A stretch of 64,000 bases of DNA, taken from Moniliella sp. 'wahieum'. Taxonomy: Eukaryota. This document shows positions 1 to 64,000 of this stretch, piece after piece. Every line of letters begins with the position of its first letter. Positions within the stretch are counted from its first letter, which is position 1. The stretch lies in the NCBI GenBank assembly GCA_003971905.1, contig RSEE01000026.1, forward strand, positions 186,001 through 250,000, read 5' to 3'. The notes under the pieces are model-generated. The model made no database searches, had not been told where the DNA came from, and saw only the letters and a list, made by a program, of their open reading frames with translations. The position numbers and the translations under genes were made by a program.

Positions 1-443
1 CGACCCCCGTGAGAACAAGTGGGCCGACAAGGCATGGAAGAAGCGCGCCCTCGGCAACTTCTACAAATCATCCCCTACTGCTGGCTCTTCTCAGGCCAAG
101 GCATCGTTCTTGAGAAGGTTGGTGTTGAGGCCAAGCAGCCCAACTCTGCCATCCGCAAGTGTGTTCGTGTCCAGCTGATCAAAAACGGCAAGAAAGTTGC
201 CGCCTTCGTTCCCCACGACGGTTGCCTCAACTTCGTTGATGAGAACGATGAGGTGCTCATCGAGGGTTTCGGCCGTAAGGGTAAGGCCAAGGGTGACATT
301 CCCGGTGTGCGTTTCCGTGTTATCAAGGTGTCCGGGTCGGTACGTACCTCTTTCTCCCTTGGTTTTGACGACTTGGACTGACATTCTGCACCCAGGTCTG
401 TACGCCACTCTTCCGTGAGAAGAAAGAGAAGCCGCGTTCTTGA
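1..443 (+). CDS. RPS23: 40S ribosomal protein S23 (uS12), 5'-truncated by the window edge; intron 340-395
   Basis: Translates to [14 protein letters not shown]..., then [44 protein letters not shown]...[15 protein letters not shown]. Intron GTACGT(340)..CTGAC..CAG(395). Last exon ends ...[12 protein letters not shown](441-443). Apparent 1-nt indels are present. Confidence 0.97.
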
Positions 444-1236
444 ACAATACACACATTATGTATGATGAGCTGCATCCACACCATTAATCCCTGTTTGAGC
501 GGCATTGCTTCTTCTGCATCTCCGTATGACGATTGGTTTCACTATGTGCCTCGCCCGAAAAATGTGTCTGAAACCCCCAACTCACCATGGTGATTTTTAC
601 AGGGTTTTTGCGTAGCTTCGCGAAGTCAAAGCAGGAGTCGTAGCTGTTTACTAGTAGCATCATTGGAATGAATCACTACTAGTACTAACATGTTGATAGA
701 AGGCCCATCCGGGGATAATTGATTCATCCCCTGTTTATACGCGCCTACGAATTTCCTTTTCCAACTCCCCCGCCACCGGGGCTGTGGAATCCATAGCAGT
801 ATCATGCCATCTCGGACTGATGCGATCGCTTTGCCTTAGAACTACGGAGAAAATAAAAGGACAAGCAAAATGAGCTAAAGGTTTAAGGGAAAAGGAAAGG
901 GAGCCGCAGTCGGTGATATCATTCAGGGGCATGCATCATGAGAATGACGCCGGGCGTGAAGCGCAAGGCGTAAAACATGAGGCAACAAGCTCTTCGAGCT
1001 TACTGGGGTAAAAGAAACAAAAGTTAATGGCGCTGAGCGGCTGAGCTCAGTCGGAGCACATCAATGGACCGTGGCAAAAAATCACAGGGGGACCGAAGTG
1101 GAGAAAGGGACGTGAGACCGAGAAGGGGCACGTAACAACAGGTGGGATCGTGAGATCAAAAGACACCAATGAGACACAAAAAAGAGAGTTTGGCACGTAG
1201 AGCACTGAGTGACGTTGGAAGTTTTTAAATGGAAGG

Positions 1237-3055
1237 CTCAGGGTCTTCTCGCCCAGGGAGGATTCGGCCATCTTGCCCTCCTGCAGCTTCTCCTCACCAA
1301 TCTTCTCCATGTCCTCAGCCGTGACGAGGGCGGCGACTTCTTTGCCAGTGACAAGAGCGCGGCGGGAAGTGTAGCCAGGAGGGCACCAGCTACGGCTGTT
1401 CCAGGGCTTGCAGCTGGGGTCGTGGTACATGAGGTCGACTTGCTCCAGACTGAGGCCTTGGGTCTCACGCACAAAGAAGAAGACGATGAACGCGTTCACA
1501 ATGTTCCAGGCGGCAAAGATGAAACCGTAGGCTGAGGAGAATCGTGTTAACGAAACAACGTGAAGAACAGGAAAAAACGTACCATAGCCAATGTTGCCAG
1601 TAATGGCTGAGTGAGAAAGCCAAGGCAAAGTTCCACGCCCAGTTGGTGGCCGTCGACAAAGCTGCTGCTTGGCACGAGTGCGCGAGCCGAAGTTCTCACC
1701 GCACCAGACCCACACGGCCGGAGACCAGGTGCAGGCAAGGCAGAAAACGTAGAAGCAACCAGCGCAGGTCATGAGGTCACCGATGGACTTGGAAACGTGG
1801 GGGTCGCCCATTTTGTGACTTTCGTTACCCGCAACACCTGCGATGGCGAACACGAACAGCCAGATAGAGCACCCAACGGAACCGTACAAGAGGGTGTTGC
1901 GACGTCCCCATGCTTCCACCATCCAGAGACCAGGAGCAGTGCAAACGAAGTTGACAGCACCAAGAATGATTTGAGTGACGTACGAGTCAGGCCGGCGTTC
2001 GCAAACACTGGTTACCATAAAAGAAGAAGTCTAGGGAAAGCAGAGAAAGTTAGTAACAGGAAGGAGGTGATGGGATTAAATCCAACTTACAGTTGCCGCC
2101 GCAGAGTTGCTGGCCCATTTGAAGGGTCATGCCCATGATCGTGGGAAGCAGGTGGAGTTCTCAGACCGGAAGCAGTCCGCCCACGTGGCCTCAGACGCGT
2201 TGGACTTCTTCTCCTCTTCGATGCTCTGGACAAGGGCGTTGTAGTCAGCCTCGACTTGAGGGTCGTTGTCCTCAACGGACACACCGTGCATCACAGCGAT
2301 CGCCCTCTTGCTTCGTCGAAACGGCCCTTTTGAGCACTGATAGTAGGAGACTCTGGCGTGAGGATCGCCAATGCTTGGATCATGGCAAAGAGGAAGCCCA
2401 TAGCAACCAAAATCCGCCCACGAGGCCGAGTCGTGTTGGACCCGCGTAACGAGAGTACCGATGGCAATGGCGTACGCCAAGAGATGCCGAGGGTAATCGC
2501 AAATTGGAAGAACCCTCCCATCATACCACGGATTGGACCCGGCATAAGCTCCGACTGATAGACAGGAGCAAGAGCGGAGGACATGCCAATGCCGTAGCCA
2601 GAGACCAGACGGCCAATGCCAAATTGAACCCAAGAGTGTTCCGAAGCAACCTTGATGATGCAACCAATGATAATCCAAATGGCGGAAATCTGAACGCAGT
2701 ACTTGGTGCCCAGTGCCTTTTGCCAGATGTTGCCGGTAAGGGCACCGACACCACAGCCAATTGACATAAAGCCGGTGATCAGACCCTGAAGCCACTTGGA
2801 CCAGGCCTTCTGGTACTTGCCATCAGTGTGGGTGACGGGACCAGTCGCAAAACGGCGTTGGAAGTCCTCCATGGATACAACCCGGCCATAATACCGGTTT
2901 CGTATCCGAACTGTTGACCCGAGAAATGGTTAGCAAATATTGCATCCCTGTTGTTGGGTGGCATACGGGGAAATACATACGTTAAGGCCGGCACCAATGG
3001 TCACCAAGGTGACCAGGTAGACCATGACACCAATTCGAGTGCCAGCGATTTGCAT
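1237..3055 (-). CDS. MFS sugar porter (hexose transporter family), multi-exon, frameshifted in the assembly
   Basis: ATG at 3055 (MQIAGTRIGVMVYL), then GTATGT intron, FGYETG, GRLVSGYGIG..PVYQSE..P..IRG..FQFAITLGI, PESP, WGRRNTLL and ETQGLSLEQVD, all sugar-porter motifs. The 3' end is approximate. Confidence 0.92.
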
Positions 3056-6000
3056 AATGAATGACGGAGAGTTGAAAAACTTTTCTCAATAGGGAAGGAG
3101 GGGGGAGGGTGCACCTCAACAAGCCTTTGGTGGTAGGTCGACTGAATGAGCCGTAAGGGGAAGCGCAGCAGGGAGGTGAGGGTAAGAAGAAAAGGAAGCG
3201 CCAGTGGATAGGCAATGGTGCCGTTTTATACTTCGCTCCTGGGAGGAAAAAATCGACATCCCCCCCCGAGAGGACGCAAGAGAGGCTGGATTCCTGCTGC
3301 ATGGCTGCCCTGTGTATGCGGCCATGCCACCTGTCACCGGTCACCGGTGACCTGCGGGCACAGGCGTGTGTGACATGTGACACACAAATGCGCCCCACGG
3401 GGGCCGCGACTGTCATCGACCGAGAAACATCAGCGCTTGACTGCGGACGGGGGAGGCTGGGGTACTGGGGGATCGTAGAGAACCCCCCAGTTGCTCTCCA
3501 GCCTCTCCAGACACAACCCTGGCTTCCTGCCCCTCGTGCCCCAGGATGTTCCCATTATAACCGGTAACCAACCTGCGCGCCAACATGGAACTGTAAAACG
3601 CGTATAACCGCGGCGTAATACTAACCAGAGCAATCATGTCCAGCTCAGGTACATCAACACTCCCAATAGGTACCATCCAATATAGAGCCACTCAAGAGGT
3701 CTGGGTCAAAGTGACGGGAGTCAAATATGTGTTGGCCCCGCTCAGGCACTACCGACGTATTTCTGGTCACTTCACCTCGCAACTCTCCCCTGTCACAGCT
3801 GGCTAGCCCTCTATCCCGTGTGGCCACGAGAGTTAGTTGGATTGTCTTACTCAGTCCGCCAACTTACCAATGATGATCCTCTTCAAGTGAATGATCGATG
3901 ATCGACGAGGTCCCTGTGACCTGCCTCGCCTCAGGCCCTCAGGCCCTGAGGCCTCACTCCGGTAACCTGAGGTCTAAAGCACTCGCGTCCGAAGGAAGCC
4001 GTTTCCCCACCATCCACATGCCTCAGGCGTCAACGTCTCAACACCCCCCCATCATACATCATGCATCAATCATCGACTACAACATCCCACCGAGGGCAGG
4101 TGGTCCTGGTCACGCGCACTATCCAACTAGCCACATCTTTGTGTGCTAGTCCCCTCGTCACCGTCATCGCTTGATAGACCCTCAGCGCCTTGGCAGAGCT
4201 TGACGCGTATGGCCCAAGGCCCAAGCGCTGTTGAATATTCGTCGCCCTGTGCCCCCCCCCCCACACCAAGGATCCAAGTGCTCCCCATCTCTCTGACCAA
4301 TGATTTCGACGATCCTGCTAGTGATGATTAACGCATAATTTAATGAGTGCTCGCCGATCTTGGACCGACCCCAGAATATACATACACGCGCGCGTGTCAA
4401 GTTCAGGCACTCTCTCCAGAGCCTCGGAACCCCTCTACATGCACTGTGGATTGAATATTGAGCATCAGATCTCAGATCTCAGACCAAAGAGAATATATCT
4501 GTCCACCACGGCCATCCACCTCGAATTGGAAAGCCTTGCAAAGGTCATCTTCCGGAACAATGTGTACATGCGCACATGAAGGTTGTACTCACAACTATCA
4601 TCAGGAGGATATAGTATACCTTCCTTCTTCCCTTGTTGATTGTTCGCGATATCCATCAGAGGAGAGAAGACCCGATGTAAGCCTGTAACGGGGGAACAAC
4701 AGCCAGACCCTAAGAATGAGATCTCATGGTGCTGGAGAAGAGTACAGCAGCTGTCTGAACCAATCCGAAGGCAAACCAAGGCCAGCCCCCCATCGATAAT
4801 GCATAATTGCATGATGAGACTACATTGCTACCCCCATCACACTTCCACCGCTTTCATGCTGCAAGCCTCTCCGTCGCATTCACATGCCATTGGTCAGCGG
4901 CCTGTCTCATCATGCATCAGCGCACAGCGCTCGCGCTCGCATGTCACCGGTGACTCGCACCTGTCAAACTGTCAAGCTGTCAAGCTTCCGTTCGTCCGAG
5001 ACGCGTGTCACTGGTCACGCGTCACTAATCACCGATCACCGTGCCCCCCGCGGACCACACAGTCTCACTTTCTCCGCATATTCCAATTCTTCTTGGTTTT
5101 GCCAGATCTCCATCTCACGCGTCACGCGTCACAGTGTAACACTTTTTAATTGGTCCGGATGTATTGTTTCAACCTCTACTAACTAGTAGCTAGTAACTCT
5201 ACCAACTCTAGTGCTTAGTACCTCGTACTACCCAACGGTCTGCACCATCTATCCTATGTTAGTCTGATACATCCTGTACCTTTTGGACAGTTCTCGCGCG
5301 CTCGCATGTCATATGTCACGCGTCTCACAGCGCTTAATTGGGGGCGATTGGCACTTTGTACTTATTACATTACCGCCGGTTACCGGTTACCCGCTACCTG
5401 TTACCAGTTACCGGTTACAAGCCTCAGGCTCAGGCTCAGGCCCTCCTCAGGCCTCAGGGGCCTCAGGCTTTCAGGCTCATCCAGGCGTAGGACTCATGCA
5501 TGAGTCATTACCCCGTTCACATCCGCGCGGAACTTCGCATCACTGCTTGGTCCGCACAGAGGTCTACTTGTGGACTGAGCCTCAGTACTGAGCCATTTGG
5601 CTGCACCATGTGGAAAGACCGGAAGAACCCAAGGGGTTGGGCGCTGAACCTCTGGAAATGTAGAGCAAGCAATCGCGGTGGTGGTGGTGGTTGGGTCTAA
5701 GCCTTATGCCACACCTAGAGGAGGCAGGGGTTCAAACAAGCCTGAGTATATATATACGTGGAGGCTTCGGAGGTCGAATAAGGGGCAAAGGGCGATAAGG
5801 CCGCGCCTTGATTGCCTATGTAGGGGACCGCCCGTCCCAACACAGTGCGACATGCGACAGAGATCGAGGGTACCTATAAAATGTACCGACGAGCCTTTCG
5901 TTCTCGATCAGGTATCCTGGGGCGACTTGCGCGAGTATGTTGATGAGTTCCTGAGATGCATAGTGCATGGGGCATGGGGCACGATGCATGATGCATGATC

Positions 6001-6803
6001 GGTGATCGATGATCCGCGGCGGTCTTTCTTCTTCGCGGTGACCGGTGACCGGACCGGTGCGAACGGTGGAATGTCGTTGAGCAATGCGTCGGAGGTCTGA
6101 GGGCTTGAGACTTGACATGTGACATCTGAGTGGACTGAGATCTGAGAAGGCCAGCGGCGTGCCTAAGACAACGCTATGTGAGATCTGAGATCCGAGAGCA
6201 CCACACCAATGTTGCCATTTGAAGAAACACCCTTCTTATTTGTGTGCATTCCATTGACAGAGCTTAAGGCTGGGACAGGGGGAACGCTACGTCTAAACCG
6301 AACCGTTCATCTTGCGGGGGTTACTTGGATATAAGCGTGTACAGTGACATCGTGTGTGGGGCCATGTGTACCACATATGCGTTCCCAACACACGCATATG
6401 GGAAGGTCTTTCGGCGTATACGAAAGACAGACACATACTCTCTATCCCCTTCGTCGTCAGTTGTGGCCCCATGTGATGCCCTTTTCTCTTCATTTTCAGT
6501 ATAACACAACAGAGCTGCTACTGTTGTTAGAGTGTGCATGGGGCGAAGTGACGACACCAAACACTTATTGGCATGTTCTTGGTTCTCTATCGGCCCAGTT
6601 CCTTGTAACATGTAAGCGGAACTGCTTGCTGTGTTTCTCAACCAGCGCGCCTCAATATTGAATCCAGAGAGCGTCGCGTCTCGTCCCCCTTCTTTGCCTC
6701 CGTGCTGCACTCAAAAATGATTGGATGGGTAAATTGTTTGAGTTGGATGTGCGATAATCGATGAGCAAAGCCATTCCTACAAAAGACATGCCGGTCCGGA
6801 AGC

Positions 6804-6910
6804 GACACTTTAGGGCAGTGGTTACCCCGTTCGCCTGCTATATGAAGCACCTTGCTACAAGGGCCAGCGAATCCTCTCTGAGGGCGTGAGTTCGAATCTC
6901 ACAGGTGTCG
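6804..6910 (+). tRNA. tRNA-Ser(GCT) with a 25-nt canonical-position intron (6841-6865)
   Basis: Acceptor stem GACACTT/AGGTGTC plus discriminator G. D-arm GGGCAGTGGTTACCC. Anticodon stem TTCGC/GCGAA with loop CT-GCT-A[intron]A. Long variable arm CCTC-TCT-GAGG. T-arm GTGAG-TTCGAAT-CTCAC. T-run terminator just downstream. Confidence 0.95.
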
Positions 6911-7618
6911 AATTCTTTTTCTGCTCCTCGGCTTGATATTTTACTTTTGCCTTCGTTCTGTGCGGGCTACAATTTGAGGTTAGTAGGTCATCTACTAAAC
7001 GTACTAAACACCAGCCATGTCCAAAACATTATTTACTGTTGCAAGAGGGAAAGACTATAGAGGGGGAACATCTCCCACTTAGCAGGCAGGAAATGGAAGA
7101 GTCTTGGAGCAGGAAAAACCATAATGAAAGGTGAGCTCTCTGCCGTCAGCCAGGAACGAAGGGAACGATGAAGAAAAGAGATCGACTTGGAGCGAGAACA
7201 GGACGCGCAGAACAGAGCTTCGATCCCTTTGACACAGAGCTTCGATCCCTTTATTGGTGTGTAAAAGGTTCAAGTAGAAATAAATCAAAGAGCATGGGCA
7301 CCAACAAAAAGCGACTCACCGGCCACCTTTTACTCGGGCATACAACTGGGACTTAATCTATGTCCTACTTAAACGGGAACATGCCCCGTTTAGACGCAAC
7401 ACATGGGTTGCTCGGAGAAGAGCCAACCCGGTCATGATGATGTAGACAGAACCGACGCTAGGGAGACACGGGGAGTGCGTGGGATCACCCCGGCTCGCAA
7501 CAAACAGAGTGGTTGAGTTGAGAGCTGTCCTGTGATCTACTAATCAATACCCCGTCTGCACAACCACGTTCATGTCATCCTCCAGTAGCTCCATATATAC
7601 AGTATCCGCCCCCAAACA

Positions 7619-9057
7619 TCAATTTGCTGTACCAGGGCGATGAGCGAGCGTTTGTTGGACTCGTTGTAATTCCACCAAAAGCTCATCCAAGCTCCCTTGT
7701 AACGTCGCTTCGTCGTCTTCGCGGTGCTCTTCCTTAGCCTGACGTAGGAATGTAAACAGCTGAACCGCCTGCTCTGACAACGTAGCGAGCAGCAGTTGAT
7801 TTTCCTCGTCGGGCAGGGACTCTGCTGCTCCGCTGGACCAATGCGCTGTAGTGAAGATGGGGGGGGCGGAACTGTACGGCCCAAGAGGGACATATGTTTT
7901 TCGATGAAAAGCTCTGCGCGGCGGGAAATCGCTCTGCAGATCCGTTGGCTGTCTGGAGAGGTAGGACAGAGGTGCCGGAGGAGTTGTTGGTACTGATCCC
8001 GGTAGAGTCGGAGCTGGGTGGTAAAATACGCCGGGTCTGTGTCTGTTTCTCCAGGTCCCGAAGCCGCATCAATGGGCGAGGGAGTCAATGGGCAGTCTTG
8101 AATGAGAAGGAGTATTTCTGCCTCGAGACGGAGGAGGGAAGCATGGGTGCCCACCCACTCTGGTGTAGGGGGTGAAGAATGGGTGTACACTTCGTCCCGA
8201 CACGTGGTGCAAAGACGCCCTCCCTCTAGTGTGGGAGATAGTGAGTCAAGACTAACCACCCGGGAGCACTCCTGCCCACCACACACGCACTTTCCACACA
8301 GGCGGCAGTGGTGTCGTCTCCAAAGAAACGTGAATGTGGTGGAACAGAGTGCACACCGTTGGGCCTCCACCGAGGCATCGGGCACCCAACGTACAATGCT
8401 CATCTCCCCTTGACGAAGAGATGCGCCACCAGCATGGAGGGCGCGCAGCTTGTCCCATCGCCGCAAGATGCGTTGGGTCTGCAGTAGCTCCATACGTCGT
8501 TCCGGGCATGCGAGGACAACATTGCGCGCAGCTACAAAAGTGCTGGTCAGGTCCCTCTGCACTCCCGGACCAGGTGGTAGGAGTGTGACCGGAGACGGAG
8601 GGGGTGGGGAGGATAGACGCCTAATGCGAGTTGGCGGGCGCTCACCGTTGGCGGTGTCCTTCTGCACGCGCACAAAAGGAGTAGAGAAGGAGCGCGAATG
8701 ATGGGGGACACGCTGATGTGGGGAGTGGTGGAACGAGCTGGGGGAGAGGTCGGTCCACGACTGTTGGCCCTGAAGTATGGACGGGAGAGGGATATCGTCA
8801 CTGTCACTCCGCCGTGGGGGGAGGAATGTGCATAGCGCGTGGGTGGTCGGGGAGGGAGAGGATCAAAGCGGGGCAGACTTCGCAGGCTAGGGAATTCGTC
8901 GAACTGGGAAGAAGAAGTGATAGAGCGGGTGGACGAGGGGGAGGAGCCCCACGTGTTGAACTGGAACGGCGACTCAACTTCGTCCTTTTCCTCGTGAGCA
9001 GGAGCCTGCACAACTGGTTGGGGTGCAAAAGAAGGATCAACCATAGGAGCAGGAGCA

Positions 9058-9089
<32 letters not shown>

Positions 9090-9099
9090 ATCCGGAGCC

Positions 9100-9178
<79 letters not shown>

Positions 9179-9304
9179 CTCTGGCGGGGGCGGCGGGGGC
9201 CAGGCAAAGAAGTGGGGGTTGGGAGAGGCGACTTTGGGGGAAGGGAGTGGAGGGAAGAAAAAAGTTGGCCGGTCTGATGCCGTCCGATTGCCTGGATCCC
9301 CCAT
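7619..9304 (-). CDS. PEP7: Rabenosyn-5/Vac1/Pep7-like FYVE-domain endosomal tethering protein
   Basis: FYVE motifs WVPD, CALC, RRHHCRLCGKCVC and RLCTTC, preceded by LRRWDKL..EMSIVRW. An alternative frame at the 3' end gives a Rab-binding (Rbsn)-like helix EQAVQLFTFLRQAKEEHREDDEATLQGSLDELLVELQ. The Pro/Ala-rich N-terminus is joined across indels. Confidence 0.82.
9045..9180. repeat. (GGAGCA/GGAGCC)n hexamer microsatellite encoding a (PA)n tract
   Basis: About 22 tandem hexamers, directly visible, with one unit short by 1 nt. Confidence 0.95.
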
Positions 9305-9763
9305 CTTGCCGCCGAGGGGGAGCGGGGGAGTGGGGATGGGGGAGGGGTGGGGGATGGTGATGGGGAAGGGATCGTAGGTGTGTGGCGCAAGCGCGCGGCG
9401 AGCAGGCTCGCGCCACACGATCACTCTTTCAACTGTTCACACTGGGCGACGCTCACGAATCGTCTCCGACGACAGCCTTGACAAAAAAGCTCCAGTCGTA
9501 GTCCTCTGTCCTCTCCGTTTGAGCGCGCCGAGCCTCAATACCATACAAATCTGCCGGGACCGGCTCATTGATGATGGAGGAAGGAAAGTGAGTGGCGTGG
9601 CGGACACCATTTTTTCTATTCATGTCAGCATGTTCCACTCCCCTTCAGAGATTGGCCGCCTTCTCATTTTCAATCTGAAGCACGCCGAAACAGCCGCTGC
9701 CTCCCTTCCCTCTCCGGCTGCTACAGTCAACACCACAGACAATCATATTCAATCCAAACAAGA

Positions 9764-12700
9764 TCAAGGAGCAGCCCGACTACCAGAGAGCCGCCCTGAA
9801 CGGTTTGAGCGGGAAGCAGGATATCCTGGCGGCCGGGCGGCCGTATACGCCAGCGGCTGCGAGGGCGTATACGAGGCGGGCGAAGAAGGAGCCAGGGCTG
9901 GAGCTGGCGGAGGAAGCTGGCCGAGTGAAGGAGTGTAACGGGATGAGAAACGAGACCAGCTGCTGGTGGACGGGCACCAGGGTTGCGCGCACCGCGCCCT
10001 CCCTTGCGACGGATCGTGGAGCGCATGGGCGCATGAGTCGCTGAAGAGAACATCTTGCTCAGTTGCTGCTTCATCTCAAGCTGCTGCGAAAGGAATTCCT
10101 GTGTGCCTGGCCGCATCCTATGTATGTTGTGTCAGTTTTGGAAGAAAACAACAAGGTGAGCAAGGGACGTACCGCAACAGCCGCATGATGACCTCTTCGT
10201 TAGAAAAGTCGTCCTGCCCTCTCTTTTGCTCTTTGCGCTTCTTGATCGTTCCCAGCGAGCGCTGGTTCATACGCTCTTGGATCGTCCCAACCTGTCTGCC
10301 CCGCCTGTTGTCGGAGGGATACTTGCATCGCTTTGGCGCATTGGAGCATCAGCTCGTCCGTCGACAGGTCGTGCAACGTCTCGTATTCGTCCAACTCGCG
10401 GAAACGGTGATTGTGCAGCACCTCGGGTGGAAGTCCGTTGAACTCGTTCGTGTCCGCATCCGGGCAAGAAAGTAGTTGCGTGTAAATCCTTTCCACTTCA
10501 TCACTATCGCCACTTCGTCATGAGACAGTTGCCGCATGTCAGATGGCTCGTCCGACAGCGGCGGCAATAGAATCCCCTGCAGTGTGATGAGTAACTGTTT
10601 CCACACCTTGGTAAGTACCGTAGTCCGTTCTTCCGGAGAGGTTCTCGCTTAACGTGGCCAGCACCTGGTCCAAATAGTCAAAGAGCGGCGCGATCGCGTT
10701 CTCAATTTCCGCATCGGTCAGTTCGGTCTTTTTGCTTTTCCCACCCAATGAACTTTTCCGCGGTCGGCGGCGCGACAGGAGGGATGACCCCCTCAGAGCT
10801 CGTCGTTGCAGCCCAAGCCGAGGCGGCCATGTCCTTTACCAGGTTCATGCCCCGTCCAATGTTGAGCTGGGCAGTAGAAGCGACAAGAGAGGGTGTCTTA
10901 ACCAGCGCTTTGACCGTTTGGGGAGAGGCAGTGCCGGATAAAGAGGCTGATTTGGTCTACAATCATCCGCACCATTTCGCTCTCAGCCCGCTGAGCGAGC
11001 GGAAGGCTCGGCCAAAGTAGAACAGGATATCATCCCTCTCCTTCTCGACCGAAATGCGGAGAAGGAGTTTGCCCTGGGTATCAAGTTCGAGCCAAATGTC
11101 GTGAGACTGCATGTCAAGGAACACGCTCGGGTCCAGCTTGATCTGAGTGCGGCCACAGGGAGAACGCTGGTTTCCCTTGCGCTCCCACACAATCAGTGTA
11201 AGCCACATCGCTTGTTCTTCGACCAGCACGTCAAACGCCTCGCTCCACTGTGGATCGGGTGTTTCGCAAATGATACGCGTCTCGCCCAAAGGCTTTCGCC
11301 GCCCCTCGTCCACCAATGCAACATAGGTGTCGAGCCTGGCTGTGCTGGCGCCACTGGAGGAGAGAAGACCTTCGGCTTGGACGACCTTGACAGTGAAGAG
11401 GAAGAGCTGCTTACCACCCTGCGTTAGCATCGTGGGTGCAGGCTCAAACTCCTCGTCTTCGGGCAACGCCGTAGCGTGCTGCGTCACGATCCGTGCTTGC
11501 GTATCGGCATCGATCTTGGTGTAGAGTGAGTCGAGAAGATGCCGGGCCTTTTGGATATTGTTGAGCTTGACACAGCTGGCAGGCTGAAGATCAAATTGCA
11601 CCACCTTCTGTTCTCCTCGCAGCGTCATTTTCGCCCGCTCCATCCATGCCGTCATCACCTGGGTCTCGCCCTGGCTTGCCTCTTGCGGAGCAACGGAGGC
11701 AGCAAAAATCTCCATCTTGAACATGTCCTCAATCCGGTGACAGTACTGTTCCACCGCAGTACTCACTGTTTTGGCCAAGGAGGTTTTGAATAAAGCCAGG
11801 GTAAACTTGTCGGGCCACTTGAGGGAATCGATAAATTCAAGAGGTTGATGGAGCGCAGTAAAGAGATCGTCAATTGAGCTGGAATGGTAGGCATCCATGC
11901 TATCAATCGGCTGGAACGTGTCGGCGCGCACCGCGTTGTCCACCCATTCGGGCGTCTTCTCGGACGTACGGAGAAGCCAATGCTCAATGTGCGGTTGGAA
12001 CCAGGCCACAATGTTAAACTCCCACTGCAATTCTGGACAGAAGACCTTGAACATCTTGCGCAGTTCCCCTAGGGCCTTGTAGAGCGCAAAGATGTCGTCA
12101 AACGGTGTTCCATCATCCCGCAACGCCTCGTCTACCACCGCAATCTTGTATGTTCCCAAGTCAGCCCAGTAAAGTGGTACTTGCTTCTCCAGTACCAGTG
12201 GGGGGAGGTCCAGCCTCGGCCCCAAGATTGGTTCGGGATACTGCTTGCTCAAGCGCTTAGTGCGCTTGTGAAGCCAATCGTACAACTTAAGCAAGAGGGC
12301 CGTGTGATCCCCTCCCATCTCAAAGATGTCGGTCGCGACAGAAGTGTACTCTTGGATAGCTTGGATCTGGATCAGGTCCCTTAAGTCTTCAATCCGCGCC
12401 TCCAGGAGAGCGGTCGCCGTTTCCCCAAGGAGGGAGTAGACTGATTCGGCGAGCTCGGCCCTTTGGTAGATCTCTCCGGCATCTTGATGATCCTGCAGAG
12501 CGCGGGTGAGTTCTTCAAGCGTGATTTGGAGGACACGGGTAAAGGTCTCCTGAAGGAGGAGCTGTTCCCTTCCCATCCACTCGCTGGGCATCTGGTCCTC
12601 GATCGCCTGCTGCACCCGATTTGTTACAGCAGAGACACAATCAATCGGGATGCTGATCGGGCCGTCTTGAAGATTCCAGCGCTCCAGGACGAGTTGGAGG

Positions 12701-14000
12701 TGGGCGAGGCGGGTAAAGGGTGTGCGAATGCGCCATACCTCAGCCGCGTATGAAAGCAGCTCGACATGATCTGAAGTGAGGATGGTCGTCTCCACGCCCG
12801 AGTCGTCGTCGCAGTTGGCAATCATCTCCAAGTCGGCGTCAAGGCAGAGGCGGAGGGCTTTCTGATAAACCCGCACAGGGTGTTGAGGAATAAACACGAA
12901 CTCATCTGAAGCCTCCCTCGGCAGGTTCCTCGTCTCCCGATGCTGAATCAGGTCAGGGTTGTTGGTGCACAGCACAGCGATGCGCTGAGAGAGATAGTCC
13001 AGCTCGTTGCTCTTCCACGCCTTCCAGGGCTCATCTGCCTCAAAATCAGTGCGTCGTCCAGGCCAGACATCTCCCAAGTTGACATTCTTGGAAGCGTGCT
13101 TCAAATCAGCCAGAGCGGCAGCATCTGTGCACTCCTTGCGGACCGAGTCAAGATCCAATAGGAGCTGGTGGTCGCTGACGCGCATAAGGCGGGCAATGGT
13201 GCGGAAAACGGGGTGCCGATCGGCTAGCTGCGTCACGGGCATGGTCAACACCGACACAGGCGCCGATGAAGCGGGTATGCTTGAGGTAGAGGGAACGTGG
13301 CTGAGGGGGGGCTCCTCCAGCTTGGCAATGTACGAGTCAAGACGAGCGACGATCACATCCTTGTTTGAGCCCATGAGGTCGCGCGCGCCGAGGCGCATGT
13401 GAAGCAGCGTGTCGCGAACAAGACGCACAAACTGAGCAACCATCCAGTTGAGTTGGTTGAGCCACTCCTGGCCAGCAGGTGCTGCAGAGCGGGCGGCAGA
13501 AAGATGGGCTTGGGCCTGGGTGGCAAAATGAATAATGAGCGTCTCGACTTTGCGCGAGTCTTTGAGCGAGCGCTGGAAGTTCTTCTCGACAAACTTGCCG
13601 TAAAAGCTAGCAAAGACGGCGCGCAGCTGCTTGTCGAGGTAGGCGGGGTCACGGCCCATAGCCACGTCACCGAGACGCTCGCCCAGGCGCTTGAGGAGCT
13701 TCTCAGGGTACTTGACGTCCTTGCCGCTGGTCATGATCTCAGAGATGGCGGCCATGCTTCGGTGGCCGTGACTGGCAAGGGGCTTGGAGGAGGCGGAGGA
13801 GGCAGCAGAAGTGGATGCAGACACGCTGGGGCCGAGCGAGGGCTCGAGCGGGAGCAAGAGGCAGTGCCAAAAGGCAGCCATCACGAGGTACTGGCGCGGG
13901 AGGCAGAGCGTCAGCGGCGGGTATCTACCCTACACAGCGCGACCGGAGCAGCACCTACAATGTACACATCCCCATCCGACGGCTCGTCGTCGCGTGCCAT
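9764..14000 (-). CDS. Munc13-homology (MUN/MHD) + C2 domain protein (S. pombe Git1 / yeast YOR296W-like)
   Basis: The 973-aa ORF contains WFQPHIEHWL..WVDNAVRADTF..HSSSIDDLF, CVKLNNIQKAR and a C2 domain (FTVKVVQAEGL..DTYVALVD..PQWSEAFDV), then FYFGRAFRSL. Downstream fragments: IAPLFDYLDQVLATL, WKQLLITLQGILLPPLSD. First intron 13891-13958. Confidence 0.85.
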
Positions 14001-14165
14001 GGCGGAAGGAGGGCGGCGGGTGCGCTGCTGGTGGTGGTGGTGGTGGTGGTGGTGGTGGTGGCGGGCTGCGTCGCGCGGGCACATGCGCCTGGTCTCCCCG
14101 TCGCCGCCGCGCCGTCCGCGCCGCCGCCACGGGCACCCACTCGCATCGGACTTGGCTGGCACACA

Positions 14166-14179
14166 TAGGGTTAGGGTTA
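14166..14179. promoter_or_regulatory. Interstitial telomere-like motif TAGGGTTAGGGTTA (telo-box-like) upstream of the Git1-like gene
   Basis: 14-nt perfect match to (TTAGGG)n, about 80-170 nt upstream of the candidate start codons. A regulatory role is inferred. Confidence 0.4.
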
Positions 14180-15809
14180 CGTGGAGCACAACTACGCCGC
14201 CCCGCACGGTGCCAGCCAGCGGGCCTGCAATTTCATCGGGCGCTGCCTGGTTCCGCCAGCTCGCGCTCTGCTGCTCGGCCGATCGTCTGCCTGTCAGCAC
14301 CGCATCCATCTCAGGCCAGGTGCGCCCGCCTGGGGCCTCCGAGGGCCTCCCGAGGCCTCCTGAGGCCAGAAGCAGAGCGCCTGGCGTGCCTCAGGAAAGC
14401 TCCTGTGCCCAGCGTTGGAGTGCAGGGTGAGCCTCAAGCCAGCGGTCTCTGCCGCCCGTCCTACCATGGCAATGGGGCTATATTCTCTGCTCACACGCGC
14501 GTGCTCATATATAGATGTGCATTGTTGTGTCTGCCCGCCTCCCCAATCGCCTTCAGCTTCTTGTTGAGGTTGCACACCTTCTTTCCCAGCGAGTTTTAAA
14601 ACGAGCCTCAGATGTCGGCTATAATGCCCGCTGCGGCAGCCGACGCTGCTGGGGGGGACCAGGCATGGTCTTTCTCCGGACGCTGAGCCCGGAATGTCGT
14701 AGACATCTCATTCAAACACGCGTCAGTCAGGTTAGATAGCGAGAGAGAGAGAGCGGACACCTTATCGATTATCCATGCTGCGGATATCGTCCGCGGCCCG
14801 GCATGGTCGCATCGACTCATCGGTGCGATGCTTTGTGCCCATCGCCCCCAGTCTTGACAGAACTCTTTCGCCTCTACGCCCGCTCGGTTTAACGTTCAAC
14901 TATAGGATCTGAAGCAGGACCGAACGTACGTGGCTCCGATCGGCGGTCCAAGGGGTTGTACCCCTAAACTGCAGGGGGGAATCCCACCTCAGGACTCCCC
15001 TCATGATGCATGACAGCCCCGCAGCATAACAAAAAAGGACAAGCCTTCGTACGATGACAAAATACATTTCCTACGACTTAGGTGGCTCTCAAGGTTCTTC
15101 CTCGTCAACGTTTTTAGACCCCCCCTCTTCAGTAAGCGTGCATCTCGGTTCAGAAAGCGCAGTGAACCACTACTTTGTTGGGATCTCACGAGGGGAAGAA
15201 AGCCCGTCCATGTGAATACCAGCCACACTTGCTCCCGTGGTATCCTTTTCGGCGGGTGTCCACCGCGGAATGTCAGCGACCAGTGGCAAGTTTGGTTATC
15301 GTCGTCGTCGCCATCGTCTTGTATACAATCTCTGGTCCCTGTTTGGCCTCTGTCTACGTCTGACGGACGATCAGAACCATTTTCAATGCATCTCTTTTCC
15401 ATCCCGGGTGGACGTCGAACTTACATTAACGGCTGATCCCTTTCTTGTATCGTACAGCTTCAATTAGCCCCAGGGGAGGAGGCGGGAGGAGGGATGGGGC
15501 TGACGTAACGAGGGCCGTCCGCGAGGTCCGTGGAGAGGGCAGGCGCAGGCACAGCGGTGCCTGGCGTTGCCGGGCGTGTGCGCAGGCTGCCCCCCGCGGC
15601 TGCTGCAATGTTCAAGGGCGGCTGAACGTTCAACCTCCGTCCCACCTGCCTGCACACACGCTCTGTACCGCCCGGGCCCAACGTTCAACGTTCAACCCGA
15701 ACCCTGCACGCCAGGCCCATCGAGCGCATTGGCCCTGCGCAGCTCCAACCAAAGCACTCCGCCGCCAGCCAGCCCCATCGCCAGCCCCATTGCCCCCATC
15801 CCGCCCGCC

Positions 15810-18800
15810 ATGTCCCGTGTCCTGCCCGCCTCCGTGCAAGACGGGCCTGGCGCTGCGCATTCTTCCCACCCCCCTCTGCCACACCCTGCCCATGCCCCGC
15901 ACCACGTCTCCTGGGCCGCGCTCGCCCCCCCCGCAACCGCCCCCAGGGCTACTCAGCGGACGCCCATCTCGTCTCTGTGCCGCCAAACCAGCACGCTGAT
16001 GGTGGCGGCGGCGAGGACGACGGCGAGGAGGAGGACGACGACGACGATGACGATGATGATGAGGAGGAAGAGGAGGAAGAGGGAGAGCGCCCGTCGCGTA
16101 CATATGCCCCCCGGCAGCGCCTGCCTCCGTGCCCTCGCCATCCCCAGCAGCAGCCCAGACGTCCTACTCTTACCGCCCCCACCTCTCAGTTGGCGAGGAC
16201 GCGTCGAGCCGCGCCTCCCGCATGTCCCCTGCTCCTTCTAACTCTTCCGCTGGCGCATCCGAGTGGGGAGGTCTCAGCAGCCGTCTCGCTGCTCTCCGCA
16301 TGTCGGCCGGAAGCGCCGTTCAGCGTCTACTAAGTCCACGTACTTCCGTGTCTGAGGCACCGCATCCCTCTTCGTCCACAACAGGGCCTGGTTCCAGCGA
16401 TGGAAGCGCCATCTCCCCCGCACTTACTCCGCATGCTGGCCCTGCTCCTCTTGTCCACCCCCCCGTCTCGCCTGTCGCTCCAGGAACGCCTGACGTGCAC
16501 ACCCTGTCCCTCTCGCCCACCTATGAGGACACGGATACCGAGGACGATCCCTTCCACGTCGCACGTACCAGTTGGAGCTGCAGCAGGCACAGCGCGCGCC
16601 CTCCGATCCCGCTGTCGGATCCGCATCTGCGTCTGCGCCTCCATTGGGACCATCGAACGTGGGGACAACCGCTCCCTTCTCCCCTTCAGCTGATGCCACG
16701 CCCGAACAGCCGGGACCCTATCGCCCACTCCAATCGCGCATGGACAATCAGCACAATCGCCGCGACGCTTCTTCCTCCAACACACATCACCATCGATCCT
16801 CCACCCACTACGACACCCCCCCAGTTACCCGCCCCGGAGCACCCGACCCACGCGCTCGTCCTGCCAGCCCAACTGGGAATGGACTGGCTGTCCCTCCTAG
16901 CCGCACTGCCTCCAGGGGGGTGGGTACCCCCTCACCTTTGGGTCCTGGCTCATCTGTTGGGTTCCGGCGGATTAGCGCATGGAGGGAGCTTAGGCCTGAC
17001 CGCGCCAGCAGCATCGGGTACTCATCGTCTAATGGATCCCAATCCTCCCAGCGCATCTTCCAGCACCTCCACCGCCCCTGACCATTCCCCTCTTGCAGGG
17101 AGCGAATTCATCTCTCCCCTCAAGGCCCTCTCGGTGTATTTGCACCACACCTACCATTTGATCAACCCTGACGACTTTCTTTATGACCTTCCCTTTGCCC
17201 CACGCAAAATTTACACCAAGCCCGGCGATCCAAAGCACAACTTGGGGAGGGATAATCAGTCTCACGACTTGATTCTTTGGCAACATGGGTGCATTCAGGC
17301 CGATGGGGTAGCCCAGGATACACAACCCGGTGCGATTGATGATCCTGCTTCGATCGCAGCATCGGTGCTAGCTCACGGGGACGAAGAGACGGAAGGGGCT
17401 CTGCCCAATCGAAAATACCTGATCTTGTCGCTTTTGGGATGCGGCACATTTGGCCAGGTCGTCAAGGCCCAAGAGTACACACCAAGGAGGTGGTGGCAGT
17501 CAAAGTGATCAAGAACAGACCCGCGTACCGGTCTCAGTCGGCCCAAGAGGTGCGGCTACTTGCGCTGCTCAATCAGGTGTGGGACAAGGACAACTCTCAT
17601 CACATCCTCCGATTGCGTCCGCCTTATCCTGGCCGCGACGGCGGCGGCTTTACTTCTGCCAACCATCTATGCATTGCGACTGAACTGCTCAGCCTCAACC
17701 TCTACGAGATTATTCGCCAAAACAATTTCAAGGGCTTATCCACCGGCCTGACCCGTGTGCTGACCGTGCAATTGCTTGAAGCACTTGTTGTGCTGAAGCA
17801 CGCGCGAATCATTCACTGCGACATTAAGCCAGAGAACATTTTGCTCGAGCGGCTGCAACCGCCCAAGATCAAGCTGGTGGACTTTGGTTCGGCCTGCTTT
17901 GAGAACCGGACGGTGTATACGTACATTCAGTCGCGCCACTACCGTGCGCCCGAGGTTTGCTTGGCACTCCGTATACAGCGGCGATTGACATGTGGAGTTT
18001 GGGATGCGTTGTCGCCGAGCTCTTCCTCGGCCTGCCCATTTTCCCTGGCACGTCCGAGTTCAACCAAGTGACTCGGATCACTGAGATGTTGGGCAACCCT
18101 CCCGAGTACATGCTGGAGCGTGGCCAGCAGACCCGCGAGTACTTTGAAGTTTTTACTGATCGTACCGGTAGGAGAACGCATCGGGTCAAATCTTTGGATG
18201 AGTGGATTAGGCAACACCCGGACCAACACCCGCGCGAGCGGCCTTCGCATCGGTACTTTGCTGCGACCGAGTTGCACGAGTTGATTCGGACTTATCCTAT
18301 GGCCCCGCGTGGCGGACGCGCAGTTGATGTGGAGGGTGGTATGTCTTTCTCTGACAAACCTTTGCGAGTTGGAATGGCCTGTTAACGCGTCCCTACAGAA
18401 CTTCACAATCGAGAGTGTTTTACGGACTTCCTCGAGGGACTACTGCAGCTTGATCCCTTTGAGCGCTGGACCCCTGCCCAAGCACAGCAACATCCTTTCA
18501 TTACAGGCAAGCCATGGACCGCTCCGTTCGTACCTTTGCCCGAGACAGGGTTGACTGCCGGAGCGAGTAACTCTGCTGCAACGGCTGCCGCAGCCGGGGC
18601 TGAGGCTTGGCCCCAAGGTACGGCGGCTCAAGCTCAAGCACTGTCCCAACGGGCTCAGGCCCACGCCCAACAGACCCTGGCCCAGGCGCAAGCGCAAGCC
18701 CAAGCGCAAATCCAGGCTCAAGCTCAAGCCCAAGCCCAGGCCCAAGCGCAAGCTCAAGCGCAAGCGCTCTTTGCTCAGGCAGCTGTCGAAGCCCAACGGC

Positions 18801-19704
18801 AAGCCGAGATCCAGCGACAAGTGCAGCTCCAAGTGCAGCAGATGGAGATGCAGCGCCGCGCGAGGCAGCAAACGGGTATGGCCAATCCTGCCGTGGGCGC
18901 GCGGGACGAGTCCAACAACCCTTACCACGCCATGCTTGGCCGTCGCCATGCGATCGAGGCAGCTGTGGCGGCTGCCTCGGGGCTCTCCCATCTCGTCTCC
19001 GACAAAACCATGGGACACCGTTCCGCAGACTCTAGGGTCTCCTCGCCTCTCGCCTCGGAGACGACCACACCCAATGTGTCTCCTTCCCGGCGTCGGTATG
19101 CGGGGGAATCCAGGACGGCTCGCCGAGCCGCCCGGGAAGCTCGTTCGGCCGCGAATGCTCTGACAGAAAACAATGCCGAGCTCGCACTCTTGATGCGGAA
19201 CACTACCCATGGCCGAAGTGAGGCGGAAAACGGTTCGGGGGTGCTACTCCCGACTCGCGCTCCCCGGAGATTCTGATTCTTACTCGGACGAGTACGACGA
19301 TTATTCTTCGGGGTCGGGGTCGGGGTCGGGTTCCGGCTCCGGCGGCTCCGAATCTGGGTCGTCCGATGGTTCGTCTGTCTCGGGCTCCGAGGGGGGATCT
19401 CAGTCCTACCCTGCTGGCTTGAGGCAGGGCGCTGCCCTCTGCGTGGATGTCGGACATTGAAAATGGCACAGCCCGGCCGGGAAGGAGGTATGCACCCCTG
19501 CCACAGCCGAGGCGGCTGCCACCACACCCACTTTGTCTCCTGCGCCTTCATCTCTGTTGGGCTCCACAGTCGATGGGACTCGTACGGCACGTACCGTCGT
19601 CCCTACCATCTGCCCTCGGACCCGAGGAGGAGGACGAAGATGAGGAGGAGGATGAATACGAAGAGTGTACGCCCGCTCCTGCAAGCGACGTCCCACTCCC
19701 ATAA
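15810..19704 (+). CDS. YAK1: DYRK-family Ser/Thr kinase Yak1
   Basis: [79 protein letters not shown]. Intron at about 18338-18399. Long disordered termini. Both ends are approximate. Confidence 0.92.
18620..18860 (+). repeat. Coding (Gln-Ala)n / Gln-rich tract C-terminal to the Yak1 kinase domain
   Basis: Translates to [28 protein letters not shown] using mixed codons. Confidence 0.85.
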
Positions 19705-20160
19705 TGAGCCTCCCCTCGAACACGCCCATCGCCAATCCTGGACCCAAGCCGGCTCATGCCCGTCACTTTTCCTTGGCCGATGCCTTGCCCTGGGGCCGCT
19801 CACGGAACTCGCGTGGCTAGGTTGTGTCCCCCTTTCCCCAAATCCTTCCAGGTGTAGCATATCTCTGTTTCTGATTTCATGTCGTCTTGCTGGCGATGGT
19901 TCTGGTTTATGTATTTCCTCTGCCGGCACACTTTTGGCTACTACTCACCAGGAGGGTTGCCCCTACCTATGCATAGCATATCTGCTGTTGGGGCATGCAG
20001 TGAGTAACATGGTGCAGTTGATGAGAGATGCGATTGGCTCGTTCGATAGAGAAGCCAAGTAGGAATATCAGCTTGAAATTGAAGAAGAGAACAACCGTAC
20101 CGTACTTGAATCATAGTAACCGGGTATGAAAACGTAGTGGGGATGCAGAGTCGTCGCAGG

Positions 20161-21254
20161 CTACACAGGCTTTTAGCGGTAGCGCGACGATAGAGACGCA
20201 TCAGATGCGTTCCCTTTCGACGATACATCTCTGCCGCTCTGGATCATCGTCCCGTCACGTTGACCAAGTCAAACTTTTTCTTGAGCAGGGTAAAGAAGCG
20301 CTTGTCGGCCTTTCTGCGCTTTTGGTAGCAAAACAAGATCTCTTGCGTCGGACCTTCGCCGCAGGGGCGGGTCAGAGCATAGAGGGTGTCAACCAAGGGT
20401 TTGGAACGCAATTTCTAGGTATACACAGTCGGCCAACAGCATCACATCGGGCTTGCTGGGCACATTGACGGCAGTGGTTCGCCCCACACCAGCTCGCTGA
20501 CATGGACCGGATCACGTTTGCCTGTGTTCAGCTCCACGTTTTCCTGCATCAGGGCCATCATAGCGCTAGCACATTACGGCCCACAAGCTTGGTCAGTTCC
20601 GTCGCTTTGGCAGTCAGACGCCAGCCCCCCGTATCCTACGCACCTCATGTCCGTCACCCATACTTCGGCGCCTAATTGCAATCGGGCTGCCAGCAGACCC
20701 AACAAACCTGTCCGGCTCCCAGTTCGACAACCGTTTTGTTCTTCCAATCCAGCGTCGTGTGGCATGTGGGAAGCAAGGTAGGCACCCAGCCGCTGCGGCG
20801 GGCCATACACGACCGCCACAGCCACGGCTCACATCCAGCTTGAGCAGCACATCAAACGAGGTAGGCCGAGCGCAATCACAGGCGGCTCTTCGGCCGGCGG
20901 GGTGGGCAGCGGGGCCACCCAGCAACATCGCTCCCTGGGTGGGGCGCGGTGATGGGCACCGCATCAAACCAGCTTGGGCGTCAAGGTAGGATCGGTGTGG
21001 AAGTAGCGGACAACGCGCGGCGGTCAATAATGGACTTGCGCTGGTTGGGGACCAGGCCATCGGTGCTTTCGCGAGAGCTAGTGGATCCAGTGTCCGACAG
21101 GGCTCCGTACGCGTCAAAGTGACGCGTCCCATGGGCACAGCCTCGCGCTCGTCGGCCATGTCAAGGTCCGCGGGGCGCTCGATGAGGCGCAAACCAAAGG
21201 CGACGTCATGCTGCAACGAACGAAGGTGGACGGATGGAAGGGGAGGGCAGCCAT
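20161..21254 (-). CDS. EFM6: Protein-lysine N-methyltransferase, Efm6/METTL21 (Methyltransf_16) family
   Basis: Stitched across indels and one intron (GTGCGT..CTGAC..TAG, about 20566-20643): GCGGRVWPAA-QRLGAYL..KTVVELGAG-TGLLGLLAA..VWVTDM|..LMQENVELN..ELVWGEPLP..DVMLLADCVYLEIAF..LVDTL..FCYQKRRKADKRFFTLLKKKF. The start may instead be the ATG at 21159. Confidence 0.85.
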
Positions 21255-21875
21255 GGCGCGTCGGCAGGTGGGCTGGGTGGGAACGAGATGGAAGGCGGGA
21301 AGCCACGGAAGGTATGGGAAGGGAGGGGCCGAGTGCCGGCAGAGGCAGGCGGCGGCGTGCGGTGGCCCGACGGATGCGTGTGTGGACACCGGCGGGCTAG
21401 CCCATTCCAATTCGGGCGATCCAAATTAAAGGCCGTCCTTATAAATGCCCTCACCCTGATGTGTGCTCAGAACGACGCATGTCGGGGCGCACGTGGAACG
21501 CACTGGAGGCCGTGCCCTCGTCAGCACATGTGCGTCTCTCTGTTTTCTCGCATGTGGACACGCTGGCAGCTCTTTGCGCCTCCCATCGGCCCGCCGCTTC
21601 CATTCTTCCAGACTCCTCTTCTAATGCACTGGCTTCAGCTGCAACTGGAAGCGCGAAGCTTGGTTATTGCATGCATGATCGGGTTCGATCGGTGATCACT
21701 GCACACAATTCCGCCCTCTGCAGTGATGCACGTGACTGAATTGACGAGCAACCGGCAACCGTCGAACGCCGCGGAATAATAGTCGCTCATAACCTTTGCG
21801 CGCACGCACTGGCCGCATTTGTCGTACGCCACCACCATCGCCACCATCGCAGTTACCACCACTGCTCTCGCCAAG

Positions 21876-22950
21876 ATGGGAGCCGCTCTCTTCAAGCGAA
21901 AGCGCCCAAGGACCGCCGCTACCCCAGCAGCAGTTGTCTCGGGAGGAGACGAACCCGTCCATGCTCTTCGCGTGTCTGCTCTGCATCCGCCCGAGTCTGA
22001 CAGCGACGCTGAGCAAGACAGTCCTGGCGTTTCAGCGATTGTGGCTAAGAAAAAGAAATCTTCGACTCGGCGAGCGACGGGACAGACTGCCTCCACGGGT
22101 GGCCCAGGTTGCGCCCCACTAGCGACGCATCGGATGACGATGAGGATGACAATGACTGGGTTGACCGTTCGGTGAAACGGCACATGAGGTGGGCACATCT
22201 GGCATTGCTGGCATGGGCAAACGCAAACGTGGCATTGATGGTCTGTTGGAGGGTGTCGACACAGACGCCCAAGCGATCGACCCTTCCGCTTCTTCCACAC
22301 CAGTGACCCAGACCAACGAGGATGGCATATACCGGGGTGCAAAGAACTATTCCTTTCCTTCCTACGCGAGACTCTGGCCAGTCGAGCAAGCTTACCGCCG
22401 CTGCTGCCAAGGGTCCCATTCGTGGTAGCCAGCACATTCGCACTGTCACCACTGTTGACTATCAGCCTGACGTGTGCAAAGACTACAAGGAGACGGGCTA
22501 CTGTGGCTTTGGGGACACTTGCAAGTTCCTACATGATCGTTCGGATTATCTGGCCGGGTGGCAACTCGATACGCTCGCCAACTCTTCTGCTCGCCAGGCT
22601 GAGGCTGACTCGGAAGAGGAACCCGAGGATGATGGGGACGACATCCCTTTCGCCTGTCTGATCTGCCGAAAACCATTTACGGATCCGGTTATGACCCAAT
22701 GCGGGCACTACTTTTGCTCGGCATGTGCGATTAAGCGCTACTCCAAGACGGGCAAGTGCTTTGCCTGTGGTGCCCAGACCCATGGACTGTTCAACTCGGC
22801 AACCCGACTGCTGGAGAAGATGGCGCGCAAGCGCGAGGAAACCCTCAAAGCGCGAGAGGCCCGGCGCAGCCGCTGGGAGGTGGCTGGGCCGGATGATCCC
22901 TCTGCCCAAACCCAGGTGCCCGGTCGGACTCAGGTGCGAGTTCCGGGTAA
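21876..22950 (+). CDS. CWC24: Pre-mRNA splicing factor Cwc24 (CCCH zinc finger + RING)
   Basis: GPIRG..IRTVTTVDYQPDVCKDYKETGYCGFGDTCKFLHDRSDY and RING IPFACLICRKPFTDPVMTQCGHYFCSACAI..CFACG. The stop position is uncertain (uncorrected frame runs to 23155). Confidence 0.95.
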
Positions 22951-23374
22951 TGTTTATGAGCCCATCTCGATCGTTTTCACATGTTTTGTACCAAGTCATC
23001 CAACTACTACCCTATTTTGCATGATCAAATCCAAAGCAAATACGTTGATAGAGGTAGGCGCATGGGACAGAGAGAGAGGAAAGGAGATAGACAGGCGTGA
23101 GCGTGTGGATGCGAAGCGGAGAGCAGGTCCAGCCCGAGCTGTCTGCGGACGATGACTCGGCGCTCGGAGAATCAAAGCGACACCGCGCCTTCAGCAGCAG
23201 CGCGCTGCCCAGCCGCTCCGCCGCCAGCACGGAGCCAGTGTGGCGCGATCAGGTGCTGCGTTGACCACTGGAATTTTTTCGCCGGCCTTCCAAGCCGCGC
23301 CCTTGGCCTCTCCCGCCCACACCCGCTCTCTGCCCCTCTCGACCACCACCCATCCCACCCTGGACTCTGCCACC

Positions 23375-26300
23375 ATGGCACCTCCTCCTCCCAAACCGCC
23401 GGCGTCGGCGCCGCCGTCCCCGCTGACCAGCGGGCCCCATCCAGCTGGAGAACACAACCAAACGCGACTACCTGGTGGGCCTGCAGAAGAAGTACCAGGC
23501 CATGTGGGCTGCCGAGCGTGCTTTTGAGGTCAACTCGCCCATGCAGCAGACCCTGACGAAAACACGCCCCGTGCGCCTGGTGAGCCCTCGCTCTCTGCCG
23601 ACCAGATCGCCCATCTGAGCCCCGAGGAGATCCGCCAGCACTACCCAAGTGGCTTGGCACCTTCCCTTACCCGTACATGAACGGCTCTCTCCATATGGGC
23701 CACGCCTTTTCTCTTTCCAAGCTCGAGTTCGCTACTGGCTTCGAGCGCATGCTAGGAAAGAAGGCCCTCTTCCCCTTTGGTTTCCACGCCACGGGTATGC
23801 CGATTCGTGTAAGTACATCGCTTTTGTTCGAATCGTCGCGACGAGCCTGACTGACGCCTCTCGTCTGTCTAGGCTGCCACCGACAAGCTCATTCGCGAGG
23901 TTGAGATGTTTGGCGAGGACTTGTCTGGCTACAAGGAGGACGAGCCGGAGCCTGAAGCGGAAGCTGCGGTGGTGGACCCCAAGGACCCTTCGGCTCGCGA
24001 CCCGTCCAAGGCGACCAAGGGTAAGCTGAACGCCAAGTCGACGGGGCTCAAGTACCAGTTCCAGATCCTGGAGAGCATTGGGGTACCCCGCTCAGAGATT
24101 GCCAAATTCCGTGACACGAACTACTGGTTGGAATATTTCCCTCCCATTGCCCACGAAGACCTGGATGCGCTGGGTGCGCGCATCGACTGGCGTCGGTCCT
24201 TCATCACGACCGACTACAACCCGTATTATGACTCGTTTGTCCGCTGGCAGGTTAACAAGCTTCGCTCTATGGACAAGATCAAGTTTGGAACGCTACACTA
24301 TCTTTTCCCCCAAGGACAACCAGCCGTGCATGGACCACGACCGGTCTGAGGGCGAAGCGCTCAACCCGCAAGAGTACACGGGCCTCAAGATGGAGGTGGT
24401 GCAGTGGGCGGCCAAGGCGGCGCCGCAGGTGGACGCTCTCACTACTGCCAAGGGCCTCAAGGTTTATTTTGTTGCGGCGACGCTGCGTCCGGAAACTATG
24501 TACGGCCAGACCAACTGCTTCGTGGGTCCTAAGATTGATTATGGCCTGTTTGAGTGTCCTGGTGGAGAGGTGTTTGTGTGCACGGACCGTGCGGCGCGGA
24601 ACATGGCCTTCCAGGGCATCTTTGCCCAACGCGGTGAGATCAAGAAGCTGGCCACGATCAAGGGCGCGGACCTGGTGGGCTCGCTGATCAAGGCTCCCTT
24701 TGCCACCAAGTACCCTGAGATTCGTGTTCTGCCTATGGACACGGTCCTGGCCACCAAGGGTACGGGGGTGGTAACCTCGGTTCCTTCGGACTCGCCCGAT
24801 GACTACACCACCCTTCGTGACTTGCAGAAGAAGGCTGAGTTTTATGGGATCGATCCGGCGTGGGTCAAGGACCTGGAGCCTGTGCCTGTGCTCGAGACAC
24901 CCAACTATGGGAACTTGGTTGCTCCCACCCTCGTGCAAAAGCTCAAGATTCAGTCCCCTAAGGACACCAAGGCGCTTGCCGAGGCCAAGGAATTGCGTAC
25001 AAGGAGGGCTTCTACTCGGGTAAGCTCATTGTTGGTGAGTTTGCTGGGGAGGATGTCCAGACTGCCAAGCCAAAAGTCCGCGACGAGATGATCCGTGCTG
25101 GTCTGGCGTTTGCCTATGCTGAACCGGAAGGTCGGGTGGTGTCACGCTCGGGAGACGAATGCGTGGTGGCCTGATGGACCAATGGTACCTCGACTATGGC
25201 GAGGAAAGTTGGCAGGCCTTGGCGCTCAAGGAGGTGAGCAAGCTCAACACGTACACTGCCGACGTCAAGAACGCGTTTGAGGCTGTGATTGGCTGGCTGC
25301 ACCAGTGGGCCTGTGCACGTGGGTACGGGTTGGGTACCAAGCTTCCTTGGGACGACAACTTCATTGTGGAATCGCTGTCAGACTCGACCATCTACATGGC
25401 GTACTACACGGTCGCCCACCTGATTCAGGGCGGGGGCATCAAGGGTTCCAAGCCAGGTCTGCTTGGGATTACTGTGGAGCAAATGACGGACCCTGTATGG
25501 GAGTACATTTTCGGCACATCACCTACGCCGAGACGAAGCAAACGGCCGTGTCGCAGGAAAAGCTGGACATTCTTCGTCGCGAGTTCCGCTACTTTTACCC
25601 GATGGATCTGCGTACCAGTGGCAAGGACTGATTCCCAACCATCTGACTTTTGCATTTACAACCACACTGCTCTCTTTGGCGAAGAGCACTGGCCCCAGGC
25701 GATCCGGGCCAACGGCCACCTGTTGCTGAATGGTGAGAAGATGTCCAAATCCAAGGGCAACTCGCTCACCTTCGCGATGGCGTCGAGAAGTTTGGTGCGG
25801 ATGCGATGCGCGTCTCGCTGGCCGATGCCGGGGATGGCATTGAAGATGCCAACTTGGAGGAGAAAGGTGCCAACTCGAACATTCTTCGTATCTACACCCT
25901 GCTCGAGTGGGCGACCGAGATGGTCAAAGCCGCCAAAGCTGGGGAGCTGCGCACGGACCGAAAAACTCGTTTTGGGACGCCAGCTTTGAGAACGAGACCA
26001 ACCTGGCCATTGTCAAGACCAAGGCGGATTACGAGCAGACGCTGTACAAGGAGGCCACGCGGGATGGGTTTTACGAGTTGATCATGGCGCGCGACCTGTA
26101 CCGGACGCGACGCAGGACATTAAGATGCACGCTGACCTGGTCCGGTACTGGATCCAGACCATTGCGCTGCTCATGTGCCCATTGCCCCCATATGGCTGAG
26201 CACCTCTGGACCGGCATTCTGGAGCAGCCGCGCAGCATCCAGTTTGCGCTCTGGCCCGAGCCCAGCAAGCCCGTCGACCAGAGCGTCAGTGCGGCGACGG

Positions 26301-26882
26301 TTTGCTCGCGTGACCACCAAGCGGATCCGGGACCAGGAGATTGCCCTGCTGCAGACGGCCAAGTCGGGCAAGAAGGGTGGCAAGAAGAATGCCAACGTGG
26401 GCTGGATGCCGGATACGTACGTGGAAAAGGAACCGAAGGAACTGCGCATCTTTGTTGCCAAGGCGTTCCCCCAATGGCAGCGCAAGGTGGTGCGTTGGTG
26501 GACCAGTGGACCGATGCTGAGGGCGTGACGGACGATGTGGCGCTGCGCAAGGAGCTTGCGGCGGCGGGCTTGCTGAAGGATAAAAAGGTGATGCCGTTTG
26601 TGGTGAGCCTCAAGGAGCGTCTCAAGACGTTTGACCGCAACACTGCCTTTACCCGCACCCTGCCCTTTGATGAGGTGGCGACGCTGGAGAGCATCCGTGG
26701 CTATCTCGCTCGCACCATGCAATTTGCCCAGGTCATCGTCGAGTCGGCTGATGACCTGATTGCCGCGTTGCCCCCCGCCCAAGGACGCCAGCGCCTTCCC
26801 CGACCGCAAGACCCTCGAGCTGGCCGAGCCAGGACGGCCTTCGTTTGTCTTCTACAACCAGGGCAAGGCGCCATCAGCCTAA
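23375..26882 (+). CDS. CDC60: Cytosolic leucyl-tRNA synthetase
   Basis: [14 protein letters not shown] (HIGH motif), CP1 editing domain [13 protein letters not shown] and [42 protein letters not shown] (KMSKS). One intron at about 23808-23872 and several indels. Confidence 0.97.
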
Positions 26883-27070
26883 GCACCAACGAACTACGTT
26901 GTCCATTCCATCCTTCTTGTCATGTTCGGCTGGATGAGGTGCGCACATGGTATAATCAGTAGATCCTCCTCCTCTGCTCTGACCGTGCTCAGTGCCAGTA
27001 TAGATAGCGATCTTGACGAGTCGGAGGACACGTCCAAACTCAAGCACAAAACGTGCTTTTTTGGAGAGCA

Positions 27071-27140
27071 ATAGCAGTAGCAGTAGCGGGAGCGGTAGCG
27101 ACAGCGGTAGTAGTAGTAGTCGCAGTGGTAGCAGTAGATA
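27071..27140. repeat. (TAG/CAG)-type trinucleotide low-complexity tract between the convergent LeuRS and transcription-factor genes
   Basis: TAGCAGTAGCAGTAGCGG..TAGTAGTAGTAG is directly visible. Confidence 0.7.
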
Positions 27141-27176
27141 GCGCTGGCAGGGAACCGAGTCATAGCAAAGCCTAGC

Positions 27177-30100
27177 CTAGGCCGAGACCAACTGCTGTCC
27201 TCGGGCTTGTGGGTCGGTGGGGCCGAGCCCGGGGCGCTGTTGGAGCTGGCAAGGCCGAAGGCGAAGTGGTAGGTAACGCCAGCGAAAGGCCCGAGAGACA
27301 AGCTGGCATACCTGTTGGCGATCCGCCAGGGCCCGGGCCGAGCCCATCGACGCTCGGCACCGGTGCGCCGGTGCGACGGGAACGGGCGCGGAAAAGTCAA
27401 AGCCGAGCATGTTGGACCACCACGCGACACTTTCCGACGTTGGCTGCGACGAGTCCGGGCGGAGAGGTCGTTGGCGTTGAGTGCGCCGAGGCGAGTGAGC
27501 CGCTCCAACGGCTCGTACGCACTGCCGGCCTGGGGGGTAGAGAAGTAAGTGCGTGGGGCCAGAACGGTGCTTGGCCACAGTACCCTTCCAACAGGGGACC
27601 CAGTTGCTGCCCAGCGCCGCTGCCGTCGCAGCAGCAATGTCCCCGCCCAAGGCAAAGTCCGGCACAGGCATCCCAACCGACGGCACAGGTACCGTATTCA
27701 GCGGCATGAGTGGCAACCCCAAGTCCAACACCCCAGACGGCGCGAATCTGTCCGAACCGGTGCAGGCGCAGGGACCAATCCTACTTCCGGCACAGGCTCA
27801 GGTCCAGGCACAGGCACAGGCAGGCACAGGCACAGATACCGGCGCCGTACTTTCCTCTGACGCGCCGGCCATGGTGCCACCGGCGAAGGCGAACGAGCAG
27901 CAAGGCCGCGCTGTGCCGATTCGACCTGTGTGGCGGTCAAGCTGGCCAAGACGCGGAGTGCATGTCGCATCTTGGGCAACTCCTTCCACCGCGTCGGCGC
28001 CTTGTCCACGGCGCTACACAGGTCGTTGATGGAGATGAGGTTGTGCTGGGCGACCGGGTCCGGTTGGCCAGAGAAGCGTGATGAACGCGGCGGTCACGCC
28101 GGCATGGAAACACAGGTAGAGCGTGCGCCACATGGAAAACGAACGCAAGTGGCCCAAGTGGGCGTTCATCAGGTGCAGCGCCGAACGCATGACGGCAATG
28201 CTCAGTGTGCATACAGCCTTGGGGCTGCGCAGCCACGCCTCCCTCTCGTCCAACTTCTCGTCCGCTGGCGCCGCAGCCAAAGTCGAGGAGGATGCACGTC
28301 GTTTCCCCTTGTCTTGCCGTCCCAGTGGGCTGGCGCGCTCGTTGTTCAGCCAAGGAGCGTTCCCGCGCCAGGTGGCCGCGGTGGGTAAACATCAGCACGG
28401 CAAATACATCCATCGCCAAGTCACACGCTTGTTGGATGTCTTTCAAGCCACGGTACGCCGATGAGTTGGACCATTCCCGTCCTCCGGCAGCAGCTACCTC
28501 CTTGACCAGCCAAGCGGGTGGGTGAAAGGTGGCGTCGTGCAGTTGGGACGTGTCGGTAATGTCGAGGCGGAGGGCCGGCGGGAGGGTGAGGTACCACGAC
28601 AGACCGTCCTTGGTCCATTGCGCCAACTGTGCCACGTCCCAGTCGATCGCTTGGCTTGGATCAAGCAGTCGTTGGCGCATGAGCATCGCAAGGCCACATT
28701 GGGCCTCGTGGTACGTCGTTGGTGGCCCCTCGGACGACGGCGGCATCAAGGAGACAGCCGCGGCCGCCGAGGAGGGCCCCTGCTGGATAGTTGGGGGAGT
28801 GGAAGTGCCCCCGGGAGGGGTGGTCATCGGTGGTGAACCAAGCAATGGCCAGTGGACGGCCATAAATCGCCGACAGTTGGGCGTCCTGCAGTACGATGGC
28901 CCACCACAGCGTGCGACGGTTGACTGCGTCGAGTTGGGTCGGTTGCGGGCGGAGGCGAACAGGGTCAATGTAAGCCAATGGCCTGAGCTTGCCGTGTGAT
29001 GGAGCCGAGCAAAGGCCAGAAGAAGCTGTGCGGTCCGTGTTACGTAGATAGAGTCCCACCAACAACTGGGCATGGATCGTCTGCAACGTAGGAGCGGAGA
29101 GGAAGGAGCAGAGACGCAGAGCTTGATAGGTGGCGCTGAGGAAGCGGTCGGTGACAAAGTAGGGAGAACGAGTGCGCACGGCCTCCAATCCACTCGCGTT
29201 GGCATTCATATCGGGGCCCAAAGTACCACGGGCAGTTTGGTTGCCCGAACTGGGGCCCATCGGTTGAGGCGGACGGGTCAGCGTCGGGACCGACGGCGGT
29301 AGCGTCGCCACTAATCTCCCTGCTGCTAGGTTGAGAGGCCCGCTGGTTCGGCGGCCAGTAGCCCTGAAAAGCACCAATTTTGGGTGATTCCAAGTTCCCG
29401 TTGCGGCCCAGGGCAAATACCATAAGGTAGAGCGCCATGTCAGGCAAGGCCACCTTGCGCTTCTCCTCGAGGGCAAGTCGATAAAGGTCTGAACCCCACG
29501 CAAGAGCGAGGGCCTGCCAAGCCGGGCCACTTGGGCGCAAAGAATTGCGAAAACGAGTTGAGGTCATCGGCAACTCCTCCGTCTGTTCCCACAGAGAGCT
29601 GACCTCGTGGCGGAACACCTCCGGGTCTGACGACCAGATCGTCGAGAAAGGGTAGGAATCGTTCTCGTTAAACAGGAATCCGTCCATGGCGTCACGCAAG
29701 TTGCGACGCAGCTGCGATCGCCCCGACATGGTGTTGTTTTCCGGCTGACTGCAGCTCACCAGTCCCAGTGCCGATTGCGATGCCATTGACGGAGCCGCCT
29801 CCAACCGTACCTGCCACACTAACGCCGGCATCGCTTTCCGAGTGAGACGAGCGCGTGTCCGCCGTGGCATCGAACCGGAAGGAAGGCATTGTACCAGAAG
29901 CGGAGCGCCGCGCGTGATCGTGCTGGGCCAGCCCGGGTGCGTATCGGGCACTCCTGCATCCATGCCCACACGGTCACCTGCTCGGGCCTGCGCGACAGCC
30001 CGACGCTCGCGGTCCACAGCCTTGTCCGCCACGTCGTTCATGCTGATGGAGGATACATAATACATACCGGCGCCATTGACATTGGTCACATTGTGGGCGG

Positions 30101-31315
30101 TAGCGTGGCAGGAGTGGTACGACCACGGTCCCCGCGGTGATAGGGCGGCCCATGTGGCGGATGGAATGGCCACGGGGGCTGGTCGTCGTACTCAGCGGCG
30201 CAGCAGAGCGGGAACGGTCGTCATCATACGCCAAGTGGGGCCGAGGAGCGAGCGGCGAATGGGGCGAGCCGCGTCCTGCCCCAACGTCGAAAGCGCCTCG
30301 ACAGCAATGCGAGACTGTCTTTGCTGTCGGCAGAGCCCAAGGCGTAGGCGGGGGGCGGGGCATAGTGGCCTCTGTCCATGGGTGGCATGCCGCGGGAGCG
30401 CCAGCTCTCCCTGGACGGGGGGGGGGGTGAAAGCGTCAGTGTACCTGCCCCAAGCCTGCGCCCAAGGGTGCGGCGGAGGGAAAGGAGGATTGGATACGTA
30501 CGTAGTTGCTCGGTCGTCGAGCCGGGGCCGTTTTTGGCGGTGCAAGTCGGGTGGCGACGGGTACTGTCGTTGTGGGGTGGGCCCAGCATCCGACACAAAG
30601 GGGGGGCGGGGAACAGGGGCGCCCCAGGGTGCGCGTGGAGGCCAGTCCCGGTTCCCTTCCACGCCCGGCAGGAGTTGGCCGTGGGCGAGGCGGCGCGGCG
30701 GTGGCGACGCGAGTGGGTGTGGCTGACGGCCGCTCCAGGATGCGAACGGTGGTGGCCGCGCGATCCTGTGGCTGCGACCGAGGGCAGAGGCGGTGTCGGC
30801 GTGGGAGCCGACCCAAACACGGGCACCGGGGCGGCCGTGGCCGCCACCAGCGGCGGAAGCGGCAGCAAAGTGGCGGCATGGGACGAGTGTTGGACGGCGG
30901 GGTGCAGGAGCGCAGGCCCTCGGGGGTGGGGATGGGGATGGGGATCGGCACGGGCGCTGCGGGGGGTTAGCGGGGGCGGCGGCAGTGGAGGGGGGCGCGG
31001 CGCGGCGGCGGGAGGCGGGGCGGGTGCCGAGGCGGGGGTCGTACTCGCACACGAGGTTGGGGTGGGCGCGCAGCGCGAGCACTGGGGCTGGACGCGGTCG
31101 CACTTGCGCTTGGCGGAGAGGCAGGGCAGACACGACTTGGGGATGCGGACGCGGCGGCGACGGGGCGGCGTGGGACGTGCTGGCCGTCGTCGTCGGTGAG
31201 GGCTCTGGTCGGGGTCGTGTTGGTCGTGTTGGTCGTGTTCGTCGTCGTGTGGGAGAAGGTGTCGGGGTGGGGTGTTCGGTGGCGGGGGCGGGGGCGCTGT
31301 GCCCGCAGCAGGCAT
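27177..31315 (-). CDS. Zn(II)2Cys6 transcription factor with a fungal-specific TF (middle homology) domain
   Basis: RVRIPKSCLPCLSAKRKCDRVQPQCSRC..CEY. Middle region YFVTDRFLSATYQALRLCSFLSAPTLQTIHAQLLVGLYL and RRTLWWAIVLQDAQLSAIYGRPLAI. Heavily frameshifted, ends approximate. Confidence 0.85.
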
Positions 31316-32358
31316 GGTGGGCGGCGGGGGGCGGGGGGAGGCGGTGGGGGGGGGGGAGGAGGCGCCATGCGGCGTTTGGCGTTCGGCGTTTGGCGTTCGG
31401 CGTTCGGCTGGCTTAGCGCAGAGGCAGGAGGGGTGGCCGTTAGATCTTAGAGGCGGCAAAAGGGGCTCGGCCGGTGCTGCCGTGGGCTGAGCACTGCTGG
31501 CGCGTCTCAGAACGCAGAGACGCCACGAGCGGCTCTGGAAGCAGCCTGGCTGAGATCGAGGCGTCTCATCCGTCATCCGTCAGCCTCATCCCTCTCGTCC
31601 CAGAAGCCCCGCCTGGCTCCATCCATGATGAATGATGAATCATTGTGCTTCCGGCCCGGCCTCCTCTTGCACGGCCAGTCTCGCCCGCCTCGCTGGCCCT
31701 GGCTGGCCCGGCGGCAGCACCCACCCGCCGGCTAAAACCCCTCCCTTCGCCCGGCGGTTTGCTGGCCCCGTGCTACCCCGGGAGCCCAGCGCCCCTGGGC
31801 CCGGAGGCGCACCCCGCCAGTGTCCCTCGGCTCGTTGCCCAGCACCCCACTGCGCCCCCCGCTGCCCCTCTTTCTCCGCCTCCCCTGCACGGCGCCACAC
31901 GCCGACATGCCCTGGACCCCTGCGCTTGGGCGGTGTTGTCGGCTGATTTTACGTCACATCTCACATCTCACATCTCGCATCTCACGCCTATCACATCTCA
32001 CACGTGACGATACATCAAGATTCAATTGCATCCGTATTCCAGGCTGGAGCTCGGCTCTGCTCGCCTCTGTTCGGCTCTGCTCGGGCTGGATCTTATTCGC
32101 CACAGGATGCATGACGCGGCGTGGGGATGCATGACGGGGACGCTCGTGCGTGTCGTGCATCGCCTCTGAGACTGCCCGGAACATTCGTGCAGTTGGCAAT
32201 GTTTCAAGTTGGGTGCTGAGATGGTGATGATCAGTCAATGCGGCGCGGCCTGACTGGGCTGGGCAGGGCAGCGTAACCCCCGTCGCAAGACCCAATCTCC
32301 TGCCTACCTCCATCTGCTTGACGACGGGAGTGCGAATCCACATCCATCCATTCCAAGT

Positions 32359-34590
32359 TCACTCCAGCTCGTTCCACTGGGGTCGTGCACACGACGCTCG
32401 TACGCTCCCTCGTCGTCCGCCACCCCCAGCGCCTCGCCGTCTGACCCGCCCGCCTCACTCAGCGCCGGGCCAACCGACGCGCGCCGCGCCTTGGAACTCT
32501 TCCGCGGCTTGTGCCGCACCGAGCGCAGAACATGCTCCGGTGGCAGTTCCCCATCGTTGTCTCCCTCGCCTGCTGACAGCGCAGCATCAAACTCGTCGCC
32601 CTCGACATAATCCATCGCTGCTGCCAAACCATCCGGATCGTCGATCAACCCATCTCTCTCGGATCCAGCCACGCCCGAAATTGATGCTCGGCGCTTGCCT
32701 TTCTTCTTGTCCTCTGCCCCAGGGAACAATCTCCCAGTGCAGCATAGTTGATCTTTTGGCTGAACCGCCGGTTCTGCACCATCTTCGTTGCCGCATCGGC
32801 AGCCGATGAGCCCATCGCGTTCGCAGCATCCCGCACCACCCGGCCCCGCCTCCGACGCATAGCTTCGAGGGGGGTAGGCCGCGCTTGAGATCCTCTTCTT
32901 CCTTGATGGCCTTGACCAACGCTTGTTGCAGGTATTCCTTGTTGAACTCCGTCCAAACCCGTTCCTTGATAGCTTGCTCCTCCTCGTCCAACAGGTAGCC
33001 ATCCAACTCCTCCTCGTCCAGACCAGCAAAGGGATCGCCTTGATCTTCTTTTGGTGTCTTGCTCTTCCTGGACTTGCGCCGGCGCTTGCGCTGCCGCCCC
33101 TCCTCCCCATCCTGCGTCTGGGTGGGCACCAGCGTCGCTTGTGACTGACCCACTTGGGTAGAGGGGTCAACCGCCGTCGCCTGGGACAAGTGCTTGTGTG
33201 CAACATCCTCTGCTCGTTCGGCGGCCGTCATGCGTGCCCTTCGTTCCCGTTCGTTTTGCGCCTCGATCGCGAGATCCAAATCGGTACGAAGCAAATTCGA
33301 GTCGAGGAATTGCTGTACTTCGCCGGCGATCGCCCCATCAAACTGTTCCTCCAACTTTTCGTTTCCTTCTTGAAGGGGGGCCAGTACGGACTGGGTGGCT
33401 TCCTGATCCTGTTCTTGTTCTCGTTCTTGTTCCCCTCCTCCTCCTCGTCCTCCTCCTCCTCACCTGAGGAGGACGCGTTTTCTTCATCCAGGATGCCAAG
33501 CTCTTCCTTTTTCTGCTGAAGTAGTGCTTCTTTCTTGCGGTTCCGTATTGTTGAAGGCGGTAGCACGTCATCCTCCGCTGGCGCGTCCCATAGTTCCCGA
33601 ACTCAGCAATCGACATGGACCCAGCTTTGGTGTCCCGAAACTCGTCGAGACGACGCTTCAGTGTTGTATCCGCCACCTTGACCACCTGCACAATCTCGGC
33701 GACCGAGCGACGAAATTGTTCATCCGTGCCGCGATGAGTAAGCATGCGCCCGTGATGCCCGAGGGCCGGCGGCCCTGGACCAGCCAGTCGTTCTTAAACC
33801 GGGTGCAGAGCCGTGTGGCATCCAGAATGACCTTGTCCTCTTCGTCGCCAAAGTCGAGCATCTTGGCAAAGCGGCGAATGTAGAGCGATGGATCAGCCAA
33901 GGAGAGATCACGTTGCTCTGGGTCAAAGCGAAGGAGCGACGTGAGCGCAGGTACGCACGACCAAAGACAAACACGTTTACCTGGGCAAGAAAAAGGCACA
34001 AGAAAGAAAGAAAAAGAGTCAATACCCGGCTCGTGGAACCGAACCGAGGCTGAAGAGGAAAGGAAGCGGCTTGCGTACCTTGACGGCGTCGGCCACCTCG
34101 ATGAGCATGATGGGCACTTTGGCGCGGCGGAGGCAAGATAGACGCAAGCGCCATAGCTGTATTCCGACTTGCGTCCGGGGATCACGCTGCCGCGCTTCGG
34201 TGTCCACCTCATTGGTGACGGGATGGAGAAAGGGAGTGGCGCCCTGGCCAATATTGAGGGCCAATTGAAAAATGCGCGAGGCCATTTGGTGCAGCTGCAC
34301 CGACTCGACACCCAAGCGGCGGCACAAGCCGCGAATTTCCGTGTCGGCACGCATCATGGTCACTGCACGGCCATCGCCGTCGCCGTACTTGCGTCCGCCG
34401 GGACCGACCATGGAGTGGCGGCCCGACGCACTGACCTGCGTCCCCTGGACCGTCGCTGCTCCCGCGGACGTTTCGCCAAACGTGACGTCGTTCACAATCT
34501 CCGACTCGCCAAGGACGTGGCCGCACGTGTGCAGACCAGGGTGCCGTCCATGCGGTCCACATCGCTCGAGCCGCATTGGGGACACTTCAT
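32359..34590 (-). CDS. BRF1: RNA polymerase III transcription factor IIIB subunit Brf1 (TFIIB-related)
   Basis: Zinc ribbon MKCPQCG..LVC..CGHVLGESEIVNDVTFGETSAGAA. Cyclin folds DPSLYIRRFAKMLDFG..DWLVQGRRPSGITGACLLIAARMNNF, RRSVAEIVQVVKVADTTLKRRLDEF. C-terminal LDEEELDGYLL..KERVW..NKEYL and FSQKINY. Confidence 0.95.
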
Positions 34591-35305
34591 GTCGGGAAGG
34601 GGTAGCGGAGGCGGGAAGCTGGACGGGTTGCGGCGGCTGACTCGACGCGGTTGGAGTTGGACGCGGCGAGGGGCCACGAGGCATGCCAGCGAGGAAAATT
34701 GGGTTGATAAGGGCGGAATAGCGGCGTGGCCGCAGCAAAGGTGCGCCTCTGGCGCAGTTCTGCATCGCGCGCCGTTCCGCCCCGTTGGGGTGCGCGGCGG
34801 GGGCGGCGGCGCAGCGTGTGTTCGAGCCGCGCTAGCACCAGACCCAAAACAAGCATGGGCGAGACGCAAGGGGCTGTGCTGGATTAGGTAAGCGCGCCCC
34901 CTGCAGAGTAGAGTCTACGGTGGTAATCGAGGGGCGTGGCGCAGTGCACGGGTGTGGAGAGAGTGACGCGTGACGCGTGAAGCGTGCAGCGAAGGAGGGC
35001 GGCGTGGCGCAGCACAGCGCGGCAGCCGTGCTGCTGGGCCGCTGCGGGCCCCCCATCGGCCGCCGCCAGCCGCTGCCCGACGCGCCGCAAGGCGCACACG
35101 CAACACGACCTCGCTTGTGCCAACCAGCCGTCTTGGTGCGCCGGAGCCCCGCCCGTGCTTGCTCCCCTGCTCCGCTCCACGAGCATCGCCTGTGCCGCGC
35201 GATGGCCGCCGCAGCTGCTGCGCTTGCCCCCTGCTCCCCCGCCCTGTCCCGCTCCCCGCCTCCCGCGCGGCCAGCCGAGCTGCCTGCGCCGATGAGTGGT
35301 GCGCA

Positions 35306-38300
35306 ATGCCGCATGCCCCGCGCCTCGCCAGCCTCGCCTCGCCGCATGCAACCGCCGCTGATGGCCCTGGCGACGCTGACGACGCTGGCGACGCCGCTCT
35401 CGCCGACCAAACCGCCGAGGCCGACAAGACCGCGGAGGAGGACGAGGCCGACGAGACCGACGCCGACACCGACACAGCGTATGAGCTGCTGCGTCAGGCC
35501 CCCACGTCGCCAGCCTCAACCCGCTGCTGTTGTCGCCCAGTGCGCGCGCCACCCCCAGCGTCTTGCCCGCCTCTTCGCCCACGCCCTCCTCCGCGCCGCC
35601 AGCACCGGCGACGTCGAGCTCCTTTCCTGGCTCGCTGCGCCCGCCTTGCTTCCGCCACTGCCAAGCCCAGCCGCTTGACGTACTCCCCTCCCGCATCCTT
35701 CCCGTCCGCCGCGGTCGAGCAAGCCGGCCGCTCACCGTCAATCGCGACGGCTATGTGGCCGACCCCGCTGCGAGTGGCGGCAAGATGAGCGTGCTCGAGT
35801 TTGACTCGCCTCTTCTGCGTGACGTCAATGGCTCGGGCCCCGTTGTGCTGGCCGCCTCGTCGGGCAATCTGGACGCAGTGCGTCTGCTGCTTACCTTGGT
35901 GCCGACGTGGATGAGCGCGACGAGCAGGGCTGGACCCCCTCTTGTGGGCAGCCAACCTGTCCAACGTCACGCTCTTCTCTTCCTCCTCGCCAGCGGCGCC
36001 AGTATTGATGCCCGCTCCACCAACGGCACCTCCTGCGATGATTTTCTCATTGCCATTGCCCCGCCCGGCAGCATCGTCTTTGAAAAATTGATGCCCATAC
36101 CGCTGCTGTCGTCTCGGCCAAGCGCGAGCTTCAGCCCGATTCCAGTGCGGGCGTAATCGAGGAGATGCGTGCTCAGCGGGACCGCAAGCTGATCATCGAC
36201 ATGGTCCTGGATGCCAAGAAGCGAGCCCACTCGTCCCTCGGTGCCGAGAATCAGTCGCAAGGGGCAGCAGACCCCTTCATTCGTACCCACACTCGCACGC
36301 CATCGCCTTCTCTCTCTCCTGTCCCTACAGCTCCCATGTCGTCTCCGCGCAAGCATGGTCACCAACGCTTCTCCAGCTCTGTATCCTTCCTTTCAGCTGG
36401 ATCGCCCACCCCCTTAACCACCCCTTCTCGCAACAGCACCATTCGTGGCCGCCGGCTCCTCGACCCGAATGAACGCAATCAATTCGCCGAAGCCGAGCTT
36501 CGCGTGCGCGAACTCAACGATCGGTCGTCGAAAGGAACTGGCTCAGGTGGCTTCCATTTTGCAAGTTGAGCTGGAGCCCTTGATCGGGCTACCTCCGCCT
36601 TCGTCCTTGGCGTCTTCGGTGCCGAAGGACATGGCCAAGCCAAATCCTGGGGCTAATGGAGCGGCGGTCCAAATCGGGCATGCCCTCTTGGAGGCCAAGG
36701 TGATGACCAATGCCCCTCTGTCCTCAGGCAGTGCCTTGTCCGAGTACCACACTCTCGGTGAGATGAACGACGAATTTGACTTCACCACTGTTCGCCTGAG
36801 TGAGATGGTTGTTTTTCTGTACACTGATATTCCCATCTTGGTTGACCTGATCGTTGGCCAAGCCAAGCCCGTTCGCGCTCCTTGGTCTGCCCGCACCGCC
36901 CCGGCCAATTTCCTCTTCTTAGCGAGCCGATACTGCGCCCGGGTACAGGACGCCGACTTGCTCGAGGGACTCATCTCAGCTGCGGTAGACAAGATTGAGG
37001 ATGCGGTCATTGTATGTGGACGCCCATTCTATCAAGCGATTCTGACCAATGCTAACCTTTTTCTCGTGACAGAATAAAGGCAAGAACTTGACTACATTGG
37101 CCTTCTGGCTATCCAACGCGCAACTGCTACTCTATACTTCTTGGCAGACGAAACTTTGAGCAATTGGGATGAGGCAGAGGCATACCCGGCCCTGCTCACC
37201 GATCTTATCAACGAGATATACATTTTCATCATCCGTGATACGGAGCGGAGGATCGATATGGTGTTGGAATCGGCCCTGCTGGACTACGAATCGATTCCGA
37301 CCGAGTCCAAGGCGGAGGAAACCCAAGCTGGTGGATCTTGGGGGTTCGTGAAAGGATTGGCTCGGCGCAGCTCCGTGCGTGGTTTCTATCCCGACTCGAA
37401 CAGTTCAGGCGGAGGTGCTTCCTCTGCTTCCGTGGATGTGTCCCCGTCTCCAACGCCCCCTCCTCCTCCCGTCGGGCCATGCTCGTTCACTCAGCACCAT
37501 TTTCAGTGCTGGTGCAGCGGAACTAAGCCGACGCACCTCGCTTAACTTTACCCCGCCCAGTACCGCACCCATGCCTCGCACCCCTCCGCCTCCCTCGCGG
37601 CCTACCTCGCCCCCGTTCGTTCGACTGGAGAGGTCAAGCCCCAACAGGGCCATCGCCTCAAACTGTTACGGCGCTCCTGACTTCTGTGTTGGAAGTGCTG
37701 CAGCTGTACGAGGTGAACCCGGCGATCATTGTTCAGCTAATGTCCCAAGTTTTCTTCTGGCTCGGCTCCGAAGTGTTCAACCGTATCCTGGGCCTCGTTG
37801 CAGGTCCGCCTCCACCAGGAGGACAAGCGTCCTTGGCTTCAATCGGTGCGGCGTTGCGCACCCCTGCGCAAAAGTCTCGTGAGCGTCGCAGACATCTTTG
37901 CCGTGCGCGGGCGACCCAGATTCGTCTCAACCTGAGTGGGCTGGAGGAATGGACACGGCGAGCGGGACTGCCTGCGTCTCTGGTTTCAACCCATCTTGCG
38001 CCGGCTCAGCAGCTGTGTTCTTGGCTCGTCGCTCTCAGCAGCCTTTCGGACTTTGGTGCGCTCGTGGCTGCCGTCCAGCAACTCCGAGCCCTTTCCCCAC
38101 CCCAATTGGCTCGGGCTGCCCAGGACTACCTCTACACTCGTACCGAGGCTCGCCTGGACGCCGAGTGCACGCAGTACCTCACTCTGCTCCAAGCCGATTG
38201 GCATCAGTCTGCCGAGTCGTCGCCTGTTAAGAATACTCGATCGCTCGACTCGCGCTTTACACGCCCCGGAGAAGAAGAGTTGGCCCCCGCTTTCCGAGAG

Positions 38301-39093
38301 GAGAGGGCGGTGCGTGAGGCTCAATTAACCGTTGACGCTCTCTTTGAGCCAGGCGGGAACATTGATGATTTCCGGCCTGCCTGGACCGCGCTAGGTCGTC
38401 CTGGGCCCGCAGCGAGATGGTGGCTCGCCCGCGGTCTCAGGCCGCTTTGGAAGCGATCCAAGCTACTGCCCCAGCCGGGACGGACGCGAGCTCGGCTGCA
38501 TTGATGCTCAACTCGAGAGAGATGCTTCCGTTTGTGCTGCCCTCGGGGCTCGACACGCTGCTGGTGACCCCGGGAGATGCGCTGGGGCTGGGCAAGGGCC
38601 ACTTTTGTGGTACGGGCCTCGCGCTCTCTGCTGCCCCCTCGCGCCGACGGGGGGGAAAGCAAGCAGTCGGCCTTCGTCGGCGATCATGTCGGTCGACGAA
38701 GACTCGAGTGGCTTCGGTCTTGTCGGGGCCTCGTCCGCCGGCGCAGCCAGTGCAACGAGTATGTTCCTCCAACATGGCATGGGCTTCGCCTTGGGCGGCG
38801 GATGGCGGCCGTGGCCGCTCTTGCCGGACGGCCTGCTGGACCAGGTGGATGGGGGCCACGCGATCTCGTCGCCCTCCCACCCTACGCGGAGAGAGTGGGA
38901 GCCCGATCTTGACTCACCTCGACCTGGAGGGGGGAGCAGAAGGAGTAAGAGAAGGAGAAGTGGACGGGGACGAGGACGGGGAGGGTGGATGAGTCGGATT
39001 TACCTTTCCCACAGGAGGACAAACCTCTTCCCCCGCCGCCGCCAGCAGCTTGAACCGGGGCTCTCTCTGGTCCCATCTCTGACCCTCACTTGA
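35306..39093 (+). CDS. Ankyrin-repeat + Dilute (DIL) domain protein (YPR089W-like)
   Basis: Ankyrin-like RLFAHALLRAASTGDVELL and VVLAASSGNLDAVRLL. EFDF..MVVF..PANFLFLASRY, then FWLSN. DIL domain LQLYEVNPAIIVQLMSQVFFWLGSEVFNRIL..CRARATQIRLNLSGLEEW. Ends approximate. Confidence 0.85.
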
Positions 39094-39719
39094 CCCTTTC
39101 TCGTCGGCGGATGAGGCGAGATCGCTTTACGCGATGGCCAGTCCATTTCCAGTCTCCTACGGAGCACTCTTCTCCCTCTTGACGCGCCAGCCGACGTGGC
39201 CAAAGAATTATCACTGTTTGTTTTGTTTCCTTGCAATGGTTGCTCACCTGCATACCTGTTGCTCCCCATCCCATCCCAATCCTCGTCCCAGTTTTTTCAT
39301 CAGATCCTTCATCAGACCCTTCTTCTGTCCGGATCCGTGGAATCCATGTGCACATTTACTCGACTCACTCAGTACGAGTATAAGTTGTCTCTTCTCATAT
39401 CTCCTTCAACCCTTCAGACATTTGAAGACAGATGTGTCGCATTACTTTTCCACAGTGACGCCTTTCCTGAAGCCTGCTCTGCAGCGGATCCCTTAAGACC
39501 CGGCAGTGCGCCTAACGCGTACCCTGCGCTCTATAGCAACCGATCGATCCATCGTCTAACGTTGCTCCCATCTCCATACGGAGATAAGAGTACAACTGGA
39601 TAACAAGGTCACCCCAAAAAAGTATGATGAGAAGATCGACGCATGTTCACTACCAACCAAGTATGGAAAGGGAAAAAGATGACGGTAATAGCAAGCAAAA
39701 AGGCAGGCCGAGGCGGCAT

Positions 39720-42579
39720 TTACAGCGCCCCCAGCGGATCGTCACCCGTGACAGCCATTTGATGCGTAGATCGACCCGGTCGCTGGGGGGGGGTCAGGGG
39801 GATACGACGCGATCGAAGATGCAGGGGGGGTGATACGAGTGGCGCTCTCTCTTGCGCGGGGGGGCGGACATTGGTACCGAACTGAGCTCAGCGCTGGCCA
39901 CCGAGGCGCGCGTGAGAAGGCGGGGCATGGGGGACGCAACTGCAGCCAATCGTTCATGAAGGGGTAAACGTTTATGGACCCAAAGGACCCAGACCCTCCC
40001 CACGATCCCGACTCTGCTGGAACGGGAAGAGCAGTTGAACCTCCCGCAGAGCCCGACGCACGATTCTGGGGAGCAGCGGCCCCACTAAGGTTCAAGCCAC
40101 GAATCGGGTAGACAACTGACCCAGGGGAAGGCGCAGCGGACGAAAACATGTGCGCCGCACGACGGACAGGGTGGGTGGTGCGAGGCACCGGAGGGTGGAC
40201 TGCATCCTTCGACACGGGAGCAGACACGAGCGGTACAGAGTTAGATGAGAAAGAAGTGTCGTCTTCGGACAACGCTGTGGAATTAGAGATTGTGAGGGGA
40301 GGGCGGGCAGCGGTGGTAAGCGCCGTTGGGCCCGGGTTCAGGTTCGGGTTCGGGCGCAGGATCGGGTAGACCCTTGGGTTCGGTTACGGATTTGGGCTTG
40401 GCATCAGGTTCGGGCTCGGTACGTGTGAGCCAAGAGGCCAAGATGGCGGGGTTATAGCTGCTCTCCTCGGCAGCCAAAACATCGCGGATGTTTGAGGGTA
40501 GTAATCGCCATCAAGGAGGCCATATCGTCTGGGGTAAGCGCCTCAGCTGACGAGCCTGGCGCCTTCCACTTGGCTTCCAACGCTTCGATACAGCCGCCCA
40601 TTGCAACGACCATCAGATGGTCTCTCTCCGCAGGACACGGAGCCGGGCCGGTGCATCACGAGGAGACGATGGAAGGGAAGTGTGTACGTTGTGGCTTTGG
40701 GGCACTGACTGGGACTGCAGCATTGCCTGGCACGATGCGATGCAGGCACAACGTCTTCCCAAGCCGCAGGAAAGCCATCGTTTCCCGTCCGTTGACGGCG
40801 AGTGCCAGCATGACCAGCATGGTGAGCATACGCTGATACAGTACGCTGCATGTTGGCTACAGCGCTCCCAACGGCCTTTTGAAGCCCCAGGGACTCTGAA
40901 CGGTCATACAGACCTCGGGCCAAATCGGTAATGCCCTCTGGCAAGACAAAGCCAGTTTTGGGAGGCATCGTAGGACGGAGGGAGGGAGGGCGAGGTGCAG
41001 GGGGTGCTCTGCCGAAGTGGGTATTCCCAATTGTTGTCGATTCTCCCGTGCCACTTGAGCGCCCATCACAATCTGAGGCCGGGCATAGATCTGAACCGCT
41101 TGCTTCACAAAGAGGCCAATAAACTCGGTCGCTGTCGGTTGAACTTCTTTGGAGGTAGAAAGCGTGGACAGCTGCTCGAGGGTGGGGTAACGGAGCAGCT
41201 GCGTAATGACTTGGGTATAGTCTTCGTCCAATATGTCAACCCGAATGCGTATCAGCATGGCCACAAATAGCATCAAGTAGCCTGAGCTTTGTGCTTCCAT
41301 CCTTGTCTGGCTCACTAGCGTCTTGAGTGCCGCTCTGGCCGAGGGCATTGTCGGGACCCATGCGGTGATGGGGCATCCCGCCCCATCAAGTGCAATCACG
41401 TTAAACGTTCCTGATCGGGACGATTCAAGCGCATCGTGGGCAAACAGTCCGTCCCACAGCAGCAGGGCATTCTCCAGCGGGAATTCACGCGTGAAGAGAA
41501 GACGGACCCAACGCAAGGCAAAAAGCTGAGTTCCACCCCCACCTCGTCCAAGTGTTTACTCAATGTCGGATCAACTTTGGTAAGAAGCGCCATGATCGCA
41601 GCCGACTTGGCCAAGATTGGAGTGGAACCAACACCAGGTGAAGAGGAGGGTCTCCACTGTACCATTCTTCATACCCTCCATCAACGTGCTAAACAATGCA
41701 TATGCGTCCGCCTCCACTTCGTTCTTGTCCAGGAGAAACTCGAACCATGCCGCTGAGAGCATCCCCATGCAGGTTCAATCGATCTTTCCAGCGCACATAA
41801 TAGCACGTTGCGGCTAGTTCGTGCATGCCTTGACGATATCCCACGTCCGGATGGGTTGAAGACCAAACAAACAGCATGGCTGTTAGTTGGGAACGTACGT
41901 CCATGCGATACTCTTCCTCCGATCAGACAGCTGGGAACCCTGGGCATCCATCTCTCGGTCTCCCGTCATGCTCATCTTGGGATGAGAAAAGGCGAATTTC
42001 AGGAAACGTACGCTCCACGTCCTTCTCAATCGACTTGAGCAGCTCCAACTGTGGATCGGTCTCTTGCTCTTCTCTTCTGTCTCCTCTTCGCAGTGAGGGC
42101 TCAGAAGGGCCTCTTGCGCGGCACGTAACACGCTAGCCAGATGGCTCGCCCGTTTTGAGTGTGATACCTTCTCCTCTCACCTTGCACAAGATACACGCAC
42201 TTGGATTGCCATGCGGCAATTCCGGGATGCCCTTCATCCTTCGGGCCTGTAATAGGGGAGCTTAGTGGTTCGCTCGCCAATGGGTCGTGGTTCTGGTGTT
42301 GTTGGGGGGGGCAGTTGGCCAAAGTAAATCTTTTCATTTTGTCAGCAGGGCAACTCGTGATAACAAGAAAAGGGAACACACTTTCCAGAGCAAGGACCTC
42401 AGCTTTCCATGGTCCCATCGCCCATCGAGCCCAGCCTGGGCCAAGGTGACTAGTGTTTGAGGAGCGGCGGGAGGGGAGGCAGAAGACGTGGGCTGGAAGA
42501 TGGTATCAAAAGCGGACAGGAGCCTGAGCTCACGCTCCTGCTCTTCCTGGTCCGTCTCCACCAGCGGGGAGCTAGGCAT
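39720..42579 (-). CDS. TBC-domain Rab GTPase-activating protein, TBC1D5-like
   Basis: LRSLLWK, IEKDVERTF (IxxDxxR), GYRQGMHELAA (YxQ), RWVRLLFTREFPLENALLLWDGLFA, LFVAMLIRIR. Terminal DPLGAL-TAA at 39720-39722. Confidence 0.88.
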
Positions 42580-42981
42580 GGACACGAGCTTGGGAGGGCA
42601 GGAGAAGGTGGTGGTGGTGATAGTAGATGTGCGACTGGGGCTTGGGTTACGTCCATAGACCTTAGGGGCGGCAGAGTTGATTGTGACGGGTTACGTCATG
42701 CGCCTTGCGCCGTGCATCACCCATCATCCATCATCATGCACATCCATTCGCGGCGGCGGGTGGCAGTGCCGCTCCTCGAGCTGCTATGCTAGACACCAGC
42801 TACTTACTCTTGTTGGCCAGCTATCTCTCCTCAATAATCGGCCACCTTACAATTGGCCAGCACATGCAAGTAGAGAAGTGTTACACTATCGTTCCAAAGA
42901 AGAAGTACAGATGAGACCCACAGATACATAAATGGCAAGAACCACGGCGGCCTGACTCCCCCGAATGTGCACGCACGATGA

Positions 42982-44466
42982 TTACAAGAATTTGCCGGAC
43001 GCACTCGCGAAGCCCAAGCCATCGTCGATGGACAGAGCCCCACGGGGGGCAGTGCGAGCCACAGAGCGCAGACGGCTGGAGTAGATGTATGAATCGACAA
43101 CGGAACCAAGAGTCAGATGCCTCCGACGATCGCACACACCGCTCCAAGGAAGTGGGTCAGGCTCCGGGCCGTCTCAGTGTGAACCGTCTTGAGTGCGGCC
43201 AGCTCGTAGTTGAACAGCACGCTTGCAGTGCCGCGGTAACCGTGTAGCGTCAGGTGAGCATCGTTCGCGTCCCCCTTGACCAAACCAGCACCAACTTGGC
43301 GGCATGAACGGCACTCGCACCAGGGTTCAAGTCCCGCTCGTAGGCAGTGACGCTGTACTGGCGTGTGGTCAAACGCTCACCAGTCAAACTGCGGTACTCA
43401 GTGGGGACAACCTTGATGTAGTATTGGTACATGAAGTTACCCTTGTCGGCATGCGCTCGCCGCCCCTGGAGTGGGTCTTGAATCTGGAGTTTGCGTTGGT
43501 ATCCTGCACCATTTGCGGCCTTTCGCCCGAACCATAGCCAAACTCGGACTCGCCCCCAAAGGAAAGCTGCTTGATAACGTGGCCAAAGTCATGGACTTGG
43601 GGCATCTTGCCTCCTTGCAAATAGGGAACCAGTCCCTGCATCCCCCACTGGTTCGATTGGAAAGAGCGGCCCATGGAGATTTGAATGTTGCCGACAACCT
43701 TGTTGACGTGCAGTAGCCCAGCAACATTGCAACCCTCATCGGCTTGGTTCTGCACCTTTTCGGTCCAATGTTCGGCTCGACACTGCTCGACCCCATCAGG
43801 GTTGGGAAAAGACCAACCTCGGCGCGCGTATGCTTCACGCACCTCGTCGCACGTGTTGCAACACCCGCTATCCTCCTTGGGCGTACCACCGTAGCAATTT
43901 CCGCAGTGCCCAGGCTCCTGCATGGCTGCAACGTCGTGCAGCTCCCCACGCAGACCCTTAGAACCGGTATCGATCACATTCCCATTCTTGTCCAAACGGG
44001 TGCGCACAACGTCGTGCTTAATATCGACTGCATTTCTCCGGAGACGTCCACAACATCGAGAGATACGACTGCAAGGACGAATCAGCGACTGCTGGTCGAA
44101 AGGGGGGGGAGTGAGAGATACGCACGGTAACAAGGGACACGAGGGAAAGAGATGTCCAGAAGAATGGGCATGCTTGACTCGCGTCCCGAATCGACAACCA
44201 GATGGCTTTTAGTATGAACCTTTGTGTAGTCCAGAAACTCCCCAAGCGTGAGGATTAGGATCATAAAGACAGAGGCAAAGGTGATGAGGGCGCCCGTGCT
44301 CGTCCGTACGCGCACATCGTCCATGGCCTGAAACCGGGGCAAGCCAGCAGTCAGATATACAAACTAGACTAGGGCATGTCCAAGCATGCCGTGGAAAATA
44401 TAAGAGACATACTGTAGCGAATGCATCGAGTCCCTTGAAAGGGCCCAAGATGCCTTTTCGTGGCAT
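42982..44466 (-). CDS. ERV46: ER-Golgi COPII vesicle protein Erv46/ERGIC3
   Basis: LDAFA|..DVRVRTSTGALIT, CGNCYGG..CCNTCDEVREAYARRGWSF..EQC, EGCNVAGLLHVNKVVGN, MYQYYIKVVPTEY, HFLGAVCAIVGG. Ends ..GKFL-TAA. Two introns near the 5' end. Confidence 0.93.
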
Positions 44467-44757
44467 CGCGGCGGCTGACCTTGGCAAGGTGATGGTGGTA
44501 AGGGATCCGAAACTCCCCGGACGGAGTGAATGCGGCGCGCTCGCCACGTTGCAGAGCGGAATTTAATTCGGCCCAGGATCCACAGCGGAACCAACGATTG
44601 CCACGGGATGTGCGGCTATTACTCTACCTACCTCCAACAAGAAACACCAGAAATACCCCAGGACCACTACCAACTACACGATGAAGACACAGCGGGTACA
44701 GCAGGTACATCAACACATGAAAACTGAGGTGAAATAAGTAAACGTAATAGTGGCCCA

Positions 44758-45598
44758 TCATCGGGTCGCCTTGCTGCCTGGAAGCCCCTTGGAGGGAGGA
44801 ACGTCCTTGGCGCTTTGTCGCAGGCGCTCCATCTGCATTTGCCTGGGCCGCCAGAAAAGAGAAATTGTCAGTGATTACTGGATGAAAACAGAAGTCAAGA
44901 ACGACGCACTTCTTTTTGGTGACCGTGTTGATCCACACACCAACAACAAAACGGACAAACATGAAAAAAGGTTCTGCAAAACCAAGTCAGTACACGAAGA
45001 AAGGAGGCGAAAGATGGCATTAGGACCTACCCCATAGCTCCAATGGGAGGTAGTTCTGCGCAACCGCGATACTGATCGGGTTGGTGGTCCAGGCAATGCG
45101 CATTACCTTCCAAAAGTTGACCTTGACCGTCTGAACCAACCCATGGGAAGTGCGAACACCATTGATAGCCCATGCAAATAAGATTGATCACGTTGGCAAT
45201 GACGCTGATAGTAGCATTGGCGACAATGATCTGTAGCACCTTTGCGCGGAAGGATGTGCGCCCAGCAAACGCACGCTGCAACCGGCCAGTCAAGAAATGG
45301 CCCAGGGGGGCATTGATAAGAAACCCATACATGAACATCTTCCCCGCACGATCGTTGAATCCCTTAGACACAAGAAGCTCCTTGGCCGCCCCAAGAGCGG
45401 TTTTCGCACTCCCTGCTGCCTTAGACTGGCGCATTTTGGCCTGCATGGCGGCCATGCCACTCAGGTTGCCGGCCAACACCTCGCCCAGTGACATAAAGAC
45501 AGCCGCAGTCAGCATCTTGGTCTGAAGCGGGTGGGCCTGCAGCGAAGCCATATAGGACCGCAAGATCGGTTTTGAGCCAGCTTGGATTGGTTCGCCAT
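44758..45598 (-). CDS. Mpv17/PMP22-family (peroxisomal) membrane protein
   Basis: YMASLQAHPLQTKMLTAA..LGEVLA, RAGKMFMYGFLINAPLGHFL..FAGRTS.RAKVLQI, AQNYLPLELW. Introns at the 3' end. Confidence 0.87.
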
Positions 45599-48500
45599 AG
45601 TGTGGGTGTGAAGTAGCTGTGCGGAGGAAGAAGGATGTTGGTGGTTGAAGTGAAGCTTCGACGTCCAAGATCTAGGCGACCGGCTCTGTGGACTCAATGA
45701 AACCAAGGACGGAAGCCGGTCCGGCTTTCCGGTGCTATCGCATGAAGTTAACTGGTCGTCACGCGTCACGCGTCAGAATTGAAACGTGACAAGAGTTCAT
45801 TAATATTTCCCCGTGCTCCTGTTGTCGATTTCTGATCGCGTTGATTGACTCTTTTTTATCTCTGTCTTCTTCTCACTTCACAACTCTCATAACATTTACA
45901 GAGCTCAAGACAGGACGAAGATCGTCCGGCTCGCCTCTCACCGCATGGAAGCGCAGCAGGTGGCAAATATTGGACTCAGTAATGTACCGTAAGACAGTAG
46001 AAGGCGTCGAAAGATAATGCTGTCAAACTGTTGTGTGTTTCTGTGTGCAGTGCTGGACACATGTCTCTCTCCAGCACAGCTGACGCACCTTTTTGTATAA
46101 TACCAGAGCTACACATTCCTGGCAACAAAATCGTCATATTGCCCATGCAGGTGCCCAAGTCCTTTTGGGCACCTCCTCCTAATCAAGTCCCGGTCCTCTG
46201 TGTTCAAAACACTTGCGCAAGTCGAGGGCCACAGAGGCCCAAACTTCTTCAAAGCCGGCTGCACTGCAACTTGGAAAAGGAAAAGAATGGAGCAAGTGGG
46301 TCTCCCTATACGCCTTCCTTCTGCCAACAGGACGCCTTTTTTCTCCTTAAGTTCCCATCATCCGAAAAAGCCCAAACTTGAGTGGGAGGGCACCACATGC
46401 ATCCACCGTCCTCAAACAAGGTGTGTGGGTTGGAAGCGACGGAGCGGGGTGCCAGTATGGATGGAGCAACGTATTACACGTTTTTGTCGCCTGTGAGTGG
46501 GGGGGAAGGGGAACAAGGGCGACACTTCCTTCTCGGGGGGTCAAGGGGGACTAAATACTCTATTGAAGCGCTGCGCATTCGAGGCTATACACCATTCTTC
46601 CCTATGTTTGTCATGACGACCCCTGGGTATTAGTTATGCCAACACGTAAGTTCCCAAAAGGATAAGTTTGAGTCCTGCAAGGAATTTACTCAAGAGTCTC
46701 AAAGTGGAGACGGTTCATCGAGGCTCACTGCATGTCACCCTGCGCTTATTCGTATCCACTTGCGCTACATCCAGTTTGGAAGCGAATGGCGGGTGTCATA
46801 GGGTCAAAGCCCGGTGCCAACACCATATTAGCCTTCGCTTGCTTAGGTTGGCACAAGCAACACACGCCAGTAATGTGATCTATGAGCCTCGCAGGCGCAG
46901 CGTTTCTTTGTTGTTGTTCCTGTCTTTTATACTATAAGCGTTACAAAAAAGCTATGAACACAGAAGTTTTGATGACACAAAGAATACCCGGAGTAATATA
47001 CCCTCGTGACGTTTTCATTGTCGGGAGGAATGAGGGGTCTTGGGACGGTCTCTGTCAGTGATTCTTGACGCAGCCAATGCAGCTCCTTTTCCCTCGGCGT
47101 TCCAGAGTTGTGCGGACCTCTACTTCATGTACCACACTCCTACCCGATTGTACCCCTCCCTCGTCCCACAAAATGATCTATATATGCTTCTGGGATATAT
47201 CTACATGTAAAGCTTCTATATTCTCTCGCATCACACCGTTTCTTACCTAGTTCGTATGCTTGATCATATCCCCTCGCCACTTTTCCTTTCTTCCTTCACA
47301 AACCGTCAAATTGCGAAAAGGCGTTGGTCGGGCCGGAGGTAAGCAACCCCGAAGAAACGTTGCTGTGTGGGCAGCCTATATGCTCATCGGTGTTTAGTTT
47401 TCCTTCCCTGGTCTTTCCAGTCCGCCTCTCTGGATAGGAACTATATACATGGTCAAAAAGCTACAGAATCGCAATGTAACGGTGCCGTTCTTTTGCATGC
47501 CTATATGGGATGGATATCCCACAAAGGTGGGGTTTTCATGCCTCTTCTCGAACTTGACGAGTAGATATTGAGTGTGTTCGTACCTGTCGCGGACGAAGAC
47601 GGGACCACGACATGTCCGCTTTTGTGGGCCTACGCGTCGTCCTTGTCTTTTTCCTCTCCCTCCGAACCGTGGCCGATCAGCAGGCTAGTACCCCTTCCCA
47701 GTTCGGGAACCAAACCGAGCTCGCTCTCAACCCCAACATTCTTGTGTCCGATGTCTAAATGATAGTCGTCGACTCTACACAGGTCCAGGGCGACGAGACA
47801 GTCGCACCTTTTGCTTGTTTATATTTTCTTCCTTCTCACATTTTGTCTCCCCACACTGATGGGGACGGAGCGCAGCTGTTCCTTTTGTTTTCTTGTTTTC
47901 CGTCGGATAACAGTCCCCCTAGTGGTTGCGACTACTTCCCAATCCCTTATTTTTTCCTTTCTCCCCCTCTATTGCACTGTTTCCACTTTGCCTCTGCCTG
48001 TATTACGCAATAATCGTGGTTGTGGTGCCTCGCCAGGCTTTGTAAATACATATTGTAGAGAGGCAACTCTTTCTCAACCGCTCTTGCAGGTTCCCTTCTG
48101 CTCTCCACCGTTTTCTCTTCTCAGAGGTACCCCTCTCTCAGGTCCGGTTTATCAGCCGCCAAGTTCCTGGCTCTCCGTAGTGCAGCTCTCCCATCAATCC
48201 CTATTAGGCTCCCCAGATCTTTCAATCCATGCTTCAGTCTCCGCTCCCGCTTTGATCTTAGCCAGGACAGTTTGTTCTCCTCCGCCTCTCTCTTCCTCAC
48301 CTTGAGTCCCAGGGGTTTCAGACATGTAACTGGCAGTGTCCAACTGCCGTTGCCTATGTATATACGAATCTTTGCTACAGAAACAGCCGCTTCTCCTATA
48401 CGCTGATCACAGAGGTGTCTTCTTATCCCTGACCCCGCTCGGAGCCACCAACAAACCCACAAAAGTACGATCATCGCGTCGTCAGTCGACCCTTCCGCGA

Positions 48501-50822
48501 CCTCCAAGGGACTTTACTCCTGAATTCCGCTAGCGCCCCCCCCCCCTCAAGTTGGGACCTGCCCTTGACAGCATCTCAGTTTTACACCCGTGTGGCCAAG
48601 ACCTGTTTGAATCCTCCAGCGTTTTCACGCTTCAACATCCTCACAGCGTGCACACCACCAACACGTACGGCAATGTATGTCTTGTATTAAGGCTGAAACC
48701 CTGTCTGGGTCTTTGCTCTTCACACTCCTCCTGCTCTTTTTCATCGCCCTTTTGATATATATCCTGTGTCCACACGGATGCTTCTGCGGATGCTTTGGTG
48801 ATGCGCCTGCGTGCGCATCGATGTTCACAGTATAACGTACCACCGCACCCAGGAACCGTTTTCCCTTTGGTTTTTGACGACGCGAGGATACTATGCCACC
48901 AAGAGAGCGGGCAAGATGGTGGGGATCCGGAAGGAATTAATTACTGAGTCTCAATGGAGGGTGGTTGGTTACCGGTTATGGCACTAGTATACTGCTACCC
49001 ATCTCTGTCTGCGTGGCACCTCAATATCAGGAAACATGCTACACGCGGATCGAGGTTATAGCAGCTCTCTGAGGTTATATTGGGCCTATTTTTGACGCTT
49101 TTGAAGCTTGACCTTCCGTTAAACTAGGCGTAATGAGTGGGGGCTCAGGTAAGACTCCGACTCCGAAGAGAGAGGAGAGACCAGGCTATATCACAGCAGA
49201 GGCTACCCAAAGAAGAGGGGAGGGCACCGACTGGTCATCGAGGTCATCCACATCGGCCGGCAACCTTCAACCTTCAAGCTTCAAGCTTCAAGCTTCACTA
49301 GTCACTAGCTTCAAGGTCAAGCTGTTAAGAGTTAAGATCTAAGACGATCAAGCTTGTTCAAGCTATTGCTATAGGCGCAACAAGCTACAAGCTTCAAGTT
49401 TTCAACCTAGCTTCACATGTCACATGTGCTTTTCACGCGCCTCTCGCTTTGCAAACGTTGCTTTTTACAGTCACCAATACGAGTCGCTAGTCATTAGCTA
49501 GTCACTTGCTTCGACGCGTTCTGGCATGTGGCATGTGGCACGTCCACGTATCACGTGGGTGACATTCGACCGTCACATGTGACATGTGACAGCACCTGAC
49601 AAGGGACAAGGCCTCCACAGTGACGCCGTGACGTAGCGACGTGACGCGTATCCGCGTACGCGCGCGTTGGTGTGGTATGTGGCAGGGAGAAGGGCACCAC
49701 TACCAATGGCGGAGATCGGTATGGCCGTGCGGATGCCAACGCGCCAACGATCGACCAGGCATCGTGATGCAGATGCATGACCATCATGATGCATGACCAT
49801 CGGTGGTCGATGAGGCAATGAGGCGATGAGGTATTGCATATTGAAGCAGCGCTGAGCCGCCGAGCCGCAAAGCGCGAAGCTTGTGAAGCGTGATGCATGT
49901 CACGCTTGAACGCGGCTAGGCGCCAGGCTGGAGGCAGTGTGCCAGCGAATATCCAAGATCTCAGATCGAGGGCGCCTTGCCTTGTCAGCATGTCAGCCCC
50001 TCAGCGCCGCAGCGCCTGAGCGCCTCAGTTCGGAGATTTGCTATTCGGACCCGTCAGCGCGTCAGCGCGCCAGGCCGGCTCGGCGTCACGCGTCACGCCG
50101 TCACGGGGTCAACGGATGCTAGTTGGCATGTGTCCTCCCGTTTCCTGCCAAAAGTAACTGGCCTGTCCATGTAGTTAGTCGATGAGTCACTCTGACATGC
50201 ATGATGCATGACATAGGTATCGAGAGGAAGAAGCGATTCGGTTTATTACGGTGGTGATTTCGATAGCCTTTTCGGCCCCGGTCAGGCGTTCAGGCCGGTC
50301 ACTAGAAGCCACTTGTTACAGCTACTACTACAGTTGAACCCCATACCAGACACCAAGGGATATAGCATTCCATGTAGTACAGAGGCAGCGAGCCACAAGC
50401 ATCCCTCCAGCGACCTGAGCTCAGGCGCTCAAGTTGGGGCACCCCAGGATGCATTGCAACCTCAGTTTGGCTCAGGACAACCGACGCGGTTCCCATCCAA
50501 CCTGCACAAACTGCTGTAAGAGATGTGACGCATGTGACGGGCGAAGCAGATGGGATGGCGCAGAGCGCAGACAGCGTGCCAAGGAAAGGGAAGGGGTATG
50601 ATGGCCTGCACCCTGAGTGGAAGGGGGGGGGGGGCAAGCGCAGAAGAAAGGATGACTCGAATGACACCAGCAGACAAAGAGAGATGATGCAGACCCGTTC
50701 AATTTCGGGCCAACGCCCCCGTTCTTGGGTAGGTTAAAGCCCAAGTCGGGGGCGCAGCTATGCACTTGAGAGAAGGAGCCGAGAAAAGAAAGTGGAAAGC
50801 AAAAGTGAACTGTGCTTCTCCG

Positions 50823-52694
50823 CTAAGGAAGAGGAAAGCCCAAAGTGGGACCAATGTCCGCCTCAACCGCCCTTCGCTTCAACGGGGGTTGTTGGCCTGC
50901 TGGGCCGGGCGCCCCGGTAAGTTGGAGGTTGGCATAGTGGTTGGCTTGAGAGGGTGGTTGCATCGCGACGGGGAGACGGGGGCGCTGATCCGATGGGACC
51001 GAAAACGGTTGAGAAGGGAATAGGTTTTCGTGTTCCATAGAAGAAGGACGGTACATAAATGAGGGCGCTTGGTGTGGTGGAAGGCCCGCCGGGCGGTTGA
51101 AGAGCATACCGCTGCTCCCGCTAGACATGGTCTGGGATATGCTCGGGGCAGTAACGGGTCGTTGAAGGGCCACCATGGCTGGATTGTGCGTGGGCTGGGG
51201 ACCGGAGGCCAAGGGGGGAAGAGCATGCGCAAAGATTGGGGGTGGCTCGGAGGAGGGAAAGTGTTGGTCCAAAGTTGAGGAGGCACGATAAGCAGGCAGA
51301 GCAGGCACAGGAACCACATTGGCCAGATTCGTGTGTTCCACCACTTGAGACAGAGTCGTACGCAGTTGCGAGACAAAAGACCACAGCACCGCGGTTTCTG
51401 CCTGACTCGCCGCTAGCGCCTCGGACATGCTCGACAATTGAGATTGGACATGAGCATAGGAGACGCTAATGTCGTTTTGAAGGTCCCTTGTCGCCTCGTA
51501 CCTCACGCTCTCCGTATCCAGTGTCCGTCGTCGAATTGTTTCCAACAAATCCGTGCGCCCACGGCGAAAGGAGGCATGGCTAAACTCCCACGTCTGCGGC
51601 TGGCCGGAAGCGCGCGCAGCGCGATGGGATTTGTTGACTTTGTAGAACCCATACCTGGGAGACATCATCGAGTCAGCACCCACCCACCAAGACCAAACTA
51701 GCCGAGCAGTTGATGAGGAGACGTACATGTTAAGTTGACGAATGAAGGAACTGAAGTTGTTGTGCTTAAAGTGTTTCCCCAATACCCTAGCACAGAACGC
51801 GTCCACATCGGATATGATCACACTGTTGCCCGCAGGGCTCCAGGAAATGGTATCTTGACAGTCCGGGTCTTCGACCATTCGATGCAACTTAAACACAAAC
51901 CGTGTCTTCCGGTCCCCATCGCCCCCGCACAGCTCGCCTGGGTTGTCGTCCATACTGGCTCCAGATGGATCGGAATGCGCGGGAGCTGGCGCAGGGACAG
52001 GCGCGGTCGAAGGCCGTTGGGAGGTGGTGAGAGGACGGTACTCTGCCGTGCGAGGGGCCAAAGCAGCAAGGGCAGCAGGACCGGAGGGCACACCACGAGA
52101 GTCGGCGTCCTGCCACGTCAGGCCGTGGGAGGCACCGTGGCCCGCCGACCCCGGGCGAGCTGAAGGGAGAGCTCCAAACATGTCGCGTGCAGGGGATGTG
52201 GTGGTCCTTTGGCCGGATGCGGATGCAGGCAATGGTTGCGGAGGTGGTGCGGATGGGGTGTACTCATCCGCGGGCTGGAAGGAGGAATGGTAAGGGATCT
52301 CCAGGGCGGTATAGCCAAACAAAAGACTGTTGGCAGAGGGTGACGGGGGCGAGGTTTCCAAGGTGGCACCGGTAGCGCGGGGCTGGGGCTGGGGCGCAAA
52401 GCCAGTGGCGGCGGCGGGCACGGCGGGCAGGGACTGTGACGACTCGGTGGTGGCAGGAGGCGGAGCGCCAGGAAGAGAGCTGGCATGGAGTAGTGGTGGT
52501 GGGACAGCATCGCGAGCGGGAGACTGCGACAGCCAGGAGGAACGGGGGCAGATAGCGCTCGGGAGAGACTCAGCGCGCGGCGGAGCAAGAGAGAGGTGGT
52601 TGTGCGAAGGAGGGGCGGTGGTGGTGGCTGAGAAAGCAGGGTAGCCAGGAGAAGACACGGCAGGGGCTGCCGATGGCGGACGAGGCGGAAGCAA
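50823..52694 (-). CDS. HSF-type DNA-binding-domain transcription factor (Hsf/Skn7/Sfl1 family); start uncertain; in-frame 72-nt intron 51655-51726
   Basis: FVFKLHRMVED..ISWS..GNSVII..F...VLGKHFKHNNFSSFIRQLNM|YGFYKV..WEFSH..FRRGRTDLLETIRRR, followed by a coiled-coil-like segment. No receiver domain seen. Confidence 0.9.
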   Translation of the reverse strand: MLPPRPPSAAPAVSSPGYPAFSATTTAPPSHNHLSLAPPRAESLPSAICPRSSWLSQSPARDAVPPPLLHASSLPGAPPPATTESSQSLPAVPAAATGFAPQPQPRATGATLETSPPSPSANSLLFGYTALEIPYHSSFQPADEYTPSAPPPQPLPASASGQRTTTSPARDMFGALPSARPGSAGHGASHGLTWQDADSRGVPSGPAALAALAPRTAEYRPLTTSQRPSTAPVPAPAPAHSDPSGASMDDNPGELCGGDGDRKTRFVFKLHRMVEDPDCQDTISWSPAGNSVIISDVDAFCARVLGKHFKHNNFSSFIRQLNMYVSSSTARLVWSWWVGADSMMSPRYGFYKVNKSHRAARASGQPQTWEFSHASFRRGRTDLLETIRRRTLDTESVRYEATRDLQNDISVSYAHVQSQLSSMSEALAASQAETAVLWSFVSQLRTTLSQVVEHTNLANVVPVPALPAYRASSTLDQHFPSSEPPPIFAHALPPLASGPQPTHNPAMVALQRPVTAPSISQTMSSGSSGMLFNRPAGLPPHQAPSFMYRPSSMEHENLFPSQPFSVPSDQRPRLPVAMQPPSQANHYANLQLTGAPGPAGQQPPLKRRAVEADIGPTLGFPLP

Positions 52695-55600
52695 AGCTAC
52701 TAGCGGGGAAGCCGACTGTCAGATCTGAGTCTCAGATCTCAGCGACGCAAGCCAAGGATTAATTAGGCTTGCCGCGTACCGATTGCCGCTTGGGCTTAGG
52801 GTCTAGGCCCGTCTAGGCCCCGGCTATCCTGCGGAAGCAGCCTGCGTCGGCGCGGCCTAATGCACGTATGCGCCCAAGCAAACCCAAGCTAGCCATACTG
52901 TGATTGGAACGGGGTTCGGCTGAGGCTATCGGCCAGCACTGGGCTGCTGCCCGGCGCTGGTGCCGGTGAAATGTCATCGGGTGAAGCAGGGTGGACCAGG
53001 GTGCTGGGGTGCGAGAGAGTCGACATGCGATGGCGTTTTTGCCTGCGTATGCAGACCGGGTGTGTGTGAACAGGTGCCGACGGAGTGTACAGGGGCGCGA
53101 GTGCGCTCGCAGCAGGACGGGCCAGGACGGACCACTGGCGGACGCGGGAATGGGAATGGGCGCGGCGTCTGCGTGCGCTGGGGTGCCCAGCAGGAGCGCG
53201 CCCGAAACCGAGGGAGGAGACTGCTGCAGAGCGTAATATTTCACATCAATCCTTTCGTCCAGCAGTGCCGCGCTGCAGCGCCCCGTGGAAGGCTTGCTCG
53301 GGCCAGATGACATGATACGTTCATGCATCATGCATGCATCGACCACGCCCAGCCAGCCACGCCACAGGCGCAGCAGGTGCCACGTGCAACCCCGTGCAGC
53401 GCAGGGCGCCAGGGCACACCAGCTCACCGGTCGCTCAGCGGTAATCGGTTACCAGTATCCGGTAACCAGGACGACATTGGACGAAAGCGGACTAATGATG
53501 CATGACGCGTGACGCATGTGCATGATTCCTGATTGCGGGCACAGGCCTAGTCTCGCGCACCAACACTGGTCTGCCGCCAATGCAAGTCGACAGCCTAGCA
53601 TTGATGAATTTGATGCACCTGCCGCAATCACGCACTGGTGCAGTGCGTACTGAGTACTGAGTCTCAGTGATCGAGCGCAACTGATCTCAGTGTGTTGAAA
53701 CGTTGGTACACTCGTACTCGCTGAACTCATGCATGATGGTCCGACTGGCAGTCTGGGCGACTCGGCGCGCGCGGGAAGGTTGAAGCGCGCAGGATAGCGA
53801 AGGAGATCGGCCGTAGCAACGCCGCAGCCTGCGGTAGCTTGCATCCCACCCCCCCCTCCCCTGCAGCCTGCTTTGCCATTAACCACCAGTCATTACGTAA
53901 CTACATAACGCGTAACCGATAACCTAGGGTCTATGCCTAAACGTAGTCCCTCCCGCTTTCTCAGCGCGCTGAGCCGCTGTACGTTCAGCTGAACGTACTG
54001 AACCCTCAGCGCTCACTGAACTCGGTCGGTGGCCGCCCGGGGGGTAGGAGCAGGGCGGAGCTGACGCGCTGACGGAGCAACGTTGAGCTTGAGGCGTTGA
54101 ACGTGTTGAACGTTAGCCAAGGCCTCAGGCCCTTTCTTAAGACCAGGATGCACAGCTCCACAGTCACCGGTCACGCGGGTCGCGCGTTCACGCGTCACGT
54201 TCAGAAGGTAACCGGTAAGAGGTAAGAGGTAAGACAGCGCTTGAAGCTTGAAGCATTATACATTAGGCCTTAGGCCTTAGGCCCAAGCGTCTAAGCGCTA
54301 AGCCTTACTAGGCCTTAGGCCTTCAAAATTTAAGAAAGGCCTGACATATATCGCGCTGTATCTGCTGTATCTCAGACGCTCTATCAGGCCTGGGCCTCAC
54401 GACTCAGGCTGAGCACTCAGGCTGAGTACGCTGAGTGAGCACGTTAAGCGTTAAACTTAACGCTGAGCCGCTGAGCTTCCGCGCTGAGCCGGCCCGACCC
54501 CTCCAACGTGTGGAAACCTGACACAGCGCGCACCTACTTCTGACATGGGTATGCTATAAGAACCCGTTGGCATTTTTTCACGCTGTATACCGTTCTCTCG
54601 CCTCGACAGGACGTACTCCCATCACATTTTTGTGCGATGGACGAGCGTCCACAGGCGTCCACACCCTGTGTTCCATGCTGAGCAAGTGTGTATAATAGCG
54701 CCGCACAAGCCGAATGCAAATGAGAAAGACACTCCAGTCTCTACTGCTACTAGACTACTAGTATACAAACACCGCGGAGAATGCACGGGAGAGATTGAGA
54801 AGGAGTATCGAGTATAAATCAAGCAGGGGGGGGGATACAGCTGGCGCTGGGGCACGTATACAAATGGTGTTGCCACAAAAGAAGAAATCCGTTAGGATGT
54901 ATGTAATAGGTCAAAGCCAGTGACTGAAGAAACCTATAACTAACCACACCTTTTGCGATACAGGTTCGTGTCGAAACCAGCATCTCCCACAGCTGTGAAC
55001 AGCCTCCGAGCCCCCGTATGTGTGGGGTGATGGTGTGTGTGAGTGGGGGGGAAGAGAATAGTATATCGACCACAGGACTGCATGGACGGGTTACCCTTAC
55101 GCGTAGCTCACACAACGTTTGTGAGCAGCTTCCAATTCGGTCAGCGTATTGGCAACACAACTCTCATTCATTGCCCCCCCCCCCAATACGCTCCTCTCTC
55201 ATGATACGGGTACAGAGTGTAACGGGGTTACTGGCTTTCCAGGCCGAGACCTTCCCTGCCCATCGCAAACAAGACTCTTCACGGAGGACTGAACGCGTTT
55301 CTGATGCAAAGTCCAAGGAACACTGGCGTGATCGTACGAGGGTCGCGAGTAGTGCTTTGCTGTTCGGCGGGCAGAGCCAGGCGGCGTCCGCAGGGGGAGG
55401 TTGCACCTTAAGGGCCGGACGAGAAAGCGGGGAGCTTCGATGGGCGAGGGAGGGCAAACGAGCGGATCGGGAAGATGATTCTGCTACAGTGGAGTTCGAC
55501 TAGAAGAAGGGTGAGGGGAAAAGAGAATGATGGGCGGCTTGGGCCAATACAATTGGATCAAAGAACAGGCGGGTTTTATATAAGAGAAAGGGAACAAAGG

Positions 55601-56855
55601 AAAGACCAACAGGTCTACAGCGGAGAGAGAGGAGAAACGAAAAGTCAAGGGAAAGAAGTGAGGACCAAGCACGAGAGGCACGAGGTGAGAGACGAGGTGA
55701 GGGTCAAGGGCAAAGCGGACCCGAGACGAGAAACTAGGCGAGAAATTGAGTCGAAAGCATGTGTATAGTGTTTTGGATTTTTAGACGAGCGCGAGCGGAG
55801 AAGAGACGATTGTTGTGGGTTTTGTAGATAGGCCAATGAGAATCCGAGTCACGAAAGCGAAAGATAGAGAACTTGAGTAGTGATAGGGAGGGAAGCCAAG
55901 AAGGAGCGACGATAAGGGGGTGGAGGTGTTGGCGGTACAACGCGAATTAATCGTCGCCGCGTGACAGTAACCTGACGAAGAGAATAGGCATTTATATAGT
56001 GCAAACATCATCCGACTATATGACGACTACCATTTGCTTTCTCTTCACCGCCAACACACCATGAGACTGAGATGTGACGCACCTGGGGGAGACCGTTCTG
56101 ACGAGAGAGGAGGCCACAATGCACCATATTCACCACTTACTAGAACATGTTTTTGGGCTGGCTGGGTATTTTTACCCGGGCCTCTCGCTTTGCATTTACT
56201 GTATTGTAAGAGTCCTGTGTTTCTGGACAAAAGGGGAACAAAGGTGAGGGCCATATGCAACAACTTCTATAACCTCCGTACCGCCGCACACTACAAGCGC
56301 TCTGTTGGCCATCACTCACCCTAACTATGTCCCAATCTCTCACAATGGCAGTCGCTTGCTTCGCGTGTAGGTTCCGGCACCGTCAGTGCAAAGGTAATTC
56401 TGGCGTAGTATCTATTGTTTTTTCTGTAAACAGACGGAGGAACCACCTCTATTATACCCCCGAACCCTCTACGGTTGCAAGTTGCGCCGTCAACGCCCCT
56501 CACGGGAGCGGCCCCCAGTGTCACTTTCACTCAAGAGTTCCAAAGAAGGCACTGTGTGTATTGATTCGCCACCTTGAGTTTGAGGACCGAGCTGGGCTTG
56601 GTTACTGATGAGCAAAAAGCCTAACTGTCTATATGCCAGATTCTCATCGGACGATCCAGGCGAGTGCGCACCCACCGCGAGTCGTTCGGAGGGCACTTAC
56701 GGGTATTGCACGACTTTGAGGCTAACGACGGGAAGGGAGCCATGATCATCTGCAAAGCCGATGGAGGGGCGTTGATATGCAGATATATTTTGAATACCAT
56801 TAAGCAAAACACGATTGAAGCGGCAGGGGTCCAAGCCGAACCAACCAAGGCTCCG

Positions 56856-58667
56856 CTACATCGACATCATCATCTGGGACGCGTAGGCCATGGCCTTGAC
56901 GGGAGGATGAGGTTGTGCTTCAAACGTGGTGAACTGGATGGTACCGCGGGCATCAATACGGGCAAAGGCGCCTTGGTTGCCCATCTGGTCGCAATAATTG
57001 GGTGCACTAAATACGGTCGTGCACAACCCTTGGTGCTCTTCGGCAAACCCACCTTGCCGAACTTCATGCGAACGAAGGATGCCCGTCACGCCGTTGTACT
57101 CGCACCACTCGCGGGTAATGTCCGGGCCAAATCCGAGCCCCGTTCCGCGCTTGGAGGGGCCTCGGCCTGGCGCGATTTGCGGATCGCTCCAGAGCAACTC
57201 ATGCATAAGGCCATCTTGCGGCATGGTCTTCTTGCGCCGCTCAATGTTGCGCACATCCGCAAGCGAAACTTCATCCTGGCTTGACAGCCCGCCATGGACG
57301 ACAAAGTAGCGCTTGCATCCCACATGAGCAGGCCGTTCCCCGCTAGGCTCCACCTCCTTTGTGAGAATAGGCTGCAACTGAGCAAGAGAATGCGATGCCT
57401 TGGCAGGCAAGTCTTCCGAATTGAGGGGCGGTTGCGGGGCCGAGAGGAGAGTAGCTAGAGGCAAACTGGTGAACAGTTCCGAAAACAAGTTGAAAGTCAA
57501 CGGCCCTCCATACTTGGCCTTGCACTCGCCCTCAAAGCCGTACATCTTGTTGAGGTCCGCAACCTCATGGTTGCCTCGGTTCATCATGCACGTGCGCGGG
57601 TAAAGCCACTTGTACGCAAGCATACAACACCACCTCGATGGACCATGAGCCGCGGTCGACAAAGTCGCCGTTGAATAGCACGGCGTGATCGGGCGAAGGC
57701 GTGCCTGTCAAGGTGAGGAGATGAGCAAAGTCATAGAACTGGCCATGTGTGTCTCCCACCACATCCACCGTCTGGCCTCAGGGATCTCATACTCGACCAA
57801 AGAGGGTTCTTTGTCCAACTGGTACTTGGCACCCAGGATGATCTGCCATGCGTACTTGAGCGGAAGATGACCCCCGTTTTTGAAAAGGTAACCAGTTCCT
57901 CGACAAAGCGCTTGGTAATGATTCCTGTGGTTTTCTCCTCTTGGCTCGCATCGGGGCCAGCGGGATCGATTCTGGGGCCATCGTACTTTTCTGGCAGGGC
58001 AGTACCAGCCGAACCATCGTTCGCCAGGAGGTACTCGGCCACTGTCACCGAACGGGCTTCTCGTCGTCCTTCTTGATGGCCTTTTCAAACGCAAGCCTTT
58101 TGATCAGTTTGTTGGTCGAGTCGAGCGTGGCCTTGACCTTGGCATCCTTCGGCGCCAGCACACGGCATTCGCGCAGATCTGCCACTGCGCTTTGGGGTTG
58201 AGAAGAGCCAAGTGGCCGGCTGCACGGCGGAAGAACGCTTTGGACAGAGTGGAGTCGAGCTTGATGGCCGTGCCTTGAAAGAAAAGAAGGTTAGTCTCAT
58301 GCTATAGGGGTCATAAACAAAGGGCGAGAACGAACCAGCATCTTCAATCGCCAGGCCAAATTGCTCGAGCTTCAGCTCGCAGGCGGCGGCCCGGTTGGAA
58401 AAGTACACAGCCACGCTGGGGTCGAGATGGATGGCGCGCGAGTAGCTCTCCTTGGCTGCCTCGTACCTGGCCGCAACAAAGTCGCGGTTGCCTTCCTCCT
58501 TGGCCTTGAGGGCTGCGGCGATGCGCTCGGGGGCGGTGAGGCCAGCGGCGGGGTCGGGCTGGTCGAGGGGCTGGTCAGCCTCGGTGGCGGAAGACACGGT
58601 GGAGGCGGCCTCCTCGCGGGGGAGAGGGGCACGTGGGAAGGTCGTCGGACGAGGCGGTGCTGGACAT
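56856..58667 (-). CDS. PPT1: Ser/Thr protein phosphatase 5 (TPR + PPP catalytic domain)
   Basis: TPRs (KAKEEGNRDF..YSRAIHLDPSVAVYFSNRAA). Catalytic motifs GDTHGQFYD, NGDFVDRGSWS, RGNHE, VHGGL, WSDP, RSHE, FSAPNYCD. C-terminal HPPVKAMAYA. Confidence 0.95.
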
Positions 58668-60065
58668 GGTGTGTGGGGGGAGGGGGTCGTGTGGGCGGGC
58701 CGCGGGAGCGCAATTCGGCGGTGGCGTAGGCGGGAACAATCCTGCTTTCGGCCCGAGGCCTAAGGCCAGCCGCCGCCGCCAAGCATCCAATACTCCGGCT
58801 CCCAAATGCCGCCCAGGCCGCCATACACGCCGCTGACGTAAGGCGTCCTCCGCCCTCGGAGGCGCTGCTCCCCGCCTGCTCCCGTCACCACGTGACTGCC
58901 TCCATCCGCTTGCCTCCGCTCTTCATACGGCCCTCTGTAACTCGCCCCCCCCCCGCTCCTCATAGGCACGCCCATCGCTCCAGCCTTGCCGTGCGATGTA
59001 GCCTTGCGCCCCGCCGCTGCGACACAGATCCGAAAAGCATCCCACCGTTGCTAACCCCGTCATGCTTGAGGAGTGGATTTGTTGCCCAGCATCAAGCCGT
59101 GAGGATGGCAACGCGAGGCCAAAGACGGAATCCGATTCGCAACCCCCTGCACGTTTCTTGGTTCACCAGGCACAGCCCCAGGAGATCCGACACCTGCGAG
59201 GCGGCAATATAAGTCGTAGATGCACTAGCTGGGGCGGAGGTGGGAGCCACGCAAGGCTGAGGCTCACGCTGCCTGGGACGGGAGGGGGACGGGACATTGA
59301 ACCTCTGAAGTCCGGACTCGCCAAGTTATTGTCAGCGTCTGGAGAGGGTACCAACCGCCGCTACTGTTCGATGAGTGGCAGCTTGAGCATGCGGCTTTCC
59401 TGCTCAGTGCGCGAAAGGGACTTGCGCTGCTTCCTACCTAACAAGGATGATTCGAATGAAAATTCCCTCTCGGCCTTGGCCGAGGCGTGTCAGTGACCCG
59501 TTCTGACTCGCTCCCCATTCCACCCAAGCCGTCCCTAGTACCAATCTTGCCTGCACGAGCAGCCGCGTTTGCACAGCATGCCAACACGCTTCCCTGTGTT
59601 GTTGCCGAGTCGACTGGACAGCTTGGCTGTGGATATGGACTCAAGATTCAATATTCAGCCAGTCCAAGTCAGTGGTACCACATCGGTGCAATCAGAGTAC
59701 CAGGTTGGGTTAGCAGCGTTGCTGTGCATCATCCCATGCTCAATGCTGCACCCTGTGTCCACTTTATCAGCTGCAAACCCACTACGGAGACTGGTGGGCT
59801 CAGCTGAGCGCTGAGCGCTGACACTACATATGTTGATAGCTACCTCACGCGTCACGCCATAAACGATGAGACCACGGTGCATACCGCATCGCTGCTGAAA
59901 GCCAATGATATTTGTACAAGAGGGCACCCGCGTGTAGCCACAAAGCGATGGCCTGGGTAAGAAGATTTTGGGGTAGATGCCCTCCTCCCTTCCCCCCCGG
60001 CGCACAGCAGCACATTTGAAGAGCAGGGCGCATGACCAAGTGGGAACGGAGACAGTAAGGCGTCT

Positions 60066-60879
60066 CTAACCGACAAAGCGGAAGCTGTCGGCGCGGATGA
60101 ACATTTGTCCGGCGAGTAAGAGCTGGGCTGGTGGTGGCGTCAGCCCCGCAGCTGACGGGTAGGTCGCCGCGGGGGTGAGCGCAACAGAGACATTGACACC
60201 GCCATCGGACTGACCAGGAACCAAGACAAAGTTTTGGCTAAAGGCGCGGGGGAGGGAGTCAATCGGAGCATCGCCATAGTCATTGGCTCCATTGCGCTTG
60301 TTCCGCTTATTGCCCTGGACGGAGCGAGGTGCATTCGTGTCGGTCAAGGTGGTGACTGATCCAGGGGCGTGGTGTGTTACCACCCGGTCACTGTCAGCAC
60401 GAGTGTGGGAAGTGTAATGGCGCCTGCAATCAAGCTGCGTTGTCAGTCCCATCCTGCCTGGGCGCACGCGAAGAGGAAAGAGAAGTGAACATACCGGTGC
60501 TGTTGACTCCTCCATGGACTGGATGGCAGTCAAAGCCGAGGACCTCGTGTTTGGTCGCTGGCATTTGCGACAGGAGATGTGCCAAGGCGTCAGAACCTTG
60601 GAAGGCATTGCCATTCCAAGATAGCGTGCTATCCGGCAAGTATAGTGTTGGCAGGAGCTGTTTCGCCAAAGAACATGGAAAAAATAGGAGAAAAAAGACG
60701 GTTGGCGCCTGGTCAATCGATACATGGTTATGGACGAGAACGTACGTTGCTGCGTAAAGGTGCGTCCGAGGCAGAATAGTAGGCACTGACAAAAGTCTCG
60801 GCGGCCTTGACGGCAAACTCAATCATGGACTGCTGCTCCATCCAAGCGCAGAGGTGTTGTTGGAACCGGCGGGCGCCAT
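60066..60879 (-). CDS. NXT1: NTF2-like mRNA export cofactor Nxt1/p15 (Mtr2-like)
   Basis: AAETFVSAYYSASD, LYLPDSTLSWNGN..MPATKHEVLGFDCHPV, PRAFSQNFVL, FIRADSFRFVG-stop. Two probable introns. Confidence 0.82.
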
Positions 60880-62264
60880 TGTGGGTTGAGGTTGCCGTTT
60901 AGGGGAGGGAGTAGTAGCTCTCTCCCGTCGCTTTTCTGGTGGGGGTAGGGGGCAGCTGCTGCTTGAAGGGATGATGCTAAGGATCCAAAACCCAAACAAA
61001 ACTTGTGAGCTAGATGAGCCTTTTGATTCCGCTCCATGGTCAGCGGAATGCGATTAGCGGTGTACAATGTTCAAATGCCTGTGGTGCTGCAACGCGGTCG
61101 AACCACTAAGAGTTGCCGGTGTCTGTGGCGTGGAACGGTGATCCGGTGACCGGTGACCGGTGACCAGTCCAGATACACTATCGGACATTAGTGACTGGAC
61201 TAGTGAGCTAGTGAGGGAGGGCTCACCGGTCACCGGTCGCCGGCCTCACCGCGCTCAGCCTGAGCGCTCAGGTTGAGCGAGCACGCGGCTCAGACAGGCT
61301 CAGATCTTGAAGCTTAAAGCCTGAAACTCTTTGAAGCTTCAAGCTTCACTGATGCATGATGAAGCTCGCGGACATATGCCTTTCCAAAGCCAAGCTTCAA
61401 GCTTCAAGCTTCAACGTTCAACGCGTTCAACAGCTTTGCCAGGAAACGCGTGAGGAAATGGAGCAGATGAATTGGATACATCTATGGACACACTGGAGGT
61501 AATACTACCTCAGAAGGAAGCTAGGGGGAACATTCGAGAGGTGGACACAGGATCTCCCAACTGATGAGAATCATGCTATAGTGCCTATACGGGCCTAGTG
61601 GACCAAGGCCCCCTTAGCATGGCGTGAGCCTGACAGGCTTCTACACTCGCAGTAACTCAGTAATACTCAACTCAAAAGACAAGAGGGTGGGAGTTACGCT
61701 TTAAAACATTATATAAGCTAGCAACATCCGAGGCCGCACGTTATGGCCACCGGGGCGGGGGCAGATGCTGGACGAAGCGGGGGTGGGGCAGAGTGCGACT
61801 GGCACCGGGGCGGGCGCTCTGGGTTTACAAGCACTGTGACTTGAAGCTGTTGATGGTACGTTGATGGTCCGTCTGGCGGCTGCTGGTGGGTCGGACGGAG
61901 TGTGTGCATAGGAGATTAGCGCTTAGCATTCCAGCACCGCGGCCGAAAATGGTGGTGCGCCTGAGCTCAGGATTGAGGCTGGGTCAGGGTGGGCACTGGG
62001 GCAGTGCCCGGTGGCCCCCCATTCGAGGCGAGAGAGTGGATCGATGGTTGACTGAATGGGGAAAATGATTAATCGATTAATGACGCCTGCATGGATGATA
62101 TCATCTGACGCGTAATTACGCATTGGCCGCAGACACCGAGGAGGCATCGGCATCGGCCATCTCCACTCGGCACTACTCAACACTACTTCTGCTCCCACCA
62201 GCGCCGCACACCCACACTTGGTCTGCTCGCGCCTCGGCTGCTCTCTTCGCCGCTCGTCTGGCTA

Positions 62265-62352
62265 GGTTGGTCTGGCCTGGTGTGCTCTGGCCTGGTCTGT
62301 GCTTTGGCCTGGTCTGTGCTTTGGCCTGCTCTGGCCTGCTCTGGTCTGCTCT
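62265..62352. repeat. Degenerate pentamer (TGGCC/TGGTC/TGCTC) tandem tract including a duplicated 17-mer, upstream of the kinase gene
   Basis: TGGCCTGGTCTGTGCTT occurs at 62288-62304 and 62305-62321, flanked by related pentamers. Confidence 0.8.
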
Positions 62353-62550
62353 CTCGGCCCCCATCTCGCCTCCTTGTGTCTTTGCCACTACCTCCTGCTG
62401 GCCGCCCATGCGCCTCCACTGCGCCCTCTCGGCGTGAGTGTATGTGCGAATCTGTCTGTCCCTGTGCGCGCCGCCCGTACCACCCCCGCACCACCCGCAC
62501 CCACATCCACACCCATTCCCGTGCCCGCGGCCGTGTCGGCACCCGTGCAC

Positions 62551-64000
62551 ATGCCCACGCATATGCCTGACCAGGTGGGCATCGCATCCAATGGCGCCTC
62601 ATATGCGCCCCACGACTCTGGCGTGCCTGGTCCATCTGCATCCAACCCAGCCACCTTCTCCACTGCCGCCCTCGCCTTGCTCCGCCTGGACGCACCGCAG
62701 CCGATCTGATGCGCATGGGCCCACGTGAGTTCGATATCATCCGAAAACTTGGTGATGGCTCCTTCGGCACAGTCTTCCTTGCCAACTGGAAGTCTCCTCT
62801 CCCCGACGACATGGTTCCCAGCACCATGCATACCACACGTGCCGCCGAATTCAAAGGAAAGCGCTGGTTGCCATCAAGCGCATGAAGAAACCCTATGCCA
62901 ACTGGCACGACTGTCTTCGCCTTCGCGAGCTGAGAGTATGCCTGCCCCCTGCCTCCTATGCCGCCTTTCTGTTGCTAACCTTTCTCTTTGCTTCCCCAGT
63001 CACTACTCGAAATCCCGCACACCCTAATATTGTTGCCCTCTACGACGCTTTCCTCATGCCCGGCACCTCTCAGCTGCATTTTGTCTTTGAATCGCTCGAG
63101 GGCAATTTGTTCCAACTCACCAAGGTGCGCAAGGGCCGTGCTCTCGCCGGCGGTTTGGTCGCCTCCATTTTTTCTCAGACCCTCGAGGGCCTCGCCCACG
63201 TCCATGCCCACGGTTTTTCCATCGTGACATGAAGCCGGAAAACCTCCTTCTCACAACTCTTGGATTGGTCAATTACCCTAACCCCACCCGGCCTGGCAAG
63301 TTCGAGCAGGACGTTTCGGTCGTTGTCAAATCGCCGACTTTGGTCTAGCGCGAGAATTGGCATCCAAGCCGCCCTACTCAACCTACGTTTCGACACGATG
63401 GTACCGTGCCCTGAGATGTTGCTCCACTCCACCACATACTCTGCTCCGGTTGACCTATGGGCCTGGGCACCATCATGACCGAGGTGATCAATCTCGAGCC
63501 CTTGTTTCCAGGGTTTACCGAGCCTGCTCAGCTCATGCTCTGAAACACTTGGCTCACCTTCGAGTGAGTGGGGGGTGGATTCACGCACCAGCAGATCGAT
63601 AGGTGGTGGACCATGGCCTGAAGGGGAAAGGCTAATGCAAAACAATGGCTTGGTATGGCCCCGCTGCCCACCTGTCGAATTCTCCACTCTCTTTGGAACA
63701 AAGATCCCAACCAACTTGATTGCTTTGATCCAAGAACTTTTGCGTTACGATCCTCTGCCCGACCAACGGCGGCAGACTGTCTTCACTTTCCCTACATCCT
63801 TGAGGATGCGATTAAACTCCAACCCCCACCATCATCACACACAACGCGCTTCCCCCTCGGCGCCCCCACTAGGCACATCGGGCTCTGCCTCCACAGCGGC
63901 GTTCTGCCCTGCCATCCACCACACCTCCAGTTTTGGCTCATGCTGGACAGGCAGCCTCTGTTGCCTCCACTTTTCACCCCTCCGTTCCTGCCGTTGCGTC
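62551..64000 (+). CDS. crk1: Ime2/Crk1 (MAK/ICK family) Ser/Thr kinase, 3'-truncated by the window edge
   Basis: [106 protein letters not shown]. Intron at about 62936-62999. Start uncertain. Confidence 0.92.

Follow-up and report, generated by a model that had tools for sequence, protein, structure and literature searches.

The 64-kb window analysed here (the whole stretch of DNA, from which all sequence evidence presented below derives) raises the question of how tandem heptamers built from many unrelated palindromic hexamers came to share one and the same register in the DNA between genes.

Period-7 arrays in the window

The sequences quoted for 16 array coordinate ranges in a preceding sequence-only reading were found to be exact in all cases (16/16). 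In the window, 53 perfect tandem arrays of at least two copies were detected at period 7 in comparison with 8, 9 and 3 at periods 8, 9 and 10, respectively; a palindromic hexamer plus 1 nt constituted the unit in 30 of the 53 (binomial P = 7e-16 against a chance rate of 0.109), and each of these 30 was of the type that begins with A and ends with T (A..T), with 12 distinct hexamers and C, G or T as spacer in 15, 12 and 3 arrays. The checks proposed in that reading led to the same picture: palindromic hexamers repeated at a distance of k nucleotides (H-n{k}-H) numbered 21 for A..T and zero for each of C..G, G..C and T..A at k = 1, and at most one per hexamer class at k = 0 and k = 2-6 (mean for A..T at k = 1 in 100 block-wise dinucleotide shuffles: 0.04), and the autocorrelation of T-n-A triplets (TnA) exhibited a peak at lag 7 (pairs observed, expected in brackets: TCA 51 (12.4), TGA 44 (15.5), TTA 13 (1.3), TAA 13 (1.8)). 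The heptamer arrays are far beyond chance expectation. An assembly or sequencing artefact is extremely unlikely, as the objects measure 12-26 nt, far below read length, and comprise many different sequences that all obey a strand-symmetric biochemical rule.

A..T palindromic hexamers were observed 285 times compared with 180 expected, and this excess of 105 is accounted for by the 92 hexamers that are positioned in a TnA...TnA frame. In total, 12 to 13 different palindromic cores are in use, and in-phase chains with different cores exist in the window. The arrays reach up to 3.7 perfect or about 6 imperfect copies, point mutation being the visible mode of their decay. A preference for C or G as spacer held for the long arrays (C/G centre/spacer in 27/30) and not for the single-copy objects (n = 17; C/G in 9, A/T in 8).

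Among 94 period-7 arrays of 47 eukaryotic metagenome control loci (331,060 nt), a palindromic-hexamer unit was present in 9 and the A..T type in none, and the TnA 12-mers described below numbered zero in the control eukaryotic loci with a GC content of at least 0.49 (124,923 nt); relative to these loci, the heptamer grammar is lineage-specific. For the intergenic heptamer repeats of Ustilago maydis, which that reading had named as a parallel, a full-text literature search found no paper.

The 7-bp unit, its joint bases and its location

The hexamer plus 1-nt spacer, formerly regarded as the primitive unit, had to be replaced by a direct duplication of 7 bp with T-n-A at its centre (nnTnAnn): the palindromic A..T hexamer arises where the two copies meet, and the nucleotides at this joint are reverse-complementary to the end beside them (P-type bases). 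To count such joints on both strands, 12-mers consisting of a 5-mer W, the reverse complement of its last 2 bases and W again were grouped into anchor classes by the bases at positions 1 and 3 of W. The class in which W begins with T-n-A (TnAxy/y'x'/TnAxy) comprised 80 12-mers, each of the 15 other classes 0-4, and 60 shuffles contained the same 12-mer 0.25 times on average and never more than once. An independent test was provided by objects outside the period-7 lattice, i.e. 7-mers with TnA at positions 3-5 that are repeated with a spacer (1 nt, n = 9; 2 nt, n = 7; 3 nt, n = 1; 4 nt, n = 1): reverse complementarity between the spacer and the end bases beside it held in 9/9 (1 nt) and 7/7 (2 nt) of these, versus 11/26 and 5/63 for the 11 other centre classes pooled (Fisher P = 0.004 and 7e-7, respectively). 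Many of the spacer-bearing TnA-centred 7-mers are non-palindromic.

Period-7 runs in the A..T lattice were distributed over the matched lengths k3 (19), k4 (8), k5 (25), k6 (6) and k7 (5), in comparison with 3, 4 and 1 runs at k5 in the other three hexamer classes. The A..T k5 runs are a discrete 12-nt founder class; in 17 of the 25, the first base is the T itself or lies 2 nt ahead of it (7.1 expected, P = 5e-5), a start register shared by all four runs of k = 12 or 19. TnA was present in only 1 of 17 repeats at period 5 versus 25 of 41 at period 7; in consequence of this missing enrichment at period 5, the 7-bp step is regarded as fixed. Ordinary heptanucleotide microsatellites, amplified by slippage with a preference for hairpin-forming palindromic units, would account for the array lengths and their decay by point mutation, for a register preserved by whole-unit growth and, as a stability effect, for the prevalence of C/G-centred units in the long arrays. 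They are nevertheless a very unlikely origin, since the strict A..T/TnA rule (30/30 arrays; 0 in the other three hexamer classes), the 12-nt founder class, the P-type spacers of the period-8 and period-9 objects (16/16) and the in-phase chains of unrelated cores are left unexplained and the controls are free of any A..T bias. Slippage as the sole cause is contradicted and survives only as an array-growth step.

The same n is present on both sides of the core in 70 of 92 objects; across the joint, the centre base was the same in 80 cases, the complement in 8 and another base in 5. The same n around the core would fit scars from a PIF/Harbinger- or CACTA-type element that duplicates 3 bp (TnA), the kind of target duplication reported for PIF/Harbinger; the 4-bp core would then represent both terminal dinucleotides of its inverted ends and would automatically be palindromic. 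However, among 42 isolated same-n objects the flank match was absent in none (exactly 2 flank bases matched in 21), indicating that the palindromic core was copied from the flank and not from element ends; moreover, 13 different cores would require many families, and non-palindromic TnA-centred 7-mers are duplicated as a whole. The probability of such an origin is accordingly very slim, its 3-bp reading being contradicted by the flank-matched cores and the whole 7-mer duplications.

The position of the arrays between genes is supported by ORF and Pfam evidence: none of 62 unique compensated junctions was located in the Pfam-supported ORFs (15,851 nt, 24.8% of the window). Beside these, 16 spacer-bearing junctions (7-mer, 1-2 P nucleotides, 7-mer) were identified. 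The putative scars are mostly concentrated within about 15 kb of non-coding DNA; five junctions, three of them in 14762..15696, lie outside the five non-coding patches, which were bounded after inspection of the lag-7 profile. The lag-7 identity per kb was 0.29-0.35 in patch A versus ~0.25 elsewhere, and none of the 14 patch A ORFs of at least 90 aa had a Pfam match. The features are as follows:

3333..6192, unstranded: non-coding patch A, with 10 perfect palindromic-heptamer arrays (starting at 3333, 3369, 3891, 4465, 5115, 5376, 5445, 5983, 6036, 6179) and single putative 12-nt scars (e.g. 3558-3569, 4057-4068, 4450-4461, 4908-4919, 6003-6014).
6994..7009, unstranded: non-palindromic putative scar, a TnA-centred 7-mer, 2 P nucleotides (reverse complement of the first 2 bases of the 7-mer; spacer class 0,2) and the same 7-mer.
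14762..15696, unstranded: scattered putative scars outside the dense patches, between a MUN/C2 gene and a kinase-like gene; 12-mers 14762-14773 and 15002-15013, AACGTT+c array 15679-15696.
31440..31976, unstranded: patch upstream of a Zn2Cys6 gene; putative 12-nt scar 31440-31451 and non-palindromic TnA-containing period-7 arrays 31566-31582, 31625-31640 and 31954-31976, with TnA-centred 7-mers repeated without spacer at 31627 and 31959.
34963..34980, unstranded: isolated ACGCGT+g array of 2.6 copies.
45757..45775, unstranded: 19-nt ACGCGT+c array (matched length 12, start phase 5); its first base lies 2 nt before T and its last is the A of TnA, the register predicted by the scar model.
49233..50539, unstranded: non-coding patch B, downstream of an HSF gene; in-phase chain 49261-49308 of AACCTT, AAGCTT (x3.7) and ACTAGT units, arrays at 49413, 49575, 50083 and 50197, putative scars of 7-mer, P nucleotide and 7-mer at 49233, 49983, 50052, 50091 and 50524.
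52721..54480, unstranded: non-coding patch C, upstream of the HSF gene; arrays at 53321, 53647, 54239, 54263 and 54309, heterogeneous in-phase chain 53496-53520, putative spacer-bearing scars at 54060, 54096, 54421 and 54462.
59646..59860, unstranded: putative scars 59646-59657 and 59843-59856; AGCGCT+g array 59803-59821 (19 nt, register as predicted by the scar model).
61143..61927, unstranded: non-coding patch D, divergent promoter region; arrays ACCGGT+g and ACCGGT+c (61143, 61223), AAGCTT+c (61334, 61391) and AACGTT+c (61410), putative scars at 61350 and 61916.
62067..62081, unstranded: non-palindromic putative scar, a TnA-centred 7-mer, 1 P nucleotide and the same 7-mer.

The promoter-like character of the non-coding patches would suit a functional platform, in which a protein of chromatin, origins, boundaries or transcription would recognise the arrays by DNA shape or dyad symmetry, and some cores equal known motifs, e.g. 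ACGCGT, the MluI cell-cycle box. Such a shape-read platform, one of two interpretations offered by the sequence-only reading, is unsupported and highly improbable: the 12 to 13 cores are freely interchangeable, point mutations visibly erode the arrays, and the bases at the joint depend on their neighbours according to a repair rule that no binding model predicts.

Origin of the junctions

With moderate confidence, the heptamer grammar is best explained as the donor-site scars of a cut-and-paste DNA transposon or of a few related ones. Integration would proceed by a 7-bp staggered cut centred on T-n-A (target nnTnAnn), and excision would form blunt hairpins on both flanks, so that each flank would end in one hairpin-sealed 7-bp copy (a b T n A x y). 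Host enzymes would open the hairpins by a nick located a few bases 3' of the tip, in most cases at +2 or +3, whereby the last bases would become palindromic (P) nucleotides; if one strand is then joined directly, the product would be a b T n A x y + y' x' + T n A x y, which is a net 7 bp longer and carries at its joint a palindromic hexamer, A x y y' x' T, that was absent before. Equal nick offsets and single-strand ligation would explain the dominance of this length-compensated product, whereas a less frequent outcome would retain both full copies, separated by 0, 1 or 2 P nucleotides (periods 7, 8 and 9). As the scar would introduce another TnA site, whole 7-bp units could be added by a renewed visit or by replication slippage, and a visit resolved from the other side would place another palindromic core in phase with the first; in-phase chains with different cores are predicted by this scar model and not by slippage.

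A TnA requirement that is nearly absolute, together with a step fixed at 7 bp, argues for a sequence-specific enzyme, namely a transposase. We infer this transposase as the cutter, the hairpin intermediate and the responsible family; our best guess for the parent is a Kyakuja/KDZ-, MULE- or hAT7-like element. Since a canonical hAT hairpin with 1-nt offset predicts a complemented centre, the predominance of the same centre base (80, versus complement 8) would demand atypical cleavage by a hAT7 parent. The C/G centre excess of the long arrays (27/30; 9/17 in single scars) is not explained by the scar model. Neither a resident element flanked by a 7-bp nnTnAnn duplication in the 64 kb nor a transposase domain in the 118 scanned ORFs of the window was found, and, unless most array units come from slippage, the 62 and 16 junctions would imply insertions and excisions in very large numbers or strong hot spots.

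These last observations are compatible with a mutational process independent of transposons, i.e. a nick or break at T-n-A by a domesticated transposase or another site-specific host nuclease, or template switching during replication that copies 7 bp directly and a short segment in inverted orientation. The rules need only a 7-bp staggered TnA event with fold-back and no mobile element, and a high scar density is easier to achieve by a resident enzyme that repeatedly acts in open chromatin. We nevertheless regard this origin as unlikely, if worth consideration: enzymes other than a transposase or integrase are not known to produce fixed-length staggered duplications, and simple cleavage without integration does not result in a duplication, while generic template switching provides no ground for demanding T and A at positions 3 and 5 (80 versus 0-4) nor for the step of 7. 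Thus, the mutational interpretation of the sequence-only reading was upheld for a mutational product instead of one motif, for the TnA anchor and for the fold-back (hairpin) step, the latter by the joint bases being the reverse complement of the adjoining bases, and was abandoned for generic template switching, for which the near-absolute TnA requirement and the fixed step are unsuited. If the transposon origin is correct, a visible share of the promoter DNA in this basidiomycete fungus may stem from the coming and going of transposons.

Comparison with known systems

Microsatellites and minisatellites share with the arrays the head-to-tail short units, the variable copy number and the decay by substitution; in contrast, the unit composition of the arrays is set by the TnA target rule and the P-nucleotide repair rule. 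Short template-switch mutations, as reportedly described by Loytynoja and Goldman in 2017, resemble the scars in their short perfect inverted repeats that arise beside the source in a single event, but neither a fixed 7-bp direct duplication nor a sequence-specific anchor would be expected of them. RAG and Transib have coding-end hairpins with P nucleotides in common with the proposed mechanism and differ by their 5-bp duplications. The target of Ac/Ds is nTnnnnAn with a duplication of 8 bp, compared with nnTnAnn and 7 bp in the window.

Excision footprints of Ac/Ds (hAT) are described for plants, S. cerevisiae and C. albicans in sections of PMC5873905, where deletions as well as inserted palindromic P nucleotides found at donor sites in yeasts are explained by hairpin resolution, with citation of the hairpin model of Coen et al. 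1986. As in the window scars, both target-duplication copies remain at the donor site, and the process is seen in fungi; unlike in Ac/Ds, the palindromes of the window are not centred on the complement of the element-adjacent base (same 80, complement 8), and the scars, which are of natural origin and fixed, occur at extreme density and stacked in arrays. The MULE Muta1 forms, according to parts of PMC5499845, flank hairpins with both whole strands (43+43 nt), i.e. the blunt type required by the same-n result, that are opened by host enzymes; its 8-9 bp duplications and its precise excision in >90% of yeast events differ from the window scars.

Families with 7-bp target-site duplications in Basidiomycota are, in the relevant passages of Kojima 2025 (PMC12730594), hAT7 of Pucciniales and Kyakuja of Laccaria and others. 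No such element or transposase was seen in the window, the host of which is close neither to Pucciniales nor to Agaricomycotina, the source of Kyakuja; as the available text and Table S1 of PMC12730594 give no target consensus, the comparison does not extend to the TnA centre. hAT7 and Kyakuja resemble the window scars in the same phylum, the cut-and-paste class and the 7-bp target-site duplication.

Period-7 arrays and their elementary unit

At a G+C content of 57.9% over its 64,000 nt, the window contained 93, 57, 53, 8, 9 and 3 perfect tandem arrays (at least two copies) with periods of 5, 6, 7, 8, 9 and 10, respectively; period 7 thus lies far above its neighbours at 8–10. In 30 of the 53 period-7 arrays the unit was a rotated palindromic hexamer plus one base (P = 7e-16 against chance, the palindromic-hexamer form making up 10.9% of heptamers and hexamers of A..T type, i.e. 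with A as first and T as last base, one quarter of these). All 30 belonged to this A..T class, with 12 distinct hexamers and a spacer base that was C in 15, G in 12 and T in three cases. The array sequences quoted in the sequence-only reading were found exactly as stated in 16 of 16 coordinate ranges, and the count of repeated hexamers that it had proposed, when run on the window, returned 21 A..T hexamers repeated after a 1-nt spacer and none of the C..G, G..C and T..A classes; at the other spacings between 0 and 6 nt, there was at most one repeat per class. Block-wise dinucleotide shuffling (100 shuffles) yielded 0.04 A..T repeats at the 1-nt spacing versus the 21 observed. As controls, with an imperfect match in composition to the window, 47 eukaryotic metagenome loci (331,060 nt) were used that had been retrieved with the HSF protein (best identity 37–56% over the DNA-binding domain, no close relative); they comprised 94 period-7 arrays, nine with a palindromic hexamer and none of the A..T class. 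Full-text literature searching found no description of palindromic heptamer arrays, or of heptamer scars centred on the triplet T-n-A (TnA), in fungi, and gave nothing on the Ustilago maydis heptamers that the sequence-only reading had mentioned. A separate array of 22 hexamer copies (AGGAGC and variants, 95% matches) is located at 9045–9178 within overlapping long ORFs adjoining the FYVE gene and probably represents low-complexity coding sequence with no relation to the heptamers.

Compared with an order-3 Markov model, A..T palindromic hexamers were in excess (285 observed versus 180 expected) and the C..G, G..C and T..A classes reached 0.81–1.03 of expectation; the excess was explained by hexamers with a T two bases upstream and an A two bases downstream. 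Indeed, pairs of TnA triplets 4 nt apart enclosed a palindromic core in 92 of 202 cases (12.6 expected), the corresponding fractions for other anchors being 7/105 (A-n-T), 20/407 (C-n-G) and 20/437 (G-n-C); cores of 2, 6, 8 and 10 nt between TnA pairs showed no comparable palindrome effect in the window. Since the centre base n was identical on both sides in 70 of the 92 palindromic-core objects, the object is a TnA direct repeat and not a longer palindrome. None of the 42 isolated same-n objects (TnA pairs with identical centre base) stopped at the 10-mer, and 21 of them had exactly two extra in-register bases (both on one side, or one plus one). Sorted by matched length k, period-7 runs on the A..T lattice numbered 19, 8, 25 and 6 for k = 3 to 6, followed by 5, 6, 6 and so on, and the three other hexamer classes had only 3, 4 and 1 runs of k = 5; this peak points to a discrete object of 12 nt with the form TnAxy y'x' TnAxy or, in mirror image, y'x'TnA xy y'x'TnA. 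Exactly these two registers were occupied by 17 of the 25 k = 5 runs (7.1 expected, P = 5e-5), with equally common mirror products (8 and 9), and were kept by all four long runs (k = 12 or 19). The "hexamer plus 1-nt spacer" grammar of the sequence-only reading consequently holds as to its A..T rule (30/30 arrays), but the hexamer has to be given up as the primitive, the excess lying in TnA-framed direct repeats. A cluster of transcription-factor sites with one conserved core does not agree with the variety observed: the arrays use 12 hexamers and the single objects 13 cores. A hairpin with arbitrary hexamers (H-s-revcomp(H)) was rejected: the long odd palindromes centred on TSA numbered only 19, close to the 21 H-n-H arrays, so that the window has no large hidden set of non-palindromic cases.

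Joint bases and spacer-bearing repeats

The 5-nt direct repeats are separated by two bases, which are the reverse complement of the pair immediately preceding them. Counted on both strands of the window, the 12-mer composed of a 5-mer W, the reverse complement of its last two bases and W again occurred 80 times for W starting with T-n-A versus 0–4 times for each of the 15 other anchor classes, and 60 shuffles gave a mean of 0.25 and a maximum of 1 for the TnA form. It was absent from the control loci with a G+C of at least 0.49 (124,923 nt); the 23 matches in the AT-rich controls are to be regarded as low-complexity noise, because A-n-A and T-n-T reached 42 and 32 matches there. TnA was present in 25 of 41 repeats at period 7 versus 1 of 17 at period 5; the lack of enrichment at period 5 indicates that the 7-bp step is fixed and not "5 + variable filler". 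Judged by their base order, these objects fit a scheme in which a heptamer a b T n A x y would have been duplicated and the right copy would have its first two bases replaced at the joint by the complement of the left copy's final two, or the mirror-image exchange would have taken place. The joint itself would then give rise to the palindromic A x y y' x' T hexamer, with its A and T as the TnA bases of the two copies.

The joint scheme predicts siblings that keep both full 7-mers plus a few joint bases and thus have a period of 8 or 9, be they palindromic or not. TnA-centred 7-mers (TnA at positions 3–5) recurred after 0, 1, 2, 3 and 4 nt in 24, 9, 7, 1 and 1 cases. The 1-nt spacer complemented a terminal base of the 7-mer (the last or the first) in 9/9 cases, and in 7/7 cases the 2-nt spacer was the reverse complement of two terminal bases, both from the end, both from the start or one from each; the eleven other centre classes, pooled, had such palindromic joint bases (P nucleotides) in only 11 of 26 1-nt and 5 of 63 2-nt spacers (Fisher P = 0.004 and 7e-7, respectively). 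Among runs whose register is fixed by mismatching flanks, a P-consistent 1-nt spacer was found in all five with a central TnA (offset 2; in one of them TnA is present at offset 3 as well) and in none of the three with TnA at other offsets. Period-8 arrays are situated at 3929–3953, 4961–4986, 49993–50028 and 50052–50073, several of them being a TnA-centred 7-mer plus one P nucleotide; others, e.g. at 49810–49831, do not follow this rule. Outside the simple 7-bp scheme are also the 13-nt tandem units at 54402–54426 and 61251–61279, with inverted TCAG/CTGA halves and a TnA anchor.

Host genes and location of the junctions

The intron-containing fungal genes of the window encode a sugar transporter, FYVE and MUN/C2 proteins, kinases, a leucyl-tRNA ligase fragment and a Zn2Cys6 protein, furthermore a DIL-domain myosin tail, TBC, ERV46, HSF and a PPP5-type phosphatase. 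The closest named matches of ERV46 were basidiomycetes at 51–60% identity (Tilletiaria, Atractiella, Phenoliferia, Ceraceosorus) and the MUN protein reached just 35% identity to Agaricales proteins; this places the host among the basidiomycetes, with no close named relative in the searched collections.

The lag-7 signal was concentrated where coding periodicity is absent (at about 3–7 kb, 31.4–32 kb, 49–50.6 kb, 53–54.5 kb, 59.6–59.9 kb and 61.1–61.9 kb). Five "non-coding patches" (15.3 kb) contained 57 of the 62 unique length-compensated junctions (net gain of 7 bp), a descriptive enrichment, as the patches were drawn once the lag-7 profile was known; independently of the patch drawing, none of the 62 junctions fell inside the Pfam-supported ORFs, which occupy 24.8% of the window. 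The stretch of about 3 kb at 45700–49000 has no Pfam-supported ORFs and a lower G+C (0.49–0.53), and is nearly free of junctions next to the dense 49.2–50.5 kb patch; their density is thus patchy within non-coding DNA. In addition, seven homopolymer runs of G or C were observed, the majority in non-coding DNA.

Homopolymer runs of G or C in the window (10–12 nt)
4252–4262, G or C run
30417–30427, G or C run
31346–31356, G or C run
48536–48546, G or C run
50623–50634, G or C run
55174–55184, G or C run
58945–58954, G or C run

Proposed excision model and comparison with known transposons

A direct duplication of fixed length at a strand-symmetric target is the trace of staggered integration by a transposase, and reverse-complement joint bases are the trace of a covalently closed hairpin opened off its tip. 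Taken together, both features make a cut-and-paste element with a 7-bp TnA-centred duplication and flank-hairpin excision the best-supported reading, and the heptamer arrays are, on balance, probably excision scars of such a transposon that were amplified into arrays. On insertion, the element would duplicate 7 bp centred on TnA; excision would leave both flanks sealed as hairpins, each of which would be nicked 2 or 3 bases 3' of the tip before one strand is ligated directly. The dominant product would consist of the left copy, two P nucleotides and the right copy minus two bases, with a net gain of 7 bp, and we tentatively attribute the prevalence of this length-compensated class to equal nick offsets combined with single-strand ligation. 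As T pairs with A, nick offsets of 2 and 3 give indistinguishable products, and an offset of 4–5 would turn the centre base into its complement. In the second TnA, the centre base was the same as in the first in 80 cases, the complement in 8 and another base in 5, which argues for a blunt hairpin. The sequence-only reading had considered a mutational process with short fold-back: mutational origin and fold-back are both retained here, and the grammar is better expressed as a 7-bp TnA-centred duplication plus P nucleotides.

A scar carries a second TnA, now in an odd-palindromic context, at which a further round of insertion and excision, or slippage, would add whole units in register; the 19- and 26-nt arrays at 4465, 45757, 49272 and 59803 match this mode of growth. 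A visit resolved from the other side would create a different palindromic core in phase, and such mixed-core chains are present at 49272–49308 (AAGCTT followed by ACTAGT units) and 53496–53520 (TGCA followed by CGCG cores); they are impossible by slippage alone. The centre base was C or G in 9 and A or T in 8 of the 17 single scars versus C or G in 27 of 30 long arrays (Fisher P = 0.009), suggesting a second, stability-dependent growth process such as slippage; growth by slippage after the founding of a scar is possible. A slippage microsatellite with unconstrained unit was rejected on the basis of the A..T class of 30/30 palindromic arrays, the 12-nt founder class and the P-type spacers.

Within the window, the search for elements with 7-, 8-, 9- or 3-bp duplications and inverted termini yielded only chance-level matches, and a Pfam scan of 118 ORFs detected no transposase domain; the lack of both counts against the transposon reading. 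The same applies to the density, which is very high for transposon scars: 62 compensated and 16 spacer-bearing junctions, most of them within about 15 kb. The main rival, in which an enzyme or a replication process unconnected with transposons would act with the same geometry, is considered unlikely. A 1,621-bp segment is flanked by the perfect 9-bp direct repeat CACCTGTCA at 3328–3336 and 4958–4966, with inner ends that are about 80% inverted repeats over 25–27 nt; the stretch 3328–4966 may represent a non-autonomous element of MULE-like type that has a 9-bp duplication. Its ends are ACCGGT-type scar sequence, which is itself palindromic, and the right 9-bp copy lies in an 8-mer array, so that chance is possible.

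If the arrays are excision scars, the intergenic "grammar" reduces to a target rule plus a hairpin-repair rule, and the genome would preserve, at dozens of scars per 10 kb, an unusually clean natural record of how a transposon excises; target consensus, end-joining preference of the host and the offset at which hairpins are opened (mostly +2/+3) could be read from it without experiment. Excision scars could, moreover, seed microsatellite-like arrays, and palindromic, restriction-site-like hexamers would arise de novo in promoters as a concrete route of regulatory sequence turnover. More tentatively, and with doubts prevailing, this basidiomycete lineage may harbor a flank-hairpin transposase (mobile or domesticated) that is undescribed, very active and nearly absolute in its requirement for a 7-bp nnTnAnn target; its scars would account for several percent of promoter-proximal DNA and give rise to a whole class of palindromic heptamer microsatellites. 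In that case, new cis-regulatory sequence there would be written mainly by transposon traffic rather than by point mutation or slippage, and the scars would log base by base how DNA hairpins are opened and joined in this fungus.

Two direct copies of a fixed-length duplication (24, 9 and 7 pairs at spacers of 0, 1 and 2 nt, one each at 3 and 4), P nucleotides at the joint (9/9 and 7/7 spacers; 80 TnA 12-mers versus 0–4) and a strand-symmetric target (T at position 3, A at position 5; mirror products 8 and 9), as expected from a flank-hairpin footprint, were all present. Canonical hAT elements (Ac/hobo/Hermes type) have an 8-bp duplication with the consensus nTnnnnAn. Neither this length nor this consensus agrees with the 7 bp and T3/A5 found here, and the palindrome centre likewise differs (second centre base same 80, complement 8, other 5); worked out by hand, an 8-bp duplication with a 1-nt-offset hairpin would leave T....A hexamers or exchange the centre base for its complement, which is not the pattern seen in the centre-base counts. 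A 5-bp duplication of Transib type with two P nucleotides would place TnA asymmetrically in the duplication and is at variance with the lack of period-5 TnA repeats. PIF/Harbinger or CACTA elements (3-bp duplication, filler from the element termini) were rejected since whole 7-mers are duplicated and 0/42 isolated same-n objects were without flank match; a topoisomerase II-type 4-bp stagger at A^NNNN T would yield 4-bp and not 7-bp duplications.

Flank-hairpin excision has been documented for hAT, Transib/RAG and the MULE Muta1, the hairpin product of the latter being blunt (43+43 nt; PMC5499845). P-nucleotide scars were observed for Ac/Ds in yeasts; in the palindromes that arise from the 1-nt-offset hairpin of canonical hAT, the centre is the complement of the element-adjacent base, and arms of up to 20 nt are reported for Ac/Ds in budding yeast (PMC5873905). 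Two perfect palindromes among the scars of the window (14 nt at 53960–53973 and 20 nt at 53979–53998, both containing TCA/TGA) could, by analogy, be scars with long P tracts. KDZ elements of Cryptococcus duplicate 8 bp (PMC11343200). Duplications of 7 bp are known from hAT7, a cut-and-paste family of rust fungi with CAACGG/CAGCG-type ends, and from Kyakuja (KDZ), which lacks inverted repeats, has CA..TG ends and was described from Laccaria, Auricularia and others (PMC12730594); in the text of that source and in its supplement, the latter with element consensus sequences, no target consensus or target-duplication sequences of either family were found. The scars would, if correctly read as such, predict the target specificity of a Kyakuja/KDZ-, MULE- or hAT7-like family with a 7-bp duplication. 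A 7-bp target-site duplication in a basidiomycete host is the feature that hAT7 and Kyakuja have in common with them.
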